Assembly: GCA_942491935.1 (NCBI GenBank)
Contig: CALOCZ010000028.1
Location: 95,719 to 159,718 of the forward strand
DNA: 64,000 bases
Origin: an uncultured Cytophagales bacterium
GTDB lineage: Bacteria; Bacteroidota; Bacteroidia; Cytophagales; Cyclobacteriaceae
Reading direction: 5' to 3'
How positions within the stretch are numbered: the stretch's first letter is position 1; every line of letters starts with the position of its first letter. Shown one piece after another: positions 1-64,000 of this stretch. The notes under the pieces are model-generated. The model was not told where the DNA came from. It saw nothing but the letters and a program-made list of their open reading frames with translations, and did not search any database. The position numbers and the translations under genes were made by a program.

Positions 1-84
1 ATCATTTTCCCTTCTTTAATTATTTTTAACCATTATATTTATAAATTTAGGTGAGGATAATATTAAAATGAACAAACAGTTGTA

Positions 85-1107
85 ATGCCAAAAGGAATCC
101 AGAAACTAATATTTGCCATAGGGATAATGATCCTGAGTATACTATTTGGATCTGCCGGCTTCCACCTTATTGAGGGTTATACCTGGATTGATTCATTTTT
201 TATGGCTGTTATTACCATTTCAACTGTTGGTTTTGCCACCATCGATCCTCTCGAGCCCATGGGTAAAATATTTGTCAGTCTGTATATTATTTTAAACCTG
301 GTAATTTTTGCCTATGTGATTTCCGTGATCACCAGCTATCTTTTTGAAGGTGGATTGCGGAATATATTTCGTAAATTTATCATTGACAGAGAAGTAAATA
401 AAATGAAAGATCATGTTATTGTCTGCGGTTATGGCAGGAACGGTTCAAAAGCCTGCGAAGAACTCACCCTGAGTCGAAAAGACTTTGTGGTAATTGAAAA
501 TGATGAGGATATTATAAACTCTTTACCTGATGATGGCAGTATTCACCTGGTGGTCGGGGATGCAACAGATGATGAAATTCTGAAACTTGCAAAAATAGAG
601 GTTGCAGAATATATTATTATTACTTTGCCCAGGGACTCTGACAATGTTTTTATAACCCTTACCGCAAGGGAATTAAATCCCGACATACATGTTATTGCCA
701 GGGCTTCCGATCCCAATTCAGAAAAAAAACTGATACGGGCCGGAGCTCATAATGTAATATTACCTGATGTATTGGGTGGTTTGCATATGTCACAGTTGAT
801 CACGAAACCTTATGTTATAGAATTTCTAGACCTTTTAAACGGGGTTTCTTCCCAGGAACTTCATTTGGAGGAAATTGAGTTCGAAAATATAAAGGGTAGT
901 TTTCAAAATAGAACAATTGGTGATCTAAATGTTCGGGCGGAATCTGGTGTTTCGATCATTGGAGTTAGACGGGGAGAAAAAGGATTTTCATTTAATCCAG
1001 GTCCGGATACCATTATAAACCAGAACTCCATTCTCATTGTTCTGGGTAATAAAAACCAGATAGAGAAGTTCAGCGAGCTATACCTGAATAATAAGAGCCT
1101 GAAATAA
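85..1107 (+). CDS. two-TM potassium-channel-like protein with cytoplasmic RCK (TrkA-N/TrkA-C) domains
   Basis: 340-aa ORF. Two N-terminal TM helices flank a pore-helix/filter segment (WIDSFFMAVITISTVGFATIDP), followed by a Rossmann motif VIVCGYGRNGSKA and a TrkA-C-like tail. Confidence 0.8.
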   Translation: MPKGIQKLIFAIGIMILSILFGSAGFHLIEGYTWIDSFFMAVITISTVGFATIDPLEPMGKIFVSLYIILNLVIFAYVISVITSYLFEGGLRNIFRKFIIDREVNKMKDHVIVCGYGRNGSKACEELTLSRKDFVVIENDEDIINSLPDDGSIHLVVGDATDDEILKLAKIEVAEYIIITLPRDSDNVFITLTARELNPDIHVIARASDPNSEKKLIRAGAHNVILPDVLGGLHMSQLITKPYVIEFLDLLNGVSSQELHLEEIEFENIKGSFQNRTIGDLNVRAESGVSIIGVRRGEKGFSFNPGPDTIINQNSILIVLGNKNQIEKFSELYLNNKSLK

Positions 1108-1524
1108 TCAGTGAATGGTCATTTGATGCGTCCTTGATCGTGTCGTTCCGGCAATTACAGAATTATATATAGCCAGGGAAGGGATGTAGGCTTCACTTCC
1201 GGCTAGCAAAGCACTATCCTCCAGTTTCTTGACGAGTTGTTTCATCGGTTTTAAGATCTTAGAAATAGATTCTATAAGACGAAGGTCTTTTCGGATCTCT
1301 TGTACATCAATATGGGAAGGGACCAGGTCAGGATATGTATCTGCGAAATCCAGGACTTCATGTATGAAGTCAATGTTCTTCATACTAACTTTTGGCAGAG
1401 AAGAAAGTTCTTCATTAGTAAGGGATACCAAAGTAGGTAATTTAGCATTGATCCGATCGATAGCTGCAATAATTTCATTGATCTGATCCTGGGAAATGGT
1501 TGAAGAAATGAAATTGCTGTACAT
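1108..1524 (-). CDS. hypothetical protein
   Basis: 138-aa ORF filling the gap between flanking genes. No motif recognised. Confidence 0.4.
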   Translation of the reverse strand: MYSNFISSTISQDQINEIIAAIDRINAKLPTLVSLTNEELSSLPKVSMKNIDFIHEVLDFADTYPDLVPSHIDVQEIRKDLRLIESISKILKPMKQLVKKLEDSALLAGSEAYIPSLAIYNSVIAGTTRSRTHQMTIH

Positions 1525-1621
1525 AGTAAGTGAAATTTTGGTTAGGTCTCATAATAATAACGATATAGGATGCCAAAAAAGTTTCAGAAAACCTGAATTG
1601 ATTATTATTTTTTTTAAAAAA

Positions 1622-2524
1622 TTAATTTCGCCTTCCTTTATTGGCCAGCAGTACTCCAATAATTATGAATATCATACCAATATAATGCTGAGTAAGCAGT
1701 ACTTCATTATCGATGAGACCCAAAATAACTGCCACAACAGGAATTAGATAGGTCACTGAACTTGAAAAGACTATATTGGTAATTTTTACCAGTTTGTTGA
1801 AAAGGATTAGGGATATGGCCGTGCCAATTACCCCGAGAAATACGATATAGCCGAATGGGATTAAATTATGCATATCTGACCGTAGGGTTTGCAGTACATC
1901 TGCGTAAAATAAAAGGTATATCAGAGAAAACGGTCCTATCAACATCATAGAGAAGCTTGTAATATACACAGGCCGAATATCGCCAAGGTAATACTTCAGA
2001 ATATTCACATTAAAACCATATAAAATAGTTGCCAGAACGATCAGTAGAGCATAATAATTGATCTGAGTAAGGTCATAGCCAGTTCCAGCTGTTACCAGAA
2101 GAATGGAACCTAAGAAGCCTATGAATATTCCAAGCTTTATCCGGTTATTAAACCTGGCCCCTACAAGTACGGCTCCGATCAGTATTGTGAAAAATGGGGT
2201 TAATGCATTCAATACCCCTGATAATGAACTATCTATTCTGGTTTGTGCTAAAGGAAACAGAAATGCAGGGATCAGACTTCCAAAAAACCCGCTGGCAAAT
2301 AGAAAAATCCATTGTTTGCGAGTTTTGATTTCACGTAAATTTCGTATGGCAATTGGAAAAAGAAACAAAGAAGCTGAAAATATCCTTAGGGCGGCGATCT
2401 CTCCCGGATCGAAGGCAATCAGCCCTTTCTTCATTAACATAAAAGAGCTACCCCAAATGATGCTTAAAATTATAAGAAGAGACCAGGCTACTAAGGGAGT
2501 ACTGCTTGATTTTTGATCAATCAT
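1622..2524 (-). CDS. EamA/DMT-superfamily transporter
   Basis: 300-aa protein with about 10 TM helices and the duplicated EamA-like architecture. Confidence 0.75.
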   Translation of the reverse strand: MIDQKSSSTPLVAWSLLIILSIIWGSSFMLMKKGLIAFDPGEIAALRIFSASLFLFPIAIRNLREIKTRKQWIFLFASGFFGSLIPAFLFPLAQTRIDSSLSGVLNALTPFFTILIGAVLVGARFNNRIKLGIFIGFLGSILLVTAGTGYDLTQINYYALLIVLATILYGFNVNILKYYLGDIRPVYITSFSMMLIGPFSLIYLLFYADVLQTLRSDMHNLIPFGYIVFLGVIGTAISLILFNKLVKITNIVFSSSVTYLIPVVAVILGLIDNEVLLTQHYIGMIFIIIGVLLANKGRRN

Positions 2525-3519
2525 CAGGCTAAGGAATATTCATTAACAAAAATGGTTCCTATTTTATCAAGCAGATTTATGATTTCATCATATGACTCAA
2601 GTTGAACGAGTTGATTTCTATATGGCTTAAAGTTTGGTATGCCACGAAAATAGTTAGTATAATGCCTCCGCATTTCATAGATCCCTTTCCTGTCACCTTT
2701 CCAATCTACTGAAAAAGATAAATGTTTTTTAACAGCGTTTATTTTTTCTGTTAGGGATGGAGGAGCTAATTTTTGACCTGTTTCCAGATAATGTTTAATT
2801 TCATTGAATATCCATGGATTTCCAATGGATGCGCGACCGATCATGATGCCATCGACATTGTATTTATTTTTAAATTCAAGTGCTTTTTCGGGTGAATCAA
2901 TATCCCCGTTACCAAAAACCGGAATATGTATGTCAGGTGAATCTTTCACATTGCTGATATATTCCCAATTGGCTGTACCTCTATACATTTGTTTTCTGGT
3001 CCTGCCATGAATGGTCAATGCTTTTATACCCACATCCTGTAACCTCTTGGCTACTTCCATTATCTTAATGTTGTTTTCATCCCAACCCAACCTTGTTTTC
3101 ACAGTAACAGGAATACCTACCTGGTCCACGATTTCCTTTGTCATGGTCTGCATCTTAGGAAGATCCAATAATATTCCGGCACCAGCGCCCTTACATGCTA
3201 CCTTTTTAACAGGACATCCATAATTTATATCGATGATTTCAGGATTGGCTTTCTCAGCTTTTTCTGCTGCCCTGCGCATAGAATCTATCTTATCTCCAAA
3301 GATCTGTATGCCGATTGGGCGTTCATAGTCGAAAATATCTAATTTTTCAAGGCTTTTATCTGCATCCCTAATAAGACCTTCAGCAGAAATAAATTCTGTA
3401 AACATCAAGTCAGCCCCATTTTCTTTACATAATGCCCTGAAGGGAGGATCACTTACATCCTCCATGGGTGCTAATAGTAATGGAAAGTTGCCTAACTCTA
3501 TGTTTCCTATTCTAACCAA
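2524..3519 (-). CDS. dusB: tRNA-dihydrouridine synthase
   Basis: 331 aa. N-terminus LAPMEDVSDPPFR, NYGCPVKKV and HGRTR motifs are typical of Dus-family flavoenzymes. Confidence 0.85.
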   Translation of the reverse strand: MVRIGNIELGNFPLLLAPMEDVSDPPFRALCKENGADLMFTEFISAEGLIRDADKSLEKLDIFDYERPIGIQIFGDKIDSMRRAAEKAEKANPEIIDINYGCPVKKVACKGAGAGILLDLPKMQTMTKEIVDQVGIPVTVKTRLGWDENNIKIMEVAKRLQDVGIKALTIHGRTRKQMYRGTANWEYISNVKDSPDIHIPVFGNGDIDSPEKALEFKNKYNVDGIMIGRASIGNPWIFNEIKHYLETGQKLAPPSLTEKINAVKKHLSFSVDWKGDRKGIYEMRRHYTNYFRGIPNFKPYRNQLVQLESYDEIINLLDKIGTIFVNEYSLA

Positions 3520-3556
3520 AGATTTATTTCTTTAAAAATGTAAATTTACACCAATT

Positions 3557-4498
3557 ATGCAAATAACTACCAAAAATCCACTGTATAGCGAACCACCAAA
3601 ACCCTGGTATTCAATAATTATTCTGGTCTTGATGTTTTTTGCCGGGATGTTTATAGGACAATTTCTCGGGCTCTTTATATCGATATTTACTACTGATCTA
3701 AGCTTGTCTGAAGTACCGGAACTACTTTCATTGCCTTTGACTGAAGAAAAAAAGGCGGCCATCTTGATGTTGCAGGGGCTTGGGGCTTTTGGAGGTTTCA
3801 TTATAGCCGGTCTTGTATACCTTGTAGTCGTAGAACGGATTCAATTATCGGCCTTATTTAGCCTGAAGCAAATAAATCTTTGGGCCATACTTTTAACTAT
3901 AGTAATAGTTATTTCATTCATGTTCGTTAATACTGTGTTTATTGAATGGAATATGAACTTCACTTTTCCGGGATTTTTGGGCGGTTTTGAGGAATGGGCC
4001 CGCGAGAAAGAAGAAGAGTTAAAGTTGATAACTGATTTCCTGACTGAGTTCAATTCTTTTAGTCAGTTCATCATAGTATTTATTATAGTTGCTGTTATAC
4101 CTGGCATTGGGGAAGAGTTGATATTTCGTGGTATCCTGCAGAATAAATTTCATTTGTTTTTTAAGAATATTCATGTAGCAATTATCGTAACTGCAATTTT
4201 GTTCAGCGGCTTTCACATGCAGTTCTTCGGTTTCTTGCCAAGGCTTTTCCTGGGCATATTATTTGGATATATCTATTACTGGTCAGGGAATATATGGTAT
4301 CCAATTTTAGGACATTTTATCAATAATGGGTTCACTTTAATACTGATCTATTTATATCAGACAGGGTATATTGGAATTGATATTGATGTTCAGGAAGCAT
4401 ATCCTCTAAATATTATCCTGATATTTTCCGTTATTACAATTTATATGTTATTTTCCTTCCGGAAACAATTCAAGTATCAAAAATCGGCAAATGAGTAA
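3557..4498 (+). CDS. CPBP-family intramembrane glutamic endopeptidase (CAAX protease-like)
   Basis: Polytopic membrane ORF with EELIFRG and HFINN motifs. Confidence 0.75.
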   Translation: MQITTKNPLYSEPPKPWYSIIILVLMFFAGMFIGQFLGLFISIFTTDLSLSEVPELLSLPLTEEKKAAILMLQGLGAFGGFIIAGLVYLVVVERIQLSALFSLKQINLWAILLTIVIVISFMFVNTVFIEWNMNFTFPGFLGGFEEWAREKEEELKLITDFLTEFNSFSQFIIVFIIVAVIPGIGEELIFRGILQNKFHLFFKNIHVAIIVTAILFSGFHMQFFGFLPRLFLGILFGYIYYWSGNIWYPILGHFINNGFTLILIYLYQTGYIGIDIDVQEAYPLNIILIFSVITIYMLFSFRKQFKYQKSANE

Positions 4499-4697
4499 AT
4501 GGCAGACCGTGTTTTCAACACCATTATTGCATAAAGCTGAAATTGTAAAAGGTGTTTTGGAAGAACATAATTTGAATCCTGTTATCATTGATAAACAGGA
4601 TAGTATGTATAAATTTGGATATTTCGAGGTACTTGTTAATCCTGATGAGGTCATCAAAGCTATAAAGATAGTTGAGAATGAGATTAACATTGAATAG
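4491..4697 (+). CDS. small DUF2007-like protein
   Basis: 68-aa ORF overlapping both neighbours by a few nt. The N-terminal pattern W..V....L..AEIVKGVLEE resembles DUF2007 proteins. Confidence 0.5.
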   Translation: MSKWQTVFSTPLLHKAEIVKGVLEEHNLNPVIIDKQDSMYKFGYFEVLVNPDEVIKAIKIVENEINIE

Positions 4698-5511
4698 ATA
4701 TAATAACCTTACCCAGCGCCTGGTTACCGGGTTAATTGGTGCCGGGTTGGTGATATATGCTTCATATTTCAGTGAATGGACATATTTTGCTGTTTTTCTG
4801 GTAATCTGTTGTCTTTCAATCCTGGAATTCTACAGGCTCACTGGATTGGATGGCATGTTGCCTTTGAAGTATATCGGTTCTTTAAATGCCATTTTAATAT
4901 TTGTGTTATCTTTCTTTGTTGAGAAAGGGATCTGTGACCAAACCCTTTATTTCATAATATTTCCATCCATTGCTCTGATTTTTCTGATCAAACTTTATAA
5001 AAAGGAAAAGAAACCTTTTACTAACATTGCTTATACTTTATTGGGTATTATTTATGTGGGTTTACCTTTTGCATTATTGAACATAACCGTTTATGCTGAT
5101 GGAGGGTATAACTATCAAATCATCATTGGTATATTATTGCTCCTTTGGGCATCTGACACAGGAGGATATATTGCAGGTGTGTTATTTGGTCGAACCAAGC
5201 TTTTTGAAAGGGTTTCGCCTAAAAAGTCCTGGGAAGGAATGATAGGCAGTTTCATTCTGGCTATGGTTATCGCAACATTTATAGGTAAGTATTTTGATGT
5301 GATGAGCTGGTATCAGTGGTATTTAGTAGCAGTTATTATGGTTGTGGCAGGAACTTATGGCGATTTGGTTGAGTCTTTGTTTAAAAGAAGCATAGAAATT
5401 AAAGATTCAGGAACCAGCCTGCCGGGACATGGAGGTTTTTTGGACCGTTTTGATGGTTTGCTTATTTCAATTCCCTTTATTGTATTCTTATTGAAGATTT
5501 TTATTTTCTAA
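4678..5511 (+). CDS. cdsA: phosphatidate cytidylyltransferase
   Basis: Polytopic membrane protein with C-terminal SLFKRS..IKDSG..LPGHGG.LDR.D signature. The ATG at 4678 is preferred over the TTG at 4672 used by the ORF track. Confidence 0.85.
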   Translation: MRLTLNRYNNLTQRLVTGLIGAGLVIYASYFSEWTYFAVFLVICCLSILEFYRLTGLDGMLPLKYIGSLNAILIFVLSFFVEKGICDQTLYFIIFPSIALIFLIKLYKKEKKPFTNIAYTLLGIIYVGLPFALLNITVYADGGYNYQIIIGILLLLWASDTGGYIAGVLFGRTKLFERVSPKKSWEGMIGSFILAMVIATFIGKYFDVMSWYQWYLVAVIMVVAGTYGDLVESLFKRSIEIKDSGTSLPGHGGFLDRFDGLLISIPFIVFLLKIFIF

Positions 5512-5599
5512 TTGAATAAATAATTATAAAAAAAGAACATTATTTTTAACAATTCCGTAATTTTAGCACCGATTTAGGTCATTAAATTTTTGATTTGCT

Positions 5600-6874
5600 A
5601 TGTCTTATATTGAACCTGCTCCTATTAAAGATAAAGAAAATCCTTTCGAATCCATGATGTTTCGATTCAGTATTGCAGCTGAAAAACTTGGATTAAATGA
5701 AGAAATCTATAATGTTTTAAAATCACCTGACAAACAAGTAATTGTTAGTATTCCGATAACAATGGATGATGGATCCGTAAAGGTGTTTGAAGGATTCCGG
5801 GTGATCCATTCCAATATATTGGGTCCTTCAAAAGGGGGAATTCGGTATGATATGCATGTTAACATTGATGAAGTTAAGGCTCTCGCTGCATGGATGACCT
5901 GGAAATGTGCTATAGTGGATATCCCGTTTGGTGGTGCAAAAGGCGGTATAAAATGCAACCCTATGGAAATGTCATCAGGTGAAATTGAAAGACTGACCAG
6001 GGCATATACTACAGCCATGTTTGGAGTTCTTGGACCTGACCGTGATATTCCTGCTCCTGATATGGGGACAGGGCAGCGGGAAATGGCCTGGATGATGGAC
6101 CAATACTCCAGGTACCAAGGGATAACCGTAGCCGGTGTAGTAACTGGTAAGCCTCTCATTCTTGGCGGTTCACTCGGACGGATGGCCGCTACCGGACGGG
6201 GTGTAATGGTTTCTGCATTATCTGCCATGGAGAAATTGAAGATCAATCCATACAATAGCAAATGTGTAATCCAGGGATTTGGTAATGTAGGTTCCCATGC
6301 TGCCTTACTTATGGAGGAAAGAGGTTCCAAAATAATTGCTATATCAGATATTAGCGGTGCTTATGTAAATGAAAAAGGGATCAATATTGAAAAAGCCATA
6401 AAATATGCAAGTAATAACCGTGGATTGCTTGATGGCTATAATGAAGCCGATAAAATAAATGGGGAGGATATTCTGGAGTTGAAGACAGATGTACTTATCC
6501 CTGCCGCTATGGAGGATGTGATCACTCTTGGCAATGCGGATAAGATCGATGCAAAACTGATTGTAGAGGGAGCCAACGGCCCTACCGCAGCAAAAGCGGA
6601 TGAGATCATCGCAAAAAAGGGGATTATGGTCATACCAGATATATTGGCCAATGCAGGAGGCGTTACTGTTTCTTATTTTGAATGGGTTCAGAACCGTCTG
6701 GGATATAAATGGACCAGGGAACGGGTAAACAGAAGGTCTGACAGGATCATGAAGAGTTCCTTCAATAACGTTTATGATATTTCGACAAAGTATGATGTAT
6801 CTTTGAGGATAGCTGCATATATGGTGGCCATTGATAAAATAGCCAGAGCTTACAGCCACCGTGGTGGTTTCTAA
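5600..6874 (+). CDS. gdh: Glu/Leu/Phe/Val dehydrogenase family (glutamate dehydrogenase)
   Basis: 424 aa with the GPSKGGIRY and PFGGAKGG catalytic region and the GFGNVG dinucleotide fold. Confidence 0.85.
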   Translation: MSYIEPAPIKDKENPFESMMFRFSIAAEKLGLNEEIYNVLKSPDKQVIVSIPITMDDGSVKVFEGFRVIHSNILGPSKGGIRYDMHVNIDEVKALAAWMTWKCAIVDIPFGGAKGGIKCNPMEMSSGEIERLTRAYTTAMFGVLGPDRDIPAPDMGTGQREMAWMMDQYSRYQGITVAGVVTGKPLILGGSLGRMAATGRGVMVSALSAMEKLKINPYNSKCVIQGFGNVGSHAALLMEERGSKIIAISDISGAYVNEKGINIEKAIKYASNNRGLLDGYNEADKINGEDILELKTDVLIPAAMEDVITLGNADKIDAKLIVEGANGPTAAKADEIIAKKGIMVIPDILANAGGVTVSYFEWVQNRLGYKWTRERVNRRSDRIMKSSFNNVYDISTKYDVSLRIAAYMVAIDKIARAYSHRGGF

Positions 6875-6888
6875 AGATAAGTACATTT

Positions 6889-7554
6889 ATGAGTATACAT
6901 AAAGAAGGTTTTAGGATTCTCGTATTTCTGATTTTATTATTACTTGTTCTTAACCTGTTGATCAGGCATTTTTTCCTTGAGGATATGGTTCTGAGGTATT
7001 TTGTGATATCCGCCAGTCTACTGGTTTTCTTTTTTGTATTACAGTTTTTCAGACATCCAAACGTTAAGGTTCCCTACAATGACAATCACATTCTTGCACC
7101 TGCTGATGGAAAGGTGGTTGTAGTTGAAAAGACTATTGAAGAAGAATGTTTAAAGGATGAAAGGATACAGATCAGTATTTTTATGTCGCCTTTAAATGTG
7201 CATGTAAACAGAAGCCCGGCAGAAGGGATTGTAAAATACTTTAAATACCACCCAGGGAAATACTTAGTAGCCTGGCATCCAAAGTCCAGCACATTAAATG
7301 AGCGTACCACTATGGTATTAACCCTGAAAAATGGATTGGACATAGTCGTAAGACAAATTGCAGGGATAATGGCCCGAAGGATCAAGTTCTATGTTAAAGA
7401 AGGTGATAAGCTTGACCAGGGAGCTGAATTCGGATTTATACGTTTTGGGTCCAGGCTTGATGTTTTCCTTCCTACTAATGCTGATATCCAAATAAAACCA
7501 GGGACAGTTGCCAGGGCCGGGCGGACAGTTCTGGCGATTATAAATGAATCATAA
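6889..7554 (+). CDS. psd: phosphatidylserine decarboxylase family protein (short form)
   Basis: 221 aa. N-terminal TM segments and an FGSRLD self-cleavage-type motif near the C-terminus. Confidence 0.8.
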   Translation: MSIHKEGFRILVFLILLLLVLNLLIRHFFLEDMVLRYFVISASLLVFFFVLQFFRHPNVKVPYNDNHILAPADGKVVVVEKTIEEECLKDERIQISIFMSPLNVHVNRSPAEGIVKYFKYHPGKYLVAWHPKSSTLNERTTMVLTLKNGLDIVVRQIAGIMARRIKFYVKEGDKLDQGAEFGFIRFGSRLDVFLPTNADIQIKPGTVARAGRTVLAIINES

Positions 7555-7648
7555 GGTCTGATAAAACCTTTCTTTCCCACCGGATCAAAAACGATCAGAA
7601 CCAGATCAATTCTTTAAATATTTGCATCTTTTTTGGAAAGGAAGAAAC

Positions 7649-8161
7649 TTACAGCATAGCTTTGTAGCCCTTCTCTTCTACCTCGTCAGCCAGTGTTTCT
7701 ACCTTTTCCCTCATCTTATCTTTGAATTCGGCTAGTTTCTCAGCTATTTCAGGCTCACCTGTTCCAATGATCTGGGCTGCTAAAATTCCAGCATTCCTTG
7801 ATCCATTGATTGCGACTGTTGCAACGGGTACTCCGGGAGGCATTTGTAGAATAGCCAATACGGCATCTAAACCACCAGGTGAATTGCCAGCTTTGATGGG
7901 AACACCTATAATAGGTAGTGTTGTAAACGCAGCTACGACTCCTGGTAGATGCGCAGCCATTCCTGCCCCTGCTATAATCACCTTTATGCCCCTGTCTTTA
8001 GCTCCTTCAGCAAGTTTCATCACTCGATGAGGAGTTCTGTGGGCTGAAAGGGTTGTAAGTTCATAACCTATTCCCAATTCTTCCAATACTTCTGGAGCCC
8101 CTTTCATAATAGGTAAATCTGATTTGCTTCCCATTAAAATGCTTACAAGTGGTGTGCTCAT
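7649..8161 (-). CDS. purE: 5-(carboxyamino)imidazole ribonucleotide mutase
   Basis: 170 aa with ILMGSKSDLP, SAHRTP and AGMAAHLPGV motifs. Confidence 0.9.
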   Translation of the reverse strand: MSTPLVSILMGSKSDLPIMKGAPEVLEELGIGYELTTLSAHRTPHRVMKLAEGAKDRGIKVIIAGAGMAAHLPGVVAAFTTLPIIGVPIKAGNSPGGLDAVLAILQMPPGVPVATVAINGSRNAGILAAQIIGTGEPEIAEKLAEFKDKMREKVETLADEVEEKGYKAML

Positions 8162-8244
8162 AATTATATTTTTAATTTATTGATAAATACTAAAATTTGT
8201 TTCGACAGTTTCTGAGGGATAAAATAAATGAATGTTCTTTATTT

Positions 8245-8910
8245 TTACTTATAAATTAACACAAAAAATATCAGCCAGAGGAAAAACCACAGTACATAGG
8301 AGGAGAGAACTATGTAGAGTGATATATCAAATCGCTTACGTGATAGAAATTGAATGCCATATACCAGAATAGCCCAATATAAGACCTCGAATATATTTAT
8401 TGCCTTCAATGGATAATGCCATGCATCCGGCACTTCCCTGTAATCAAAAAGATTAATTAAAGATAAGGGATAAAAAGCCTTTACATCCCAAATTTCAGGA
8501 TCCGTTTCAATAAATACAAACCATCCGATCTTTAGCAATTCAGCGCCGAAAAAAATACATTCGGCGAACATGACCAATTGCCAGAGTTTGGAGTAAAACA
8601 CTTTATACCCGAACATAAAGCAACCTACCCATAAGATAAAGGCAATCACAGTGAATTTATACAAGTATACAATCGGGATTGAGAAATACTGAAGTGCATT
8701 AATGAAATGATAAAACCCCATTTGTCCTCTTTGTTCCAGAATTTCAAAGGCTGCAATTTGACTCTCGATGAAACTTTTCTTGAGATAAAGCAGTAAAAAA
8801 GTTATCAGGCATAGAAAAACAAAAAAAAGCCGTTTATCTATGGCTGTGAATTCTTCAAAAATACCTTTAAGTGGATTCTCGGATGTGCTCATTGTAATGA
8901 CAACAGTCAA
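8245..8910 (-). CDS. hypothetical polytopic membrane protein
   Basis: 221-aa ORF with about 5 hydrophobic helices. The start could be the downstream Met (MSTSEN). Confidence 0.5.
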   Translation of the reverse strand: MTVVITMSTSENPLKGIFEEFTAIDKRLFFVFLCLITFLLLYLKKSFIESQIAAFEILEQRGQMGFYHFINALQYFSIPIVYLYKFTVIAFILWVGCFMFGYKVFYSKLWQLVMFAECIFFGAELLKIGWFVFIETDPEIWDVKAFYPLSLINLFDYREVPDAWHYPLKAINIFEVLYWAILVYGIQFLSRKRFDISLYIVLSSYVLWFFLWLIFFVLIYK

Positions 8911-9036
8911 TAATATTTATGGTAAAACAAAACAAAAAAGTCCATATCATGTCATTAATCTTTATAGAATTGATGTATTCTTTCAATTTTTTAAAAATAT
9001 ATTTGTTATAGTATTAAGATACTCCTGAATTATTTA

Positions 9037-10212
9037 ATGAGCCGGTTATTGTGGATTTCTTTAATGTTGCTGTTTTTGCCTTTAATAGCAGAGGCTGATA
9101 AAAACCCGGATGAGGATACCACACAGGTACTTCTTCTTGAGGACATAAATATTCAGCTTGAAGCTACTCAGGCCATTAATGATATGTACAATTTTCAATT
9201 TGCCCAGGCGGAAAAACAATATCGCTGGATCAAGCAGAAATATCCAAATCACCCCTTATCCTATTTCCTTCTCGCCCTGAGCGAGTGGTGGAAGATCGCA
9301 GTGAATGTTGAAAACACACAATATGATGAAAAATTTGAAGCTTATCTTGATACAGCAATACTAAAAGCAGAGCTAATCTACCAATTACCTCAGTTTAAAG
9401 TAGAAGGGGCTTTTTTCCAGTCTGCAGGCTGGGCATTCAAAGGCAGGCTTTACGCTGAACGCAAAAAATGGGGGAAAGCTGCAAGCGCTGCCCGAAGCTC
9501 TTTAAAATATCTTGATGATATAAAGGATAAAGATTACCTGAGCCCCGAGCTTCTCTTTGGGGATGGTTTATATAATTATTTCACGGTGTGGATCAGGGAT
9601 AATTACCCCATGTTGAAACCCATTATGGCCTTTTTCAAGAAAGGCGATAAAGAGTTGGGATTGGAACAGCTACGTACCGTTGCAACACATGCATTTTATA
9701 CACGTACTGAGGCACAATATTTTCTGATGAGAATTCTTGCGTATGAGGAAAAAGATATGGGTGCCGCATTACAGATCTCGCAATATTTGTATGAAACTTT
9801 TCCTCAGAATGCATTTTTTCACAGATATTATGCCCGGCTGCTATATTCCACTGGTCAGATCCGGAGAACTGAGTTGGAATCATTGTTGATACTTGCACGA
9901 ATTGACAGTGGGAATACTGGTTATGAAGAAGTTTCAGGACGATATGCAGCATTTTATCTTGGACAGATCTATGAGCAAAGGCGCAATTTTGATAAATCAA
10001 AATATTATTATAGCAAAACAATTGATTTTGCTGAGGATGTTGGAGCTACGGATTCCGGATACTATCTTTATTCCCTTATTGGACTTAGTGAGATTGCTGT
10101 TTCGGAGGGAGATAAAAAAACCGCAGAAGAGTACCTCAAGCGGGTTAAAAAGGAATCCAAGAAAAAGCACCCCGCCAATAAACGGGCACGAAAACTATTG
10201 AAAGAGCTATAA
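9037..10212 (+). CDS. secreted TPR-like repeat protein
   Basis: 391 aa with a signal peptide (LMLLFLPLIAEA) and helical repeat-like Y/F/L-rich composition. The stop overlaps the next start (ATGA). Confidence 0.5.
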   Translation: MSRLLWISLMLLFLPLIAEADKNPDEDTTQVLLLEDINIQLEATQAINDMYNFQFAQAEKQYRWIKQKYPNHPLSYFLLALSEWWKIAVNVENTQYDEKFEAYLDTAILKAELIYQLPQFKVEGAFFQSAGWAFKGRLYAERKKWGKAASAARSSLKYLDDIKDKDYLSPELLFGDGLYNYFTVWIRDNYPMLKPIMAFFKKGDKELGLEQLRTVATHAFYTRTEAQYFLMRILAYEEKDMGAALQISQYLYETFPQNAFFHRYYARLLYSTGQIRRTELESLLILARIDSGNTGYEEVSGRYAAFYLGQIYEQRRNFDKSKYYYSKTIDFAEDVGATDSGYYLYSLIGLSEIAVSEGDKKTAEEYLKRVKKESKKKHPANKRARKLLKEL

Positions 10213-11549
10213 TGAGTCTTCAGGATTTTATTGTCACTCCGGTATTGCTGATTCTGATCTATGTTCTCGCCATAGTAATACGAAGAAATGTGGCGGATAA
10301 ATTAACCAGAAAGTATTTTATTCCGGGTTTATCTTTAAAGATAATTGGTGCGATCAGTCTCGGTCTAATATATCAATTTTATTATGAGGGGGGGGATACC
10401 TTCAATTACTTTGACAAGGGATCAAAATATATCTGGGAAGCATTCTGGGACTCACCGGCCAAAGCTTTACAATTGATGTTTGCGAATGGCGAGTATAACC
10501 CGGAAACTTTTGAATACGCCTCTGAAATCATTTATTATAACGATCTGCCTTCTTATTTTGTAGTCCGGGTTGCCAGCTTTTTTGATTTATTTACATTTCA
10601 TACCTATTCCGCAACAGCTATATTATTTGCAGTATTTAGCTTCAGCGGATTATGGGCAATGTATATGGTATTTTATCGAATGTTGCCGAAGATGCATTTA
10701 CAATTGGCCATTGCTATATTTTTTATCCCTTCTGTCTTCTTCTGGGGTTCAGGTATTTTGAAGGATACAATAACCCTTGGGGCACTAGGTTGGGCCGTGT
10801 ATGCTTTTGCAGAGATCTTTATGTTTAAGAGGAATTTTCTATTGGGATCTGTTTTGCTGGGTTTTTCGTTTTTCATGATATATGAAATTAAGATATATAT
10901 TCTTTTATGTCTCGTCCCAGCTTTAATGATCTGGTTCTACATGGCAAAAATTGGTAAAATCAGAAACCTGGTTTTAAAGACAATGATCCTTCCATTTACA
11001 ATAGTATTGTTGGTTTTTGGTGGATATTATTCTGTCAAATTCATTGGCGAGGAAAATCACAGATATAAATTGGAAAGGCTTTCATATACAGCTGAATCAA
11101 CTGCCCGCTGGTTGAGTTATGTGAGCGAAAAACAGGAAGGGTCCGGGTATACCCTTGGAGATTTTGACTACTCGGCAAGTGGAATATTAAGAAAAACCCC
11201 TGCTGCCATTTGGGTTACACTTTTCCGGCCTTATTTATGGGAAGCTAAAAATCTTGTCATGTTTTTTGCAGCTGTTGAAAGTCTGTTGCTTTTAATTTTT
11301 ACTGTTGTCGTAATTGTAAATATTATTCTTAAAAAAAGAATTGCGGTTTTGTTTTCAAATCCAATAGTAGTTTTTTGCCTTATCTTCTCCATTACCTTTG
11401 CTTTTGCCATCGGATTGTCAACCTATAATTTCGGCACACTGGTAAGGTATAAAATTCCTATGATGCCGTTTTACCTAATAGCTATGTTCATTTTGTATTC
11501 CTATACAAAAAGACCCAGGAAATTTGTGGCATTTACTTCCAGTGAATAA
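10212..11549 (+). CDS. large polytopic membrane protein, possibly glycan polymerase/GT-C-like
   Basis: 445 aa with more than 10 predicted TM helices. Translationally coupled to the TPR gene and convergent with a GT4 gene. The functional call is by context only. Confidence 0.5.
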   Translation: MSLQDFIVTPVLLILIYVLAIVIRRNVADKLTRKYFIPGLSLKIIGAISLGLIYQFYYEGGDTFNYFDKGSKYIWEAFWDSPAKALQLMFANGEYNPETFEYASEIIYYNDLPSYFVVRVASFFDLFTFHTYSATAILFAVFSFSGLWAMYMVFYRMLPKMHLQLAIAIFFIPSVFFWGSGILKDTITLGALGWAVYAFAEIFMFKRNFLLGSVLLGFSFFMIYEIKIYILLCLVPALMIWFYMAKIGKIRNLVLKTMILPFTIVLLVFGGYYSVKFIGEENHRYKLERLSYTAESTARWLSYVSEKQEGSGYTLGDFDYSASGILRKTPAAIWVTLFRPYLWEAKNLVMFFAAVESLLLLIFTVVVIVNIILKKRIAVLFSNPIVVFCLIFSITFAFAIGLSTYNFGTLVRYKIPMMPFYLIAMFILYSYTKRPRKFVAFTSSE

Positions 11550-12580
11550 TTGCTGATCAGAGTATTTCGGCCATTTTTACCTATTCGGTCCCTTAATTCT
11601 CTTGAATTTATCAATAATTCTATACTCTCAATCCATGCTTCTTCATGGGCACACAAATATCCGTTATCTCCATGCTTTATTAAATTGGTATTGACACCTA
11701 CCGGGGAAGCGAGAGCGGGTATCCCCAATGCAAAGTATTGCAGAATCTTAAACCCACATTTGCCCTGAGTCCAGGGACTGGAAGGTAATGGCATCAATCC
11801 GATGTCGATACCTGCCAGGTCTTCTATTTCTGTAGATTTATTCCATGAGATAAACTCAAGGTTGGGCAAAGTCCAATCTGGGTTTTTATTACAAATAATT
11901 CGAATACTTATCTGTGGATGCTTTTTTATAACACTTTCAAGAACGGATTTTATTGAAGTCAGATAAGGTAAAGTAGAATGTGTTCCTGTCCAGCCCAGGA
12001 TCAACTTATATTCATTACTATTTTTTTTGATAGGATTCCATATTTCAGTATCAATGGTTGTTGGGATAATAAAAACCTGTGGATTCTTTTTCCTGGCATT
12101 GGTTGCAAGGTATTCATTACAACAACTGATCTTATAACTCCATTTGCATATTTTGAAAAATTTTTGATGATATTTCAACTTTGAAATGAAAATGTTTTCT
12201 TCCGAAGTGTTTTGCAGCCAGATGGCATCGTCAAAATCATAAATAATCTTTTTACCCATGATTTTTGCTATGATCCATTCAAAAACCGGAGGGCCAAGAG
12301 GAGTTATTTCCCTATGAATAAATACATAATCTGCCGATAGGGCATACAAGACATGTACGTTTCTCTTTAAAAATCCCCATATTATACCTGTTAGTTTTCG
12401 AGCGTATTTCTTTCGTAAATATAATATTTTGTAGGTCTTTTTATTGTAAAAAGATTTCTGACTGATCTTGAAATTATTCTTGTCAAGCACGCTAAAATAT
12501 TGTTCAAACCGGAAACGCTGAGAGGCAACTTCATCGTAGGGATATGGGGAAAGGAATAAGATCTTTATCTTTCTAGCCAA
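11501..12580 (-). CDS. glycosyltransferase family 4 (GT-B, group 1)
   Basis: 359 aa. The C-terminal half has the E..G.K.LEY.A.G.P pattern (GFKILQYFALGIPALASP). TTG start. Confidence 0.75.
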   Translation of the reverse strand: MARKIKILFLSPYPYDEVASQRFRFEQYFSVLDKNNFKISQKSFYNKKTYKILYLRKKYARKLTGIIWGFLKRNVHVLYALSADYVFIHREITPLGPPVFEWIIAKIMGKKIIYDFDDAIWLQNTSEENIFISKLKYHQKFFKICKWSYKISCCNEYLATNARKKNPQVFIIPTTIDTEIWNPIKKNSNEYKLILGWTGTHSTLPYLTSIKSVLESVIKKHPQISIRIICNKNPDWTLPNLEFISWNKSTEIEDLAGIDIGLMPLPSSPWTQGKCGFKILQYFALGIPALASPVGVNTNLIKHGDNGYLCAHEEAWIESIELLINSRELRDRIGKNGRNTLISNYSLEVNATNFLGLFV

Positions 12581-12771
12581 GGGTATTGAGTCAAGTTACT
12601 TTAAACATTCTATAGGGATTTATCGTGAATATAAATAAATAATTTGCATTAAATAATACATTGCTTCTGACAATATATTTTAAAAACAATTTATTCTCAG
12701 CTATGTATAAATCCTTTTAAAATGTTATCTTGTTTAAACGATCTAAGAATAAATAAAATAAATCACGAAGT

Positions 12772-13383
12772 ATGAAAGGACTATATCTTCTTACCTGTAT
12801 GCTGATGCCATTAATGGTTTGGGCACAGGATATGATCGTTTTACAAGATAAAAGCACAATCTCAGTTAGAATAGTACAGGAAGACAAGGAATCTGTTGAG
12901 TATATCCTCCAGGATGATCCGGATAAAAAAGTAAACAAACTGACAAAAGGCGAATTCAAGAAAGTTAAATATGAGAAAAAACCTAGTTCAACTAATTTGA
13001 TCAAGATCGTACATGATTCGCTTGTAAACGAATACTTTTTAAATGACGTGATCAATCAATTTATTGAAGCGGGTTATATGATCGAGTCTTTTGACAATAA
13101 ATATTATACTGTTAGTACAAATTCAGTTAATGAAGAAAGGTTCACAGCGGAAATTGTCAAGAATACTGCTAACTTTAGGTGTTTTTATCTTCCCCAGGAA
13201 ACTGAAGATTATCCCCCAAATGCTGCTGCAAGAGTTGTATGGGGCATAAAGCCAGAACCTGGTGAACAAGTTGGGACACAAGGCAGTGCCGCCTTTAAGA
13301 AACTTGATGCCTTTTGCAGGGCTTATCTGAAGAATGGCAAATGTTTTATGGAATATATTACAGAACCTGACATCCAACCCTGA
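12772..13383 (+). CDS. secreted hypothetical protein
   Basis: 203 aa with a signal peptide MKGLYLLTCMLMPLMVWAQ. Confidence 0.5.
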   Translation: MKGLYLLTCMLMPLMVWAQDMIVLQDKSTISVRIVQEDKESVEYILQDDPDKKVNKLTKGEFKKVKYEKKPSSTNLIKIVHDSLVNEYFLNDVINQFIEAGYMIESFDNKYYTVSTNSVNEERFTAEIVKNTANFRCFYLPQETEDYPPNAAARVVWGIKPEPGEQVGTQGSAAFKKLDAFCRAYLKNGKCFMEYITEPDIQP

Positions 13384-13523
13384 TAGTTGAGCCTTTGATA
13401 CTGCAATAAACATCTGCAACGATCAATCAATCTTGTAGGATGTAACAAATGCCCCAAAGAAAAACATGTTCTCCTTCAGGGCTTTCTGTCTGTAATTTGG
13501 TAATAGATGATATCTTAAGAATG

Positions 13524-14441
13524 CTAGACGTATCCCCATTGATTTATAATGTCAAGGTCTTCTTTCATACAATCCAATGGACTTTTCCCCTGATATGATT
13601 CCTGTTCTATGATAAATAACCAGGTTCCCTGATCTCTACTCATATCTGTAACTTCTTTTGTGCCAATCAGGCCTTTACCTATAATAGTACTCTCAAATCC
13701 ATGTCCTTCTTCAGATTCACTTTCTATCATATCTTTAACATGGATGGTCTCAAAGCGACCAGGATATTTCATGATAATATCCTTGGCTTTCGCTCCGGCT
13801 ATATACATGTTTCCCACATCCAACTGAATGCCAACTTTATCAGGATCAGTATTCTCTAACATAAGATCAAACATTACTTCTCCATTAAGTATTTCACTGA
13901 ATTCAAAATCATGGTTGTGATATCCGAATTTCATCCCCGACTGCTGACATAATTCTCCGCATTTGTTGAAAACCTCCAGAAATCCCATTAAAGCATCATA
14001 GGAGCTCCAGTAACTTTCATCCAACCATGGACTCACAACAAATTTTTGTTCCATGGTAGCTGCATCTTCAACAGTATATTTCCACTCATCTGTAAAATCA
14101 TTCTTGTTTGCATCCCAATGTTTTTTTCCAAGAACTGTATGTCCGCTTGGCATTTTTAAACCCAGGTCTGCAAGTACATTTTTAAATTCAGGTGCAGTAT
14201 ATCCATAGAATTTACGGTCTTCATAGTTCGCATGTTCTACATGTTTGTATCCCATTTCTGCCAGTTTTGTAAGAGTTCCCAATGGATCGCTCTGCATGTC
14301 TTCTCTTACACAATATAATTGTACGGCTACAACTTCTTTAGCTTGTGCCGAGCCGCAGGAGAACAAAGAATTGGTCAATACCGAAGTTCCTGCCACAGTA
14401 AGCGCACTTCGCTTCAAAAAATCTCTTCTTGATGTATTCAT
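13524..14441 (-). CDS. Tat-exported sugar phosphate isomerase/epimerase (xylose-isomerase-like TIM barrel)
   Basis: 305 aa with a twin-arginine leader SRRDFLK and a TIM-barrel family pattern (FGYHNHDFEF, HVKD). Confidence 0.75.
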   Translation of the reverse strand: MNTSRRDFLKRSALTVAGTSVLTNSLFSCGSAQAKEVVAVQLYCVREDMQSDPLGTLTKLAEMGYKHVEHANYEDRKFYGYTAPEFKNVLADLGLKMPSGHTVLGKKHWDANKNDFTDEWKYTVEDAATMEQKFVVSPWLDESYWSSYDALMGFLEVFNKCGELCQQSGMKFGYHNHDFEFSEILNGEVMFDLMLENTDPDKVGIQLDVGNMYIAGAKAKDIIMKYPGRFETIHVKDMIESESEEGHGFESTIIGKGLIGTKEVTDMSRDQGTWLFIIEQESYQGKSPLDCMKEDLDIINQWGYV

Positions 14442-14687
14442 TATTAGTGTGATTAATGGTAAAAAATTTCCTCTTATAAAAAATATTTTGATAATCGAGG
14501 ATTGAATTTATAAAAAGAATATGAAGAATGTTAGCAAAATGTAGAAATTCCCACTAAAGCAGTTTTGATTTTATTTAGACTACTGATAAAATTTTGCTTT
14601 GATATTAAACCCCTCCAGATTGTAAATATGTTTTTTTTGATATCTTGTCAGGTTTTTCACCAATAAACTACACTTAAAACTACAATA

Positions 14688-14864
14688 ATGGAAGGTTATA
14701 AAGAACCCCTTTTTACATCCGTCGAGGTGACCAAACGCATTGTTTCAATTGATATCCTGAGAGGAATAGCCGTTTTTGGAATTCTTCTAATGAATATAGC
14801 AGGAATGGGCTTGCCTCCGCCAGCTTATGGAGATCCATCCATTGCAGGTGGGGCAGAAGGCTGA
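14688..14864 (+). pseudogene. N-terminal remnant of a DUF418/YeiB-type membrane protein
   Basis: 58-codon ORF below the track cutoff: MEGYKEPLFTSVEVTKRIVSIDILRGIAVFGILLMNIAGMGLPPPAYGDPS... It matches only the first TM segment motif (DILRG..FGIL..N) and then stops. I could not follow a continuation in any frame. Confidence 0.4.
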
Positions 14865-15074
14865 AATGAGGAACATTATTACTATGCCTGATGATTTCCT
14901 GAATGCGGTCCATTCCATCTCCTGGTAAAACATGATAGAGAATAGCAGAAATGAAATTACTGGTGGAAAGAATAGAACAAAAAATAAAAAGTAAAAAATC
15001 ATATGTGAATCAGCACCTTTCTAAATAAAATGAAAGATACAAATTTTATTAAAGAGAGCTTCTGTTTTTCAGAT

Positions 15075-16472
15075 TCAGGGTTCCGGCCAGAATCGTAACA
15101 TCATCACTCCATGTGGTGCCACTTGAGTTGCGAATGAATGGTTATAAGTGCCGATTTCCTCCTGTCTCCATAAATCGCGAATGATATTTTTTCCAGAGAT
15201 AATCAGTTCATCCCAGCTAATGGCTAAAGAAGATTCTTCATCTTTTAAATTGAATAGTCCTACAGCAATTGAACCATCTTCCAATTCCTTAGCAAGTACA
15301 AATTCGGTTTCAGACTTACGAATAATTTTAGCTTGTTTACCAAGGGGGTCCTGGTTCACTTCAATAACTTCATGATTACAGAGTACATTCAGTGTAAAAG
15401 GATCAAGCTTCGCCATATCTCCACTGAAGATCAAAGGTGCGGCCATCAGGCTCCACATTGACATATAGGAATATTGTTCATAGGGTGTAAGGTCAGTTGG
15501 TGTACCTTCGGCCATATTGTGAGCATCGCCCACCCATCCAATTAAAATATAGTCCGGATCATTCCATCCACCAGGTTTTGCATAAGCCCAATGTTCAGCA
15601 TTCCTCATGCCAATCGAATAAAAGCCAGGTAGTCCTTTACGCTCTTCGAGTCCCAGGTCTCCGGTTGTCCGCCAGCAATTGCCTACTTCAGCACCCCATT
15701 TCCAGACATCTCCCATACCGTATTGGCAAAGATTTAATACGATATCCCGGTCAAGAGTGGTCAGTATATTCCACATCTTCTGATATGGTTTTTTAAGATG
15801 CTCAAGTGTTTTGCCACCTGCTTTTTTCCTGTAACTGCACCAGTCATATTTAAGGAAATCAAATCCCCAGTCAGCGAAAGTTTCCGCATCAAGTTGCTCA
15901 CGGTTATAGCTTCCTTCATAGCCAGCACAGGTACTTGGACCAGGAGAAATATAAATTCCTGCTTTCAATCCTTTTGAATGGATATAGTCTGTCATTGAAT
16001 TCATGTCGGGGAACCTTGCATTGGTTTTTATAGTACCATCTTTTTCCCGCGTTTCCCCACCTATTTCCTGATCTTTGGAATTCACTTTTATCATCCAGCA
16101 ATCATCGATATTCACATATTGATATCCGTAATCTGCCATCCCCGCTGCGATCATCTGATCAGCAGCCTGTCGCATTAATTTATCACTTATCCTGTCATAG
16201 TGTATATACCAGCTATTCCAGCCCATTGGTGGGGTCAGGGCAAGTTTATCACCTACTATTATTTTTAGATCCCTGCAAAAATCTCCCTTTGCATTTTTAG
16301 CGCATATTTCCAATTCATAGGTTCCCGCCTCAGGAATATTACCTGTAATAATTCCTTTTTCGCTATCAAGTGTTAAGCCTTCAGGAAGGTTGTTAATATT
16401 GAACATTATGGGGCGTTCACCTGTACACGGAATCCTGTAGATTACTGGATTTCCCGGCCTCACGCCATACAC
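15075..16472 (-). CDS. alpha-galactosidase, glycoside hydrolase family 27, with N-terminal Ig-like domain
   Basis: Contains PPMGWNSW, YVNIDDCW and LKYDWC motifs. The ORF as tracked begins at GTG. The 138 nt upstream (to the ATG at 16610) encode a broken signal peptide (see findings). Confidence 0.85.
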   Translation of the reverse strand: MYGVRPGNPVIYRIPCTGERPIMFNINNLPEGLTLDSEKGIITGNIPEAGTYELEICAKNAKGDFCRDLKIIVGDKLALTPPMGWNSWYIHYDRISDKLMRQAADQMIAAGMADYGYQYVNIDDCWMIKVNSKDQEIGGETREKDGTIKTNARFPDMNSMTDYIHSKGLKAGIYISPGPSTCAGYEGSYNREQLDAETFADWGFDFLKYDWCSYRKKAGGKTLEHLKKPYQKMWNILTTLDRDIVLNLCQYGMGDVWKWGAEVGNCWRTTGDLGLEERKGLPGFYSIGMRNAEHWAYAKPGGWNDPDYILIGWVGDAHNMAEGTPTDLTPYEQYSYMSMWSLMAAPLIFSGDMAKLDPFTLNVLCNHEVIEVNQDPLGKQAKIIRKSETEFVLAKELEDGSIAVGLFNLKDEESSLAISWDELIISGKNIIRDLWRQEEIGTYNHSFATQVAPHGVMMLRFWPEP

Positions 16473-17109
16473 CTTCGGCCCATTTATCCTTGGTGATGGA
16501 GATGGGGCAGGAGTTAGGATGTAAGCAGTATAATAATTTTGTATCGATTCCTGAGAAAAACAACGCAGAATTTAAAATCATTACAAAAAAATAATCAGGT
16601 AGTATTTCATAAGAATAAAAATGGTCAATTACTGATCATATAAAATTAAGATTATTTTCTAGAATGCCCGTTTTTGTTCCGTTTTTTTATCCCTAACATC
16701 ATGCCTGCTTAAGGTTCTGTAGTTTTAAGTGTCAAGTAAATAGCAAATTTGAACATCAGAAGGTTCCCATAAGTTTGTATTGTTTTTTAGCCCACAAATA
16801 ATTTTTTAAAAAGAATTAAATATTAATATTTAGGAGAAAATTTTAAAAAAAATGCCTTAGCAACTCTGTTGGATATTTTTAAAATAATAGCTTCATTGTA
16901 ACAGCTATCCTGGTATATAATAAAATTCGAAAATTATCGTAAATATTTAAGTTAAACCAACAATAAAAGCTATGAAACCAGATATGAAACCGTTTCAGCA
17001 TCAGACTATAATATTACTAAACTCACAAAAGACGAATTGTGGTATGTGTATGAAAATGGTAGTGATATGCACGAATTTCATTTCATTCCAAGATTAGATT
17101 ATATAGTTC

Positions 17110-17141
17110 AAAAAAAGCACAGGAAAATGAACTCCTGTGCT
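17110..17141 (-). terminator. Rho-independent terminator of the repeat lipoprotein gene
   Basis: Stem GCACAGGA (17117-17124) pairs with TCCTGTGC (17133-17140). On the minus strand it is followed by T7 (A-run 17110-17116). Confidence 0.6.
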
Positions 17142-17167
17142 TTCTTTGAATTCAAACTATATTTCTG

Positions 17168-18772
17168 TTACAAAGCAGCTTGTGTATCGCTATTAATAAT
17201 TGGCCAAATTCCCGGCACAGGTACACTAACTCCTTTTGTTTCTCCCCTGTTTTGATCCTGGCCGAAATAATACACCGGCCATCCTTTAAAGGTAAGTTGC
17301 TTTTCGCCATACACCATTATTTCACCAAAATCCTCAATATTCATTCCTGATGGAACATTTGATATCTCAGTATAAAATATGGGCCATACGCTGTTGTTAC
17401 TGAAATCCGGAGCAGTAAAGTTATTCGTATCTTTTGAATCATTTACCCATATATACAATGTTCTACCCATGGAATCGACGAAATACTTTGTGATCTCATC
17501 TCCCTCATTATAATCACTGGTATAATTTTTCTCATCATTCCCAATCAATTGATCGTCGGCGATCATTAGGCTGTAATCAGGCTTTGCAATAAACCAAACA
17601 CTGTTTACTCCTTCACCCGACGTTTCCCCCGGATCCTCTACCATACCATCACCAGCTGGGGAATAATAGTACAAAGGCCATCCTTTGTATGTATTTTGTT
17701 TAGTTACACCATCCGATAAAGTAATGGTCCCAAAATCAGATTTCTCCAAAATGCTTCCTTCTTTAAGGATGATCTCTTCCTCATAGAAAATGGGCCAGAA
17801 TGATTCACATGTACCGGAACAGTGGTTTTCCCCGTTAACATCCCGAGTAAAGAAATACAAAGACCTTCCCTGCGCATCGACCAGAATATTTCCGAGCACT
17901 TCATCTTCCGACAAATTTACAGTGGGTGCTAATGATGCAGAATTCGTATTCAGGTTTACAATTGGCCAGATCCCTGGAGCTGGTACACTTACCCCTTTTG
18001 TTTCTCCCCGATCTTCATCCTGGCCGAAATAATACAAAGGCCATCCCTTGTATGTAAGTTGCATTTCACCGAAAACATCGATCTCTCCAAAATCGGATGC
18101 ATTTAAGGAACTGGGTAATGCCTTTAATTCATCATGAAAGATCGGCCAAACACCATCATTGCTAAAATCAGGCGCTGTAAAATTATTCTGATCCTTAAAG
18201 TCTTTTATGAATGCATAAAGTGTCCTTCCCTCTCCATCGACAAAAAACTGAGAAATACCATCGCCTTCTGTATAATCATCTTTGTAATTTTTTCCATCCA
18301 GTCCTTTCAATTGTGCGTTTGACAGCATTACTGAGTATTCCTTGGCCAGAAACCAAACACCGTTTACTCCATCTCCTGAAGTAGAGCCAGGGGCTTCCAG
18401 ATTTCCATCTCCGGCGGGAGAATAATAGTATAGTGGCCAGCCAAGATAGGTGATCTGTTTTGCCCCGTCGGGTAGCGTAATTTCTCCGAAATCCTCTGAG
18501 CTGAGGCCGGGACCAAGATTTACATTCTCTTCGTAGAATACTGGCCAGAGATCCAGACAGTTACCCGAACAATTGTTTAATCCATTCACATCCAGTGTGA
18601 ATATATACAAACTCTGGTTGTTCCCATCCGCAAGGTAATCACCTGAGGTTTTATTGATACTGGCAGGATCAGGCGGGTCTGCGCTTTCATCATTGTTGCA
18701 ACCACCTAAGATAATAATCCCAAAAAATACGGGTAAGATCTTAGTCTGAAGTGGTATGATCCATCTTTTCAT
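17168..18772 (-). CDS. lipoprotein built from 'secreted repeat of unknown function' (COG4315-type) modules
   Basis: 534 aa with lipobox ILGGC. Four GWP(L/V)YY(Y/F) motifs and two CSG(N/T)C...WP(V/I)FY segments. The two halves are clearly paralogous. Confidence 0.7.
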   Translation of the reverse strand: MKRWIIPLQTKILPVFFGIIILGGCNNDESADPPDPASINKTSGDYLADGNNQSLYIFTLDVNGLNNCSGNCLDLWPVFYEENVNLGPGLSSEDFGEITLPDGAKQITYLGWPLYYYSPAGDGNLEAPGSTSGDGVNGVWFLAKEYSVMLSNAQLKGLDGKNYKDDYTEGDGISQFFVDGEGRTLYAFIKDFKDQNNFTAPDFSNDGVWPIFHDELKALPSSLNASDFGEIDVFGEMQLTYKGWPLYYFGQDEDRGETKGVSVPAPGIWPIVNLNTNSASLAPTVNLSEDEVLGNILVDAQGRSLYFFTRDVNGENHCSGTCESFWPIFYEEEIILKEGSILEKSDFGTITLSDGVTKQNTYKGWPLYYYSPAGDGMVEDPGETSGEGVNSVWFIAKPDYSLMIADDQLIGNDEKNYTSDYNEGDEITKYFVDSMGRTLYIWVNDSKDTNNFTAPDFSNNSVWPIFYTEISNVPSGMNIEDFGEIMVYGEKQLTFKGWPVYYFGQDQNRGETKGVSVPVPGIWPIINSDTQAAL

Positions 18773-19218
18773 AATAGTAAAGTTTAGGTTATAATATATT
18801 TAAAATATTTTCCAGAAGAAGATCTGGTAATCATAGAGAAAAACAACCGGAGATGTATCCATTCCAGATTATCCGGCTACTCCCAATACAAGTGATCTCC
18901 TGAAAAGGTTGCCTTATCTGAAAATTTCGAGTGAAATCTGGGTCGGCTCTGTTTATTCAATCTGATTGACTTTTTAATTTTTTTAACACCCCCGGAGATC
19001 AGTGATTGGACAGTGCGTAAGATTTAAGGGGCAAATAAAATTTACATCATTTTGAGTTGGTTTGTAAATGAAAAGTAGTGCTGCATTCCTTTTTATAGCT
19101 AGTAAAATATCAGCAAGATATATTTTTGGATTTCAATAACCGGATTTAAAACTTCAGCGTTCACCTGATTTTTTCCAAGCAATCTATTAACTTAGATATA
19201 TGTTAAAGTAAAAAAGTA

Positions 19219-19848
19219 ATGATGATTGATAAATCAAAAATGTCACATCTTCTTCCGCATCTAAGCGATGATCTGATTGCAGAAATAGAATCAGTGGCAA
19301 TATTCAAAAAGATACCCTCCGGATCAACAATACTTAGGGCGGGGCAATATGTAAAAGTAATTCCCATCGTGACCGAAGGGCTAATAAAGGTATTTTCGAG
19401 GCACGAAGATAAAGATCTTCTCTTGTATTATATACAGCCCAATGAATCCTGTATAATGTCATTTTCTGCAAGCCTCAAGAATGAACCCAGTCGTGTTTAC
19501 GCCATTACCGAGGAAGACACTTCGGCAATACTCCTTCCGGTTGAGAAAATTGACAGTTGGATCCGTCAATTTCCGGATTTCAATTCAATCTTTTTTCAGT
19601 TGTATAATTTAAGATACAGCGAATTACTGGAAACGATAAGCGATCTACTATTCAACAAGATGGACCAGCGATTGTACGATTATATGAAGAAAAAACATCA
19701 ATTAACTGGTAAAAATCCACTGAAAATATCTCATCGCCAAATCGCCAATGATATGGGAACTGCCAGGGAAGTGATCAGCAGGGTTATGAAAAAATTGGAA
19801 GGAGAAGGTAAGGTCAGACAACATACCAGCAGCATAGAAATTTTGTAG
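19219..19848 (+). CDS. Crp/Fnr-family transcriptional regulator
   Basis: 209 aa with an N-terminal cNMP-binding-like beta-roll and a C-terminal HTH (SHRQIANDMGTAREVISRVMKKLEGEG). Confidence 0.85.
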   Translation: MMIDKSKMSHLLPHLSDDLIAEIESVAIFKKIPSGSTILRAGQYVKVIPIVTEGLIKVFSRHEDKDLLLYYIQPNESCIMSFSASLKNEPSRVYAITEEDTSAILLPVEKIDSWIRQFPDFNSIFFQLYNLRYSELLETISDLLFNKMDQRLYDYMKKKHQLTGKNPLKISHRQIANDMGTAREVISRVMKKLEGEGKVRQHTSSIEIL

Positions 19849-20012
19849 TTGTGACTTCAGTCACTGTTTGCTAAAAATCCCTGTTCCATCTTTGTAGAAC
19901 TATGGATGGTAAAAAAGCAATAAAATTAGTTTCGGTGTGTGTTTTATGCATCGGAATAATTACAGCCATAGTCATTCTTATTCATTATTTATTAACATAA
20001 AAAAAAAGAAAG

Positions 20013-20219
20013 ATGAAGAAAAACATGGGAAATGCAGACAGGATTATCAGAGTGATAATCGCCGTTATCGTTGCAGTACTTTATTTTACAAACGTAATTA
20101 CAGGTACTTTAGGCATTGTACTGCTTGCTCTTGCAGGAGTTTTTGTGCTGACCAGCCTTATGAGTTTTTGTCCATTGTATACACCATTTGGCTTGAGCAC
20201 ATGTAAAGTAAAAGAGTGA
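20013..20219 (+). CDS. DUF2892 (YgaP-like) small membrane protein
   Basis: 68 aa with the GNADRIIRVIIAV start, two TM helices and a C-terminal CPLY motif. Confidence 0.7.
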   Translation: MKKNMGNADRIIRVIIAVIVAVLYFTNVITGTLGIVLLALAGVFVLTSLMSFCPLYTPFGLSTCKVKE

Positions 20220-20244
20220 TATAAACACTATAATCCAGACAACA

Positions 20245-20709
20245 ATGAAAGATTATAAAATAAAACGATTATTGATATTCCTGTTTGTTTTGAGCTTTGG
20301 AATGATTTCCTGTTCTGATAATGGAGAAAGTGATCCGAATCTTCTTTCCAAGGAACAAATAGAGGATAACATGAATTCAGGGAATTGGAGAATCACTAAA
20401 TTCATCGATTCGGGGAAGGATGAAACAAATCATTTTTCCGGCTATGACTTTGTATTTAACGAGAATGGGGTGTTGACAAGCAGCAGTGGAACAAATACCT
20501 ATGAGGGATCCTGGAGTATTTCGGATAGCAACAGCAGCGATGACAGTCCTGATGATTTGGATTTCAACATCCTTTTCAACCTTACTAATGATTTTGAGGA
20601 TCTCAATGATGATTGGGATATACTCACAATAACAGCCAGTAAGATTGAATTGGAGGATATTAGTGGAGGTAATGGAGGAACTGACATCCTGACCTTCGAG
20701 AAAAATTAA
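20245..20709 (+). CDS. acidic lipoprotein, unknown function
   Basis: 154 aa with lipobox MISCSDNGESD and a Ser/Asp-rich central tract. Confidence 0.5.
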   Translation: MKDYKIKRLLIFLFVLSFGMISCSDNGESDPNLLSKEQIEDNMNSGNWRITKFIDSGKDETNHFSGYDFVFNENGVLTSSSGTNTYEGSWSISDSNSSDDSPDDLDFNILFNLTNDFEDLNDDWDILTITASKIELEDISGGNGGTDILTFEKN

Positions 20710-20725
20710 TTAAAATACACTATAC

Positions 20726-20760
20726 AGATAATGCAGCTGGATTCACCGGCTGCATTATCT
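20726..20760 (+). terminator. possible intrinsic terminator
   Basis: 12-bp stem AGATAATGCAGC / GCTGCATTATCT with an 11-nt loop, followed by a weak T tract (TATTT). Confidence 0.45.
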
Positions 20761-20977
20761 TATTTCCCCTTCCCGGTAAAAAGCGGTAAATATCGCAGTA
20801 ACAATGCGAATGCACGGATCTTATTTAGAGACCAGATACTAAATTTTAATGTCTCAGAGGCAACCATTGGAAGACTTCCCTTGTATTGTCTGTAGAAATG
20901 GGTAATTGGAACTTAAAATTTAAACTTCAGAAAGCTTATACTTTAAAAGATAAAGATTGGGATCAGATCAAACACTT

Positions 20978-21526
20978 ATGTTGCGCAACCTCATAAAGGG
21001 TTGTATCAAAAATGACAGAAAAAGTCAGAGAGATCTGTACCAGCATTTTTATGCCTATAGCTTAAGTATATGTCTTAGGTATTCAGATAGCAGGGATGAA
21101 GCGGTTGAAGTTCTAAATCAGGCATTTATGAAAATATTCAAGAACCTTAAAAAATTCGATCTTTCAAAACCATTTACCCCATGGTTAAGAAAGATCCTGA
21201 TCAATTCATGTATTAATAATTTTAAAAGAAAGAGAATTGAATTGATGAATGACGTGCTTGAAGAGCAGGTGCATTCATCCGGTGAGGATATATTATCTCA
21301 TATTTCCTATAATGAGATCCTGGAACTAATCCGGAAGTTGTCTCCCGGATACAGAACCGTGTTCAATTTATATGTAATAGAAGGATATAAACACGAAGAA
21401 ATAGCGGTCATGCTGAATATTTCAGTTGGCACGTCTAAATCGAACCTGGCCAAGGCCAAAAAAAATATGAGAATTATTCTAAAAGAATATTTCCTGGAAG
21501 ATTATGAACGATCAAAACAAGGATAG
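20978..21526 (+). CDS. ECF-subfamily RNA polymerase sigma-70 factor
   Basis: Region 2 (DLYQHFYAYSLSICLRYS) and region 4 HTH (EIAVMLNISVGTSKSNLAKAKKNM). The ATG at 20978 is preferred over the TTG at 20957. Confidence 0.85.
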   Translation: MLRNLIKGCIKNDRKSQRDLYQHFYAYSLSICLRYSDSRDEAVEVLNQAFMKIFKNLKKFDLSKPFTPWLRKILINSCINNFKRKRIELMNDVLEEQVHSSGEDILSHISYNEILELIRKLSPGYRTVFNLYVIEGYKHEEIAVMLNISVGTSKSNLAKAKKNMRIILKEYFLEDYERSKQG

Positions 21527-22796
21527 TCTAGAAAATTTCTTTAAGAAAGGAGCTCAAAATTACGATATTGAGTTCAGGGAAGGCGACTGGAAGAAAATGG
21601 AAGCCCTGTTGGATAGTGAAATGCCTGTTGCCTTCTCACTTTCTTCATTTCTGAAGAAGATCTGGCCCCTGGTTGCCTTGCTTGTGGTAATCCCATTGGG
21701 CTGGTATTCTCTTGATCGGTATTCAGGTGGTAAAACCACAGAGCTTGGTGCTGTAAATCAGGGTGATAATTTGGAAGTTAATCCCTCTACCGGAAATGAT
21801 CACCTACTGAATTCACAAATCATTCATAATAAATTGATGGATTCACAGACACAACCTGATTCTGAAATCCTCAGTCAGAGGATAGATAAAAACGAAAGTC
21901 TGAAGCCAGGCTTATCATCATTTAAGAAGATGGATATTGTTGCCAGTACGACCGAAACGGTTAAAAATGAAAACCTTATTCACGGTGATCCTAAATACGA
22001 GAAGCTGGAGAAATCAGGCCAGTCAGGAGGATTTGTCAAGTCTGGAACTAATGAGCAGGATATGATTAATTCTGAGTCTTATGCTTATAGTATTCCTGGT
22101 ATGTTGATCCCTCTATTTCCTGGTTCCACTGTTGGTGTCCTGGCTGATCCGGACCGGCTTGAGGCAAGGCCTGTTATCGATAATCCTGAAGATGAACGAT
22201 ATAAAATTTCTCTATCACTTGGAGCGGGATTCAGTCCTGATTTCAGTACGGTAGGATTTGGCAATTTTGTTTCCCCGGGTGTCCGCTGGAATTTCATGGC
22301 TGAAACCGGGGTATCCAGAAGGTTTATGTTAAATACAGGTATAATCTGGGTAAAGAATAAGTATGAGGCACGTGGAGAAGATTACCATGCCCCTCCACGT
22401 TATTGGAAAAAGGGCATCGCCGCGGATGAGGCCTATGGTGAATGTATTATGCTGGATATCCCATTAAATGTGAGATACGATTTCCTGATGAAAGGAAGGC
22501 ACCAATTCTTTATCTCTGGTGGTGCTTCTACCTATATCCTTCTGAAAGAGGATTATTATTTCGAGTACGAGGTGGAAGATCCGGAGTTGCCACAATATTG
22601 GGGAACCGATAAAGTGAGTGTTTATCCCTTTAAAATTGTGAATCTCTCGGTAGGGTACCAGTACCAATTGGGTAGAAAAGGAGCTTTGCAGGTGGAACCG
22701 TTTATTAAGATCCCTACCGCCGGGGTAGGTTGGGGAGAGGTCGATTTGCAAACTCTTGGAGTTTATTTTATGTATAAATACCGACTTGGCAGATGA
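21504..22796 (+). CDS. anti-sigma-like single-pass membrane protein with C-terminal beta-barrel-like domain
   Basis: 430 aa overlapping the sigma gene by 23 nt. One TM (IWPLVALLVVIPLGWY). The C-terminal ~190 aa have an alternating beta-strand pattern ending in an aromatic-rich tail. Confidence 0.5.
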   Translation: MNDQNKDSLENFFKKGAQNYDIEFREGDWKKMEALLDSEMPVAFSLSSFLKKIWPLVALLVVIPLGWYSLDRYSGGKTTELGAVNQGDNLEVNPSTGNDHLLNSQIIHNKLMDSQTQPDSEILSQRIDKNESLKPGLSSFKKMDIVASTTETVKNENLIHGDPKYEKLEKSGQSGGFVKSGTNEQDMINSESYAYSIPGMLIPLFPGSTVGVLADPDRLEARPVIDNPEDERYKISLSLGAGFSPDFSTVGFGNFVSPGVRWNFMAETGVSRRFMLNTGIIWVKNKYEARGEDYHAPPRYWKKGIAADEAYGECIMLDIPLNVRYDFLMKGRHQFFISGGASTYILLKEDYYFEYEVEDPELPQYWGTDKVSVYPFKIVNLSVGYQYQLGRKGALQVEPFIKIPTAGVGWGEVDLQTLGVYFMYKYRLGR

Positions 22797-22967
22797 AATG
22801 AAAGCTGAAGCGCTGAAACTGGAAATATTTCAGATGTCGAAAAACGGCGACCCTGAAAAGATAATATTTAAGGTTATTTCTGATGAGATATTGATCATAA
22901 TTATTGTGAAGATCAAAACAACAGTTTATATGCACCATAAAATTATTCTAAACCAAAATTAAAACTC

Positions 22968-23537
22968 ATGAAGAAGAATTTAATTAAACTAATTGGGATC
23001 CTGATTGCGATTATTGTCGTTTTAAATTCCTGTAGCGATTCTACCGAGGAGGCTGATCCCTGCCAGAATGGCCCGGAACTAAGTATAGATAATATAACCA
23101 TAAGTATTGAAGGGCAATCAAATGGAGAAATTAAAGCAAGCACGGATAATGGGACATCTCCATATATGTACAGCATTGATGGAATAAACTTTCAGAATGA
23201 TGGTACATTTACAAGTCTCGCGGCAAACGATTATACCATAACAGTTAAGGATGCCAATAATTGCACCGATTCTAAAATGGCTACTGTGACAGAGGTTCCC
23301 GAAGTATCTTATTCAAGTGAGATAAGACCGATCATTGATACAAATTGTCAGATATCCAATTGTCATGGAGCGCAACAGGGAATCCCTTCATTTGCCACCT
23401 ATGCTGATGTGAGCGCAAATGCCAGTAATATCAAGTTCAGAACATCAAGTGGTTCCATGCCCCCCGCTGGGCCTCTGCCTGATGCAGAAGTTCAATTGAT
23501 ATCGGATTGGGTAGACCAGGGCGCTCCCAACAACTAG
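22968..23537 (+). CDS. lipoprotein with SprB-like repeat and C-terminal CX4CH cytochrome-c-like domain
   Basis: Lipobox VLNSCSDSTEE. The segment GEIKASTDNGTSPYMYSIDG...YTITVKDANNC resembles SprB repeats. C-terminal domain IRPIIDTNCQISNCHG...GSMPP...WVDQGAPNN. Confidence 0.6.
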   Translation: MKKNLIKLIGILIAIIVVLNSCSDSTEEADPCQNGPELSIDNITISIEGQSNGEIKASTDNGTSPYMYSIDGINFQNDGTFTSLAANDYTITVKDANNCTDSKMATVTEVPEVSYSSEIRPIIDTNCQISNCHGAQQGIPSFATYADVSANASNIKFRTSSGSMPPAGPLPDAEVQLISDWVDQGAPNN

Positions 23538-23549
23538 ATAGGAACTGAC

Positions 23550-23894
23550 GTGAAAAGAGCAGTTATAATTGGACTTGTTTTGATTTCTTTCGCATGTACA
23601 TATGATAATGCCGAGGATTTGTATGGCATTAATGAATGTCCTTCTGAGGGTGTTTCTTTTTCGGACAAAGTGGAGCCCATTGTAAATACCAATTGTGCCA
23701 TTCCAGGTTGTCATGCATCAGGAGGACAGCAACCCACATTGGAAACGTATGAACAGATCTCCTCGAATGCTGAAAGGATAAAAACCAGGACCTCTAACGG
23801 AACAATGCCTCCATCTTCATCAGGTATTCGTCTTTCACAAGAGGATATTGACGATATCGCATGTTGGGTAAATGCAGGAGCTCCTGATAATTAA
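23550..23894 (+). CDS. small lipoprotein consisting of a CX4CH cytochrome-c-like domain
   Basis: GTG start and lipobox ISFAC. VEPIVNTNCAIPGCHAS...GTMPP...WVNAGAPDN is paralogous to the C-terminus of the upstream gene. Confidence 0.55.
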   Translation: MKRAVIIGLVLISFACTYDNAEDLYGINECPSEGVSFSDKVEPIVNTNCAIPGCHASGGQQPTLETYEQISSNAERIKTRTSNGTMPPSSSGIRLSQEDIDDIACWVNAGAPDN

Positions 23895-23920
23895 TATGTT
23901 AGAATGATAAATCCTTAGTT

Positions 23921-24466
23921 ATGAAAGATATTCGAATTGCAGGCCTTTTGATTCTATTGTTATTCTCAAATAAATCTCTGGCCCAAAAGTATAAATCCGT
24001 TGCATCCTCCGTGCATTTCTTTTCTGATGCACCGATGGAAGATATAGAAGCAACTAATCCTGATGGTCAGAGTGCCATAGATCTAGCAACGGGTGAGATT
24101 GTATTTTCTATTCCCATTAAGTCCTTTGAATTTGAGAAGTCCCTCATGCAGGAACATTTTAATGAAAATTACCTGGAATCCGATAAATATCCAGCGGCTA
24201 ACTTCAAGGGCATCATTTCAGGATTTCAAGTTGAAAGTAGTGGATGGCAAAAAGCCAGGGCTGAGGGGACCATAAATATACATGGAGTAAGTAATGATCT
24301 TACTGTGGATGGAGAGATCAAAATCGAAAAGGGTTCAATCGGAATAAAATCAAAATTCTCAATTGCCCTGGAAGATTATAAGATTAAAATACCCAAAGTG
24401 GTTTTTTATAATATTGCGGAAGTAGTTGAGGTAACTATAACATTTACATATGAACCGATTGATTAA
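23921..24466 (+). CDS. YceI-family periplasmic protein
   Basis: 181 aa with a signal peptide and a YceI-like pattern (FFSDAPMEDIEA..., HFNENYLESDKYPAANFKG). Confidence 0.8.
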   Translation: MKDIRIAGLLILLLFSNKSLAQKYKSVASSVHFFSDAPMEDIEATNPDGQSAIDLATGEIVFSIPIKSFEFEKSLMQEHFNENYLESDKYPAANFKGIISGFQVESSGWQKARAEGTINIHGVSNDLTVDGEIKIEKGSIGIKSKFSIALEDYKIKIPKVVFYNIAEVVEVTITFTYEPID

Positions 24467-25350
24467 GCCAGTACTATATATATTTGTCCTTTTCTTTCAA
24501 ACCGGTGTTTTTGCTCAGGAAGACCTGATGAATCTTATAGAGGATTCTGAACCCAGTGTGGAGCCGGTACGATCCATATTTAATGGTACACGTATAATTA
24601 ACGGGCATTCTGTTGAGACCCGGGGGGCAGGTACATTGGAGGTGATTTTCATGCACCGGTTTGGGAGTTTGAATTCCGGTGCCTATAATTTCTGGGGACT
24701 GGACGAAGCCTGGATACGGCTAGGTTTGGAATATTCCTTTACGGATGACATGACCATAGGAATTGGAAGGAGCAGTTATGAAAAAACTTATGATGGATTC
24801 CTGAAGTACCGGTTTGTTGAGCAGACAAAAGGTGCCAGAAATTTTCCGTTTACGGCAACCGGATTTGTTAGTATGGCCATTAATACCTTAAAGCCGACCA
24901 ATCCGGAGCAGGAGATCCAGTTTTCTTCCCGTTTATCTTATGCATACCAGGTTATTCTGGCAAGGAAATTCAACAAGAATCTCTCCCTGCAACTGACACC
25001 AACATGGTACATCGTAACCTGGTAGAACCCCTGAAGAAAGAAATGATATTTTTGCCCTGGGATTTGGGGGGAGATATAAAGTAAGCAGAAGACTGGCTTT
25101 GACACTGGAATACTTTTACCAATTCAATAATAATACTGAGCAAGTGAATTATGATGCCCTTGGAGTAGGGCTCGAAATTGAAACCGGAGGTCATGTTTTC
25201 CAGATCGTTTTCTCAAACTCGCGTGCCATGATCGAAAAGTCATTTATAACCGAAACAACTGGGAACTTTTTCGATGGCGACATTCATCTTGGGTTCAATA
25301 TTACTCGTGCATTTTACCTGAAAAAGAAAAAACCAGTGGAAGATTGGTAA
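24450..25350 (+). pseudogene. outer-membrane beta-barrel protein (DUF5777-like), reading frame interrupted
   Basis: Two collinear ORFs (24450-25025 in frame 0, 25099-25350 in frame 1) read as one barrel protein. The frame changes between about 25005 and 25032. Confidence 0.55.
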
Positions 25351-25562
25351 GCTGTAATGATTTGCTTATATCTCCGATTCATGATTAAATGCAATTGTCT
25401 AATGGGGTTACAAAAAATTTAAAATTATTTAAGAATTCTGGTGATGGATCTTGTTTTCATTTAGGCTCCACTAGTAGTTAATGCTTTGGATATATTACTG
25501 ACCAGCACGGAGTGTATTTTGGGGCGAGTAATTTATACGTTCAGTAAAACAACTTAAATGTT

Positions 25563-26165
25563 TCATTTTAGTTCCTGAAAATATTCAACTATGATCTTTC
25601 CAGCATCTTCCAATGATTCGCCAAAATTAAAAATGCCTTCTTCATGCCCCTTCATCACAATGATCTTTTTTTCCATCAGGTCTGTTTCCCTGAATAGTCG
25701 AATAATTTCGTAAGCCATTTCCGGAGTACCATATTCAGCCTTTTCACTTGTGGTTGGCACTTTATCCAACAGGTTTAGCCACAGGTCTTTGTTATGTATA
25801 TGTATGACCCCATGTATATCATTGCATTCCCTGTAAATAATCCCGTGACTCATGGACTCGCTTGAAGCAATTATTGGACCTTTGCACTGAAGCAAATTAT
25901 GATCAATATCGATATTTGTTACCAGGGAGAAATGATCAGGTGTAAGTGATTCCAGGTTTCCTGTCCCGGATCCGGATATAATGAAATGATCCGAATTGCC
26001 AAATCGTTGACTAATATTTCCATATCCAATTCCATCATTATAGGCACCGATCAGTTTCATCTCGTAGAGAAGGTCCCGCCATTTATTCAGTTCTTTAATA
26101 AATCGATACGGAAGAGCTGGACCCTGGTCCCATTTGGCCTTAAATTTAATATATCCATCTTCCAT
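25563..26165 (-). CDS. class II aldolase/adducin-like protein, possible methylthioribulose-1-phosphate dehydratase
   Basis: 200 aa with His-rich motifs (SMSHGIIY, VIHIHN), sitting 20 nt downstream of mtnA in the same orientation. The function is inferred from context. Confidence 0.5.
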   Translation of the reverse strand: MEDGYIKFKAKWDQGPALPYRFIKELNKWRDLLYEMKLIGAYNDGIGYGNISQRFGNSDHFIISGSGTGNLESLTPDHFSLVTNIDIDHNLLQCKGPIIASSESMSHGIIYRECNDIHGVIHIHNKDLWLNLLDKVPTTSEKAEYGTPEMAYEIIRLFRETDLMEKKIIVMKGHEEGIFNFGESLEDAGKIIVEYFQELK

Positions 26166-26185
26166 GTTAATTTATCTTAAGACCG

Positions 26186-27283
26186 CTATAATCGTTTATC
26201 CGGGAATAACTCAAGGATGCTGTTTTCATCAGCCCTACAAATCCCTTTTTCTGTAATTAGTCCGTTTATAAAACGGCCAGGTGTGACATCAAAACCATAG
26301 TTAGCTGTTTTACTCGAGTATGGCATAAGAAGCACATCATCGATCTCTGTACCGTTCCAGCCTTCTATATATTTTACTTCTTTTGGAGACCGCATTTCGA
26401 TAGGGATTTCTTCTATCCCATTTCTTATCGACCAATCGAAAGTGCTTGATGGCAGGGCCACATAAAAAGGGACGTTATTGTCATTCGCAGCCAGGGCCTT
26501 AAGATAGGTCCCAATCTTATTGGCCACATCGCCGGTTCTGGTAGTCCTGTCGGTGCCCACAATAACCATATCGACCATTCCATGTTGCATCAGATGACCG
26601 CCGGTATTGTCAGCAATTACAGTGTGAGGAATACCGTGTTCGCCCAGTTCATAAGCTGTTAGACGACTGCCCTGATTTCTTGGACGCGTTTCATCAACCC
26701 AAACATGAACTGGAATACCTTCTTCATGAGCCAGGTACATCGGAGCGGTGGCTGTACCATAATCGATACATGCCAGCCATCCAGCATTACAATGCGTTAA
26801 AATGTTTACTGGCTCTCCTTTTTTCTTTTTACTTATCTGTTTGATAATTTCCAATCCATATTCACCAATTTTTCTGCACCCGTTAATACTTTCTTCGGCC
26901 ATCTGATTGGCTAATGATAAAGCAATACGCGACTGTTCATCGGGATCAGCTGATTCATTTATTGCCTCGGTCATTCTTTCAATCGAATTGAATAAGTCTA
27001 CTGCAGTCGGCCTTGTTTTTTTTAGAGATTCAGCCACTTCCTGAATATTGTGCCTGTAATATTTGGAGAGAGTCGCGGAATAAAGGCCATAAGCAGCAGT
27101 CACCCCTATGAGTGGAGCCCCTCTTACGATCATTTCCTTAATGGCTGTTTCAAAATCCTCAGGTGTTTTAAGATCGACAATCTCAAATTTGAATGGTAAT
27201 AATCGCTGATCGATAGTCTGAACGATTTCGGGTTCGTTTTCCTTTACCCAAATCGTTCTGTAGTGTTGCCCTTTGATTTTCAT
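26186..27283 (-). CDS. mtnA: S-methyl-5-thioribose-1-phosphate isomerase
   Basis: 365 aa, eIF-2B alpha/beta/delta-like. Motifs RGAPLIGV, THCNAG and VGTDR...GD.ANKIGTY. Confidence 0.85.
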   Translation of the reverse strand: MKIKGQHYRTIWVKENEPEIVQTIDQRLLPFKFEIVDLKTPEDFETAIKEMIVRGAPLIGVTAAYGLYSATLSKYYRHNIQEVAESLKKTRPTAVDLFNSIERMTEAINESADPDEQSRIALSLANQMAEESINGCRKIGEYGLEIIKQISKKKKGEPVNILTHCNAGWLACIDYGTATAPMYLAHEEGIPVHVWVDETRPRNQGSRLTAYELGEHGIPHTVIADNTGGHLMQHGMVDMVIVGTDRTTRTGDVANKIGTYLKALAANDNNVPFYVALPSSTFDWSIRNGIEEIPIEMRSPKEVKYIEGWNGTEIDDVLLMPYSSKTANYGFDVTPGRFINGLITEKGICRADENSILELFPDKRL

Positions 27284-27653
27284 GTAGGAAAAAATGTGCT
27301 TGATTACTAACGAGGGGTAAATTAATGTATTATTTTAAATTTCAAAAGGAATTATGCAATCAGTTCTCCAAATATAAAATGGAGAAAGAGAGCCTTCCCT
27401 CACGTTCCTGGCTAATCGGAAATATATATAGATATAAATCATTAGGTATATCACTTTAAATCTCAGGATTAAACTAAAAAAAATATATTAATAATCCATT
27501 GTCTCGGAAAGCGCGAAAAATTTATACATATGCATTAAAACTTCATTTCCAGTCTTGTTTGAAAATATTAGCTCATGTCTATATTTTTTCTGGAAAAATA
27601 GGAATTAACAACATCAATTCACTATTTTGCGGGCTTATAGAAAACCATAAAGC

Positions 27654-28970
27654 ATGAAATATTATACATTACGGATCTTTTTCCTAATCACATTGGCATC
27701 AGTATTTAACCTGGGATTTGCCCAGAAAACTGACAAGCAAAAATTGAAAATTGATGAGTTAGCTTCACAGATAGAGTCTACAGTTATTGAATGGCGTCAT
27801 CATTTACATCAATATCCTGAGCTTTCAAACCGTGAATTTAAAACCGCTGCTTTTATTGCAGAAAAGCTTGAATCCTTTGGGCTCGAAGTCCAGACCGGTA
27901 TTGCACATACTGGTGTTGTTGCTATATTGAAAGGTGGTAAGCCAGGTCCGGTGATTGGTTTGAGGGCCGATATAGATGCGTTGCCGGTTACCGAGCGGGT
28001 TCCCCTTGAATGGGCATCCAAAGAGGTTTCTGAATATAATGGCCAAAAAGTAGGGGTAATGCATGCCTGTGGGCATGACACGCATGTTTCGATCTTGTTA
28101 GGGACAGCAAAACTACTCTCTGAAATAAAAGATGATTTGAAGGGCACTATAAAATTTATATTTCAGCCTGCTGAAGAAGGAGCACCCCAGGGAGAAGAAG
28201 GAGGTGCTGAGCTTATGGTTAAGGAAGGTGTATTAAAAAATCCTGATGTGGATGTTATTTTTGGATTGCATATCTGGTCTACCATGGAAGCTGGTAAGAT
28301 CGGTTACAAGCCGGAAGGGACCATGGCTGCTGCAAATTCTTACCAAATCAAAGTAAAAGGGAAACAAACACATGGTTCGAGACCTTGGGCTGGCATTGAT
28401 CCCATTGTAACGTCAGCGATGATAATAAATGGATTACAAACTACCGTTTCCAGACAGGCTGAATTAACCCAGGATCCAGCCGTTGTAACAGTAGGGGCAA
28501 TTCATGGAGGCGTAAGGAATAATATAATACCGGAAGAAGTAGAAATGATAGGTACAATCCGGACATTTGATGATGGAATGCGTGAAAAGATCTTTAAAGA
28601 CATAGAACGAACCGCAACTATGATCGCCTCAAGTCAGGGTGCAATTGCCGAAGTAACGATTAACAAAGGATATCCTGTAACATATAATGACCCGGAATTA
28701 ACTGAACTGATGGTGCCCACACTGGAATTCACTGCCGGGAAGGAAAATGTTATTCTTAGCAAAGCCATAACCGGGGCGGAAGATTTTTCATTTTACCAGA
28801 AGGAAATACCTGGCTTGTTCTTTTTCTTGGGTGGTATGCCAAAGGGAATGGATGCTAATGAGGCATATCCTCATCATACTCCTGATTTCTTTGTCACGGA
28901 TGACAGTATGATCCTTGGGATTAGAACTTTTTGTAACCTGGTTATTGATTATCCGGAAAAAGCCAAATAA
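27654..28970 (+). CDS. secreted M20-family amidohydrolase (aminoacylase/hippurate-hydrolase type)
   Basis: 438 aa with a signal peptide and the motifs RADIDALP, HACGHD and FQPAEEG. Confidence 0.85.
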   Translation: MKYYTLRIFFLITLASVFNLGFAQKTDKQKLKIDELASQIESTVIEWRHHLHQYPELSNREFKTAAFIAEKLESFGLEVQTGIAHTGVVAILKGGKPGPVIGLRADIDALPVTERVPLEWASKEVSEYNGQKVGVMHACGHDTHVSILLGTAKLLSEIKDDLKGTIKFIFQPAEEGAPQGEEGGAELMVKEGVLKNPDVDVIFGLHIWSTMEAGKIGYKPEGTMAAANSYQIKVKGKQTHGSRPWAGIDPIVTSAMIINGLQTTVSRQAELTQDPAVVTVGAIHGGVRNNIIPEEVEMIGTIRTFDDGMREKIFKDIERTATMIASSQGAIAEVTINKGYPVTYNDPELTELMVPTLEFTAGKENVILSKAITGAEDFSFYQKEIPGLFFFLGGMPKGMDANEAYPHHTPDFFVTDDSMILGIRTFCNLVIDYPEKAK

Positions 28971-29225
28971 TTTATAGTATTAATAGAAACAGGAATGCTG
29001 TACTGATTTGATTGGTTTTTAAATGCTGGTTATGTTCTATGGCTTATAAAGATGTCGAGATCAATCCAAAGCCATGTGGATAGTTTGTATTATTGAGAAA
29101 TATAACAGAATCGATCTATTACAGGCATGATCAAGTCTTTTACATTGCAGCGTTATCAATAAATCAGGTTCTTCCGGCAAGGAAGGATAAGTTTATTGTT
29201 TTAAAAAGCGATAAAGATGGTTGAA

Positions 29226-30728
29226 TTAATACAGGTATCTGTGACAATCAGCACACAGATCTTCATCCCATCCTTCTTCGAGTTCTTTTGGATGCACAAA
29301 GTCCAGTGCATCGTTTAATCCGGCTACCATTTCTTCTCCTACTTTTCCTTGTAATATAATGGTATGGCAGATATTACAATCCTTTCGGATCACCTGGCCA
29401 GATTCACTTACATGGTTGTCGTCATGGCAGCGGAAGCATCCATTATACGTTTTATGTCCAATATGATCCGTATAGGCATCCCAGCTGACCTGCATTTCCG
29501 GGAATATGTTTTCGGAGAAACCATCTATGATGCCTGCGATTGCCTGGTTGATATCGTCTATCCTGGATTCATAGACCTCCGGCATTTCTTCCTTATAAAA
29601 ATTAAGTATGGAATTTTCTATGGTCATTAAAGCCGTATCGGTATGATCGAAAGGATCAACAAATATGTCCATCGCAATCTTTTTAATATAGGGAAGATCT
29701 TTTGGAACTTTTCCGGCAGTAATGGCGTCATCCACAAACTCCATTGGCGTATAATAGTGGTGTGACGGCCGGGTATGACAATCCATACAGTCCATTTCTC
29801 TGGAAACCGCAGCTGCCATTTTTTCCTCACTTAGCATATTATCCTCATCTATATATATGATCTCTTCATTTGTTTCCCTGTTGGTATATCTTACCCATGG
29901 AATGTCCTGTCTATTATCTCTTTTTGGGATATATTCGATTTTAACATTAGGATTGATATGCCAGTGAATTCCTTCGGAAAGTCCTTGGGCACTGTGAGAT
30001 GGCCCGGTCTTCATTTGAAGGCCGATATTCCATTCGGTATTCACGCTATCTGTCAAATAATGCTTTTCATTGATAAGTTGCCGTGCATAAAATTTTTCTG
30101 GCCAGTGACATTTTTCACAAGTTTCACGGGCAGGCCGCAAATCATGAATCGGTGTTTCGATTGGTCTTGAAAAATCATTGGTAAGCACTGCATAAACCTG
30201 TCTTAAACCCGAAAGCTTGGACCGCATATACCAATTGGCTCCGGAGCCGACATGGCATTCCACGCAAGCAACTCTGGCATGAGGAGAATTGCTATATGCT
30301 ACATGCTCCGGTTTCATAACTTCATGACAAACAGTTCCACAGAATTCAACTGATTCAGTATAATGAAATGCTTCATAGCTTCCTAAAGCCGTAAGAAAAA
30401 TAAAAAAAACAGTACCCACTCCAAATATCATGATTGCATTTCGGTACCGGGAAACATTGAGGTCTATTACAGGCCATCCTTTAGCTATATATTCTAATTC
30501 ACGTTTTTTTCGACGTTTTACTTCTGCCATCATTCCAATAGGTATTAAGATTAACCCAATGATTAAGAAGACAGGTAAAATAATAAAAGTGAATAAGCCG
30601 AGATATGAACTAGTGTCTGCAAATAAAAATCCAACAAGAGTAAATAATACTATAAAAGACAGGCTTATAACTGCTAACGCTGTTCCTACAAAGGAAAGCA
30701 TATTGTAATAGGACTTAGGTAATTTCAT
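29226..30728 (-). CDS. heptahaem membrane-anchored c-type cytochrome, NapC/NirT-like N-terminal module
   Basis: 500 aa with three N-terminal TM helices. Seven CXXCH motifs: CGTVCH, CVECH, CEKCH, CMDCH, CFRCH, CNICH, CADCH. Confidence 0.8.
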   Translation of the reverse strand: MKLPKSYYNMLSFVGTALAVISLSFIVLFTLVGFLFADTSSYLGLFTFIILPVFLIIGLILIPIGMMAEVKRRKKRELEYIAKGWPVIDLNVSRYRNAIMIFGVGTVFFIFLTALGSYEAFHYTESVEFCGTVCHEVMKPEHVAYSNSPHARVACVECHVGSGANWYMRSKLSGLRQVYAVLTNDFSRPIETPIHDLRPARETCEKCHWPEKFYARQLINEKHYLTDSVNTEWNIGLQMKTGPSHSAQGLSEGIHWHINPNVKIEYIPKRDNRQDIPWVRYTNRETNEEIIYIDEDNMLSEEKMAAAVSREMDCMDCHTRPSHHYYTPMEFVDDAITAGKVPKDLPYIKKIAMDIFVDPFDHTDTALMTIENSILNFYKEEMPEVYESRIDDINQAIAGIIDGFSENIFPEMQVSWDAYTDHIGHKTYNGCFRCHDDNHVSESGQVIRKDCNICHTIILQGKVGEEMVAGLNDALDFVHPKELEEGWDEDLCADCHRYLY

Positions 30729-30967
30729 AATATCAAAAAATTAATATTAAATGTTGAAGTAAAATTACAAATAAAAAAAAGTCAGTATTGATTTTAACTC
30801 GTTGATTTATATCTAATATGGAGTGATATATGTCATAAAAATTCACATATAACATAAAATAAATGGACATCTATAATATTCAAAAAATACAAATAAAATT
30901 AACCTGATGTTAATTAATGATGCAGATGAAACTAAAGCTCATGTTATCATGACAACCTAAAAGGGAA

Positions 30968-32665
30968 TTATCCTTCCGGAGAAGATTTCTTTTTAATCCT
31001 TTTAGTATAATATAAGGTTAATCCAATAGTTATGGCTGCAAATGCCAGAAATGCAATAACTTTATATCCAGCATCCATTTTAGCCATATCAACGAAAAGT
31101 AAATGTCCTCCTGTAAAGATTAAAGTCATAAAGGCCATCCAGCGGTATTTTATATTTTTGAGAACAATACTTAAAACTAGATATATGATAGCTACTCCCG
31201 TCCAGGCCAGGGTAACATATTGAGTTGGAAAAGCATGGCTAAGCCCATATAACACCATAAAAAAAGCCGAGATCAGATAAATATTCCTGTAAATTTCAGT
31301 TTTTAAGGTCAATCTGTCTTTTTTCCAGTTTAATATTCTGGCGGTTGACAGCGCTACAATTACAAAAATAAAATTAATGCTATCCATTGATGGTGAGCTT
31401 ATCAGATAGACGATCAGTATAATTACGTATAATAGGGTATTGACTACAACAATTATTCTGGATCTGAACCAGAGTGCCATGGAGACAACGATCAGACTTT
31501 GCAAAGCGAGCCAATAGTATGAATCCGGAAGACCTGCAAATCCATATATCGATACACTTAAAGCCATAAACCCAAAGCAGGCATAGAAAGCCGGGGCAAA
31601 TAGTCTCGCGTTACGGTATTTGAGGTAAACAGAAAAAACCAAACATATAAGTGCGATAGGGGCAAAAATTACAGAATAATTCTCTTTAAAGAATAGAAAG
31701 GTTAAAAGAAAAATGAGCAATGAAAAATTCATGGCATTCAGGATAGAAATTAGTCCAAGTACATTGTCGGAGATTTTATCCTTCTTTGATATGATTATGG
31801 TCGATGAATATATTAATCCATATATGAATAAAAATATGATATTGTATTGATGTGATTCTACAAATTTCATAGTATGTCCCATAAATGGATTACCTAATAA
31901 CCACACTAAATGGCTTACATAAACAAGAAACATGATAGTGATCAATTGACGCCACCAGGAAAATTTTATGAAATAGATTAAGGATAATCCGGCTGCTATA
32001 GCGACAAAAGAAAGTGTGATATATGTGGAATCGGTGATGATCCCTGAAATTAAAATTAATAAGGAGGATAAAAATGCAAGGAACTCGGATTGGCGCCGAA
32101 AAGTATACCATACAATAGCCCCCAGGGAAATTGATAATAGGAATATGGATAGAAATTCGCTGTTTATGAGTGGTTCAGTAGAGAAAAAATGTAATCTTAA
32201 AGTCACTATATATACAAGTAGCAAGCCACTGGTATTTAGAAATTTTATTATATGAGATAATGAATTTCTTAATAGATAGGTAAATATAAAAAGGCTTGTA
32301 GCTGCCAGATAACCTGTAAATGCTGCAAGAACAGGATATCCAATATTTCTGACATAGGACATTAAAAATATGATCCCGAATATAAATACAATAGTACTGA
32401 GCCAGGAAAGTCCATATTCAACCAGATTAGATTCAATGGATGAATCTTTGTGATTCTTAATTCCGATTTCTCGATCATTTTCATCATCCTCTCTTTCAGA
32501 GGCTCCGCGTGCTGAAACATAACTTAGTTTAGCTTCGATCATGGATATTCTGGATTCCAGATTATTTAGTTTTTCAAGGATCTGCTTACTGTTAACTTCA
32601 TCGTGATTTTGTGAACCGGTCATGATTGATCTCCTTTCATTAATGGGGTTGGCCATGAAAAACAC
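30968..32665 (-). CDS. large polytopic membrane protein (DUF2339-like)
   Basis: 565 aa. N-terminal coiled-coil-like segment (ILEKLNNLESRISMIEAKL) followed by more than 12 TM helices. The family call is tentative. Confidence 0.45.
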   Translation of the reverse strand: MFFMANPINERRSIMTGSQNHDEVNSKQILEKLNNLESRISMIEAKLSYVSARGASEREDDENDREIGIKNHKDSSIESNLVEYGLSWLSTIVFIFGIIFLMSYVRNIGYPVLAAFTGYLAATSLFIFTYLLRNSLSHIIKFLNTSGLLLVYIVTLRLHFFSTEPLINSEFLSIFLLSISLGAIVWYTFRRQSEFLAFLSSLLILISGIITDSTYITLSFVAIAAGLSLIYFIKFSWWRQLITIMFLVYVSHLVWLLGNPFMGHTMKFVESHQYNIIFLFIYGLIYSSTIIISKKDKISDNVLGLISILNAMNFSLLIFLLTFLFFKENYSVIFAPIALICLVFSVYLKYRNARLFAPAFYACFGFMALSVSIYGFAGLPDSYYWLALQSLIVVSMALWFRSRIIVVVNTLLYVIILIVYLISSPSMDSINFIFVIVALSTARILNWKKDRLTLKTEIYRNIYLISAFFMVLYGLSHAFPTQYVTLAWTGVAIIYLVLSIVLKNIKYRWMAFMTLIFTGGHLLFVDMAKMDAGYKVIAFLAFAAITIGLTLYYTKRIKKKSSPEG

Positions 32666-33199
32666 ATGTTTTTAATGGAATAATATAAAGGATGGGATTG
32701 CTTGAAAATTTTTGCTACCAATCCTGAATTAATTTAGAAATAATTTTCATAAAAATCTAATTAAATTTCCTATATATATGTTTTTGAAATTAATAGAGTT
32801 ATATAAAATATACCAAATGTTGCACCCTCAGCGAATTCCTAAAAACCTCAAACCAATTAGCATAAATATCATTGTCATCACTTTAGGACTTATGCTTAGT
32901 AATAATGTATTCTATTGAGAAATTACTATTTCCAATGTGTTGCATTAACTTTTATTTACATTGGTTTTGCGGATAGCTTCTAACTTTATATTAATATATG
33001 AAAAATGCCAAATATTCTAAAAGTATTTTTAGCAATTATTGGTTTATATTGAAATTATAGCCTCTTTTTCAATAAAAATTGTTTGAAATTCCTAACTAAA
33101 TTTCATACATTTATTTAGAGTAGTTTTTATTTTGGAATTATCTTAATTATCTCAAAATAAGCCTTAGAGTATTTTTTTATTATACTAAAGAATCATCCT

Positions 33200-34171
33200 A
33201 TGAATTCTAGAAAAATCAAAAAGGGACCCTCCAGAAGGAAATTCCTCAAAAACGGATTATCGATTGGGATGGGAGCCGCTGCTTCCACAGGCGTATTTTC
33301 TTCATGTTCGAAAAATGAAGAATCAGAATCTGGTGAAAAAGTGCGCGTAATGACCACTGAAGGTAAGTTGGTTGAAGTTGATGCTTCCCAAATCCATGAA
33401 TCTGTCCATGTTGTTACGAACCAAGAAGCTCGTAAAGGGGATCCGAACCGCGAGTATGTTATGGTGATCGATCTGGCCAAATGCAGGAATGCCCGAAAAT
33501 GTGTAGATGTTTGTCAGCGCATGCACAACCTTCCACTTGAGGATGAATGGATAAAGATATTTTACATGAAGGATAGTGAAGATACTGCTCCTTACTGGTT
33601 TCCTAAACCATGTTTCCATTGTAATAGTCCATCTTGTGTCAATGTATGTCCGGTAGGGGCCACTTTTAAGCGGCAGGATGGTCTTGTTTTGATTGATAAC
33701 GAAAGATGCATTGGCTGCAAATTCTGCATGGCGGCCTGTCCCTATTCCTCCCGTGTGTTTAACTGGAAAGAACCTGAATATGATGAAGATATTAAAGATC
33801 ATCACGGGGCCATTGAAACGGGGATACCTCAAAAGGTGGGCACGGTTGGTAAATGCGATTTCTGTCCGGATATGGCCCGGATGGGGAAGCTGCCTGGTTG
33901 TATAGACGCTTGTCCAAATGGCGTGCTTTATTACGGGGATAAAAATGAAGATTTGATTACCAATGGAACAGAAACCGTCAGATTCAGTCAGATTATATAC
34001 GAAAGGGCGGGTTATAGGTATATGGAAGAATTGGGTACCCGGCCCAGTGTTTATTATCTTCCTCCAGTAAACAGAAGTTTTGATCCTGAGATAGGATTTA
34101 AAGACTTGCCTGATGAGATCCGGCAAAGATATGATGTGAGTCGATCAGAAATTAAAAAGGAAACAAGATGA
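33200..34171 (+). CDS. Tat-exported 4Fe-4S ferredoxin-type subunit (NrfC/PsrB/HybA family)
   Basis: Twin-arginine leader SRRKFLK. Cys motifs CX5CX3C, CFHCNSPSCVNVCP, CIGCKFCMAACP and CDFC...CIDACP. Confidence 0.85.
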   Translation: MNSRKIKKGPSRRKFLKNGLSIGMGAAASTGVFSSCSKNEESESGEKVRVMTTEGKLVEVDASQIHESVHVVTNQEARKGDPNREYVMVIDLAKCRNARKCVDVCQRMHNLPLEDEWIKIFYMKDSEDTAPYWFPKPCFHCNSPSCVNVCPVGATFKRQDGLVLIDNERCIGCKFCMAACPYSSRVFNWKEPEYDEDIKDHHGAIETGIPQKVGTVGKCDFCPDMARMGKLPGCIDACPNGVLYYGDKNEDLITNGTETVRFSQIIYERAGYRYMEELGTRPSVYYLPPVNRSFDPEIGFKDLPDEIRQRYDVSRSEIKKETR

Positions 34172-35490
34172 AAATAGATTCTGCGACAGTCAATGCATTA
34201 AAGAGATATGCACCCCAATTAGAAACCGCATCTTTGTTCGAAAAGATTTTATTCTGGATCATGGTCGTATTCGTACTTGCCGGATTTCCAGCTTTATATA
34301 TCCAGCATGTTGAAGGGCATTATGTGACGGGCATGAGAGACAATGTATTCTGGGGTGTTTATATAGTAAACTTCATTTTTTATATAGGGATAAGTTATGC
34401 CGGTGCCTTGATATCCGGCATATTGTATTTGTTAAAAGTAGAATGGAGAAAACCAATTATCCGGATAGCTGAAATGATCACAGTCATTTCCACTATTTTA
34501 GGGCCGATCTATATATTATTATGTATGGGTCGTCTGGATAGACTTCATCACCTGGTATTGTATGGACGGATCCAATCACCGATCACATGGGATGTAATAG
34601 CCATTACTACCTATTTGGTAGGAAGTATTATTTTTCTATACCTGGCGACTATTCAGGATTTTGCCATTTTAAGAGATTATGACGGTTTAAAAGTCGGAAA
34701 ATGGAGAAAACCCCTGTATAAATTTTTTGCAGTTTCCTATCAGGATACGCCCAGACAGCGCAATCTGATCCACAGAGGGATGACCATTATGTCAATAATA
34801 ATTATTCCATTGGCAGTAATTGTTCACTCTGTTCTGTCATGGATATTTGGGATGACCCTTCGACCGGGCTGGCATAGCACAATATTTGCCCCTTATTTTG
34901 TAGTAGCGGCTGTTTTTTCAGGAACAGGTGTATTAATTGTAGCCATGTGGGTATATCGAAAATTATACCATCTGGAAGATATTATTGTTGAAAAGCATTT
35001 CAAGTACCTGGGTATAATTTTATTGGTATTGGGGGCATTGTATGGATATTTTACATTCGCGGAATATTTAACCAATTGGTATGGTTCTGAAAAATGGGAA
35101 CTTGAACTCATATATAAATTATTTAATTTGAATGAATTTGGATGGATGTTTATATTCGCCGCTTTTGTGGGAGTATTGCTGCCCATAATTATTATTGCCG
35201 TTCCTTCATTCAGATCTATAAACAGTATCTCATTCGCCTCACTTATCGTAGTATTGGCAATGTGGGTAAAAAGATATATAATTATTATCCCTACACTTGA
35301 AACCCCTTTGCTCCCCATGCAGGAATCACGCATTGAATATGTTCAGTATTCGATGACATGGATTGAATGGGTATTAACTCTTTCCGGATTAGCTGTATTC
35401 TGTTTGTTTTTCTATTTGTATTCAAAATTTGTTCCAATTATACCCTTGGCCGAATCTGCATCTTTTGAATCAAATGAATCCGAAACATGA
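34168..35490 (+). CDS. NrfD/PsrC-family integral membrane quinone-interacting subunit
   Basis: 440 aa with about 10 TM helices. The start overlaps the stop of the Fe-S subunit gene (ATGA). Confidence 0.8.
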   Translation: MKIDSATVNALKRYAPQLETASLFEKILFWIMVVFVLAGFPALYIQHVEGHYVTGMRDNVFWGVYIVNFIFYIGISYAGALISGILYLLKVEWRKPIIRIAEMITVISTILGPIYILLCMGRLDRLHHLVLYGRIQSPITWDVIAITTYLVGSIIFLYLATIQDFAILRDYDGLKVGKWRKPLYKFFAVSYQDTPRQRNLIHRGMTIMSIIIIPLAVIVHSVLSWIFGMTLRPGWHSTIFAPYFVVAAVFSGTGVLIVAMWVYRKLYHLEDIIVEKHFKYLGIILLVLGALYGYFTFAEYLTNWYGSEKWELELIYKLFNLNEFGWMFIFAAFVGVLLPIIIIAVPSFRSINSISFASLIVVLAMWVKRYIIIIPTLETPLLPMQESRIEYVQYSMTWIEWVLTLSGLAVFCLFFYLYSKFVPIIPLAESASFESNESET

Positions 35491-35547
35491 AATGTTCCGA
35501 ATAATGATATTATCAGAATTATTAAGTGGATCATAAATAATTGAAAA

Positions 35548-36444
35548 ATGAAATATTTTATAGATACTAAAAATTTAAAAAGTGTTGTTCTACATCTGAC
35601 TTTACTAATATTTCTCCTTAATGGAAAATATACATTTGCCCAGGAAGATACGCCATTGAGAACCTACTTGGATATTATGTGCTATCAAAAAAGTACAGGT
35701 AAGGATTTGAAAGCCAGTGTAAGGGCAAGGACCGGTGAAAACCAAAAGATCATGCCTGTACCGGGTCTCCCGATCGATTTTTATACCTTCAATGATTCTG
35801 CAGAGGTCCTGTTGGGCAAGGTAGTATCAGATCAGAATGGAGAATCAGCATTTACAATAACTGAAGGTATTGATCTTCTTTTGAATAATGAAAATGGATA
35901 TAGTTTCAAGGCATCTTTTAATGGTAATGAGAACTTTAAAAAGGCGTCGAAAGAACTTTCAATAATGGAGGTTGACATTGAGATCACCTTCATGGAAGTA
36001 GATTCTGTTAAAGTTATTTCAGCTAAAGCCTACGAGATAGATCAATCCTCATCTGAAAAGATACCTTTGGATGGTATTGATCTTTCTTTTTACGTTCCGG
36101 GCTCCTTTAGCCTTTATAAAATTGGTGATGTTGAATTAAAAGATGGAGTTGGTGAGGTGGAATTCCCGGTTACCTTACCTGGTGATTCCGAAGGGAATCT
36201 GACCATAATAGCGAGAATTGAAGATAGCGATGATTATGGCTTTGTAGAAAGTTCTGCGAAAAAGGATTGGGGCAGGGTTCGTGAACCTGTTGTCCTGGAG
36301 GAAAGAAGAGGATTAGGCGATACAGATGCTCCGTTATGGATGACTTATACATTAATAGTTCTTTTAACAGCCGTTTGGATTCACTATCTCTATATTTTTG
36401 TGGTTATTTACTTGATTAAAAAGGATAGTAAGACGGCAAGTTAG
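35548..36444 (+). CDS. secreted beta-sandwich-like protein with C-terminal TM anchor, unknown function
   Basis: 298 aa with a signal peptide ending FAQ. Two similar about 100-aa beta-rich segments and a C-terminal helix LWMTYTLIVLLTAVWIHYLYIFVVIYLI. Confidence 0.5.
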   Translation: MKYFIDTKNLKSVVLHLTLLIFLLNGKYTFAQEDTPLRTYLDIMCYQKSTGKDLKASVRARTGENQKIMPVPGLPIDFYTFNDSAEVLLGKVVSDQNGESAFTITEGIDLLLNNENGYSFKASFNGNENFKKASKELSIMEVDIEITFMEVDSVKVISAKAYEIDQSSSEKIPLDGIDLSFYVPGSFSLYKIGDVELKDGVGEVEFPVTLPGDSEGNLTIIARIEDSDDYGFVESSAKKDWGRVREPVVLEERRGLGDTDAPLWMTYTLIVLLTAVWIHYLYIFVVIYLIKKDSKTAS

Positions 36445-36937
36445 TGCACACTTCTATATTGGCATTCTTTTATATTACTCTTAATAAAAAACAAATACGA
36501 TCATAATTTCTTAATGGCGAAGGGATATTCTTATTCCTATCCAAATCCGAAGGCTGATTAGCTGATCTCTACATGTGCATTGTTATCAATTAATGGACTT
36601 TAGGCTTTCAGATAGACAGCATAAGAATCAGGATCAGATGTAAAAAACTACAAAAAGCATATACATTTATTATAGACCAGTATTTCCGAAAGCCAGCTTC
36701 TCGCTCAAATACAGGATATACTAAGGAAATAGGTTATAATCTGGCGATCTGGTATTTTTCTTCATTAAATATCACTTAAAATCAAACCAGGCTTAATGGT
36801 AGCCAATCAATATATATTAAGAATTGGGTTGCCGGCACTTTATATTATAAGGAATGTTTTCAACCTGTTATTTGACGGGAAGAACCAGAGTTGGTTGAAA
36901 CTGAAATTCGTGACAAGGGCTTATTTAATGTAAAGTC

Positions 36938-36969
36938 AAAAAAAAATCCCGCTCTGGCGGGATTTTTTT
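36938..36969 (-). terminator. Rho-independent terminator (bidirectional shape)
   Basis: A9 run, stem ATCCCGC (36946-36952), loop TCTG, stem GCGGGAT (36957-36963), then T7. It lies 19 nt beyond the stop of the minus-strand cytochrome gene. Confidence 0.7.
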
Positions 36970-36987
36970 AGATTATTTTTAGTCTTA

Positions 36988-38172
36988 TCAGAGAGCAGCT
37001 CCTTCCATTACTTCGATTGAATTTTCGAGCAACGCTTTATAATAAGCCGGGTTATGTACACCTTCGCTTCGGTCTTCTTCGAGACCAATCCAGTTAAAGA
37101 AGGCCTGAGCAAATTCAACAGGATGCAATCCAACAATTGGTTCATATCCTTCCGGTGTGACCACCAGTTCAATTACTCCTGTTTCAGGATTCAACTCGTA
37201 ATGCTCTTCTTCTACAAATTCAAGAACACCTTCTGCTACCAACAGATCCCTTAGCTCTTCAAGGAGTGCTGCAGTTTCTGTCTGAACATTGTTTAAATTG
37301 AAATCAGTTGCACCACCATCATGGCATTCAGCCACATTACATCCATCTAATGCAGGATTCCAGGTATGTCCACCGGCTCCATTGCCATAATCTGCCATAT
37401 GACAACCTGTACATCTGCCAAAGTCTGCATCATTATGACTAGCTGATTCTGCTGCAGGATAATTAAATGCTCCTTCAATTTCAGCAAAGCCTACGCCCAC
37501 CATTACATTGGATTGAGCACCATGATGTGGTCCATAATGTGTACTGTTGATAAAGAAATAACCATCAGGTACTTCAGTTTCATCTATATCATCATCGTCA
37601 AGGTCAACCATTTCGCCGCCCATGTCATATGGACCTGACCTTCTTGACTGGTGACAGTTCGCACATAGATTGCTGTTGCCAAGGTCATAGGTTGTGGCTG
37701 TTGAATCAAAGATAAAGTTAATAGGATCAGCAAGCCTCAGGGCATAGTCTGTCTGCTCAAAGGTTTCATGGATCGAGTGACATGTTTTGCACTCCCAGGC
37801 ACTTGGCGCAGAAATGTTTTCCTCAACCTCACCTGTCCGTGCAAATTCAATGAATCCTTCGCTTGAGTGACATTGTGCACACCCTGAACGTCCTCCTGCA
37901 TAGTCAACAGCTATCTGTCCGGCAGCGTGAACTGATTGATTAAACTGCTCTAAAATAATTTGTGGTGTTTCAGCTGAGTGACATTGTAAGCATGATACAT
38001 TGCCATCCACACCATCTGTACCATCCGTACCATCCACACCATCTACACCGTCCGTACCATTAGCACCAGCTGGTCCTGCTGGCCCTTCGGGACCTTCGCA
38101 GCCTGACATGAAGGCCAATCCAATCACAAAACTGGCTGCGATTAAACAATTCAAAAAAATTCGCTTTCTCAT
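36988..38172 (-). CDS. multihaem c-type cytochrome lipoprotein with N-terminal collagen-like GXY stalk
   Basis: 394 aa with lipobox FMSGC. Ten consecutive G-X-Y triplets. Five CXXCH motifs (CLQCH, CAQCH, CKTCH, CANCH, CTGCH) plus CNVAECH (CX4CH). Confidence 0.8.
   Translation of the reverse strand: MRKRIFLNCLIAASFVIGLAFMSGCEGPEGPAGPAGANGTDGVDGVDGTDGTDGVDGNVSCLQCHSAETPQIILEQFNQSVHAAGQIAVDYAGGRSGCAQCHSSEGFIEFARTGEVEENISAPSAWECKTCHSIHETFEQTDYALRLADPINFIFDSTATTYDLGNSNLCANCHQSRRSGPYDMGGEMVDLDDDDIDETEVPDGYFFINSTHYGPHHGAQSNVMVGVGFAEIEGAFNYPAAESASHNDADFGRCTGCHMADYGNGAGGHTWNPALDGCNVAECHDGGATDFNLNNVQTETAALLEELRDLLVAEGVLEFVEEEHYELNPETGVIELVVTPEGYEPIVGLHPVEFAQAFFNWIGLEEDRSEGVHNPAYYKALLENSIEVMEGAAL
38002..38094 (-). 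repeat. coding triplet-periodic repeat (collagen-like GPE GPA GPA GAN GTD GVD GVD GTD GTD GVD G)
   Basis: Residues G27-G57 of the cytochrome lipoprotein. At DNA level there are reiterated GGTACNGATGG/GGTGTGGATGG units. Confidence 0.85.
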
Positions 38173-38322
38173 AATTTTTATTATTTGTTAATTAAAAAGT
38201 TCTTTAAGAATTACATTATAATTTTTCCAGTATAAAGCTACCACTGTCCCTTATTTCAGGCAATGTTTAAGGTATGATCTTATGGTCTTTTTGAGATGAA
38301 TCTTTCAGCTTTTTCCTGGGGA

Positions 38323-38368
38323 CTATATCAAAAAAAAGGTGACATAGATTATCTTTTTTTTGATATAG
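38323..38368. promoter_or_regulatory. perfect 16-bp inverted repeat in the divergent cytochrome promoter region
   Basis: CTATATCAAAAAAAAG (38323-38338), a 14-nt spacer, then CTTTTTTTTGATATAG (38353-38368). It lies between the divergently transcribed genes starting at 38172 (-) and 38556 (+). Confidence 0.35.
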
Positions 38369-38555
38369 CCCATTGTTAAACTGAAAAACAAAATTTTCTT
38401 AGATGAATAATATCATGACGATGCACTTCAATATAATTTCCTAAAGGAATATTTTTGTTTATGTCCAATCAGGGTTGATAAATGGCCTAAACCGGCCAAT
38501 AAGGACCGTAATTGTACATTTAAAATATCAGGAAATTTAATTCAAAATTAAAATC

Positions 38556-39715
38556 ATGGGAAATAAGATATTATTAATTTTTAGATCTGCGGGAATGATA
38601 CTTTTCATGGGTTTAATAGGATGGAGTTGTACATCTGACCAGATTGGGCTTGAATTACCGGAGATAGAGCAACCACCACCGCAGGCGTACATAGGCTCTG
38701 CAGAATGTGCAGTTTGTCATACGGATATATATAATTCATTTATTACGACAGGGCATCCGTACAAACTTATGAAAGTTGAAGGAGGGAAGCCACCGGAATA
38801 TCCGTTTACAATACTGGATTATACACCTTCAGGCTATACATGGGATAATCTGACCTATGTGATCGGTGGGTACTATTGGAAAGCGCGATACATTGACTCT
38901 AATGGATATATCGTTACAGGCGATGATGTGCAATGGAACTTTGAGACACAGGAGGCAGTTGCCTATCATGCGGATGAGGAGCGCCTGGCACAAAAATGTA
39001 TGATTGCGGTAGATGTCATACAACTGGTTGGGTAAGTGTTGATGATGGAGGTGATCCACAAGATGATCTGGATGGAATGGCCGGTGAATTTTATGCAACT
39101 GGAATACAATGTGAGGCCTGCCATGGAGAAGGTGCAATACATCAATATACCAAATCGAAAGATGATATCGTATTAGACCGGTCTTCAGAATTATGTGGAT
39201 CCTGCCATTATCGAAATGAGGACCATACCATCGCCGCAAGCGGTGGATTTATCAAGCATCATGAACAATACGATGAGATGATTGCTGCCGGTCACAGTGT
39301 ATTGAGTTGTAATGATTGCCACGATCCTCATAAAACCACTAAGCATGGTCAGATGGGTGGAATAACAAAGACGTGTACAGATTGTCATACGGAGATCGTT
39401 AATGGTCAGGACCACCGGGGTGTAGCGGATTGTGAGACATGTCATATGCCATATGCATCGAAGACTGCTGTTGCCCGTACTAAGTATCAGGCTGATATAA
39501 TGACACATATCTTTAAGATCAACGTGGATGCCGATGGGGAAATGTTCAATGAGGATGGTACATTAGCTAATGGATCTACTGGTGTTACACTTGATTATGT
39601 ATGTTATCGATGCCATAAAGATCCTGAGGGTGTAGGAGGAAGTCCTGATTTTCCCGCGACGTCCAGAAAGACTATGGAAGAATTATCAGAATACGCGACA
39701 GGATATCACGATTAA
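38556..39715 (+). pseudogene. octahaem c-type cytochrome lipoprotein, split by one frameshift
   Basis: ORFs 38556-39035 (frame 0) and 38996-39715 (frame 2) are collinear. Lipobox LIGWSC. Eight CXXCH in total (CAVCH; CGRCH, CEACH, CGSCH, CNDCH, CTDCH, CETCH, CYRCH). The frame change is within 38975-38996 (A5 run at 38992-38996). Confidence 0.7.
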
Positions 39716-39735
39716 TTTTAATCAATTAAAGACAT

Positions 39736-39772
39736 AAAAAAATCCCGCCTACTAGATGCAGGCGGGATTTTT
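39736..39772. terminator. bidirectional Rho-independent terminator between convergent genes
   Basis: A7 run, 10-bp stem AATCCCGCCT (39741-39750) / AGGCGGGATT (39760-39769), then a T5 run. Confidence 0.7.
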
Positions 39773-39793
39773 CATTTATAAAGTCTAATATTT

Positions 39794-40768
39794 TTATTCA
39801 TTAAGCCATCTGGCTGCATCCTTAGCATAATAAGTCAGTATAAGATCTGCACCGGCTCTCTTTATGGATGTAAGCATCTCCATGGCCACTTTCTGTTCAT
39901 CAATCCAACCCAGCTTGGCTGCCGCCTTTACCATGGAAAATTCACCACTCACATTGTAAGCAGCTACCGGAAGGTTAATTTGTGATTTCACTTTGTAAAT
40001 AATATCGAGATAGGCAAGCGCCGGCTTCACCATAATGATATCAGCGCCTTCATTTATATCTAATTCCACTTCATACATCGCCTCCCTGGTATTTGCCGGA
40101 TCCATCTGATAAGCTCTGCGGTCTCCAAATTGCGGCGTTGATTCTGCGGCTTCCCTGAACGGGCCGTAAAAACCTGATGCGTATTTTGCGGCATAGCTCA
40201 TGACAGGGATATTTTCAAAATTGTTATCATCCAGGCCTTTTCTGATGGCCCCAACCATACCATCCATCATCCCTGAAGGGGCTACCATATCTGCCCCGGC
40301 TCTGGCATGTGTCACTACCTGGTCGGAAAGCATTTGAAGAGTAGTGTCATTGTCAACTCCGCCATCTTTTATGGCTCCGCAATGGCCGTGATCCGTATAT
40401 TCACAGAAACAGACATCAGTAATAACGTACATTTCAGGAACAGCTTCCTTTACAGCTGAAACAGCCCGTTGGATGATGCCCTGGTCATTTACCGCATCAC
40501 TACCGGTAGCATCCTTATGGTCCGGAATACCAAATAATATTATGGCCTGAACACCCAGTGAGTAGGCGTCTCTTACTTCCTTGATAAGAAGGTCAATGGA
40601 TAGTTGATCATTACCTGGCATAGAACTGATAGGGTTCCTGACGTTTTTTCCTTCAACCACAAATAATGGCAGGATCAAATCATTAACTGTCAAGGTGGTT
40701 TCTCTAACCAGGTTTCGAATGGCGTCGTTTCTTCTTAACCTTCGGGGTCTATAATACGGTGTAAACAT
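39794..40768 (-). CDS. hemB: porphobilinogen synthase (delta-aminolevulinate dehydratase)
   Basis: 324 aa with the RPRRLR N-terminus, the Cys-rich metal site [14 protein letters not shown] and the active-site MVKPA. Confidence 0.9.
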
Positions 40769-40778
40769 ATCAAAAAAT

Positions 40779-42170
40779 TTATACGGTTCTTGAAAATTGT
40801 GGTTTATCCTTTTCTTTTTTCATTAGATACTCATCAAATTTCATGGCAATATTTCTAATCAACAATCGGCCGCCATTTGTAACCGACAATTTATCGCTTT
40901 CCAGTTCAATAAGACCATCATCCTGCAACGATTGAAGTTCTTCCAAAGCATCCTTAAAATGAACATCAAAATTGATGTTGTATTTTGTTTCAATCTTTTT
41001 CTTGCTCAACCGGAAATTGCACATTAATTCTGTGATCACATCCCTTCTAAGAATATCTTCCTCATTCAGAATTATCCCGCGCATAATGGGTAATTGGTCC
41101 TGATCAATCAGCGTATAGTATTCTTTAAGGGTTTTAACATTTTGCATATAAGTGTCAGAAAGCATGGCTATACTTGTTATCCCCAGTGCAAATAGGTTAA
41201 TGCCCGCGTGGGTTGAATAACCCTGGAAATTTCTGTATAAGGTGCCATTCTCCAATGCGATGGTCAATTCGTCATCAGGCTTTGCGAAATGGTCCATTCC
41301 AATATAGGTATATCCCGCATCAGATAACTTATCAATACTCAGTTTCAGCAATTGCAGTTTTTCTTCTCTTGGAGGAATCCATTCTTCTTTTATTAATTTC
41401 TGATGCTTGATTATGCTGGGTAGGTGTGCATAATTAAATACAGCAAACCTGTCTGGATTCATAGATAAAACCTTATCAATAGTTTCATAAAAAGAATCTA
41501 CTTTCTGGAAAGGCAGCCCATACATCAAGTCCAGGTTTATACTCTTAAAACCAAGCTCCCTTGACCAATCAACTGTTTGACGGGTTATATCTTCAGGTTG
41601 GATCCGGTTAACCGTTTCCTGTACCTTGGCATCAAAATCCTGAACACCCATGCTGCACCGATTGAATCCCATATCACTAAGGGCCTTCATGTGGTCATAA
41701 GTAAGCTCGCGTGGATCTATTTCTACTCCCACCTCAGCGTTCGTTTGAAAATCAAAATTATCATGGATAATATTCCCCAATCTACGTATTTGATCGGGTG
41801 ACAGATGTGTTGGTGTTCCACCGCCCCAATGGAGCTGAATAATTTTTCTCTTCCCGTCAATATGACGTTTTAAGACCTGGATCTCTTTTTCAATGTAATC
41901 GATATATGTTTCGATCTTATCATAATTCCGGGTAACCATCATATTGCAACCACAGAAATAACAAAGTGTATCGCAAAATGGTAAATGGAAATATAAAGAA
42001 AGGTCGGAATTTTCTAAAGAAGAGTTGTCCTGGGAAATATGAGTAATATATTCCTCATAGCCAATACCTTCGTGAAAATAAGGAGCAGTCGGGTAACTGG
42101 TATATCGTGGACCCGGCTGGTCATATTTCTTAAGAAGGTCTAAATCAACTGAAATTTTATCTTGGAACAT
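40779..42170 (-). CDS. hemN: oxygen-independent coproporphyrinogen III oxidase (radical SAM)
   Basis: 463 aa with PRYTSYPTA and the [15 protein letters not shown] radical-SAM motif. Confidence 0.9.
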
Positions 42171-42200
42171 ATTTGAAAAATAATTTAATCCTATTAATTA

Positions 42201-43253
42201 TTAAACTGCTCGAGCATGCAGCTTTTCGCTTATTTCACGCACTGTATCAACCAGGAAATATACGTTATCCACAGGAATGTCTGGTAAAATACCATGACCC
42301 AGGTTAAAAACATGCCCGCTATCAGGTCCAAAAACTTCCAGTACCCTGGTCACTTCTTTTCTGATGATGTCATGGCTGCCATATAATGTTGTGGGATCCA
42401 GGTTCCCCTGAAGTGCAAAATTTGTGCCCAGCAGATTTTTTGCTTCTTTCAAATCAGTCATCCAGTCGATACCGATCATATTTGCGCTGCTGTCAGACAA
42501 TTGTTTGGCCAGTTCGATTCCGCCTTTGCTGAACAAAGTTACCGGAACACCAAATTTTTTAAGATTAGCAGCTATTTGTTTCATATACCTGGCTGAAAAT
42601 GGTTCATATAAATGAACTGGCAAAATTCCTCCCCAGGTATCGAATAATTGAACAGCCTGAACTCCCGCCTCAATCTGCATGACCAGGTACCTGCTTACGG
42701 CTTCAGTCAGCATTTCCAACAATGATGTAAGTCGTTGTGGATCATGATACAGCATTTGCTTAATGAATTTGAAATTTCTGGTAGGTTTACCTTCTATCAT
42801 ATAAGTAGCTAAAGTAAAAGGAGATCCACTAAATCCGATCAATGGAGTTTTGCCACCTAATTCAGTACTTATCATTTTTATGGCATCCCCCACATAAGAT
42901 AATTTAGATTCTATATCCTGAAGATTTAACTTTTCGATATCCTTATCCAGTAAGATCTGAGGAGATAGTTTTGGGCCATGATTTTCCAGAAATGCAAGGT
43001 TTTGCCCTAACGCTTCCGGAATGACCAAAATGTCTGAGAACAGGATAGCTGCATCAAAACCGAACCGTCTTATTGGTTGTAAAGTAACCTCTGTAGCCAG
43101 TTCCGGTGTTTTACATACCGTTATAAAATCATGTTTTTTTCTTACATCCATATATTCCGGTAAATAGCGGCCTGCCTGCCTCATGATCCATATTGGGGTC
43201 CGTTTTACCGGTTTCTTATTAATTGAATCAATATATAAATAATTGTTGCTCAT
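42201..43253 (-). CDS. hemE: uroporphyrinogen decarboxylase
   Basis: 350 aa with the IWIMRQAGRYLPEY signature. Confidence 0.9.
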   Translation of the reverse strand: MSNNYLYIDSINKKPVKRTPIWIMRQAGRYLPEYMDVRKKHDFITVCKTPELATEVTLQPIRRFGFDAAILFSDILVIPEALGQNLAFLENHGPKLSPQILLDKDIEKLNLQDIESKLSYVGDAIKMISTELGGKTPLIGFSGSPFTLATYMIEGKPTRNFKFIKQMLYHDPQRLTSLLEMLTEAVSRYLVMQIEAGVQAVQLFDTWGGILPVHLYEPFSARYMKQIAANLKKFGVPVTLFSKGGIELAKQLSDSSANMIGIDWMTDLKEAKNLLGTNFALQGNLDPTTLYGSHDIIRKEVTRVLEVFGPDSGHVFNLGHGILPDIPVDNVYFLVDTVREISEKLHARAV

Positions 43254-43311
43254 TTCATTAATTTAATTACAATCCAGAATCGTATTTCTTTTAGGTAAAA
43301 ATATGGGCCGA

Positions 43312-44241
43312 TCACTCTTGTTTAGAACTGAAGTTATCCAATAAAGTTTTGGCTCCTTGCTTTAATAGTTTTTCGGCCAGTGTCCTCCCGGCTAAAACAG
43401 AATTTTCCATATCGGACTCTACCTGATCATGGATTATTTTCTTACCGTCTTCACTTGCTACAAAACCCCGAATGCTTAGTTTGTTATCAGATACTCGAGC
43501 ATATGATCCTACTGGAAACTGACAACCGCTGTCGAGGGTAAATAATAATTCTCTTTCAGCAGACACAGCGTGAAAAGTTTCAAGGTGGTTAATCGACTGT
43601 AAAACTTCTGCAATATCCTTGTCTTTCTTACGAATTTGTATCCCTACAGCTCCCTGTCCAACAGCGGGGATCATATTGTCAGTAGCAAATTCCTTAAAAT
43701 TTACATTCTCAAGATTCAACCTGATAATGGCTGCCTTAGCCATGATTATAGCATCCAGGTTCTGGGCATTGAGTTTGCTGAGCCTTGTATCTATATTTCC
43801 GCGTAAATCGGAGATCAATAGATCAGGCCTCATATTTAATAATTGTGATTTTCTTCGGATGCTTCCAGTAGCGATTCTGGCATTTTCAGGTAATTGTTCA
43901 AGTGAGAGGCCTTCTTTAGTAACCAGGACATCTTCGACTGGCCCTCTTTCCGGGACAGCCCCTAAAACAAGCTCTTCCGGCATTTTTGAAGGAAGGTCTT
44001 TTAAGGAATGAACAGCAACGTCTATTTGATCTGTCAATAAAGCCCTTTCAATTTCCTTAGTAAATATTCCCTGACCTCCGATCTGGGTTAGTGAGGATTT
44101 TTGATCCAGGTCACCTTCTGTTTTAATTATTACCTGTGTGAAATTAATTCCTGGATTCAGTTTTTCCAGCATCTCTCTTACATAAGTCGCTTGCCATAAT
44201 GCCAGATTGCTTCCCCTGGTTCCAACGCGGATCGTTCGCAT
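43312..44241 (-). CDS. hemC: hydroxymethylbilane synthase (porphobilinogen deaminase)
   Basis: 309 aa with RVGTRGSNLALWQA and DLRGNIDTRL. There is no fused HemD domain at this length. Confidence 0.9.
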   Translation of the reverse strand: MRTIRVGTRGSNLALWQATYVREMLEKLNPGINFTQVIIKTEGDLDQKSSLTQIGGQGIFTKEIERALLTDQIDVAVHSLKDLPSKMPEELVLGAVPERGPVEDVLVTKEGLSLEQLPENARIATGSIRRKSQLLNMRPDLLISDLRGNIDTRLSKLNAQNLDAIIMAKAAIIRLNLENVNFKEFATDNMIPAVGQGAVGIQIRKKDKDIAEVLQSINHLETFHAVSAERELLFTLDSGCQFPVGSYARVSDNKLSIRGFVASEDGKKIIHDQVESDMENSVLAGRTLAEKLLKQGAKTLLDNFSSKQE

Positions 44242-44245
44242 ATAT

Positions 44246-45553
44246 CTATTTATCTAAGTCTATTTCGTACAAATTATATATCAGGTCGATGTGCTGCTTA
44301 TATTTTTCCGGATCACCAGCATTCTTTTTCAGGGATTTCATATGTTGGCGCACCAATTTATTAATCACATTCTGGGTGTAGTTATCAAGTTCCTTCTGGT
44401 ATCCATTTTCAGGAAACTGCTTTCGCATCCTGGTCATTTCATTATGGTGAAGTTTTTCAAAATGGCTTTTTAGCTTACTAATGATTGTGGCCATTGAATT
44501 GGTAGATACCCAGCTTTTAAACTCATCAAGATATTCCTCCACAATCTTTGATGCTTTAGGGATTTCCAATCTTCTTTTCTCCAGGTTTTGCTCAACTATC
44601 CCATTGAGATCATCCAGGTTGTAAAGGTATACGTTATTAAGGTGCTCAATTTTCGGATCTATATCCCTGGGGATGGCCAGGTCAATCAGGAAAATGGATT
44701 CATAGTATTTTTTTCTGATGATTTCTTTCATCATGCTATTGGTGATCACATAATCATCACTTGAAGTTGCAGAGATCACTATATCGGTTTCCTCCAATGC
44801 AGCGTTCAACTCACCAAGGGTAAAAGCTTTACCTCCAAATTTTTCAGCGAGTTCTTCAGCTTTGCTCAGGGTACGGTTGGCAACATTGATGGCTTTTACA
44901 TTGTTTTCAAGGAAGTGGACAGCGGCTAATTCAGCGGTTTTCCCTGCTCCAACCAGCAATATCCGCTTATCGGTAAGGTCGCCGAATATTTTCCTGGCCA
45001 GCTCCACCCCTGCAAAACTGACAGACACTGTTCCATCAGAAAGAAAGGTTTCATTTCTAACCTTTTTCTTAACCTGCATCCCAAAATTATACAGCTTATT
45101 CAATACTGCATCTGTAGCATCCAGATGATGGGCAAAGTTATAGCAATCTTTCACCTGGCCTGTTATCTGCATTTCCCCAACAATTTGAGAATCAATACCG
45201 CAAATCACATTATAAAAATGACTTACAGCTTCTGATCCAAATTTCTCATAGGTGATATTCCCATCGGTGTAATAAGGACATTTCTTATACGTGGCAAGCA
45301 TTTGCTTTAAAGCAGGAAGAATAATATCTGGTTTTTCAGCACTTATATAGAATTCAGTCCGGTTACAGGTTGACAGGATCAGGATGCCCTGAACCTCAAT
45401 TCCATTAACATCAAAATCTTCAGTGATCTTTTTTATAATCCCCTTCTGTTCTTTCTCATTGAGAGATACGAGTTCCCTTATTTCTACAGAAGCTGTTTTA
45501 TGGGAAATCCCTAGAACTCCTAATGCAATATGGCTATCCTGATTATCCCTCAT
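44246..45553 (-). CDS. hemA: glutamyl-tRNA reductase
   Basis: 435 aa with GISHKTASVEIRE, STCNRTEFY and the NAD fold LVGAGKTAE. Confidence 0.9.
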   Translation of the reverse strand: MRDNQDSHIALGVLGISHKTASVEIRELVSLNEKEQKGIIKKITEDFDVNGIEVQGILILSTCNRTEFYISAEKPDIILPALKQMLATYKKCPYYTDGNITYEKFGSEAVSHFYNVICGIDSQIVGEMQITGQVKDCYNFAHHLDATDAVLNKLYNFGMQVKKKVRNETFLSDGTVSVSFAGVELARKIFGDLTDKRILLVGAGKTAELAAVHFLENNVKAINVANRTLSKAEELAEKFGGKAFTLGELNAALEETDIVISATSSDDYVITNSMMKEIIRKKYYESIFLIDLAIPRDIDPKIEHLNNVYLYNLDDLNGIVEQNLEKRRLEIPKASKIVEEYLDEFKSWVSTNSMATIISKLKSHFEKLHHNEMTRMRKQFPENGYQKELDNYTQNVINKLVRQHMKSLKKNAGDPEKYKQHIDLIYNLYEIDLDK

Positions 45554-45555
45554 CC

Positions 45556-46380
45556 TTAATTAAACTCATGAAACGTTTCTGTAATATAAACAATCATAAA
45601 TCCTCCAACTACTAAGATAAAATAACCGGCAATTGACAAATATGCCATCTTCTTTCCATTTAATCTAAGATACTGGGCAATTATATATCCGGTAAGATAT
45701 AATGCCCATACTATATCCGTTGCGATCACTTTCATATCATTTGGCCAGAATTCACCCATAATAGCTTCTGCCTGAATATGTCCTAGCAATAACCCAATTC
45801 CAAGTAGGATAATTCCTATAAATGCAGATTGTATACTCATTTTCTCAAGGAATGAAAGCGCAGGAAGTTGGTTAAATAGCTTCCCTAAATTGCGTTTTTT
45901 AAGGTTGTGGTTTTGTATGATATACATAATGGCATACAAAGTAGACAAGGACATCGCAGTATAACCCATTATTGATAGTGATGCATGTAAGGCAAATGTA
46001 GGACTTGTTAAAAGTTCGTTGGTTTCTACCTCCCATGACAAGTTAAATGACGATATTAATTCAAGGATAAAAGCAAAGAAAAGGATAAAGATACCTGAGC
46101 CCCGGATTTTCAACCTTAGTTCAATGATCATGTACACAAATAAAATTGAAAAGGCTAAAAAGCTTAATGCATCATGAATCGTTGATAGTGGGATTGATTT
46201 CAGAACTGCATGCCTTAAGCCTATATCTGTACCGTGAATAATCAGCAGAATCCCTAAAAACAGGGTTGTCTTGTGCGTCCAGCTCTTTTTCTTTCCGGTA
46301 AATATTATATAATAAATATATATAACAGCCAGATATAAAATCGGCAGCAGGTAACTTAGAGTTTGACTGGCGACTTTCAT
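45556..46380 (-). CDS. cytochrome c assembly (CcsA) family paralogue, HemX/YpjD-like
   Basis: 274 aa with 8 TM helices. The position of the CcsA Trp-rich motif reads MGEFWPNDMKVIATD (degenerate). It ends 3 nt before hemA. Confidence 0.65.
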   Translation of the reverse strand: MKVASQTLSYLLPILYLAVIYIYYIIFTGKKKSWTHKTTLFLGILLIIHGTDIGLRHAVLKSIPLSTIHDALSFLAFSILFVYMIIELRLKIRGSGIFILFFAFILELISSFNLSWEVETNELLTSPTFALHASLSIMGYTAMSLSTLYAIMYIIQNHNLKKRNLGKLFNQLPALSFLEKMSIQSAFIGIILLGIGLLLGHIQAEAIMGEFWPNDMKVIATDIVWALYLTGYIIAQYLRLNGKKMAYLSIAGYFILVVGGFMIVYITETFHEFN

Positions 46381-46535
46381 TTTTTTACTTTCTTAATATA
46401 TAATAATATCTCATCCGAGGATATAAAATATCCTTAAATATACGAGTTTTTCAAATATTGAAATATGACATGTATCAGACAAATATTTGACATACACTCA
46501 GTTATAATTTATTTATTAACCGGATCAGGTAAATT

Positions 46536-48662
46536 TTAATCATCAGACTCATCTGTTAGCTCACCCTGGACTTCCAGCTTATTTTTCAAATTGATATCAT
46601 TAATAACAGCTAAAACACTTATTATAGTTATTCCTCCAATCATATAATATATAAAAGATGGAACAGGAACCGGATCCCCCTGCGCATAAGAGTGTAATCC
46701 TGACAGGTAATAATTTACTCCAAAATATGTCATCAATACCGCACCAAATCCAATATGAGCCATAAAGTTTATTGAAAAAAGGTTCCTCATTCCTGGAATC
46801 AGCCGCATATGAAGGATGAATGTATAAACAATAATTGTAACAAGCGACCAGGTTTCCTTTGGATCCCAACCCCAGTATCGTCCCCAGGATTCATTGGCCC
46901 AAATTCCTCCAAGGAAGTTGCCAATAACCAATAATATCAATCCAACCATAAGCGACATTTCAATTATAATGGTTAATTCTTTCAATTTCAGATTAATTCT
47001 CTCATGGTTGGCCTGATTCCTGAAAATCATAATTACAAGATTAATAATTCCTATCATTGAAGCCAGTCCAAAGAACCCATAACTAGCGGTAATGGTTGCC
47101 ACATGGAATGTAAGCCAATACGATTTCAATACAGGGACAAGGTTAGTAATTTCAGGATTCAACCAGCTCATGTGTGCTGTAAGCAGTGTAATCCCCGCCA
47201 AAATGGTGGTTGCCGATAATGTCATTGGAGATTTTTTATAGAAAATAAATCCTGCAAGCATCGTGGCCCATGCAATATATATCATGGATTCATATCCATC
47301 ACTCCAGGGGGCATGTCCGGAAATATACCATCGTAGCCCTAATCCGAATGTTTGAAAAACAAAGGCTGCCATGAGAAGCATATAGAATACCCTGATTATT
47401 TTTTTGAACTCAAGACTGGGTTTAAACAATTGAATGATAAACAATCCCAAAAGGATAAGGCCTATGGTCATGTAAATCGGGAAAAGCCGTTTAAAAATAT
47501 TAAACTTATTGTAAAAGATCTCCAGTTTCAATTTAGTATTGGAGGGTATGATAGCCTTCCCATATTTTTGCTGATGTTCCTTGATTTCTGACAAAACCTC
47601 TTCAGCTTTCTGATAATTTCCTGTGGTTATGCTTTTACTAATGGTTTCTCTTATATTGTCAAGATAGGTGGTTCTGTTTGTTGCAACAGTATCTTTTATC
47701 CGGATCTTTGCAAGTGAAACCCAGGTGTTTTCCTTATTGTCAGGAATAGGGTATACCCGGAATAAAGATCCGTTATATACCATATTGCTTACATTAACCC
47801 TTTCATCTACATTGATAATTTCCTTATCAATTTTTGATCGCAGGGCAGGGGACATGGCATAAATCCTGTCAACTTCACTTTTCAATTTATAAATGCCCCT
47901 TTCGTCAAAAAAGTCATTGTAACTGGCAAAATTATCTTTGATTCCAATGAGTTTCTGAACATCAGCTTCATAAATTTTAATCATTGGTTTGTTTTGCCAA
48001 ACATCCGGCATGATCAGCATTCCCAGGAATACCTGGTCGGCGTTCATCTTTTCAAAGGACGTTTTCTTATATATTTTAACAAGTGAATTATTGGCAATCG
48101 TGTTTAATGGGATTATCCTGCCGTCTTTGTTTTGAACCAATAGTTTACCGAATGATTCTGCAAAATCTTTATCAATTTTAGTTGCTCCCGTTTGAGCATT
48201 TGCATTATCTGTAAAAAACAGGAATGAAAGCAAGAATATTACAGATACTGCTATCTTCTTTCTCTGTGCATGCACTTCATTCATTTGTTTGGTTAGCCGG
48301 GCAAACCGCGTATTTGGAGTAAAAAGAGATAATGTAAGGGACACAAATAATAAGGTATAGCCTATATATGTGATAAGCGTTCCCCAGAAATCATGATTTA
48401 CCGAGAGGACTGTCCCCTGTTCATCCTGATCATATGAGGATTGATAAAACCGATACCCTTTGTAATCCAATACATTGTTCATGAAAATACGGAAAGGTCT
48501 TTCTTCCGCTGCATTCTTGTCAATGAGTACAATATCACTCGCAAAGGAAGAGGGACTTTGAGAGCCCGGATAGCGTTCCAGTTCAAATTTGTTGAGTTTT
48601 AGCTCAAAAGGAATGGTATAAACCTGATTCCCTATATTCATTGTAAATTGTATGTCATCCAT
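46536..48662 (-). CDS. ccsBA: System II cytochrome c maturation protein, ResB(CcsB)-CcsA fusion, 5'-truncated at the sequence join
   Basis: 708 aa. The N-terminal part matches the end of the ResB periplasmic domain (ERYPGSQSPSSFASDIVLID). The C-terminal part carries the canonical WGRYWGWDPKETW motif. The N-terminal ResB TM/His region is missing. Confidence 0.75.
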   Translation of the reverse strand: MDDIQFTMNIGNQVYTIPFELKLNKFELERYPGSQSPSSFASDIVLIDKNAAEERPFRIFMNNVLDYKGYRFYQSSYDQDEQGTVLSVNHDFWGTLITYIGYTLLFVSLTLSLFTPNTRFARLTKQMNEVHAQRKKIAVSVIFLLSFLFFTDNANAQTGATKIDKDFAESFGKLLVQNKDGRIIPLNTIANNSLVKIYKKTSFEKMNADQVFLGMLIMPDVWQNKPMIKIYEADVQKLIGIKDNFASYNDFFDERGIYKLKSEVDRIYAMSPALRSKIDKEIINVDERVNVSNMVYNGSLFRVYPIPDNKENTWVSLAKIRIKDTVATNRTTYLDNIRETISKSITTGNYQKAEEVLSEIKEHQQKYGKAIIPSNTKLKLEIFYNKFNIFKRLFPIYMTIGLILLGLFIIQLFKPSLEFKKIIRVFYMLLMAAFVFQTFGLGLRWYISGHAPWSDGYESMIYIAWATMLAGFIFYKKSPMTLSATTILAGITLLTAHMSWLNPEITNLVPVLKSYWLTFHVATITASYGFFGLASMIGIINLVIMIFRNQANHERINLKLKELTIIIEMSLMVGLILLVIGNFLGGIWANESWGRYWGWDPKETWSLVTIIVYTFILHMRLIPGMRNLFSINFMAHIGFGAVLMTYFGVNYYLSGLHSYAQGDPVPVPSFIYYMIGGITIISVLAVINDINLKNKLEVQGELTDESDD

Positions 48663-49569
48663 GGTCAGATGCCGTCGCTAACGTCGCCGCAGGCGCTCAT
48701 CGCGACACGGGTTGGATTCTATATTTACTGTCGGCACTCGCTGTGTTTGCGGCCGTAGCCGGCTCAATAGAGCTTTGGGTGTCACACCATAATAATCTCC
48801 CATGGCTTTTGCTCGAGCTAATAGCCATCAGTTCAATCATTCTACTGTTCTGGACTTCATCTAAACGGAAGTGGCATGACCACTGGCTATCGCACCGCTT
48901 CATAGCCGAACAGATGCGTTACATGCGGATGGCCTATCCGCTTTTTGTCTTTCTAGACCCGGCTGTTTTTGTCGACCGAAGATCAAAAACCACGACAAGT
49001 ATCAAGCCACAACGTGCTCTGGAGACAGCCGAATCTTGGATTGTACGTCGAGAGTTGATCGCTGCTGGGCTCCCTGCAGGAGCCGATCAAAAGCCATTTA
49101 TTGCCCGAGGTCTACTCATGTCTGTCGCGACTACGTTCTCGAAGTCGTCGGTGGACAGCTCGACTACCATAAGCGCGTAAATCGTCGGCTGCATAGTGTA
49201 ATCCATCGGCTCCATCGATTTACCTATGTGGCATTTGGCTTTACGGCCTTGGCTGTGATTGCACATTTCTTCCTCCACGCTACTTGGCTTGTATTATTCA
49301 CCGCGGCCTTGCCGGCTCTGGGCGCTGCGATACATGGCATCGTATCGGCAAATGAAATGGAGCGGGTCGCAGCCATGTCGCAGGCAATGGCAGCACGGCT
49401 CCGTCAAATTGAATTTGGACTTAAGGACATGGAGTTGTCCGATGGGGCCACCGCAGTTGAATGGCTTCGTGTACGCCATCTCACAGGTCAGGCTGCTCGT
49501 GTAATGTCGGACACAAACCGACAGTGGCAGGAGTTGATCGCTCTACGTGGCACGACACTTCCGGGGTGA
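48663..49569 (+). pseudogene. membrane protein with two 2-TM modules (SLATT/DUF4231-like, tentative), 5'-truncated and frame-shifted
   Basis: The frame is open from the join with no start codon. TM pair + KRKWHDHWLSHRFIAEQMRY, then (after a frame change near 49090-49125) GGQLDYHKRVNRRLH + a second TM pair. The ORFs at 48743 and 49036 are in different frames. Confidence 0.4.
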
Positions 49570-49638
49570 TAGAAGAAAAAACAGTTTGGCCAATTCCCGG
49601 GCGTACGCAGAGCGTGCAAGCGTCCGATAGAAGTCGCG

Positions 49639-49995
49639 GTGACTTTTGCTCAGTCATCCGGGGTTTGTGAGACCATTGAAGGACCAGTGAACTACGGGCC
49701 GGGCGATGCGATCCTCCTAGGCATGCAGGGCGAGCGCTGGCCGGTCGCACGTGAAACGTTTGCCCAAACCTATGAGCCTTTGGAACAAACGAGACCCATG
49801 CAGGATGGCCGCTATCGCAAACGCGGCGGCGAAGTGCTGGCCCTTCGCTTGAAGGCGCCGCAGCGCATCAACCTTTCTGGAGGCAGAGGAGTTGTATCGG
49901 GCCGGGTCGGCGACTGGATTGTAGACCATGGCCGCGGCGATATGGCTGCGGTCTCGGCGACGATCTTCATGGAATCTTACGAACTAATCGACTGA
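49639..49995 (+). CDS. PGDYG-domain family protein
   Basis: Contains ETIEGPVNYGPGDAILLGMQGERWPV...GRVGDWIVDHGRGDMAAV...F..SYE. The family-like sequence (ACKRPIEVAV) continues upstream of the GTG start without a canonical start codon. Confidence 0.55.
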   Translation: MTFAQSSGVCETIEGPVNYGPGDAILLGMQGERWPVARETFAQTYEPLEQTRPMQDGRYRKRGGEVLALRLKAPQRINLSGGRGVVSGRVGDWIVDHGRGDMAAVSATIFMESYELID

Positions 49996-50097
49996 GCTGA
50001 ACTAACTTCGCACCCCGCTTTAGCTCGATTCCATAAATATGATTCAAGATAACGGTTCGTACATTAGCCCAACTCGTCTTTGCGGCGAATTGGCTAC

Positions 50098-50325
50098 TCA
50101 CGATCGAGACTCTTCTTCCAGATCAGATTGACAGTGCGGGCACCTGATTGCTCTGGGATGAATGAGCTCAAAGCAGAATGGGCAAGACACGCCCTTGAGC
50201 GGTCTTCTTTCTTGAGGCTTCGTGATAAATCTATACGCCCATCTCAAGATAAGTAGGCAGCCTAGAGCGCTCAGGCCAGCAACGCCAATAGCAAGTAGGA
50301 AGACTAAAAGCGCCATACTGTCCAT
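50098..50325 (-). CDS. small membrane-anchored zinc-ribbon protein
   Basis: 75 aa with one TM (LLVFLLAIGVAGLSALGCLLIL) followed by CPFC...CPHC. Confidence 0.5.
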   Translation of the reverse strand: MDSMALLVFLLAIGVAGLSALGCLLILRWAYRFITKPQERRPLKGVSCPFCFELIHPRAIRCPHCQSDLEEESRS

Positions 50326-50675
50326 AGTCAGCCCAAAACTTCTTAGTTTTCACCTTCGACTCGTCGGAGTTAGAGGGAGAGAAGCGTAATGGTGCGACGG
50401 TAAAGATCAGCGCGCTAGGCTCGCGCTAGCTTGGCGGCCCTTCTCATCGTAGGTCTATACGTAGTCTCCGCGTCGCACGTTCACAGTAGAGGCCGTGTAT
50501 CCCTTCAGACCGTCGTTCTTTCCACCACCTGAGGGAATGCTTCCACTTTGAAGCCGTTTTTCGTCGTAGATATACACATAGTCGCCCCGCTGTAACGCAT
50601 TTTCGATTGCCGTATCCCACCTCCGCTTGCCTGATTTACAGCTCCCACAGCTCAAGAACGATTGGCTTCAGGCTT

Positions 50676-51586
50676 TTAAAGGTCTGAGGGATCAATACGA
50701 GAATCCACGGCCTCAGCCAACTCCTCTACGGGTCTCTTCCAGCTATCAGGAAGTAAATTGAGGAACCCGTGACATTGCTGAATGATATTCTGTTCAGCCC
50801 AGCTTCGTTCTTGACCGCGCTCCGCACCTGTAAGCATCAAAAGCTTGTCGATAACGCGAGTTCCGTGCAGATTCATTATCGCAAACTCGTCTAGTACGGA
50901 CTGTATTTGATCCGCAAGCTCCAAGAAACCACGCTGCTCAAGCTTTCCGTAGAATAGCATCATGCGTTTTTTCTGTCTCGCCATCCTTGATCCCCATGGC
51001 TTGCGCAACAAAGCGATCATAGACCGTCCAATAGCTTGGCTGAGCAAACCAGGAAAATTTCGTTATCGCTGAAGCTTGCAGCGTCTTCGTGTGTCCTGCT
51101 TCTTTTGCCGCCAACGCCACTTGGCGGCACTTCTCGGCGCGCTCTATGAGACTAATTGGCCACGGACGGGCCTCGTTCAGCAGTCGGGCTAGTGCATCGG
51201 CGTGACTATCCACTTTCGCCTTTTTTGCCCTGATACCCCGGTTGACATTATAAACTATCGATATTTTACGAAGGATAGGCCCATCCAGAGCGCCATTCTG
51301 TGAATCCAATAATTTGGCGAAACGGGCCATCCTCGCTGAGCCAGGTCCTCACATGCTCGACGACGGCCCAATAGAAATCACTCTTGGTCATTAAAGTCGT
51401 TGGATCCTTAGCATGCCTCGTTGGCGCAAGACCGCTCATACACAAACTATCACCTAGATCACTCGATATGGGCCGATAACCGACTATGCACAAGCAGCGC
51501 TTCTTATCGGCTTCCGACACTTCCGGGATTAACGAATAGAAGCAGCAACTGCTTTGGTGGGAGGGTTTTGCCGCGCACTGGATCAT
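50676..51586 (-). pseudogene. hypothetical gene broken into three frames
   Basis: ORFs starting at 51586, 51330 and 51047 occupy all three minus frames. They overlap end to end and read as one about 300-aa protein (...KFSWFAQPSYWTVYDRFVAQAMG...). Confidence 0.45.
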
Positions 51587-51625
51587 CAGAAAAAGTAGAT
51601 ATGCGGTCTAGTTAACCCTCGACCG

Positions 51626-52430
51626 GGCATTGTCAGAGTAAATCGGCTTGAGCCTCTTGGCGAGGTTCCTTAGCCTCCGGCGATGCGCAATCCTTCCGTT
51701 ATTTCAACAGCTCGCCCGAGGTGATCCGCCTCACAGTGATGATGTATCTCCGCTTTCCCCTGTCGCTGCGCCAGGTGGAAGATTTGCTGTTTGAACGCGG
51801 CATCGACGTCTGCCACGAGACGATCCGGTTTTGGTGGAATCGCTTCGGCCCGATGTTCGCCAACGAGATCAGGAAACGTCGCATTCTGACTCGATCATCT
51901 TCGCACTGGTGTTGGCACTTGGACGAGGTTTTCGTCAGGATCAATGGAGAGACACATTATCTCTGGCGTGCGGTTGATCACGAAGGCGAAGTGCTTGAGG
52001 TCTTTGTGACGAAGCGTCGGGATCGCAGGGCTGCGTTGAAATTCCTGAAGCGCGCGATGAAGCGCCATGGTCGACCGCGTTCGATCATAACAGACCGGCT
52101 TCGGTCGTACCGATCAGCGATGAGAGTCATCGGCAATGCTACCGATCAGGAGTGTGGTCGATGGCTCAACAATCGAGCTGACAATTCCACCAACCGTCCC
52201 GACGGCGAGAGCGAGCGATGGCGAAGTTCAGATATGCCAAGACCCTCCAGAAATTCTCCGCCGCCCACGCCTCAATCCACAACCACTTCAACCACGACCG
52301 TCACCTCAACCGCCGCGATATCTTCAAACAAAACCGTTCTGCCGCCCTGGACGAGTGGCATCAGCTGGCGGCCTGAACGCCTCATATCAACACCCTTCGT
52401 CAGTTCTGCTCAGCTTTGTCTGACAGTGCC
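51626..52430 (+). mobile_element. IS6-family insertion sequence, copy 1 (805 bp, transposase with two frameshifts)
   Basis: Termini GGCATTGTCAGAGTAAAT and (reverse complement) GGCACTGTCAGACAAAG. The transposase frame is broken near codon 5 and near 52185. Confidence 0.8.
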
Positions 52431-52722
52431 CATACAAGGGCTATCTGGGCGCGGCCGCGCTCCACAACGTCCTTGGGTTTTTTTATGCCGGGAGGTAGGC
52501 GAGCGAGAATATTCTGTCTGACGTCAGCGCTTATGGTCGGAGAGATCCACGATAGCGTGCCCGCGATTCTGGCACCCAATAGCCACGAGCGGCGGATCGG
52601 TGCCGAACCGGACCCGCACGACCTTCTGATCCTTACCCCTCCGAGCCCATGACGATGTGGCCGATCTCCACGCGCGTGAACTCGCTAGCCAAGGATGATG
52701 CTGCCTTACTAGATCCCGTTAT
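52431..52722 (+). pseudogene. 3' remnant of an SOS-response-associated peptidase (SRAP/YedK, DUF159) gene
   Basis: It starts at the IS end. It reads ...FCLTSALMVGEIHDSVPAILAPN...LLILTPPSP, then a frame change, then MTMWPISTRVNSLAKDDAALLDPV. This matches the SRAP C-terminal pattern HDRMP.IL ... M...PVS..VN...ND...L..PV. Confidence 0.5.
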
Positions 52723-52917
52723 GGAGAACTGGGGTCTGACGAAACCTTCGGCACATACGCGTGTGTCAGCTGCTTGTCGATTTCAATCCCAACAACTGGC
52801 AGCCGAACGACCCAACTTACGTCCGATCCTGACGTGTCACCCGTGTAGTGTAGCGTTGTGGAACTCAGGACCAGAACGGACTCACGTGGCTTCCAGATAT
52901 CTCATGCATCCAAGCTC

Positions 52918-53010
52918 AAGACGATGCGGCCGATCTCCAAGCGCGTAAGTCCATCTGTTTATGGTGATGTAGCCCTAGTAGAGAGAGTTCAAGAAAACCG
53001 ACGGCCATAA
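52918..53010 (+). pseudogene. second short SRAP C-terminal fragment
   Basis: KTMRPISKRVSPSVYGDVALVERV. At DNA level GACGATGCGGCCGATCTCCAAGCGCGTAAG is 27/30 identical to 52651-52680. Confidence 0.3.
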
Positions 53011-53213
53011 GAGCAATTGCGTCTGTCGGTCTTCTTGAAGAACTCAGCGCTCGGTTCCATCTGTAAGGGGAAGCATCAAGAGAGGGGGTTGCCCTCACCA
53101 ACCTGCTCACCCGGGCAAGGTGGTTCCCAAAAAATAGGGGATGCGGCCAGAGCGGCAACGAAACGGGTCGTACAGCCATTCCCTCCTCGGCGCAGCACAA
53201 TTAGGAGGGCTTT

Positions 53214-53839
53214 ATGGCGAGACGAGACACCCCCTTTGCGGCACTCATCAAAAAGCGTTGTCGAGAGCTCGGCTTTAGCCGTAGTGATCTCATCGGCCGC
53301 TGCGATTACAAGAACATCGCCAAGGGCCTACGTCGACTAGATGCAGCGTTCGCTGGAGACTTGGATAAAGCGGCAACGCTCATTGAGAAGCTACCCGTGG
53401 CTCTAAATCTCTCTCCCGAGATTATTCAGCAGGCAGCGACTGAAACCGTACGATTGATAGCGGACGAAGAGGACGCTCGCTGGCGTGCCTCCTTCCAACC
53501 GGAAGCCTTTTTGCTTGGCATCAGTAATCGGCCTTCGCAAATTTGGATCTACGGCATCAGCGGCGGTGCGGAGGAGAGATGGCTCAAGATCCCCCTCGAT
53601 CTGAGCCAACCGCGGCAACCTATGCGGCTCAGGCGCTATCGACGGCTCGGAGAACGCCCATCGTACCATTCTTCGGTCCGGCAACCGGTTTTGTCGTGAA
53701 TTACACCCCCGATCATGCAGTGCGCTTCAATCTGGAAGGGAGCCCTATCGAGACGCTTAGGCGCGCTTATCGTCCGGGAGAGGTCGCGCTCTGTCTGGGC
53801 GGTCGCGAGCTTCCGTTGAGAGTATTGGAAGAGCGTTAG
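53214..53839 (+). pseudogene. hypothetical protein gene with one frameshift
   Basis: ORFs 53214-53699 (frame 0) and 53543-53839 (frame 2) overlap and read on from each other near 53600. Confidence 0.4.
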
Positions 53840-54014
53840 TTGCGCCCCGACAATGCCGGCAGATCTAGGTCCGTTTTGCGACAAGGCGTACGTCGTCGGC
53901 CATGCCGAACAGAGAACGATGCGACAGAAAATGCGAAATAGGCTGGCACTCGGGGTGAAAGGACACAGATGAAACCAACAATGAGCATTGAGCATGTAGA
54001 ACATGACGCGGACG

Positions 54015-54155
54015 GGCGTTGTCAGAGCAAAGTCTAAATACTTGGAGCGGCCATCGAACCGCTCAGATCGACCCGGAAAAATGCAGGAAAATCAATGGCC
54101 GCGAAATCCGGTTCTAACGGGTTGGCGAAGTAAACGAATTTGCTCTGACAATGCC
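54015..54155. mobile_element. 141-bp MITE-like element bounded by IS6-type terminal inverted repeats
   Basis: The left end is GGCGTTGTCAGAGCAAAGTC and the right end (reverse complement) is GGCATTGTCAGAGCAAATTCG. The interior is unrelated to the IS copies and has no ORF. Confidence 0.45.
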
Positions 54156-54468
54156 TGACGAAGACCTCATCCAGGTGCCAGCGCCAGTGCGAATACGATC
54201 GAGCCTGAATGCGATGTTTTCTGATCTCGTTGGCGAACATCGGACCGAAACGATTCCACCAGAACCGCACCGTCTCGTGGCAGATGTCGATGCCACGCTC
54301 GAACAGAATATCCTCGACTTGCCGCAGCGACAGCGGATAGCGGATGTACATCATCACCGTGAGGCGGATCACCTCAGGCGAGCTGTTGAAACAACGGAAG
54401 GGATTACGCATCGCCGGACGCTAAGGAACGCCCCTGACCAGCTCAAGCTAATTTACTCTGACAATGCC
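54156..54468 (-). mobile_element. IS6-family fragment: left end plus first ~85 transposase codons
   Basis: The IR ends at 54468 (reverse complement GGCATTGTCAGAGTAAATTAGC). MRNPFRCFNSSPEVIRLTVMMY...WHLDEVFVR then runs into the MITE-like IR at 54155. Confidence 0.75.
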
Positions 54469-54577
54469 CTCTATGGCCATCGGCCCTTCCGCACTTGATC
54501 AGCCTCAAAGACGCAATATCGCTTTCGGCAGTTCATGAGCGTGTCGCGCGAGGCGTCGTCGACCACCCATCTTCGAC

Positions 54578-54630
54578 GACGCTAATGCTGTCGGCAGGCC
54601 CGGTTTGCTCGCGCCAGCAGGCCAGGCTTT
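54578..54630. repeat. copy A of a ~53-bp GC-rich dispersed repeat
   Basis: GACGCTAATGCTGTCGGCAGGCCCGGTTTGCTCGCGCCAGCAGGCCAGGCTTT has about 85% identity to 55149-55202. Confidence 0.5.
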
Positions 54631-54738
54631 CTAATGGGCTCTGGTCGCCGCCTTTGGTCCCTGCGATGCTGTGTCATTGAGGATAGGCGATTGAGGGCTC
54701 CCAGAAGCCAGATCGTTTTCAGCGATTAGGAGTACGAC

Positions 54739-54990
54739 GTGATTAGATTTATTGTCGCCTGCGCGATGGTCCTTGGTATCTTTGCGTTTGCGCCCACGAA
54801 AGCGAACGCGGGCGTCTATGTCAGAGCACCCGGTGTCAGCGTCAACGTAGGCCGTTCCTACTATCGGCCCTACAGGTACTACAGGCCATACGGATACTAT
54901 GGCTACCGGGCCTACCGTCGGCCCTACTACCGGGTGCGACCTCACAAGCGACGTTGGCGTCGTCGTTGGCGGCGTGCCTACTATTGGTAG
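54739..54990 (+). CDS. small secreted Tyr/Arg-rich protein
   Basis: GTG start 7 nt after AGGAG. Signal peptide MIRFIVACAMVLGIFAFAPTKANA. The mature 59 aa contain 15 Tyr, 17 Arg and 3 Trp. Confidence 0.5.
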   Translation: MIRFIVACAMVLGIFAFAPTKANAGVYVRAPGVSVNVGRSYYRPYRYYRPYGYYGYRAYRRPYYRVRPHKRRWRRRWRRAYYW

Positions 54991-55148
54991 ACGCTGTTGG
55001 TAGGGCGGTGCGACGTTGATAGGTATCGCGGCCAGCCGGTGAGCCACCAAGTTCTGTTCGCGCCATTGATCCGCATCAACACAACGATGCTTCTCTCAGA
55101 AGCCTGATAGTAGTGCCGCGCTAGGCGTCGTATTCGAGACAATAGCAG

Positions 55149-55202
55149 CGACGCCTATGCTGTCGGCAGGCCCGGCTCGCTCGCACCCGTAGGCCCGGCT
55201 TG
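55149..55202. repeat. copy B of the ~53-bp GC-rich dispersed repeat
   Basis: GACGCCTATGCTGTCGGCAGGCCCGGCTCGCTCGCACCCGTAGGCCCGGCTTG abuts the start of the 72-aa ORF. Confidence 0.5.
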
Positions 55203-55418
55203 CGTGCGAAAGCAGGCCAGTTTGCACCGCCATGGCAGGTCGAGCAGATACCGGGCGGCTACAAGGTGCTGGACGCCAACGGCCAAGCCTTGGCCTACGT
55301 TTACGCGATATATACAAAAGCCCAAGCCGACATTGCAAAGGTCCTGACCTTCGATGAGGCGCGGCGGATTGCCGTGAATGTTGCTAAGCTGCCGGAGGTT
55401 CTACGGTCAGGGGAGTAG
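55200..55418 (+). CDS. small conserved-looking hypothetical protein
   Basis: 72 aa (TTG start uncertain): PPWQVEQIPGGYKVLDANGQALAYVY...LTFDEARRIAVNVAKLPEVL. No recognised domain. Confidence 0.4.
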   Translation: MRAKAGQFAPPWQVEQIPGGYKVLDANGQALAYVYAIYTKAQADIAKVLTFDEARRIAVNVAKLPEVLRSGE

Positions 55419-55577
55419 ACCCATGCGCCGAGCCATACTGGCTGCCGTCAACCACCGCGCATGACCTTAGGCTGCCACGCACCGTGCTGCCTGCATGATG
55501 GTCGAAGTAGACTTACGTAAGGCGTAATGAGCTGCGAGGTAGCTACGGGGGGCTATCAGATAGGGGACCCAACGCCC

Positions 55578-56066
55578 TCACTGTTGGCGGATGGCAGGAA
55601 GAAGCGAGGCAAGTGAGGCGTTTAGCTGATTGGCTTCAGTTAGGAGCTTTTGCAACTCGCCGAAGACTTGCCTGCCTAAAGCGCTCATGTTTAGCCGTTT
55701 AGCTTCAGAGGGCTGGAACCAACCCATTCCCTGGCCTTCGCCCAACACGAGTTCACTTCCATCGTATCTATCGAGGAAGAGAAAGCTTACGTAGTTTGCC
55801 TCTCTATGGGTAAATCGTTGGGAAGTCCAAAAGCGGGGATCATTCAAGCTGTAAGATAGCTCCTCAAGCGCCTCCCTCTTCAAAGCCTGTTCGGGCGTCT
55901 CGTTCCTTTCAATCTCGCCGCCAAAGAACGACCAGCATCCCGGAAAAGTAGGCGCGTCTTCTGTACGATGTTGGAGCAAGAACCTGTTCTCGTGATCGTA
56001 CAAGATCAAGCCGGCTAACTGCTTAGTCATAAGCGGTTCCGCTGGGTTTCCAGCGCCGGTTATCAC
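55578..56066 (-). CDS. NUDIX hydrolase
   Basis: 162 aa with the Nudix box GGEIERNETPEQALKREALEELS. Confidence 0.8.
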   Translation of the reverse strand: MITGAGNPAEPLMTKQLAGLILYDHENRFLLQHRTEDAPTFPGCWSFFGGEIERNETPEQALKREALEELSYSLNDPRFWTSQRFTHREANYVSFLFLDRYDGSELVLGEGQGMGWFQPSEAKRLNMSALGRQVFGELQKLLTEANQLNASLASLLPAIRQQ

Positions 56067-56318
56067 GACCCGCGCGCCGGCGATGATCCGAGCGCCCTAT
56101 AGACAGACGCCTTCGACAGGGAAGTCTGCCTCATAATCTCAGGCACTGTCATGCCTGACTTCCTCAGCTTCCGAACTTGTTTGATCGTCTCGGGTACGAG
56201 AATGGGCTTGCGTCCAAACTTCACGCCACGATCCTGGGCTTTAGCAATCCCGTCCATCTGCCGCTCGCGGCGTATGTCATTCTCGAACTCTGCGATAAGA
56301 GCCAGGATGCCTATCACC
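56063..56318 (-). pseudogene. serine recombinase/resolvase, C-terminal part only (5' end removed by IS)
   Basis: ...GILALIAEFENDIRRERQMDGIAKAQDRGVKFGRKP plus the C-terminal HTH. The catalytic N-terminal domain is absent and the IS6 right end abuts at 56319. Confidence 0.65.
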
Positions 56319-56822
56319 GGCATTATCAGACTAACTAATCATGAGCTGGCCGATTACAATCGGTCAAGACTCTCACGCTGCGAGTTGACGCCATTCCGCG
56401 AGTGCGGCAGCACGGTTCTGCTTGAAGACGTCGCGGCGGTTGACATGGCGGCCGTGGTTGAAGTGGTTGTGGACTGATGCGTGGGCGGCGGCGAACTTTT
56501 GGAGTGTTTTCATGTCTCTGAACTTCGCCATCGCTCGTTCTCGTCGTCGGAACGGCTGGTGTGAATTCTCAGCCCGGTTGTTCAGCCATCGACCGCACTC
56601 CTGATCGGCAGCATTGCCGATGACTCTCATCGCGGATCGGTACGAGCGTAGCCGGTCGGTTACAACTGATCGCGGTCGGCCGTAACGCTTCATCGCACGC
56701 TTTAGGAACTTCAACGCAGCCCTACGATCCCGGCGCTTCGTCGCGAAGACCTCAAGCACCTCACCTTCGTGATCTACCGCTCGCCAGAGATAATGCGTCT
56801 CTCCATTGATCCTGACGAAGAC
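56319..56822 (-). mobile_element. IS6-family fragment: right end plus last ~150 transposase codons
   Basis: IR GGCATTATCAGACTAAC at 56319. The transposase runs from VFVRINGETHYLWRAVDHEGE to ...EWRQLAA. Homology stops at ...CCTGACGAAGAC (56822). Confidence 0.75.
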
Positions 56823-56873
56823 GCAACGGGGAGCAACCCATGCGCTCCGGCATGGGCCGAAACTTCTACGACG

Positions 56874-57815
56874 CTATAGGCCGCGCGCCCAGGCTGGCCT
56901 CAGCGGGGCCGCTTCAGGCGCGGCTATAGCCGCACGCAATTCTTGCAGCAGCCGCGGCTTATCCACTCCCAGCGTCCCTTTCAGGATCAACCAGTTCGAG
57001 GCGTGGTCGCTGCGGAATATGGTCCGTTTCAGCTCCAGTTGGGAAAGGAACCGCTCCATTTCCTGCATCAAGCCCAGCACACTGAGCGGCTCCCAGCTGG
57101 GAAAATTTTCGCGCAGCCGCGACTCGCCTTTTGGGAAGCTCACAACAAGCGTGGCGAGATATTCGGGTTGCGCGGCGTTCATCAGCGCCGCCGAGTTCAG
57201 CGCATGCTGACGTGACAGCGCCTGGCCGCCGAGGCCGTTGAGGACCATCACCGAGCGTTTGATCCCCGCCTCTTGCAACTTTTCGAGCGCCTCCCGCGTA
57301 GTCGCGAAGGTTTCCCCCTTGTTGACCCGCGCCAGCACTTCGTCGTCGCCGGATTCCGCCCCCACATAGACGAGCGACAGGCCAAGCTCTGCCAGCTCCC
57401 GAAGCTCCGCCGCCGATTTCTTGCGCAAATTGCGCGGCAGGCAATAGCTCGACACCCGCCGTACGCCGGGCAGATCGCAGCGGATCGCCTCAAGTACGGT
57501 CGCGAGGCGACGGGTTGAAAGCGTCATCGCATCGCCATCGGCCAGGAAAACGCGCTTGACGCCCTCGCCAAATTGTTCGCCGCAGCGCCGGATGTTTTCG
57601 AGCACTTCCTCCTCGCTACGGGGACGGAAGCGCTTCTGCGGGGCGGTGTACATTTCGCAGAATGTGCACCGGTTCCAGGAACAGCCGTCAGTCACAGGCA
57701 GGATCAGCGAATCCGCTTCGCTCGGCGGGCGGTAGACGGGTTCGACATAGCGGATGGGGATGACGGTCATGCGTGAGCGACAGACTTTCCGGAACGGACG
57801 AAGGGGCGAAGACAA
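56874..57815 (-). CDS. radical SAM superfamily protein, unknown substrate
   Basis: 313 aa (the alternative start MTVIPIRY is at 57770). Cluster motif VTDGCSWNRCTFCEMY, followed by a GDA/GxE-type SAM-binding pattern (FLADGDAM, YVGAESGDD). Confidence 0.7.
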   Translation of the reverse strand: MSSPLRPFRKVCRSRMTVIPIRYVEPVYRPPSEADSLILPVTDGCSWNRCTFCEMYTAPQKRFRPRSEEEVLENIRRCGEQFGEGVKRVFLADGDAMTLSTRRLATVLEAIRCDLPGVRRVSSYCLPRNLRKKSAAELRELAELGLSLVYVGAESGDDEVLARVNKGETFATTREALEKLQEAGIKRSVMVLNGLGGQALSRQHALNSAALMNAAQPEYLATLVVSFPKGESRLRENFPSWEPLSVLGLMQEMERFLSQLELKRTIFRSDHASNWLILKGTLGVDKPRLLQELRAAIAAPEAAPLRPAWARGL

Positions 57816-58023
57816 AGTTTAACGCAACAGAAGCGATAATCGAAAACTTTTGCCGGCCGATTGTCGGTCGCGGCGGGGCGAAAGGGGCGTCAAACCGGTT
57901 GAGTTTTTCCCGTCCGGCGCATCCGAGTAGCCGGTGGGAGCAGGCCGCGCCCGGCCAGTGGGTTACAGCCCACTGCATGGTACCCCCATAGAAACTCGAA
58001 GAGGCTCCGTCCCGGTATTGTCA

Positions 58024-58821
58024 GACAAATCTAACCGGGCCTGCGAAGGGTGCTGATCTGAAGCGTTCAGGCTGCGAGTTGACGCCATTCCGAGAAAGCG
58101 GCAGCGCGGTTCTGCTTGAAGATGGCGCGGGGTTTGAGGTGACGGTCGAGGTTGAAGTGGTTGTGGATCGAGGCATGGGCGGCGGCAAACTTTTGGAGAA
58201 TTTTTATGTCTCTGAACTTCGCCATCGCTCGTTCTCGTCGTCGGAATGGCTCGTGTGAATTCTCAGCCAGATTGTTGAGCCATCGACTACACTCCTGATC
58301 GGCCGCATTGCCGATTACTTTCATTGCCGCCCCGTAGGAGCGAAGCCGGTCAGTCACGATCGAACCTGGCCGGCCATAGCGTTTCATCATTCTCTTGAGA
58401 AACTTCAGTGCCGCTTTACGGTCTCGGCGCTTCGTCGCGAAGACCTCAAAAGCGCCTCGCCTTCGTGATCTACCGCGCGCCAGAGATAATGCGTCTCTCC
58501 ATTGATCCTGACGAACACCTCGTCCAGGTGCCAGCGCCATTGTGAAGACGACCGACGATGAAGGCGTCGTTTCCTGATCGCGTTCGCGAACATCGGACCG
58601 AAACGGTTCCACCAGAACCGTATCGTCTCGTGACAGATGTCGATGCCCCGCTCGAACAGAATATCCTCGACCTGCCGCAGCGACAGCGGATAGCGGACGT
58701 ACATCATCACCGTGAGGCGGATCACCTCAGGCGAGCTGTTGAAATAGCGGAAGGGATTGCGCATCGCCGAAGGCTAAGGATGCCCCCTGCTCGGCTCAAG
58801 CCAATTTGCTCTGACAATGCC
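58024..58821 (-). mobile_element. IS6-family insertion sequence, copy 4 (798 bp, transposase frame-shifted)
   Basis: Ends GGTATTGTCAGACAAATC (58024) and reverse complement GGCATTGTCAGAGCAAATTGG (58821). A TT insertion (GCGCTTTTGAGG vs GTGCTTGAGG in other copies) splits the ORF. Confidence 0.8.
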
Positions 58822-58912
58822 CGTGGAAGCGTCGCTCAACTGCTTCCCCCCGCACTGATACAGGGCCAACCACGACGAAGGCGCGTATCGGACGCCAACC
58901 TATTGAAGCGGT

Positions 58913-59395
58913 CTAATCCATCATTTGTAGCGCTATGTCCTCGGCATTGGGCAAAACACCTTCACAAGCCTTTTTGACCTTCTCAGCTGCATCGTTCCGA
59001 GCCCTAAGGTTGGAGTTCCTAAAGTTCAGGGCACTCATACTGTCACCATCACGGCTAATGAAGACTGCACCTTGCTGGCGAGCCAACTCCTCAAGCGCCT
59101 GTCGACAATCCTTTGCCTGTTGCAACCCCTCGCCCTCGAGCCCCTCCCGGTCGAGCTTCACAGCATAGTTTCCATTTTCAATGGCCCAATTGACCGGATA
59201 AGTGATTTTCGCAGTCGCCCCTCCTTGGCTCTTCCTTTTCTTTTTCTTTTTCTTCTTTGGCGGATCGACGATCACCGTGTGCGTGCCGTCTCCGTTGTCA
59301 ATGAACTCGCTTTCGGCAGCGGCTACCGATGGGTGATAGGCCGACAGGAGAGAGGCACCCAAAAGCAAACGGAGGAACCGGGACATAAAGTTCAT
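58913..59395 (-). CDS. small secreted protein with a poly-lysine tract
   Basis: 160 aa with RBS GAGGGGAG and signal peptide MNFMSRFLRLLLGASLLSAYHPSVAAAE. Contains the tract DPPKKKKKKKRKSQGG. It is the only gene between two inverted IS6 copies. Confidence 0.55.
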   Translation of the reverse strand: MNFMSRFLRLLLGASLLSAYHPSVAAAESEFIDNGDGTHTVIVDPPKKKKKKKRKSQGGATAKITYPVNWAIENGNYAVKLDREGLEGEGLQQAKDCRQALEELARQQGAVFISRDGDSMSALNFRNSNLRARNDAAEKVKKACEGVLPNAEDIALQMMD

Positions 59396-59513
59396 AACTC
59401 CCCTCATAAAATAAGACGGATACAAAGGAATTAGCCAACGCGTCGAGAACCGGCGTGATGTCATGAAAACCTCTCTCAAGGCCCCCCCGCAAGTAGAGCT
59501 TAGCAGCCTGGGG

Positions 59514-60320
59514 GGCATTGTCAGAGTAAATTGGCTTGAGCCGAGCAGGGGCATCTTTAGCTTTCGGCGATGCGCACTCCCTTCCGATATTTCAACAGCT
59601 CGCCCGAGGTGATCCGCCTCACGGTGATGATGTATGTCCGCTATCCGCTGTCGCTGCGGTAGGTCGAAGATATTCTCTCCGAGCGTGGCATCGACATCTG
59701 TCACGAGACGGTACGGTTCTGGTGGAATCGTTTCGGTCTGATGTTTGCGGGGGAGATCAGGAACCGACGCTTTCATCATCGGTCGTATTCGCACTGGCGC
59801 TGGCACCTGGACGAGGTCTTCGTCAGGATCAATGGAGAGATGCATTATCTCTGGCGAGCGGTAGATCACGAAGGTGAGGTGCTTGAGGCCTTCGTGACGA
59901 AGCGCCGGGATCGCAGGGCTGCGTTGAAGTTCCTAAAGCGTGCGATGAAGCGTTACGGCCGACCGCGATCAGTTGTAACCGACCGGCTACGCTCGTACCG
60001 ATCCGCGATGAGAGTCATCGGCAATGCTACCGATCAGGAGTGCGGTCGCTGGCTGAACAACCGGGCTGAGAATTCACACCAGCCGTTCCGACGACGAGAA
60101 CGAGGGATGCAGAGGTTCAGGGCCGTAAGGACCCTACAGAAATTTACCGCTGTCCATGCCTCGATCCACAATCACACCAACCACGACCGCCACCTCAACC
60201 GCCGCGATATCTTCAGACAGAACCGTTCTGACGCCCTGGCCGAGTGGCGTCAGCTGGCGGCTTGAACGCCTCACACCAGAGCACCCTTCGCAGCCCCGCC
60301 TAAGTTTGTCTGACAATGCC
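59514..60320 (+). mobile_element. IS6-family insertion sequence, copy 5 (807 bp, transposase with a single in-frame TAG)
   Basis: Ends GGCATTGTCAGAGTAAATTGG and reverse complement GGCATTGTCAGACAAACTTAGG. The ORF 59570-60265 is open except for TAG at 59660-59662 (CAG in the other copies). Confidence 0.8.
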
Positions 60321-60457
60321 ATCAAAACCCTCTCTCACTGCTAACCACATAGTGGTCCAGTTTTAGGGGGCCAAGACACGGTCACACCCGAATCCTGGCG
60401 GACTCCATCACCAACACGTCGGAGTCTAGGTTTTTGGTACACACAGGTATTGCGCGG

Positions 60458-60484
60458 TCCGGGCAGGCCTTAACCCTGCCCGGA
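60458..60484 (-). terminator. stem-loop immediately downstream of katG
   Basis: 10-bp perfect stem TCCGGGCAGG / CCTGCCCGGA with a 7-nt loop, 13 nt past the katG stop. There is no U-tract. Confidence 0.4.
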
Positions 60485-60496
60485 CTTCCTCTTGTA

Positions 60497-63697
<3,201 letters not shown>

Positions 63698-64000
63698 AAA
63701 GCCTCGGACCAGCGCAGTACAAAATGCGTAAGTTCCTCAATTCCAACAACGGTAAGGCAGAACCTGCCCTGATTTGCCAATTGGTTTGCATCCCAATGTC
63801 CGCTTGGGGTCGACGGTTCCGACAAGCTCAGCGAGGCTGTCAGCGCGCTATACTAGATTGTCGGCGAACAGACGGCCAACTAAATGCCAAACCCACGAAC
63901 GGTTTTGCATTTGCGTGGCTGCATTGGATCACTAGCTGACCTCGGCTGCCGATACAGCATGACCGCTTTACATCCGTAAGCAGACATCCGGCCTCGCGAT

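Follow-up and report, generated by a model that had tools for sequence, protein, structure and literature searches.

The window analysed here, a 64-kb stretch of DNA from a Roseivirgaceae/Cytophagales bacterium, carries an island of cytochrome, Fe-S protein, haem synthesis and cytochrome maturation genes, listed below with the features around it.

19219 to 19848, plus strand: CRP/FNR-family regulator (PF00027, PF13545 and PF00325)
22968 to 23894, plus strand: pair of small cytochrome-c-like proteins of 189 and 114 aa (one CX4CH each)
23921 to 24466, plus strand: YceI-like periplasmic protein (PF04264, 57 bits)
24450 to 25347, plus strand: DUF5777 predicted membrane beta-barrel, frameshifted at about 25005 (PF19089, 180 bits)
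29226 to 30728, minus strand: predicted ImcH-family heptahaem protein, 500 aa (PF03264, three TM helices, haem motifs)
30968 to 32665, minus strand: Mem565, a 565-aa polytopic membrane protein (weak DUF2339 match only)
33200 to 34171, plus strand: NrfC/DsrO-like Fe-S protein (Fer4_11, RRKFLK, Cys groups)
34168 to 35490, plus strand: NrfD/DsrP-like membrane subunit (PF03916)
35548 to 36444, plus strand: U298, Ig-like anchored protein (position after NrfD; AF2 model)
36940 to 36969, no strand: terminator-like bidirectional hairpin in the convergent gap between U298 and Cyt6 (13-bp stem, T-runs on both strands)
36988 to 38172, minus strand: Cyt6 hexahaem lipoprotein (lipobox, five CXXCH and one CX4CH)
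38556 to 39715, plus strand: octahaem lipoprotein, OcwA/OmhA-related, frame broken (eight CXXCH once repaired)
39737 to 39773, no strand: terminator-like hairpin in the convergent gap between the octahaem gene and hemB (16-bp stem, then T-run)
39794 to 45553, minus strand: hemA-hemC-hemE-hemN-hemB operon, transcribed right to left (NCBIfam equivalogs)
45556 to 46380, minus strand: CcsA-family membrane protein with degenerate WWD, HemX-like (PF01578, 80 bits)
46536 to 48662, minus strand: ResB-CcsA (CcsBA) System II fusion, 5'-truncated (PF05140 and PF01578)
48663 to 48680, no strand: composition break, probable chimeric join (GC switch)

The first-pass annotation had described a self-contained module of about 19 kb, and all genes it listed were present (ImcH-like, NrfC, NrfD, cytochromes, hemB/N/E/C/A, CcsA-like and ResB-CcsA), while its count of 20 canonical haem motifs was corrected to 19 CXXCH, one CX3CH and one CX4CH. 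When all six frames of the 64 kb were scanned for ORFs of 70 aa or more, C-X2-4-CH motifs turned up solely in the island cytochromes and the pair at 22968 to 23894, indicating that the clustering of cytochromes is not due to chance. The block is not a single self-contained module, since terminators and gene orientation divide the block into at least five transcription units, its pieces recur separately and its haem pathway is partial, with no hemD, hemL, hemH or hemG/Y in the block. The island is also interrupted by the unrelated mtnA, an mtnB-like gene and an M20 peptidase gene.

Membrane modules

The 500-aa heptahaem protein has three N-terminal hydrophobic helices by hydropathy, a CX3CH at residue 130 and six CXXCH, and it matched PF03264 (NapC/NirT) with 35.6 bits (cutoff 24.1), in agreement with its earlier description as a three-TM heptahaem NapC/NirT-like cytochrome; it also matched the NrfH structure 2J7A at E 2.7e-4. 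It agrees with all architectural criteria for ImcH of Zhong & Shi 2018 (PMC6295460), and the distances of Glu125, Lys171 and Gln177 from the His of haem 1 equal those that separate E127, K173 and Q179 from H137 in the ImcH of G. sulfurreducens (10.1101/2023.05.03.539133). The suggested likeness to ImcH-type quinol-to-periplasm conduits was thus borne out, and the protein fits a predicted inner-membrane heptahaem menaquinol dehydrogenase of the ImcH family. With scoring limited to 8,000 candidates, it has 7,904 or more homologues at E <= 1e-5, and every named one among the best 120 belongs to the Bacteroidota. ImcH is solitary in loci L004 and L073 and occurs without NrfCD in L072. Mem565, with an N-terminal coiled-coil segment and about 12-14 hydrophobic segments, is a conserved neighbour of both ImcH and NrfCD, lying upstream of ImcH in the window and downstream of NrfC-NrfD-U298 on the same strand in L008-L010, while in L071 its counterpart lies between NrfCD-U293-MonoC and ImcH.

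NrfC shows, as read from its sequence, a twin-arginine motif (RRKFLK) and four groups of Cys; the protein matched Fer4_11 with 69.9 bits and, as its best NCBIfam match, DsrO with 174 bits, under the cutoff of 200. The start of nrfD overlaps the nrfC stop by 4 nt, and its product, with about 10 hydrophobic helices by hydropathy, scored 108.7 bits against PF03916 and 74 bits against DsrP (cutoff 350); it is a cofactor-less membrane subunit with a putative quinone site. No molybdopterin subunit was found in the window, and in none of 59 related loci did a gene of that size adjoin NrfCD (gene maps, with Pfam for representative loci), which upholds the earlier description of a Tat-exported four-cluster Fe-S protein and NrfD lacking a molybdopterin partner.

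U298 (298 aa) combines a signal peptide with a pair of Ig-like beta-sandwich domains and, at the C-terminus, a TM helix bearing the invariant motif RGLGDTDAPLWM...W..HY (AF2 model, pLDDT 82.9); no family was found for it in Pfam, NCBIfam or PDB. It forms 998 clusters at 50% identity (E <= 1e-3), follows NrfD in essentially all related loci long enough to show the position, is fused to NrfD in one case (P0365), and is an obligate partner of NrfCD of the window's type. In 55 of 59 NrfD-anchored loci, within fetched flanks of up to 10 kb per side (shorter at contig ends), NrfC-NrfD-U298 occurred without ImcH or any multihaem gene homologous to those of the window, in most cases with a monohaem cytochrome c (PF13442/PF00034) after it. 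The carriers are Chitinophagaceae, Ferruginibacter, Lacibacter, Terrimonas, Lentimicrobiaceae, Flammeovirgaceae and others. NrfC-NrfD-U298 is thus an independent module recurring across Bacteroidota. Its usual company is a monohaem cytochrome c of class I, with neither ImcH nor multihaem proteins, so that it may serve a different chain.

Multihaem lipoproteins

Cyt6 carries a lipobox (...FMSGC25), a collagen-like Gly-X-Y stalk at residues 26-57 (PF01391 match) and, as previously annotated, five CXXCH and one CX4CH. In the family alignment A3 the G-X-Y run is conserved, and six His outside the motifs are invariant, matching the six haems in number. The best Foldseek matches were NrfA and ONR (octahaem nitrite reductase; TM 0.34, E 0.014), and the A3 profile matched NrfA chains at E 8e-5; this match covers the region of haems 4 and 5 and the C-terminal helix, takes in the 'GVHNP' motif and aligns H246 of Cyt6 with a His that we take to be the NrfA active-site His. 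Weak PF02335 matches were seen in 35 of 50 family members, while Cyt6 of the window gave none at E <= 0.01. Cyt6 is absent from L071 and lies several kb from ImcH/NrfCD in other genomes.

The octahaem protein has the eight CXXCH previously claimed for it after frame repair only, the deposited gene not being a single ORF. It matched PDB 6QVM at E 5e-11 and 6I5B at E 1e-8, the entries that PMC9250108 identifies as OmhA and OcwA, and its KHH motif resembles the distal His pairs at the penta-coordinate haems of these proteins (PMC9250108). It is thus a homologue of OmhA and OcwA, which are EET reductases of the cell surface, and both lipoproteins are distant members of the NrfA/ONR/OcwA superfamily. 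That superfamily takes in oxyanion (nitrite, sulfite, tetrathionate) reductases as well as surface metal reductases. No surface-export signal was established for either lipoprotein.

Haem supply and upstream genes

All five hem genes, as named in the first-pass annotation, scored above NCBIfam equivalog cutoffs (hemA TIGR01035, 408 bits; hemC TIGR00212, 349; hemE TIGR01464, 426; hemN TIGR00538, 638; hemB NF006762, 523), hemN encoding an oxygen-independent enzyme. The CcsA-like protein, previously read as a CcsA paralogue, scored 82.7 bits against TIGR03144 (cutoff 187.6); its 'MGEFWPND' aligns to 'WGRYWGWD' of the true CcsA domain, and its gene lies directly upstream of hemA. The degenerate WWD and this position speak against a haem lyase and presumably place it with the HemX type. 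ResB-CcsA was confirmed as to family by PF05140 (profile positions 197-273 only) and PF01578 (131.6 bits) and is incomplete, aligning to residues 318-1019 of the 1022-aa L003 homologue, so that the first ~317 residues, its N-terminal third, are missing; L003, L071 and L072 have full-length proteins of 1022-1034 aa. None of 80 ResB-CcsA-anchored loci had hemA or a CcsA-like gene beside it, and the hem/ccs adjacency is confined to the host's clade. All ResB-CcsA relatives of at least 50% identity (L003, L071, L072, L074 and L075) adjoin NrfCD-U298 or multihaem cytochromes.

The CRP/FNR regulator, outside the region annotated earlier, is a candidate for control of the island: CRP-family genes lie inside the equivalent islands of L001, L003 and L072, and the tie is weak because no enrichment of FNR-box-like sites was found. 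The small cytochromes (motifs CQISNCH and CAIPGCH, weak PF13442 matches) are weakly similar to L003 Lip132 and may be relatives of this small lipoprotein, which precedes DUF5777 in other Bacteroidota. Lip132-DUF5777 pairs lie upstream of NrfC in many loci, and YceI lies beside them in L054 and L063. DUF5777 is a candidate outer-membrane component, its role being a guess; the literature searched does not mention the family. No MtrB/porin-cytochrome-type conduit is present.

Assembly defects

In the deposited 160,003-bp NCBI contig only, a 2-nt insertion at ~38979-38981, relative to the intact 385-aa gene of L052, divides the octahaem gene into ORFs 38556-39035 and 38996-39715. Since short-read Logan contigs carry the gene intact (protein 99% identical), the frameshift is probably an assembly error. 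Likewise, the DUF5777 profile match spans positions 1-143 of 247 only, the truncated 191-aa product occurs in the NCBI contig alone, reading continues in another frame to 25347 (tblastn), and an intact 300-aa copy lies at L052:273-1175. At 48,663, where ResB-CcsA is cut, GC jumps abruptly from 0.37 to 0.5-0.6 within the one contig record: DNA to the left is Bacteroidota (GC ~0.37), and that to the right is alphaproteobacterial-like, Methyloceanibacter-like (GC 0.5-0.6), with IS6/IS240 transposases and a KatG fragment that clusters at >=90% identity with Methyloceanibacter KatG. This join is probably a chimeric assembly.

Clustering in related loci

Among the close relatives compared, all of them MAGs, the whole block is not conserved as one unit. 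In several lineages, however, ImcH, NrfCD-U298, cytochromes, the DUF5777 barrel and the CRP regulator do cluster together. L071 has the same-strand order Lip-DUF5777-MonoC-NrfC-NrfD-U293-MonoC-Mem545-ImcH, continuing as NrfC-NrfD-U286-NrfC-NrfD-U288-MonoC-...-ResB-CcsA. L003 has NrfC-NrfD-U295-MonoC-ImcH-ResB-CcsA on one strand with Cyt6, octahaem, CRP and DUF5777 nearby, and L072 brings together ImcH, DUF5777, CRP, ResB-CcsA, a Cyt6-like protein and a CbcL-like fusion of cytochrome b with a multihaem part.

Discussion

The block is best explained as a lineage-specific juxtaposition of respiratory electron-transfer genes, probably forming an uncharacterised pathway of anaerobic electron export built from known protein families. 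We tentatively favour a route, quite possible in our view, from menaquinol through ImcH and/or NrfCD and the multihaem lipoproteins to an acceptor outside the cytoplasmic membrane. The ImcH-family heptahaem would oxidise menaquinol on the periplasmic side of the inner membrane, as perhaps would the cofactor-less NrfD, passing electrons through the four Fe-S clusters of Tat-exported NrfC, with U298 holding the pair together. Two lipid-anchored cytochromes, Cyt6 on its stalk and the OcwA/OmhA-like octahaem, would be the terminal or penultimate carriers, and the acceptor would most likely be extracellular or insoluble, or a surface-accessible oxidant. The DUF5777 barrel and small CX4CH cytochromes, ~8 kb upstream, may give the outer-membrane step, and the hem operon and CcsBA would supply and attach haem from separate transcription units, not as a dedicated machine.

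What the analysis establishes directly is the family assignments, the haem motifs, the topology signals, the limits of the transcription units and the repeated co-localisation. We infer this direction of flow, the pairing of quinol modules with cytochromes, the lipoprotein location and the acceptor from the ImcH architecture and key-residue spacing, together with the finding that purified G. sulfurreducens ImcH oxidises menadiol (a menaquinol analogue) and reduces periplasmic cytochromes (10.1101/2023.05.03.539133). NrfCD without a catalytic subunit in the window and 59 loci, the L071, L003 and L072 clusters, the neighbours of the closest ResB-CcsA relatives, the octahaem homology to OmhA/OcwA and the six non-motif His of Cyt6 point the same way. 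The export reading is weakened by NrfC-NrfD-U298 usually occurring without ImcH or multihaem proteins, by solitary ImcH, by nitrite, sulfite and tetrathionate reductases in the cytochrome superfamily together with Cyt6 H246 and the octahaem KHH, and by the missing conduit and surface-export signal and the guessed DUF5777 role.

Cyt6 and/or the octahaem might instead belong to an Nrf-like system for soluble oxyanions and act catalytically on nitrite, hydroxylamine, sulfite, tetrathionate or a comparable substrate in the periplasm, with the ImcH-type protein and NrfCD as quinol dehydrogenases as in NrfHA/NrfABCD, which we consider unlikely but deserving of weight. The A3 match to NrfA with H246 at the presumed active-site position, the Foldseek ranking, the PF02335 matches across the Cyt6 family and the role of NrfC and NrfD as electron-input subunits of E. 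coli-type Nrf argue for it, as do the octahaem KHH (PMC9250108) and the superposition of the N-terminal four-haem part of ImcH on NrfH (10.1101/2023.05.03.539133). However, there is no CXXCK, the Foldseek TM and E are poor, Cyt6 of the window lacks the PF02335 match, its six invariant His suffice for six bis-His haems, NrfC, NrfD and NrfH scores fall far under equivalog cutoffs, Cyt6 is loosely linked to ImcH/NrfCD elsewhere, and the characterised protein nearest to the octahaem, OcwA, is an EET terminal reductase.

Coincidental neighbourhood appears rather unlikely; here NrfC-NrfD-U298 would act on its own as an alternative quinol:cytochrome c oxidoreductase (or cytochrome c:quinone reductase) serving ordinary aerobic, microaerobic or denitrifying chains via monohaem cytochrome c, unrelated to ImcH and the multihaems, with hem/ccs as housekeeping genes. 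The 55 of 59 loci, the separate transcription units, the interrupting genes and the absence of hem/ccs adjacency from the 80 other loci agree with this, whereas the three NrfC-NrfD-U29x copies interspersed with ImcH on one strand in L071 and the gene order of L003 are hard to obtain by chance, Mem565 ties the modules, and the closest CcsBA relatives always adjoin NrfCD-U298 or multihaem genes. Very improbable is electron uptake. Here Fe(II), or some other donor outside the cell or in the periplasm, would supply electrons that pass inward by way of the DUF5777 barrel, the small and periplasmic cytochromes and NrfCD to the quinone pool or to oxidases. The pairing of small cytochromes with a beta-barrel recalls the fused cytochrome-porins of Fe(II) oxidation, the module is common in aerobic Chitinophagaceae, and NrfD-type complexes can run in either direction (PMC8076601), but Fe(III) reducers are so far the only reported carriers of ImcH homologues (PMC6295460), hemN is oxygen-independent and nothing direct points to inward flow.

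With regard to known systems, the exclusion of ACIII, Qrc, Dsr and classical Nrf stands for exact matches, as no equivalog cutoff was reached. The first-pass argument against Nrf from the missing CXXCK was too quick: the distant kinship of both lipoproteins to NrfA/ONR/OcwA means that a soluble-oxyanion reductase role may hold. Orphan NrfCD feeding multihaem cytochromes has been proposed earlier for Melioribacter roseus (PMC3534657).

Organization of the gene block and related loci

The genes listed in the first-pass annotation (a heptahaem cytochrome, NrfC, NrfD, the lipoprotein cytochromes and hemB, hemN, hemE, hemC and hemA) were all recovered, while the 20 canonical haem motifs claimed for them became 19 CXXCH, one CX3CH and one CX4CH motif on counting. 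The features of the left part of the window are as follows.

Features of the left part of the window
22968-25347, Lip/YceI/DUF5777 set (Lip, small lipoprotein cytochrome), with two small proteins at 22968-23894 and the DUF5777 gene at 24450-25347
25563-28970, mtnA (S-methyl-5-thioribose-1-phosphate isomerase), aldolase/mtnB-like gene and M20 amidohydrolase, in the same order in L001, L005, L007 and L052
29226-30728 (-), ImcH, heptahaem cytochrome
30968-32665 (-), Mem565, polytopic membrane protein
33200-34171 (+), NrfC, Fe-S protein
34168-35490 (+), NrfD, membrane subunit
35548-36444 (+), U298, Ig-like anchored protein
36940-36969, terminator-like hairpin at a unit border
36988-38172 (-), Cyt6, hexahaem lipoprotein
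38556-39715 (+), octahaem lipoprotein, split gene
39737-39773, terminator-like hairpin at a unit border
46536-48662 (-), CcsBA, ResB-CcsA fusion

Gene orientation and the two terminator-like hairpins divide the block into separate units, namely Mem565-ImcH (-), NrfC-NrfD-U298 (+), Cyt6 (-), octahaem (+) and CcsBA-CcsA-like-hemACENB (-). A scan of species-representative genomes for NrfD gave 59 loci, all from Bacteroidota MAGs, and comparison of their ORFs with the window proteins by BLASTP identified NrfC-NrfD-U298 as the invariant core. Downstream of the core there is usually a monohaem cytochrome c of class I (MonoC; PF13442/PF00034), and the core is often preceded by a small CXXCH/CX4CH lipoprotein and a DUF5777 "membrane bound beta barrel" protein. 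ImcH, Mem565, Cyt6, the octahaem and the hem genes accompany the core only in the clade of the window, comprising L005-L007 and L052 from the NrfD scan and L001 from an ImcH look-up. Locus L003 has ImcH, Cyt6, the octahaem and ResB-CcsA beside the core without Mem565 or hem genes (order: octahaem, Cyt6, CRP, Lip132, DUF5777, NrfC-NrfD-U295-MonoC, ImcH, ResB-CcsA), L008-L010 carry NrfC-NrfD-U298-Mem565, and ImcH is found without NrfCD in L004, L072 and L073. All five ResB-CcsA relatives of at least 50% identity adjoin such respiratory genes, and neither hemA nor a CcsA-like gene lies beside ResB-CcsA in any of the 80 metagenome loci anchored on that gene. The block had been called self-contained, which does not hold, as ImcH occurs elsewhere without NrfCD, and ResB-CcsA without hemA or the CcsA-like gene; the neighbourhood check proposed at the same time showed that the clustering recurs in several loci, but that the block as a whole is not conserved and that hem genes adjoin it only in the window clade. 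In summary, the gene block is not one unit, and the association of its genes is not random.

Two further loci illustrate the range of arrangements. In L071 (GCA_024280115.1, JAJRQT010000071.1, 1-21503) one strand encodes an EB_dh protein, Lip, DUF5777, MonoC, NrfC-NrfD-U293-MonoC, Mem545, ImcH, NrfC-NrfD-U286, NrfC-NrfD-U288-MonoC and ResB-CcsA, that is, three tandem modules with U298 homologues, an embedded ImcH and Mem545, and a ResB-CcsA of 1034 aa. In the Bacteroidales MAG locus L072 (GCA_019038645.1, JAHOYT010000011.1, 10001-21503), ImcH has as neighbours a c554-like cytochrome, a separate cytochrome b and a CbcL-like protein of 928 aa in which a multihaem part is fused to cytochrome b; DUF5777, accompanied by small lipoproteins, a relative of Cyt6, CRP and ResB-CcsA are encoded there too, and immediately upstream comes a gene set resembling NuoEF and [FeFe]-hydrogenase.

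Genes for an ECF sigma factor and for a regulator of the CRP family lie ahead of the Lip/YceI/DUF5777 set of the window, and mtnA, the mtnB-like gene and the M20 peptidase separate this set from ImcH. Among the ORFs of 70 aa or more in any of the six frames of the window, C-X2-4-CH motifs were present only in the block cytochromes and in the two small proteins of this set. DUF5777 (~300 aa) is the sole candidate barrel in the window, and our literature search found no mention of this family. A porin-cytochrome conduit of the MtrAB type (a porin of about 20 strands or more around a periplasmic decahaem-type cytochrome) was not found in the window, where MtrC/DmsE-family matches were weak and below cutoffs. 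In two Bacteroidales MAG loci (L012 and L017, 4500-7500), genes that, judging from length and N-terminal sequence, would encode a sensor kinase and a sigma-54-type response regulator lie directly upstream of Lip132-DUF5777-NrfC-NrfD-U298-MonoC, and additional 2-haem and 4-haem lipoproteins lie downstream. Rfam and tRNA scans returned nothing in the block, and a search for FNR/CRP boxes (TTGAT-N4-ATCAA, up to 1 mismatch) gave no signal, with 7 matches vs 6.4 expected. A sigma-70 promoter scan fell below shuffle expectation and is uninformative, since Bacteroidota use another consensus.

A junction and frameshifts in the deposited contig

The GC content of the window is ~0.34-0.42 up to 48.6 kb and 0.49-0.61 beyond. 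The switch is abrupt at 48,663, directly 5' of the ATG of the ResB-CcsA ORF, and an in-frame stop lies six codons further upstream. The left part matches Bacteroidota MAGs: its NrfD shares 98% identity with the counterpart in L005, a Roseivirgaceae MAG, and 97% with that in the Cytophagales MAG L052 (1.2-Mb contig), and L052 matches window positions 24,178-45,549 at 91-95% nucleotide identity. The right part carries the following features.

Features of the GC-rich right part
48663-64000, includes a radical-SAM gene and a NUDIX gene
51721-52521, IS6/IS240 transposase
53068-53172 (+), SAM-I/IV riboswitch aptamer (RF01725, 61.8 bits vs gathering score 41.1), 5' of small ORFs
58067-58612, IS6/IS240 transposase
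60497-62230, KatG fragment, 577 aa, whose 90%-identity cluster is Methyloceanibacter KatG

A plasmid search of the high-GC part returned katG-level similarity only. Exact look-ups placed NrfD, U298, the CcsA-like protein, the 708-aa ResB-CcsA and the KatG fragment each on a 160,003-bp NCBI contig; both sides of 48,663 are therefore on one contig, and the junction lies inside the deposited sequence. The deposited contig is probably a Bacteroidota/Alphaproteobacteria chimera, with chimeric assembly as the simplest explanation. The ResB-CcsA of the window matches its 1022-aa homologue in L003 over residues 318-1019, and the loss of its first ~317 residues is probably due to the chimeric join.

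The octahaem had been described as one protein, and its eight haems and lipobox stand, but not the single ORF: the gene consists of two overlapping ORFs, because 2 nt are inserted at ~38979-38981 when it is compared with the L052 gene, which is intact and encodes 385 aa. The fragments are confined to the 160-kb NCBI contig, and Logan short-read contigs encode the intact protein, identical at 383/385 positions. Likewise, the frameshift in the DUF5777 gene is confined to the NCBI contig, near-identical populations having an intact gene, and L052 has a frameshift of its own in Mem565, near window position 31644. These three frameshifts are probably long-read consensus errors; real pseudogenes are a less likely explanation because intact, 99%-identical copies exist. 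The split octahaem and the truncated CcsBA thus appear to be oddities of the deposited assembly.

The heptahaem protein belongs to the ImcH family

According to Zhong & Shi, homologues of ImcH are 495-519 aa long and have three transmembrane motifs at the N-terminus, an atypical CX3CH motif by the membrane domain and six CXXCH motifs (PMC6295460). The window protein agrees with this description in every architectural respect, which bears out the resemblance to ImcH-type conduits seen in the first-pass annotation. It is 500 aa long, hydropathy peaks at residues 18-43, 44-62 and 98-116 correspond to three N-terminal TM helices, the haem motifs are CGTVCH at residue 130 and CXXCH at 155, 204, 314, 431, 451 and 492, and Pfam assigns a NapC/NirT domain. 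In G. sulfurreducens ImcH, H137 is the haem-1 ligand and Q179 the distal ligand, and E127, K173 and Y188 are conserved (bioRxiv 10.1101/2023.05.03.539133). The window protein has E125, H135, K171 and Q177 with identical spacing and F186 at the position of Y188, as read from its sequence against the published residue numbers. On its architecture, the heptahaem protein is a member of the ImcH family and is predicted to oxidise quinol.

The family is large, with at least 7,904 matches at E <= 1e-5 among 8,000 candidates scored. Named matches come from Cyclobacteriaceae, Cytophagales, Bacteroidales and Tenuifilaceae and are labelled only "NapC/NirT family cytochrome c", although ImcH in Bacteroidota has already been noted (PMC6295460; bioRxiv 10.1101/2023.05.03.539133).

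NrfC, NrfD and U298 form a conserved module

Read from its sequence, NrfC (323 aa) has the Tat motif RRKFLK and four groups of Cys residues, and NrfD matches PF03916 with 108.7 bits. U298 has no relative in Pfam, NCBIfam or PDB. In its AF2 model (pLDDT 82.9) a signal helix is followed by two sandwiches of the Ig type and, at the C-terminus, by a TM helix, and a Foldseek search of the model against PDB gave generic Ig-like matches only, with TM < 0.3. The C-terminal motif RGLGDTDAPLWM...W..HY is invariant in 48 homologues, and a U298 profile search recovered 998 clusters at 50% identity. One protein from this search (P0365, 740 aa) consists of an NrfD, 64% identical to that of the window, fused to U298; it may be a Rosetta-stone fusion or a gene-call read-through, and as a single fusion it could be an artefact.

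The best curated matches of the module were DsrO (174 bits vs a cutoff of 200) and DsrP (74 vs 350), and NrfC (120 vs 377.6), QrcC (119 vs 400), QrcD (39 vs 570), HmcB (86 vs 420) and TtrB (118 vs 416) lay far below theirs. In the window, the NrfH profile likewise stayed below its cutoff (53.4 vs 134.2). All named equivalog cutoffs being missed, we regard the genes as an NrfCD-type module that is no member of any named complex. DsrJ/K/M, QrcA/B, HmcA and a molybdopterin subunit were absent from the window and the related loci, the last as the first-pass annotation had stated. Membership in Qrc, Dsr or Hmc, and likewise in Ttr/Arr modules, was rejected on these scores and on the absence of the specific partners. 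ACIII, already set aside on first reading, was rejected as well, there being a single NrfD gene, an NrfC without a molybdopterin-like domain and no adjacent ActA-like gene. To our knowledge, U298 has no counterpart in Nrf, Dsr, Qrc, Hmc or ACIII. A review of the NrfD family lists no complex with a U298-like subunit (PMC8076601), and our literature search found no description of an NrfCD complex with an Ig-like subunit.

The two lipoprotein cytochromes

The repaired octahaem (lipobox …IGWSC25) matched OmhA (6QVM_A; phmmer E 5.2e-11, query residues 39-303) and OcwA (6I5B_A; E 1.1e-8, residues 44-222), which belong to one superfamily with NrfA, ONR, MccA, OTR, HAO and c554 (PMC9250108). An identity as MccA was rejected, as on first reading, since the protein has no CX15CH motif and is of the wrong size.

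Cyt6 carries a lipobox, five CXXCH motifs and one CX4CH motif. Its family has at least 1,767 matches, including ~50%-identical homologues in cultured Ancylomarina, Draconibacterium, Labilibaculum and Sunxiuqinia. Most members have six CXXCH motifs, the sixth being CX4CH in the window subclade (Cyt6 residue 278), and exactly six non-motif His residues are invariant. A collagen-like Gly-X-Y run is conserved right after the lipidated Cys and points to a membrane tether for the cytochrome in the form of a trimeric stalk ~9-10 nm long. In the window protein this run covers residues 26-57 (~10 triplets), and 39 of 50 family members have a Pfam collagen match.

The best structural matches of the Cyt6 AF2 model (pLDDT 79) were NrfA and ONR, both weak (E 0.014, TM 0.34). 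PF02335 matched weakly in 35 of 50 family members and had no match in the window protein at E <= 0.01. When aligned to NrfA chains (E 8e-5), the family profile covered the C-terminal helices together with the two final haems, placing Cyt6 H246 at the His just upstream of the NrfA haem-4 motif, which we take to be the NrfA active-site His. Considering the OcwA/OmhA matches together with the relation to NrfA and ONR, both lipoproteins can be placed by sequence in a superfamily that comprises soluble-oxyanion reductases as well as cell-surface metal reductases, and either role would fit.

Haem supply and maturation

HemB, hemN, hemE, hemC and hemA scored above their equivalog cutoffs, and the hem operon is genuine but partial. 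Since HemN is the oxygen-independent enzyme, its presence is consistent with an anaerobic haem demand. The CcsA paralogue and the ResB-CcsA fusion reported on first reading both exist; the paralogue, however, has a degenerate WWD motif and the fusion is incomplete. Only around this motif can the 274-aa paralogue be aligned with the true CcsA domain ("MGEFWPND" vs "WGRYWGWD"); with its motif degenerate, it was rejected as a dedicated haem lyase. Its gene lies directly upstream of hemA and, by analogy, recalls hemX of B. subtilis, found beside hemA in the Bacillus hem operon. CcsBA matches PF05140 and PF01578, retains WWD and scores 180 on TIGR03144 (cutoff 187.6). The repeated location of its subclade beside multihaem and NrfCD genes hints at a client-dedicated paralogue. 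In this clade CX4CH stands in for CXXCH at homologous haem sites, in Lip132-type cytochromes (window 22968-23894; L003 4522-4920) and at Cyt6 residue 278, and ImcH has CX3CH. The island-linked CcsBA may need to handle such non-canonical haem spacings.

Proposed electron route and alternative explanations

The reading we favour, at a little under even chances, is that ImcH, and possibly NrfCD, pass electrons to the multihaem lipoproteins and from there to an acceptor beyond the inner membrane. ImcH would oxidise menaquinol in an electroneutral step that releases protons to the periplasm, the mode demonstrated for the ImcH of Geobacter; NrfD may also oxidise menaquinol, with electrons passing via the NrfC clusters. 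The periplasmic electron pool would then reduce Cyt6 and the octahaem, which in turn would reduce the acceptor, and the DUF5777 barrel and the small cytochromes are candidates for an outer-membrane step.

Alternatively, the system could be an Nrf-like oxyanion reductase, both lipoproteins belonging to a superfamily that contains such enzymes. The first-pass annotation had dismissed Nrf for the missing CXXCK motif, and this stands together with the NrfC and NrfH scores below cutoff, yet Cyt6 is related to NrfA at the superfamily level; we rejected the NrfABCD/NrfHA systems themselves and consider an Nrf-like function rather unlikely. The neighbourhood might also be coincidental, in which case NrfCD-U298 would serve a chain built on a monohaem cytochrome c: MonoC is the usual companion of the core and the hem genes adjoin it only in one clade, and on the other side stand the five ResB-CcsA relatives that all adjoin respiratory genes. 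We hold this to be unlikely, slightly more so than the oxyanion reductase. Inward electron flow appears highly improbable.

Beyond the proposed export of electrons to the lipoproteins, NrfC-NrfD-U298 could be an unrecognised three-subunit quinone-interacting complex, often joined by MonoC, a small CX2-4CH lipoprotein and a DUF5777 barrel and widespread in Bacteroidota (~1,000 U298 clusters at 50% identity). To this minimal trans-envelope conduit, lineages such as the present one would have added ImcH, the hexahaem on its collagen-like stalk, the octahaem related to OcwA and a client-dedicated CcsBA that attaches haem to CX3CH and CX4CH sites. We offer this wider proposal as a speculation with a small chance of being right.

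The catalytic families are all known, and both ImcH in Bacteroidota and an orphan NrfCD feeding multihaem cytochromes have been proposed before. U298 as an obligate subunit, the pairing of Lip with DUF5777 that recurs between loci, the hexahaem on a collagen-like stalk and the CcsBA subclade linked to the island appear to be undescribed. Bacteroidota are abundant in sediments, sludge and soils, but extracellular or multihaem-based respiration is seldom ascribed to them. If the proposed electron route is real, many uncultured Cytophagales, Bacteroidales and Chitinophagales would have quinol-to-cytochrome export via ImcH and NrfCD-U298, and this would affect estimates of which organisms reduce metals, humics or N/S oxyanions in anoxic habitats; U298 would add a subunit type to the catalogue of NrfD complexes, and a collagen-tethered cytochrome would join the known multihaem architectures. 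Since cultured Marinilabiliales carry Cyt6 homologues, the hypothesis is testable.

Comparison with known systems

The window ImcH resembles that of Geobacter sulfurreducens (GSU3259) in length, in its three TM helices, in the CX3CH directly after TM3 followed by six CXXCH, in the NapC/NirT/NrfH-like region, and in the Glu, Lys and Gln at -10, +36 and +42 from the haem-1 His, and differs in having Phe186 for Tyr188. In contrast to the Geobacter setting, neither Ppc-type trihaem partners nor Omc/Ext porin-cytochrome complexes were seen near it, its neighbours being Mem565, NrfCD-U298 and the lipoprotein cytochromes instead.

The octahaem is homologous across haems 1-6 to OcwA of Thermincola potens and OmhA of Carboxydothermus ferrireducens, both cell-surface terminal reductases, and keeps a His pair where OcwA has distal His residues. 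However, it has 8 haems compared to 9 in OcwA and 11 in OmhA, ~360 mature residues compared to ~500-650, and is a lipoprotein of a diderm Bacteroidota, whereas OcwA and OmhA are Gram-positive wall or S-layer proteins. Cyt6 is homologous to NrfA in its C-terminal half (last two haem motifs and long helices with a GVHNP motif), while its six haems, lack of CXXCK, N-terminal lipid anchor and collagen-like stalk set it apart from NrfA and ONR; where NrfA has a Tyr after its haem-3 motif, Cyt6 has Arg. By the thresholds of Pfam and NCBIfam, Cyt6 does not belong to the NrfA or ONR families. CcsBA is of the System II type found in Helicobacter, Wolinella and Bacteroides, a ResB and CcsA fusion with an intact WWD (WGRYWGWD), and unlike full-length members of ~900-1030 aa the window copy is without its N-terminal third.

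Finally, NrfC and NrfD resemble E. coli NrfCD, DsrOP of DsrMKJOP and Mros1571-1572 of Melioribacter roseus in pairing a Tat-exported Fe-S protein with four Cys groups and a haem-less NrfD-family subunit without a molybdopterin catalytic subunit. NrfCD-type modules have been proposed to oxidise quinol and feed periplasmic c-type cytochromes (PMC3534657, PMC8076601). For the orphan NrfCD of Melioribacter roseus, the proposed recipients of the electrons are multihaem cytochromes of the periplasm and an outer Fe(III) reductase (PMC3534657). Unlike those modules, the one described here always has U298 as a third subunit and, in most lineages, a monohaem cytochrome c as partner.

Follow-up and report, generated by a model that had tools for sequence, protein, structure and literature searches.

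Where an IS6-family element has been at work, a terminal repeat of the IS abuts the host DNA and 8 bp of the target are duplicated; the boundary of an island inserted by an integrase is marked by an integrase gene, a direct repeat of the att site and, in many cases, a tRNA that served as target. Abrupt junctions between unrelated DNA also arise during assembly: inter-genome joins or translocations are common in short-read metagenome assemblies, where they form the commonest class of misassembly (PMC9661791). Here we examined a 64,000-nucleotide stretch of DNA (the window), in which Bacteroidota DNA switches to unrelated DNA of alphaproteobacterial type within three bases, at about position 48,660, cutting one gene on each side (Table 1). 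We infer, short of proof, that this join is very probably non-biological, its origin being either two records or contigs placed directly one behind the other or a chimeric read or template.

Table 1. Features on either side of the join at about position 48,660 (positions are those of the window).
Feature	Coordinates	Strand	Description
Left block	1..48659	.	Uncultured Bacteroidota chromosome segment; 37.8% G+C; ends 48659-48662
ccsBA remnant	46536..48662	-	ResB-CcsA fusion, system II cytochrome c synthase; 708 codons; ResB + Cytochrom_C_asm
Join	48660..48662	.	Three bases c-a-t, assignable to neither side
Right block	48663..64000	.	IS6-rich and pseudogene-rich DNA assigned to Alphaproteobacteria; 56.7% G+C; runs to window end
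DUF4231/SLATT-like gene	48662..49569	+	Two-TM protein; lacks about 48 N-terminal codons; frameshifted near 49130
PGDYG-domain protein gene	49639..49995	+	Pfam PF14083, E = 3.4e-16
IS6 copy nearest the join	51626..52431	+	Frameshifted transposase; DDE_Tnp_IS240; extent from match to L096
IS6 remnants	54015..54468	-	141-bp piece with both terminal repeats (54015-54155) and 315-bp 5' fragment (54154-54468)
Serine resolvase remnant	56063..56323	-	C-terminal, 86 aa; last ~30 catalytic-domain positions and HTH_7
IS6 remnant	56319..56822	-	3' part of transposase, 128 aa
IS6, full-length	58014..58821	-	808 bp; split transposase
IS6, full-length	59514..60320	+	807 bp; split transposase
katG	60497..62865	-	Catalase-peroxidase; frameshifted (ORFs 62865-62281 and 62230-60497)
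LysR-type (oxyR-like) regulator gene	62790..63700	+	Divergent from katG; HTH_1 part alone in frame, rest frameshifted

The change in composition is abrupt. An earlier reading of the letters alone (the sequence-only reading) had counted 20/60 G+C at 48601-48660 and 37/60 at 48661-48720, and these counts were exactly reproduced. Every 1-kb bin lies within the range of its own side, at 31-44% G+C to the left of the join and 50-64% to the right, so that both regimes reach the ends of the window, as had been proposed. Under a Bernoulli model, the maximum-likelihood change point is 48,658 (2-log support interval 48,647-48,681, log-likelihood gain 851), and further change points within the two sides yield gains of 5 and 14 at best. 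The sequence-only reading had also suggested comparing the tetranucleotide composition of the two halves; strand-symmetrised profiles of chunks of about 8 kb correlate at 0.94-0.97 within the left block and 0.85 within the right block, against -0.27 to -0.36 (about -0.3) across the join. Neither the G+C bins nor the tetranucleotide chunks show a gradient or any amelioration at the join.

Homology breaks off at the same place from both directions. A 1.21-Mb contig from the MAG of a Bacteroidota relative (ena:ERZ25039514:contig_16226) is collinear with positions 36474-48662, with 95% nucleotide identity over 37645-48662 and 90% over 36474-37545, and a second relative of the left DNA, a JGI contig, has 92% nucleotide identity. 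Both alignments end exactly at 48,662. In base-level alignments to two left-matching contigs (L088 and L089), unambiguous homology stops at 48659, and the right-hand protein homology starts at a Trp codon (tgg, 48662-48664) in the alignment to P0121; no more than 3 nt are common to both homologies. These end points and the change point bear out the hard break that the sequence-only reading had placed at about 48,663. Beyond the breakpoint, both left relatives carry the ccsBA N-terminus, cytochrome c genes and NrfD complexes, a continuation that is absent from the rest of the window.

Left DNA was found in seven Logan runs, four further ENA contigs, one ENA/NCBI contig and one JGI metagenome, and the Logan contigs of these seven runs match 42847-47091 gap-free at 98.9-99.6% identity. 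Right-type DNA occurs on none of the fetched left-matching contigs (L001-L007, L088 and L089), and PLSDB gave no plasmid match for the left block. The CcsBA relatives of the left block are all Bacteroidota, in agreement with the earlier description of this side as AT-rich with Bacteroidota-type gene content; among the matches listed in a scan of GTDB genomes with the CcsBA remnant, relatives reach at most 50% identity.

On the right side, KatG is 92% identical to an ENA protein, 86% to Yoonia and 83% to a copy on a Dinoroseobacter plasmid, and the best plasmid matches of the IS6 copies are in Sulfitobacter, Pseudorhodobacter and Mesorhizobium. Judged from KatG (Yoonia) and from IS6 (Sulfitobacter and other alphaproteobacterial plasmids), the right block comes from marine Alphaproteobacteria. 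The DUF4231-like gene has a tblastn match to a Caballeronia plasmid gene annotated “DUF4231 domain-containing protein”. With CcsBA nearest to Bacteroidota, and KatG, IS6 and the DUF4231-like gene nearest to Alphaproteobacteria or Proteobacteria, the taxonomic break claimed between the halves stands.

At least 12 independent metagenome assemblies contain DNA of the segment 54014-59960 at 98.7-100% identity, never with left DNA beside it, and right-block DNA shows IS6-linked structural variants between samples. The IS6 copies, katG-oxyR and resolvase that the sequence-only reading had listed are all present, but katG and the oxyR-like gene are frameshifted (intact KatG relatives have about 725 aa) and the resolvase is a remnant. 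Contig L099, which carries the best KatG relative, has the LysR gene and katG adjacent in an intact arrangement, and synteny with it is confined to oxyR-katG. None of the transposase copies in the window is whole, each being either split or truncated. Long-read indel noise was rejected as the source of the right-hand frameshifts because Illumina assemblies, at 99.97-100% identity, show the ORFs split in the same way, those of the IS6 copy at 58014-58821 also being found in the JGI Illumina contig L094 (99.97% match). The PGDYG gene is the first apparently intact gene to the right of the join.

This content had been called typical of proteobacterial plasmids. Genes for replication, partition or transfer are absent from the right block, so a plasmid origin is plausible rather than proven. 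Megablast and blastn searches of PLSDB found no close plasmid relative of the right block or of 48,663-51,620 alone, with katG matches only, at 74% or less. Near-identical sequence covering 48,663-51,600 was not found, and the right-adjacent 24-mer is absent from JGI metagenome contigs; exact look-ups of the ORFs at 49639-49995, 48743-49180, 50098-50325 and 50938-51330 returned nothing on record. The native continuation of the right DNA to the left of 48,663 was found in none of the collections searched, and therefore it is the left flank alone that is seen to continue differently elsewhere.

Both genes at the join are visibly truncated. The ccsBA remnant corresponds to residues 314-1021 of an intact orthologue, full-length CcsBA relatives having 1021-1035 aa, and it is without the N-terminal 313-325 residues, which include three TM helices and the conserved TM histidine. 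The ResB match of the 708-aa ORF begins at position 197 of the 486 of the Pfam profile, as expected from the earlier claim that this minus-strand frame is cut inside ResB at 48662. Its apparent ATG sits where six out of six relatives have an Ile codon and, as the same reading had noted, only five in-frame codons (R R H L T) precede it before a TAG that lies within the GC-rich DNA. On the other side, the plus-strand membrane-protein frame had been described as open across the join without a start; it is open from 48647 onwards, with the GTG at 48743 as the earliest codon that could serve as a start. The frame of 48665-49180 in this gene changes to that of 49036-49569. Its DUF4231, SLATT_3 and SLATT_1 matches in Pfam are weak, all below the gathering score, and the nearest homologue is P0121 (336 aa, 51% identity; P0123-P0125 were also aligned), so that the count of about 48 missing codons is a judgement from a homologue of 51% identity.

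Could the join be a real junction? Under this reading, alphaproteobacterial DNA, 15 kb or more in length, decaying and laden with IS6 copies, would have entered the chromosome of a sediment-type Bacteroidota very recently, between phyla, by illegitimate (end-joining-type) recombination and with no mobile-element machinery. The ccsBA gene and the incoming DUF4231/SLATT-like pseudogene would then have been broken at random points, and the system II cytochrome c synthase would be knocked out. Several observations are compatible with such a transfer: the flanks are of high quality, matching independent assemblies at 99-100% and essentially indel-free, the join itself is clean, the right block is rich in mobile elements and widespread in environmental samples, and a chance ATG at the join keeps the 708-aa ORF open. 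Both organisms are recorded from environmental metagenome assemblies only, so natural contact between them is possible.

The state of ccsBA nevertheless argues against a real junction. We found no stop or frameshift inside the 708 codons of the remnant, and its dN/dS of 0.048 (dS 0.20, against L089) is within the range of the intact neighbouring genes (0.047-0.112), which means that purifying selection on the remnant is the same as on genes that were never cut. Furthermore, ccsBA is intact in all the closest relatives of the left block. TM histidines are needed for haem transport (PMC6299221), and many c-type cytochromes are encoded near ccsBA in the organism of the left block; a real truncation, with loss of the TM histidine for haem export, would therefore be costly. 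The absence of any compositional amelioration, the lack of a target-site duplication (one boundary only being within the window) and a microhomology of at most 3 nt also speak against it. In the data sets searched, the junction did not occur elsewhere: its 35-mer is absent from JGI metagenome contigs and IMG/VR, and the 708-aa and 145-aa junction ORFs have no exact record (the 708-aa ORF in a 153-billion-gene index). This absence is weak evidence because the source assembly is also absent from those collections. Taken together, we regard a genuine inter-phylum transfer as unlikely.

Delivery of the GC-rich block by an IS6/IS26-type cointegrate, a composite transposon or an integrative island would account for the at least five IS6 copies or remnants in the right block and for the structural variants linked to IS6 between samples. 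The one boundary in view already contradicts such delivery. An IS6 terminal repeat (GGCATTGTCAGAGTAAA) first appears at 51626, 2.96 kb away, and the join is therefore not the end of an IS; of the eight occurrences of the repeat consensus GGCATTGTCAGAGYAAA with up to 3 mismatches, this is the nearest. In addition, no transposase copy is whole, as described above. There is no tRNA in the whole 64-kb window, no integrase at the boundary (the flanking genes being ccsBA, the DUF4231-like gene and the PGDYG gene), and no direct, inverted or att-like repeat around the join beyond chance 8-13-mers; the sequence-only reading had likewise noted no inverted or att-like repeat, tRNA, integrase or IS end at the boundary. 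We consider this the least credible of the explanations, with hardly any probability attached to it; the same missing integrase, att site, tRNA and IS end weigh against the end-joining transfer.

We further considered a repeat-induced chimera of the assembly graph, in which a de Bruijn or overlap assembler switches genomes, and a join made by a scaffolder. The first has in its favour the prevalence of inter-genome translocations among short-read misassemblies (PMC9661791). Yet the flank homologies overlap by 3 nt at most. The right block was also compared with the DNA that natively follows the left flank, and the left and right parts of the window were compared around the join; neither comparison gave a common k-mer of 16 or more. 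On both counts a repeat-induced misjoin is unlikely. The second is unlikely because a scaffolder would leave Ns and the join has none. We hold both to be very improbable. With the shared repeat that is usual in short-read misassembly missing, an artefact would have to be of a rarer kind, such as concatenation or a chimeric read.

Neither adapter 12-mers nor filler were found at the join. An adapter or transposase mosaic end was rejected, as there are no 12-mer matches and the “GTCAGATG” at the join is coding sequence conserved in the homologue. Positions 48,659-48,664 read CCATGG, an NcoI site, and the same place reads TATAAT in L089 and AATTAT in L088. A palindromic hexamer is expected to straddle a given point about 8% of the time. 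Ligation at an NcoI site is not favoured, as the left relatives are without it, a native comparison made on the left side only.

The preferred reading is thus that of two unrelated DNA molecules which came to be joined at their ends outside the cell. A Bacteroidota chromosome fragment, from 1 to about 48,660, would simply stop inside ccsBA, and a marine alphaproteobacterial fragment, from about 48,663 to 64,000, would simply start inside the DUF4231/SLATT-like gene. This could come about if two contigs or records were written consecutively without a separator, or if a chimeric template or read bridged two contig ends in the assembler, possible sources of the latter being a chimera formed in ligation or in the library, or a long read left unsplit. 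A flush join without spacer, repeat or shared sequence makes these two mechanisms the most likely ones. The sequence-only reading had likewise preferred an assembly or scaffolding chimera or a concatenation. The sharp break, the left match that ends at 48,662, the two cut genes and the low dN/dS of the remnant support this preference, but its scaffolding variant is not favoured.

We therefore conclude that the join is probably not a real genomic feature, and that its importance is one of quality control and not of biology. Any conclusion that draws on both sides of the join together would be spurious, for instance a Bacteroidota with proteobacterial IS6, katG and oxyR, and the same holds for neighbourhood or operon arguments over 48,660, for a “novel truncated CcsBA” and for the assignment of a host to the mobile DNA. 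The left and right blocks should be treated as separate sequences. If the join lies inside a deposited contig or MAG, it represents cross-phylum contamination, and the sequence should be split at 48,660-48,662.

Compared with known kinds of junction, the locus shares with horizontally acquired islands and IS26-type composites a foreign composition, IS6 copies, a resolvase remnant and the accessory genes katG-oxyR. It differs from them in having no integrase, tRNA, att site, boundary IS end or amelioration, and it differs from an acquired island in that a host gene is cut in a way that ought to be harmful yet is undecayed, and in that a second boundary would lie beyond the window. The likeness to inter-genome chimeric contigs is closer: composition and taxonomy switch abruptly, genes are cut on both sides and the flanks match different organisms. 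Unlike in the usual contig of this kind, no repeat is common to both genomes here, so that if this is an inter-genome chimera, a chimeric read or template would be responsible. The locus also resembles a concatenation of contigs or records without a spacer, in that the join is flush, has no Ns, repeats or adapters, and brings together the mid-gene ends of two internally consistent pieces. Pieces concatenated in this way would have been neighbours in an unbinned file or a contaminated bin, because DNA of 56% and 38% G+C is not normally binned together.

The sequence-only reading had claimed a hard G+C break near 48,663 with two regimes held to both window ends, and we found that direct counts, 1-kb bins and change-point analysis agree with it. 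G+C rises from 20/60 in 48601-48660 to 37/60 in 48661-48720, and all 1-kb bins contain 31-44% G+C left of the join and 50-64% right of it. Under a two-state Bernoulli model the break falls at 48,658 (2-log support interval 48,647-48,681, log-likelihood gain 851), while further change points within either side give best gains of just 5 and 14. Furthermore, in strand-symmetrised tetranucleotide profiles, a comparison that reading had proposed, left chunks correlate with one another at 0.94-0.97 and the two right chunks at 0.85, versus -0.27 to -0.36 for chunks across the join.

The minus-strand ccsBA gene is indeed cut at 48662. Its product matches the Pfam ResB profile from position 197 of 486 only, and full-length relatives are 1,021-1,035 aa long. 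The six closest proteins, which form one cluster, share 96-97.7% identity with the entire 708-residue product; each of them is longer by 313-325 residues at the N-terminus and has Ile at the window's apparent start Met. Five codons upstream of this ATG, a TAG lies already within GC-rich DNA, just as had been claimed. One of the six is encoded on L089 (ena:ERZ25039514:contig_16226), a 1.21-Mb metagenome contig that blastn aligns collinearly with the window at 95.0% identity over 37,645-48,662, extending at 90% to 36,474, and the alignment stops exactly at 48,662. The match to the JGI contig L088 (92.3% identity) stops at the same base. Beyond it, both contigs run on into the 5′ portion of ccsBA, a pair of cytochrome c genes and two NrfD/Fer4 complexes, a continuation absent elsewhere in the window save for 64-66% paralogues at 33-35 kb. 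At base level, homology to these relatives is unambiguous to 48,659 and ambiguous for the following three bases.

To the right, an open plus-strand frame extends from 48,647 across the join and meets its first start codon, a GTG, only at 48,743, in line with the earlier description of a frame running through without a start. Every Pfam match behind its DUF4231/SLATT-like assignment is below gathering score. The closest homologue among 5.8 billion proteins (P0121, 336 aa) is just 51% identical, so the family is poorly sampled. P0121 has ~48 extra N-terminal residues, and the aligned block begins at the Trp codon 48,662-48,664. Left and right homology thus meet within 48,660-48,662, with an overlap of at most 3 nt. 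None of the public collections searched contains the 3-kb segment 48663-51625, in contrast to the remainder of the right block.

Features of the window on both sides of the join
Feature	Position	Strand	Basis or remark
NapC/NirT-type multihaem cytochrome	29226-30728		
NrfD/Fer4_11 complex	33200-35490		
ccsBA remnant, ResB-CcsA fusion (CcsBA), 708 aa	46536-48662	-	Pfam and relatives
DUF4231/SLATT-like two-TM protein gene, 5′-truncated and frameshifted near 49,130	from 48662	+	weak Pfam matches
PGDYG-domain gene, next after the DUF4231/SLATT-like gene	within 48662-49995	+	
SAM-I/IV riboswitch aptamer RF01725	53068-53172	+	61.8 bits (gathering score 41.1)
Divergent katG-oxyR pair, pseudogenised on both sides	60497-63700		katG as ORFs of 194 and 577 aa

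Next we examined whether the join carries a biological signature. As the earlier reading had stated, the boundary is bare: there is no tRNA in the whole 64-kb window, no integrase among the genes flanking the join and no direct, inverted or att-like repeat at it beyond chance 8-13-mers, and the nearest IS6 terminal repeat (GGCATTGTCAGAGYAAA) lies at 51,626, 2.96 kb off. The join thus lacks the hallmarks tested for an IS6/IS26 cointegrate or composite transposon and for an integrase-mediated island, which makes either kind of insertion extremely unlikely. A CCATGG (NcoI) palindrome falls exactly on the join (48,659-48,664); as left-DNA relatives lack it there and some palindromic hexamer is expected at a given point with ~8% chance, it is probably coincidental.

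A real transfer by illegitimate recombination is improbable as well, because the boundary lacks a mobile-element signature, the composition analysis revealed neither amelioration nor a gradient around the join, and the ccsBA remnant has not decayed. It is free of interruption across 708 codons, and its dN/dS of 0.048 (at dS 0.20, against an intact orthologue) is indistinguishable from those of six intact neighbour genes (0.047-0.112); if real, the truncation would be extremely recent, essentially yesterday. It should also be costly, since haem transport by CcsBA requires TM histidines (PMC6299221) and the conserved TM histidine is missing from the remnant along with the three TM helices at the N-terminus, in an organism with many c-type cytochromes. 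The junction 35-mer is also absent from JGI metagenome contigs and IMG/VR, and the 708-aa junction ORF from the gene index, but this is a weak point against transfer because these collections do not include the source assembly either. On contigs carrying one block (L001-L007, L088-L104), no DNA of the opposite block was found.

Collectively, the exact homology ends, the bare boundary and the undecayed remnant support the chimeric or artificial join that had been preferred, and a non-biological origin, by concatenation or a chimeric read, is highly probable. Scaffolding, also proposed as its form, is very unlikely: a scaffolder leaves Ns at joins, and the window has none. A graph-based misjoin needs a k-mer common to both sides at the breakpoint, whereas the homology overlap is at most 3 nt and no k-mer of ≥16 is common to the left DNA's native continuation and the right block, so that a repeat- or scaffold-type assembly artefact is very unlikely. 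What remains is that two contigs or records may have been placed plainly end to end, or that a chimeric template or read may have bridged contig ends; sequencing-adapter 12-mers are absent near the join.

The left block is chromosome-type in gene content (hemA-C-E-N-B, multihaem cytochromes, NrfD complexes, M20 peptidase, alpha-galactosidase), and Logan contigs from seven runs match it gap-free at 98.9-99.6%. Among the matches listed, its CcsBA relatives are exclusively Bacteroidota (named Cyclobacteriaceae and Cytophagales 61-62% identity, Bacteroidales MAGs ~50%). Respiratory haem proteins are abundant in this organism (window 29226-48662 and L089 1-10000): the hemA-hemC-hemE-hemN-hemB cluster lies directly downstream of ccsBA, and upstream of ccsBA L089 holds two more NrfD complexes, paralogues of the one in the window, as well as two cytochrome c genes.

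The separate taxonomy of the halves, likewise proposed earlier, places the right block with marine Alphaproteobacteria: KatG is closest to those of Yoonia (86%), Sulfitobacter (84%) and a Dinoroseobacter shibae plasmid (83%), and the best plasmid matches of IS6 are from Sulfitobacter, Pseudorhodobacter, Mesorhizobium and Octadecabacter. These affinities bear out the proteobacterial part of the earlier typing, but with no replication or transfer gene present in the block, its plasmid status is plausible but unproven. The IS6, katG-oxyR and resolvase sequences reported there are present, but katG and the oxyR-like LysR gene are frameshifted and the resolvase is an 86-aa remnant. Further genes are NUDIX, radical-SAM and PGDYG. 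The LysR gene is in frame for its HTH domain only; the closest intact katG-oxyR pair (KatG 92% identical) lies in a chromosome-like context on the contig L099. A 161-aa ORF without Pfam match (53214-53699) directly follows the riboswitch.

IS6-family copies and remnants number at least five in 51626-60320; they are only 77-91% identical to one another, have all their transposases split or truncated, and are interleaved with the resolvase remnant and the NUDIX and radical-SAM genes. Long-read noise as the source of these pseudogenes is rejected, because 54,014-59,960 recurs at 98.7-100% in at least 12 other samples' assemblies (MEGAHIT, SPAdes-style, JGI) with the same split IS6 ORFs; the right-block pseudogenes are real. 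IS6-linked structural variants occur between samples; 54156-54413, for example, is missing from the contigs L091, L096 and L098. The region looks like a widespread old mobile-element graveyard of an uncultured marine alphaproteobacterium. Within it, a minus-strand ORF of 318 aa (58913-59869) has no Pfam match, and its C-terminal part combines a signal-peptide-like segment with a nine-lysine run within KKKKKKKRK. As its N-terminal part runs antisense to an IS6 copy, the ORF is probably an artificial extension of a shorter, real gene.

Taken together, the break at 48,660 is most probably not a real genomic feature, and it is an important flag: both blocks should be analysed separately, with no inference across 48,660. 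Although the usual repeat trigger is absent here, the join resembles metagenome misassemblies of the inter-genome translocation class, reported to be the commonest kind of error in CAMI benchmark assemblies (PMC9661791).
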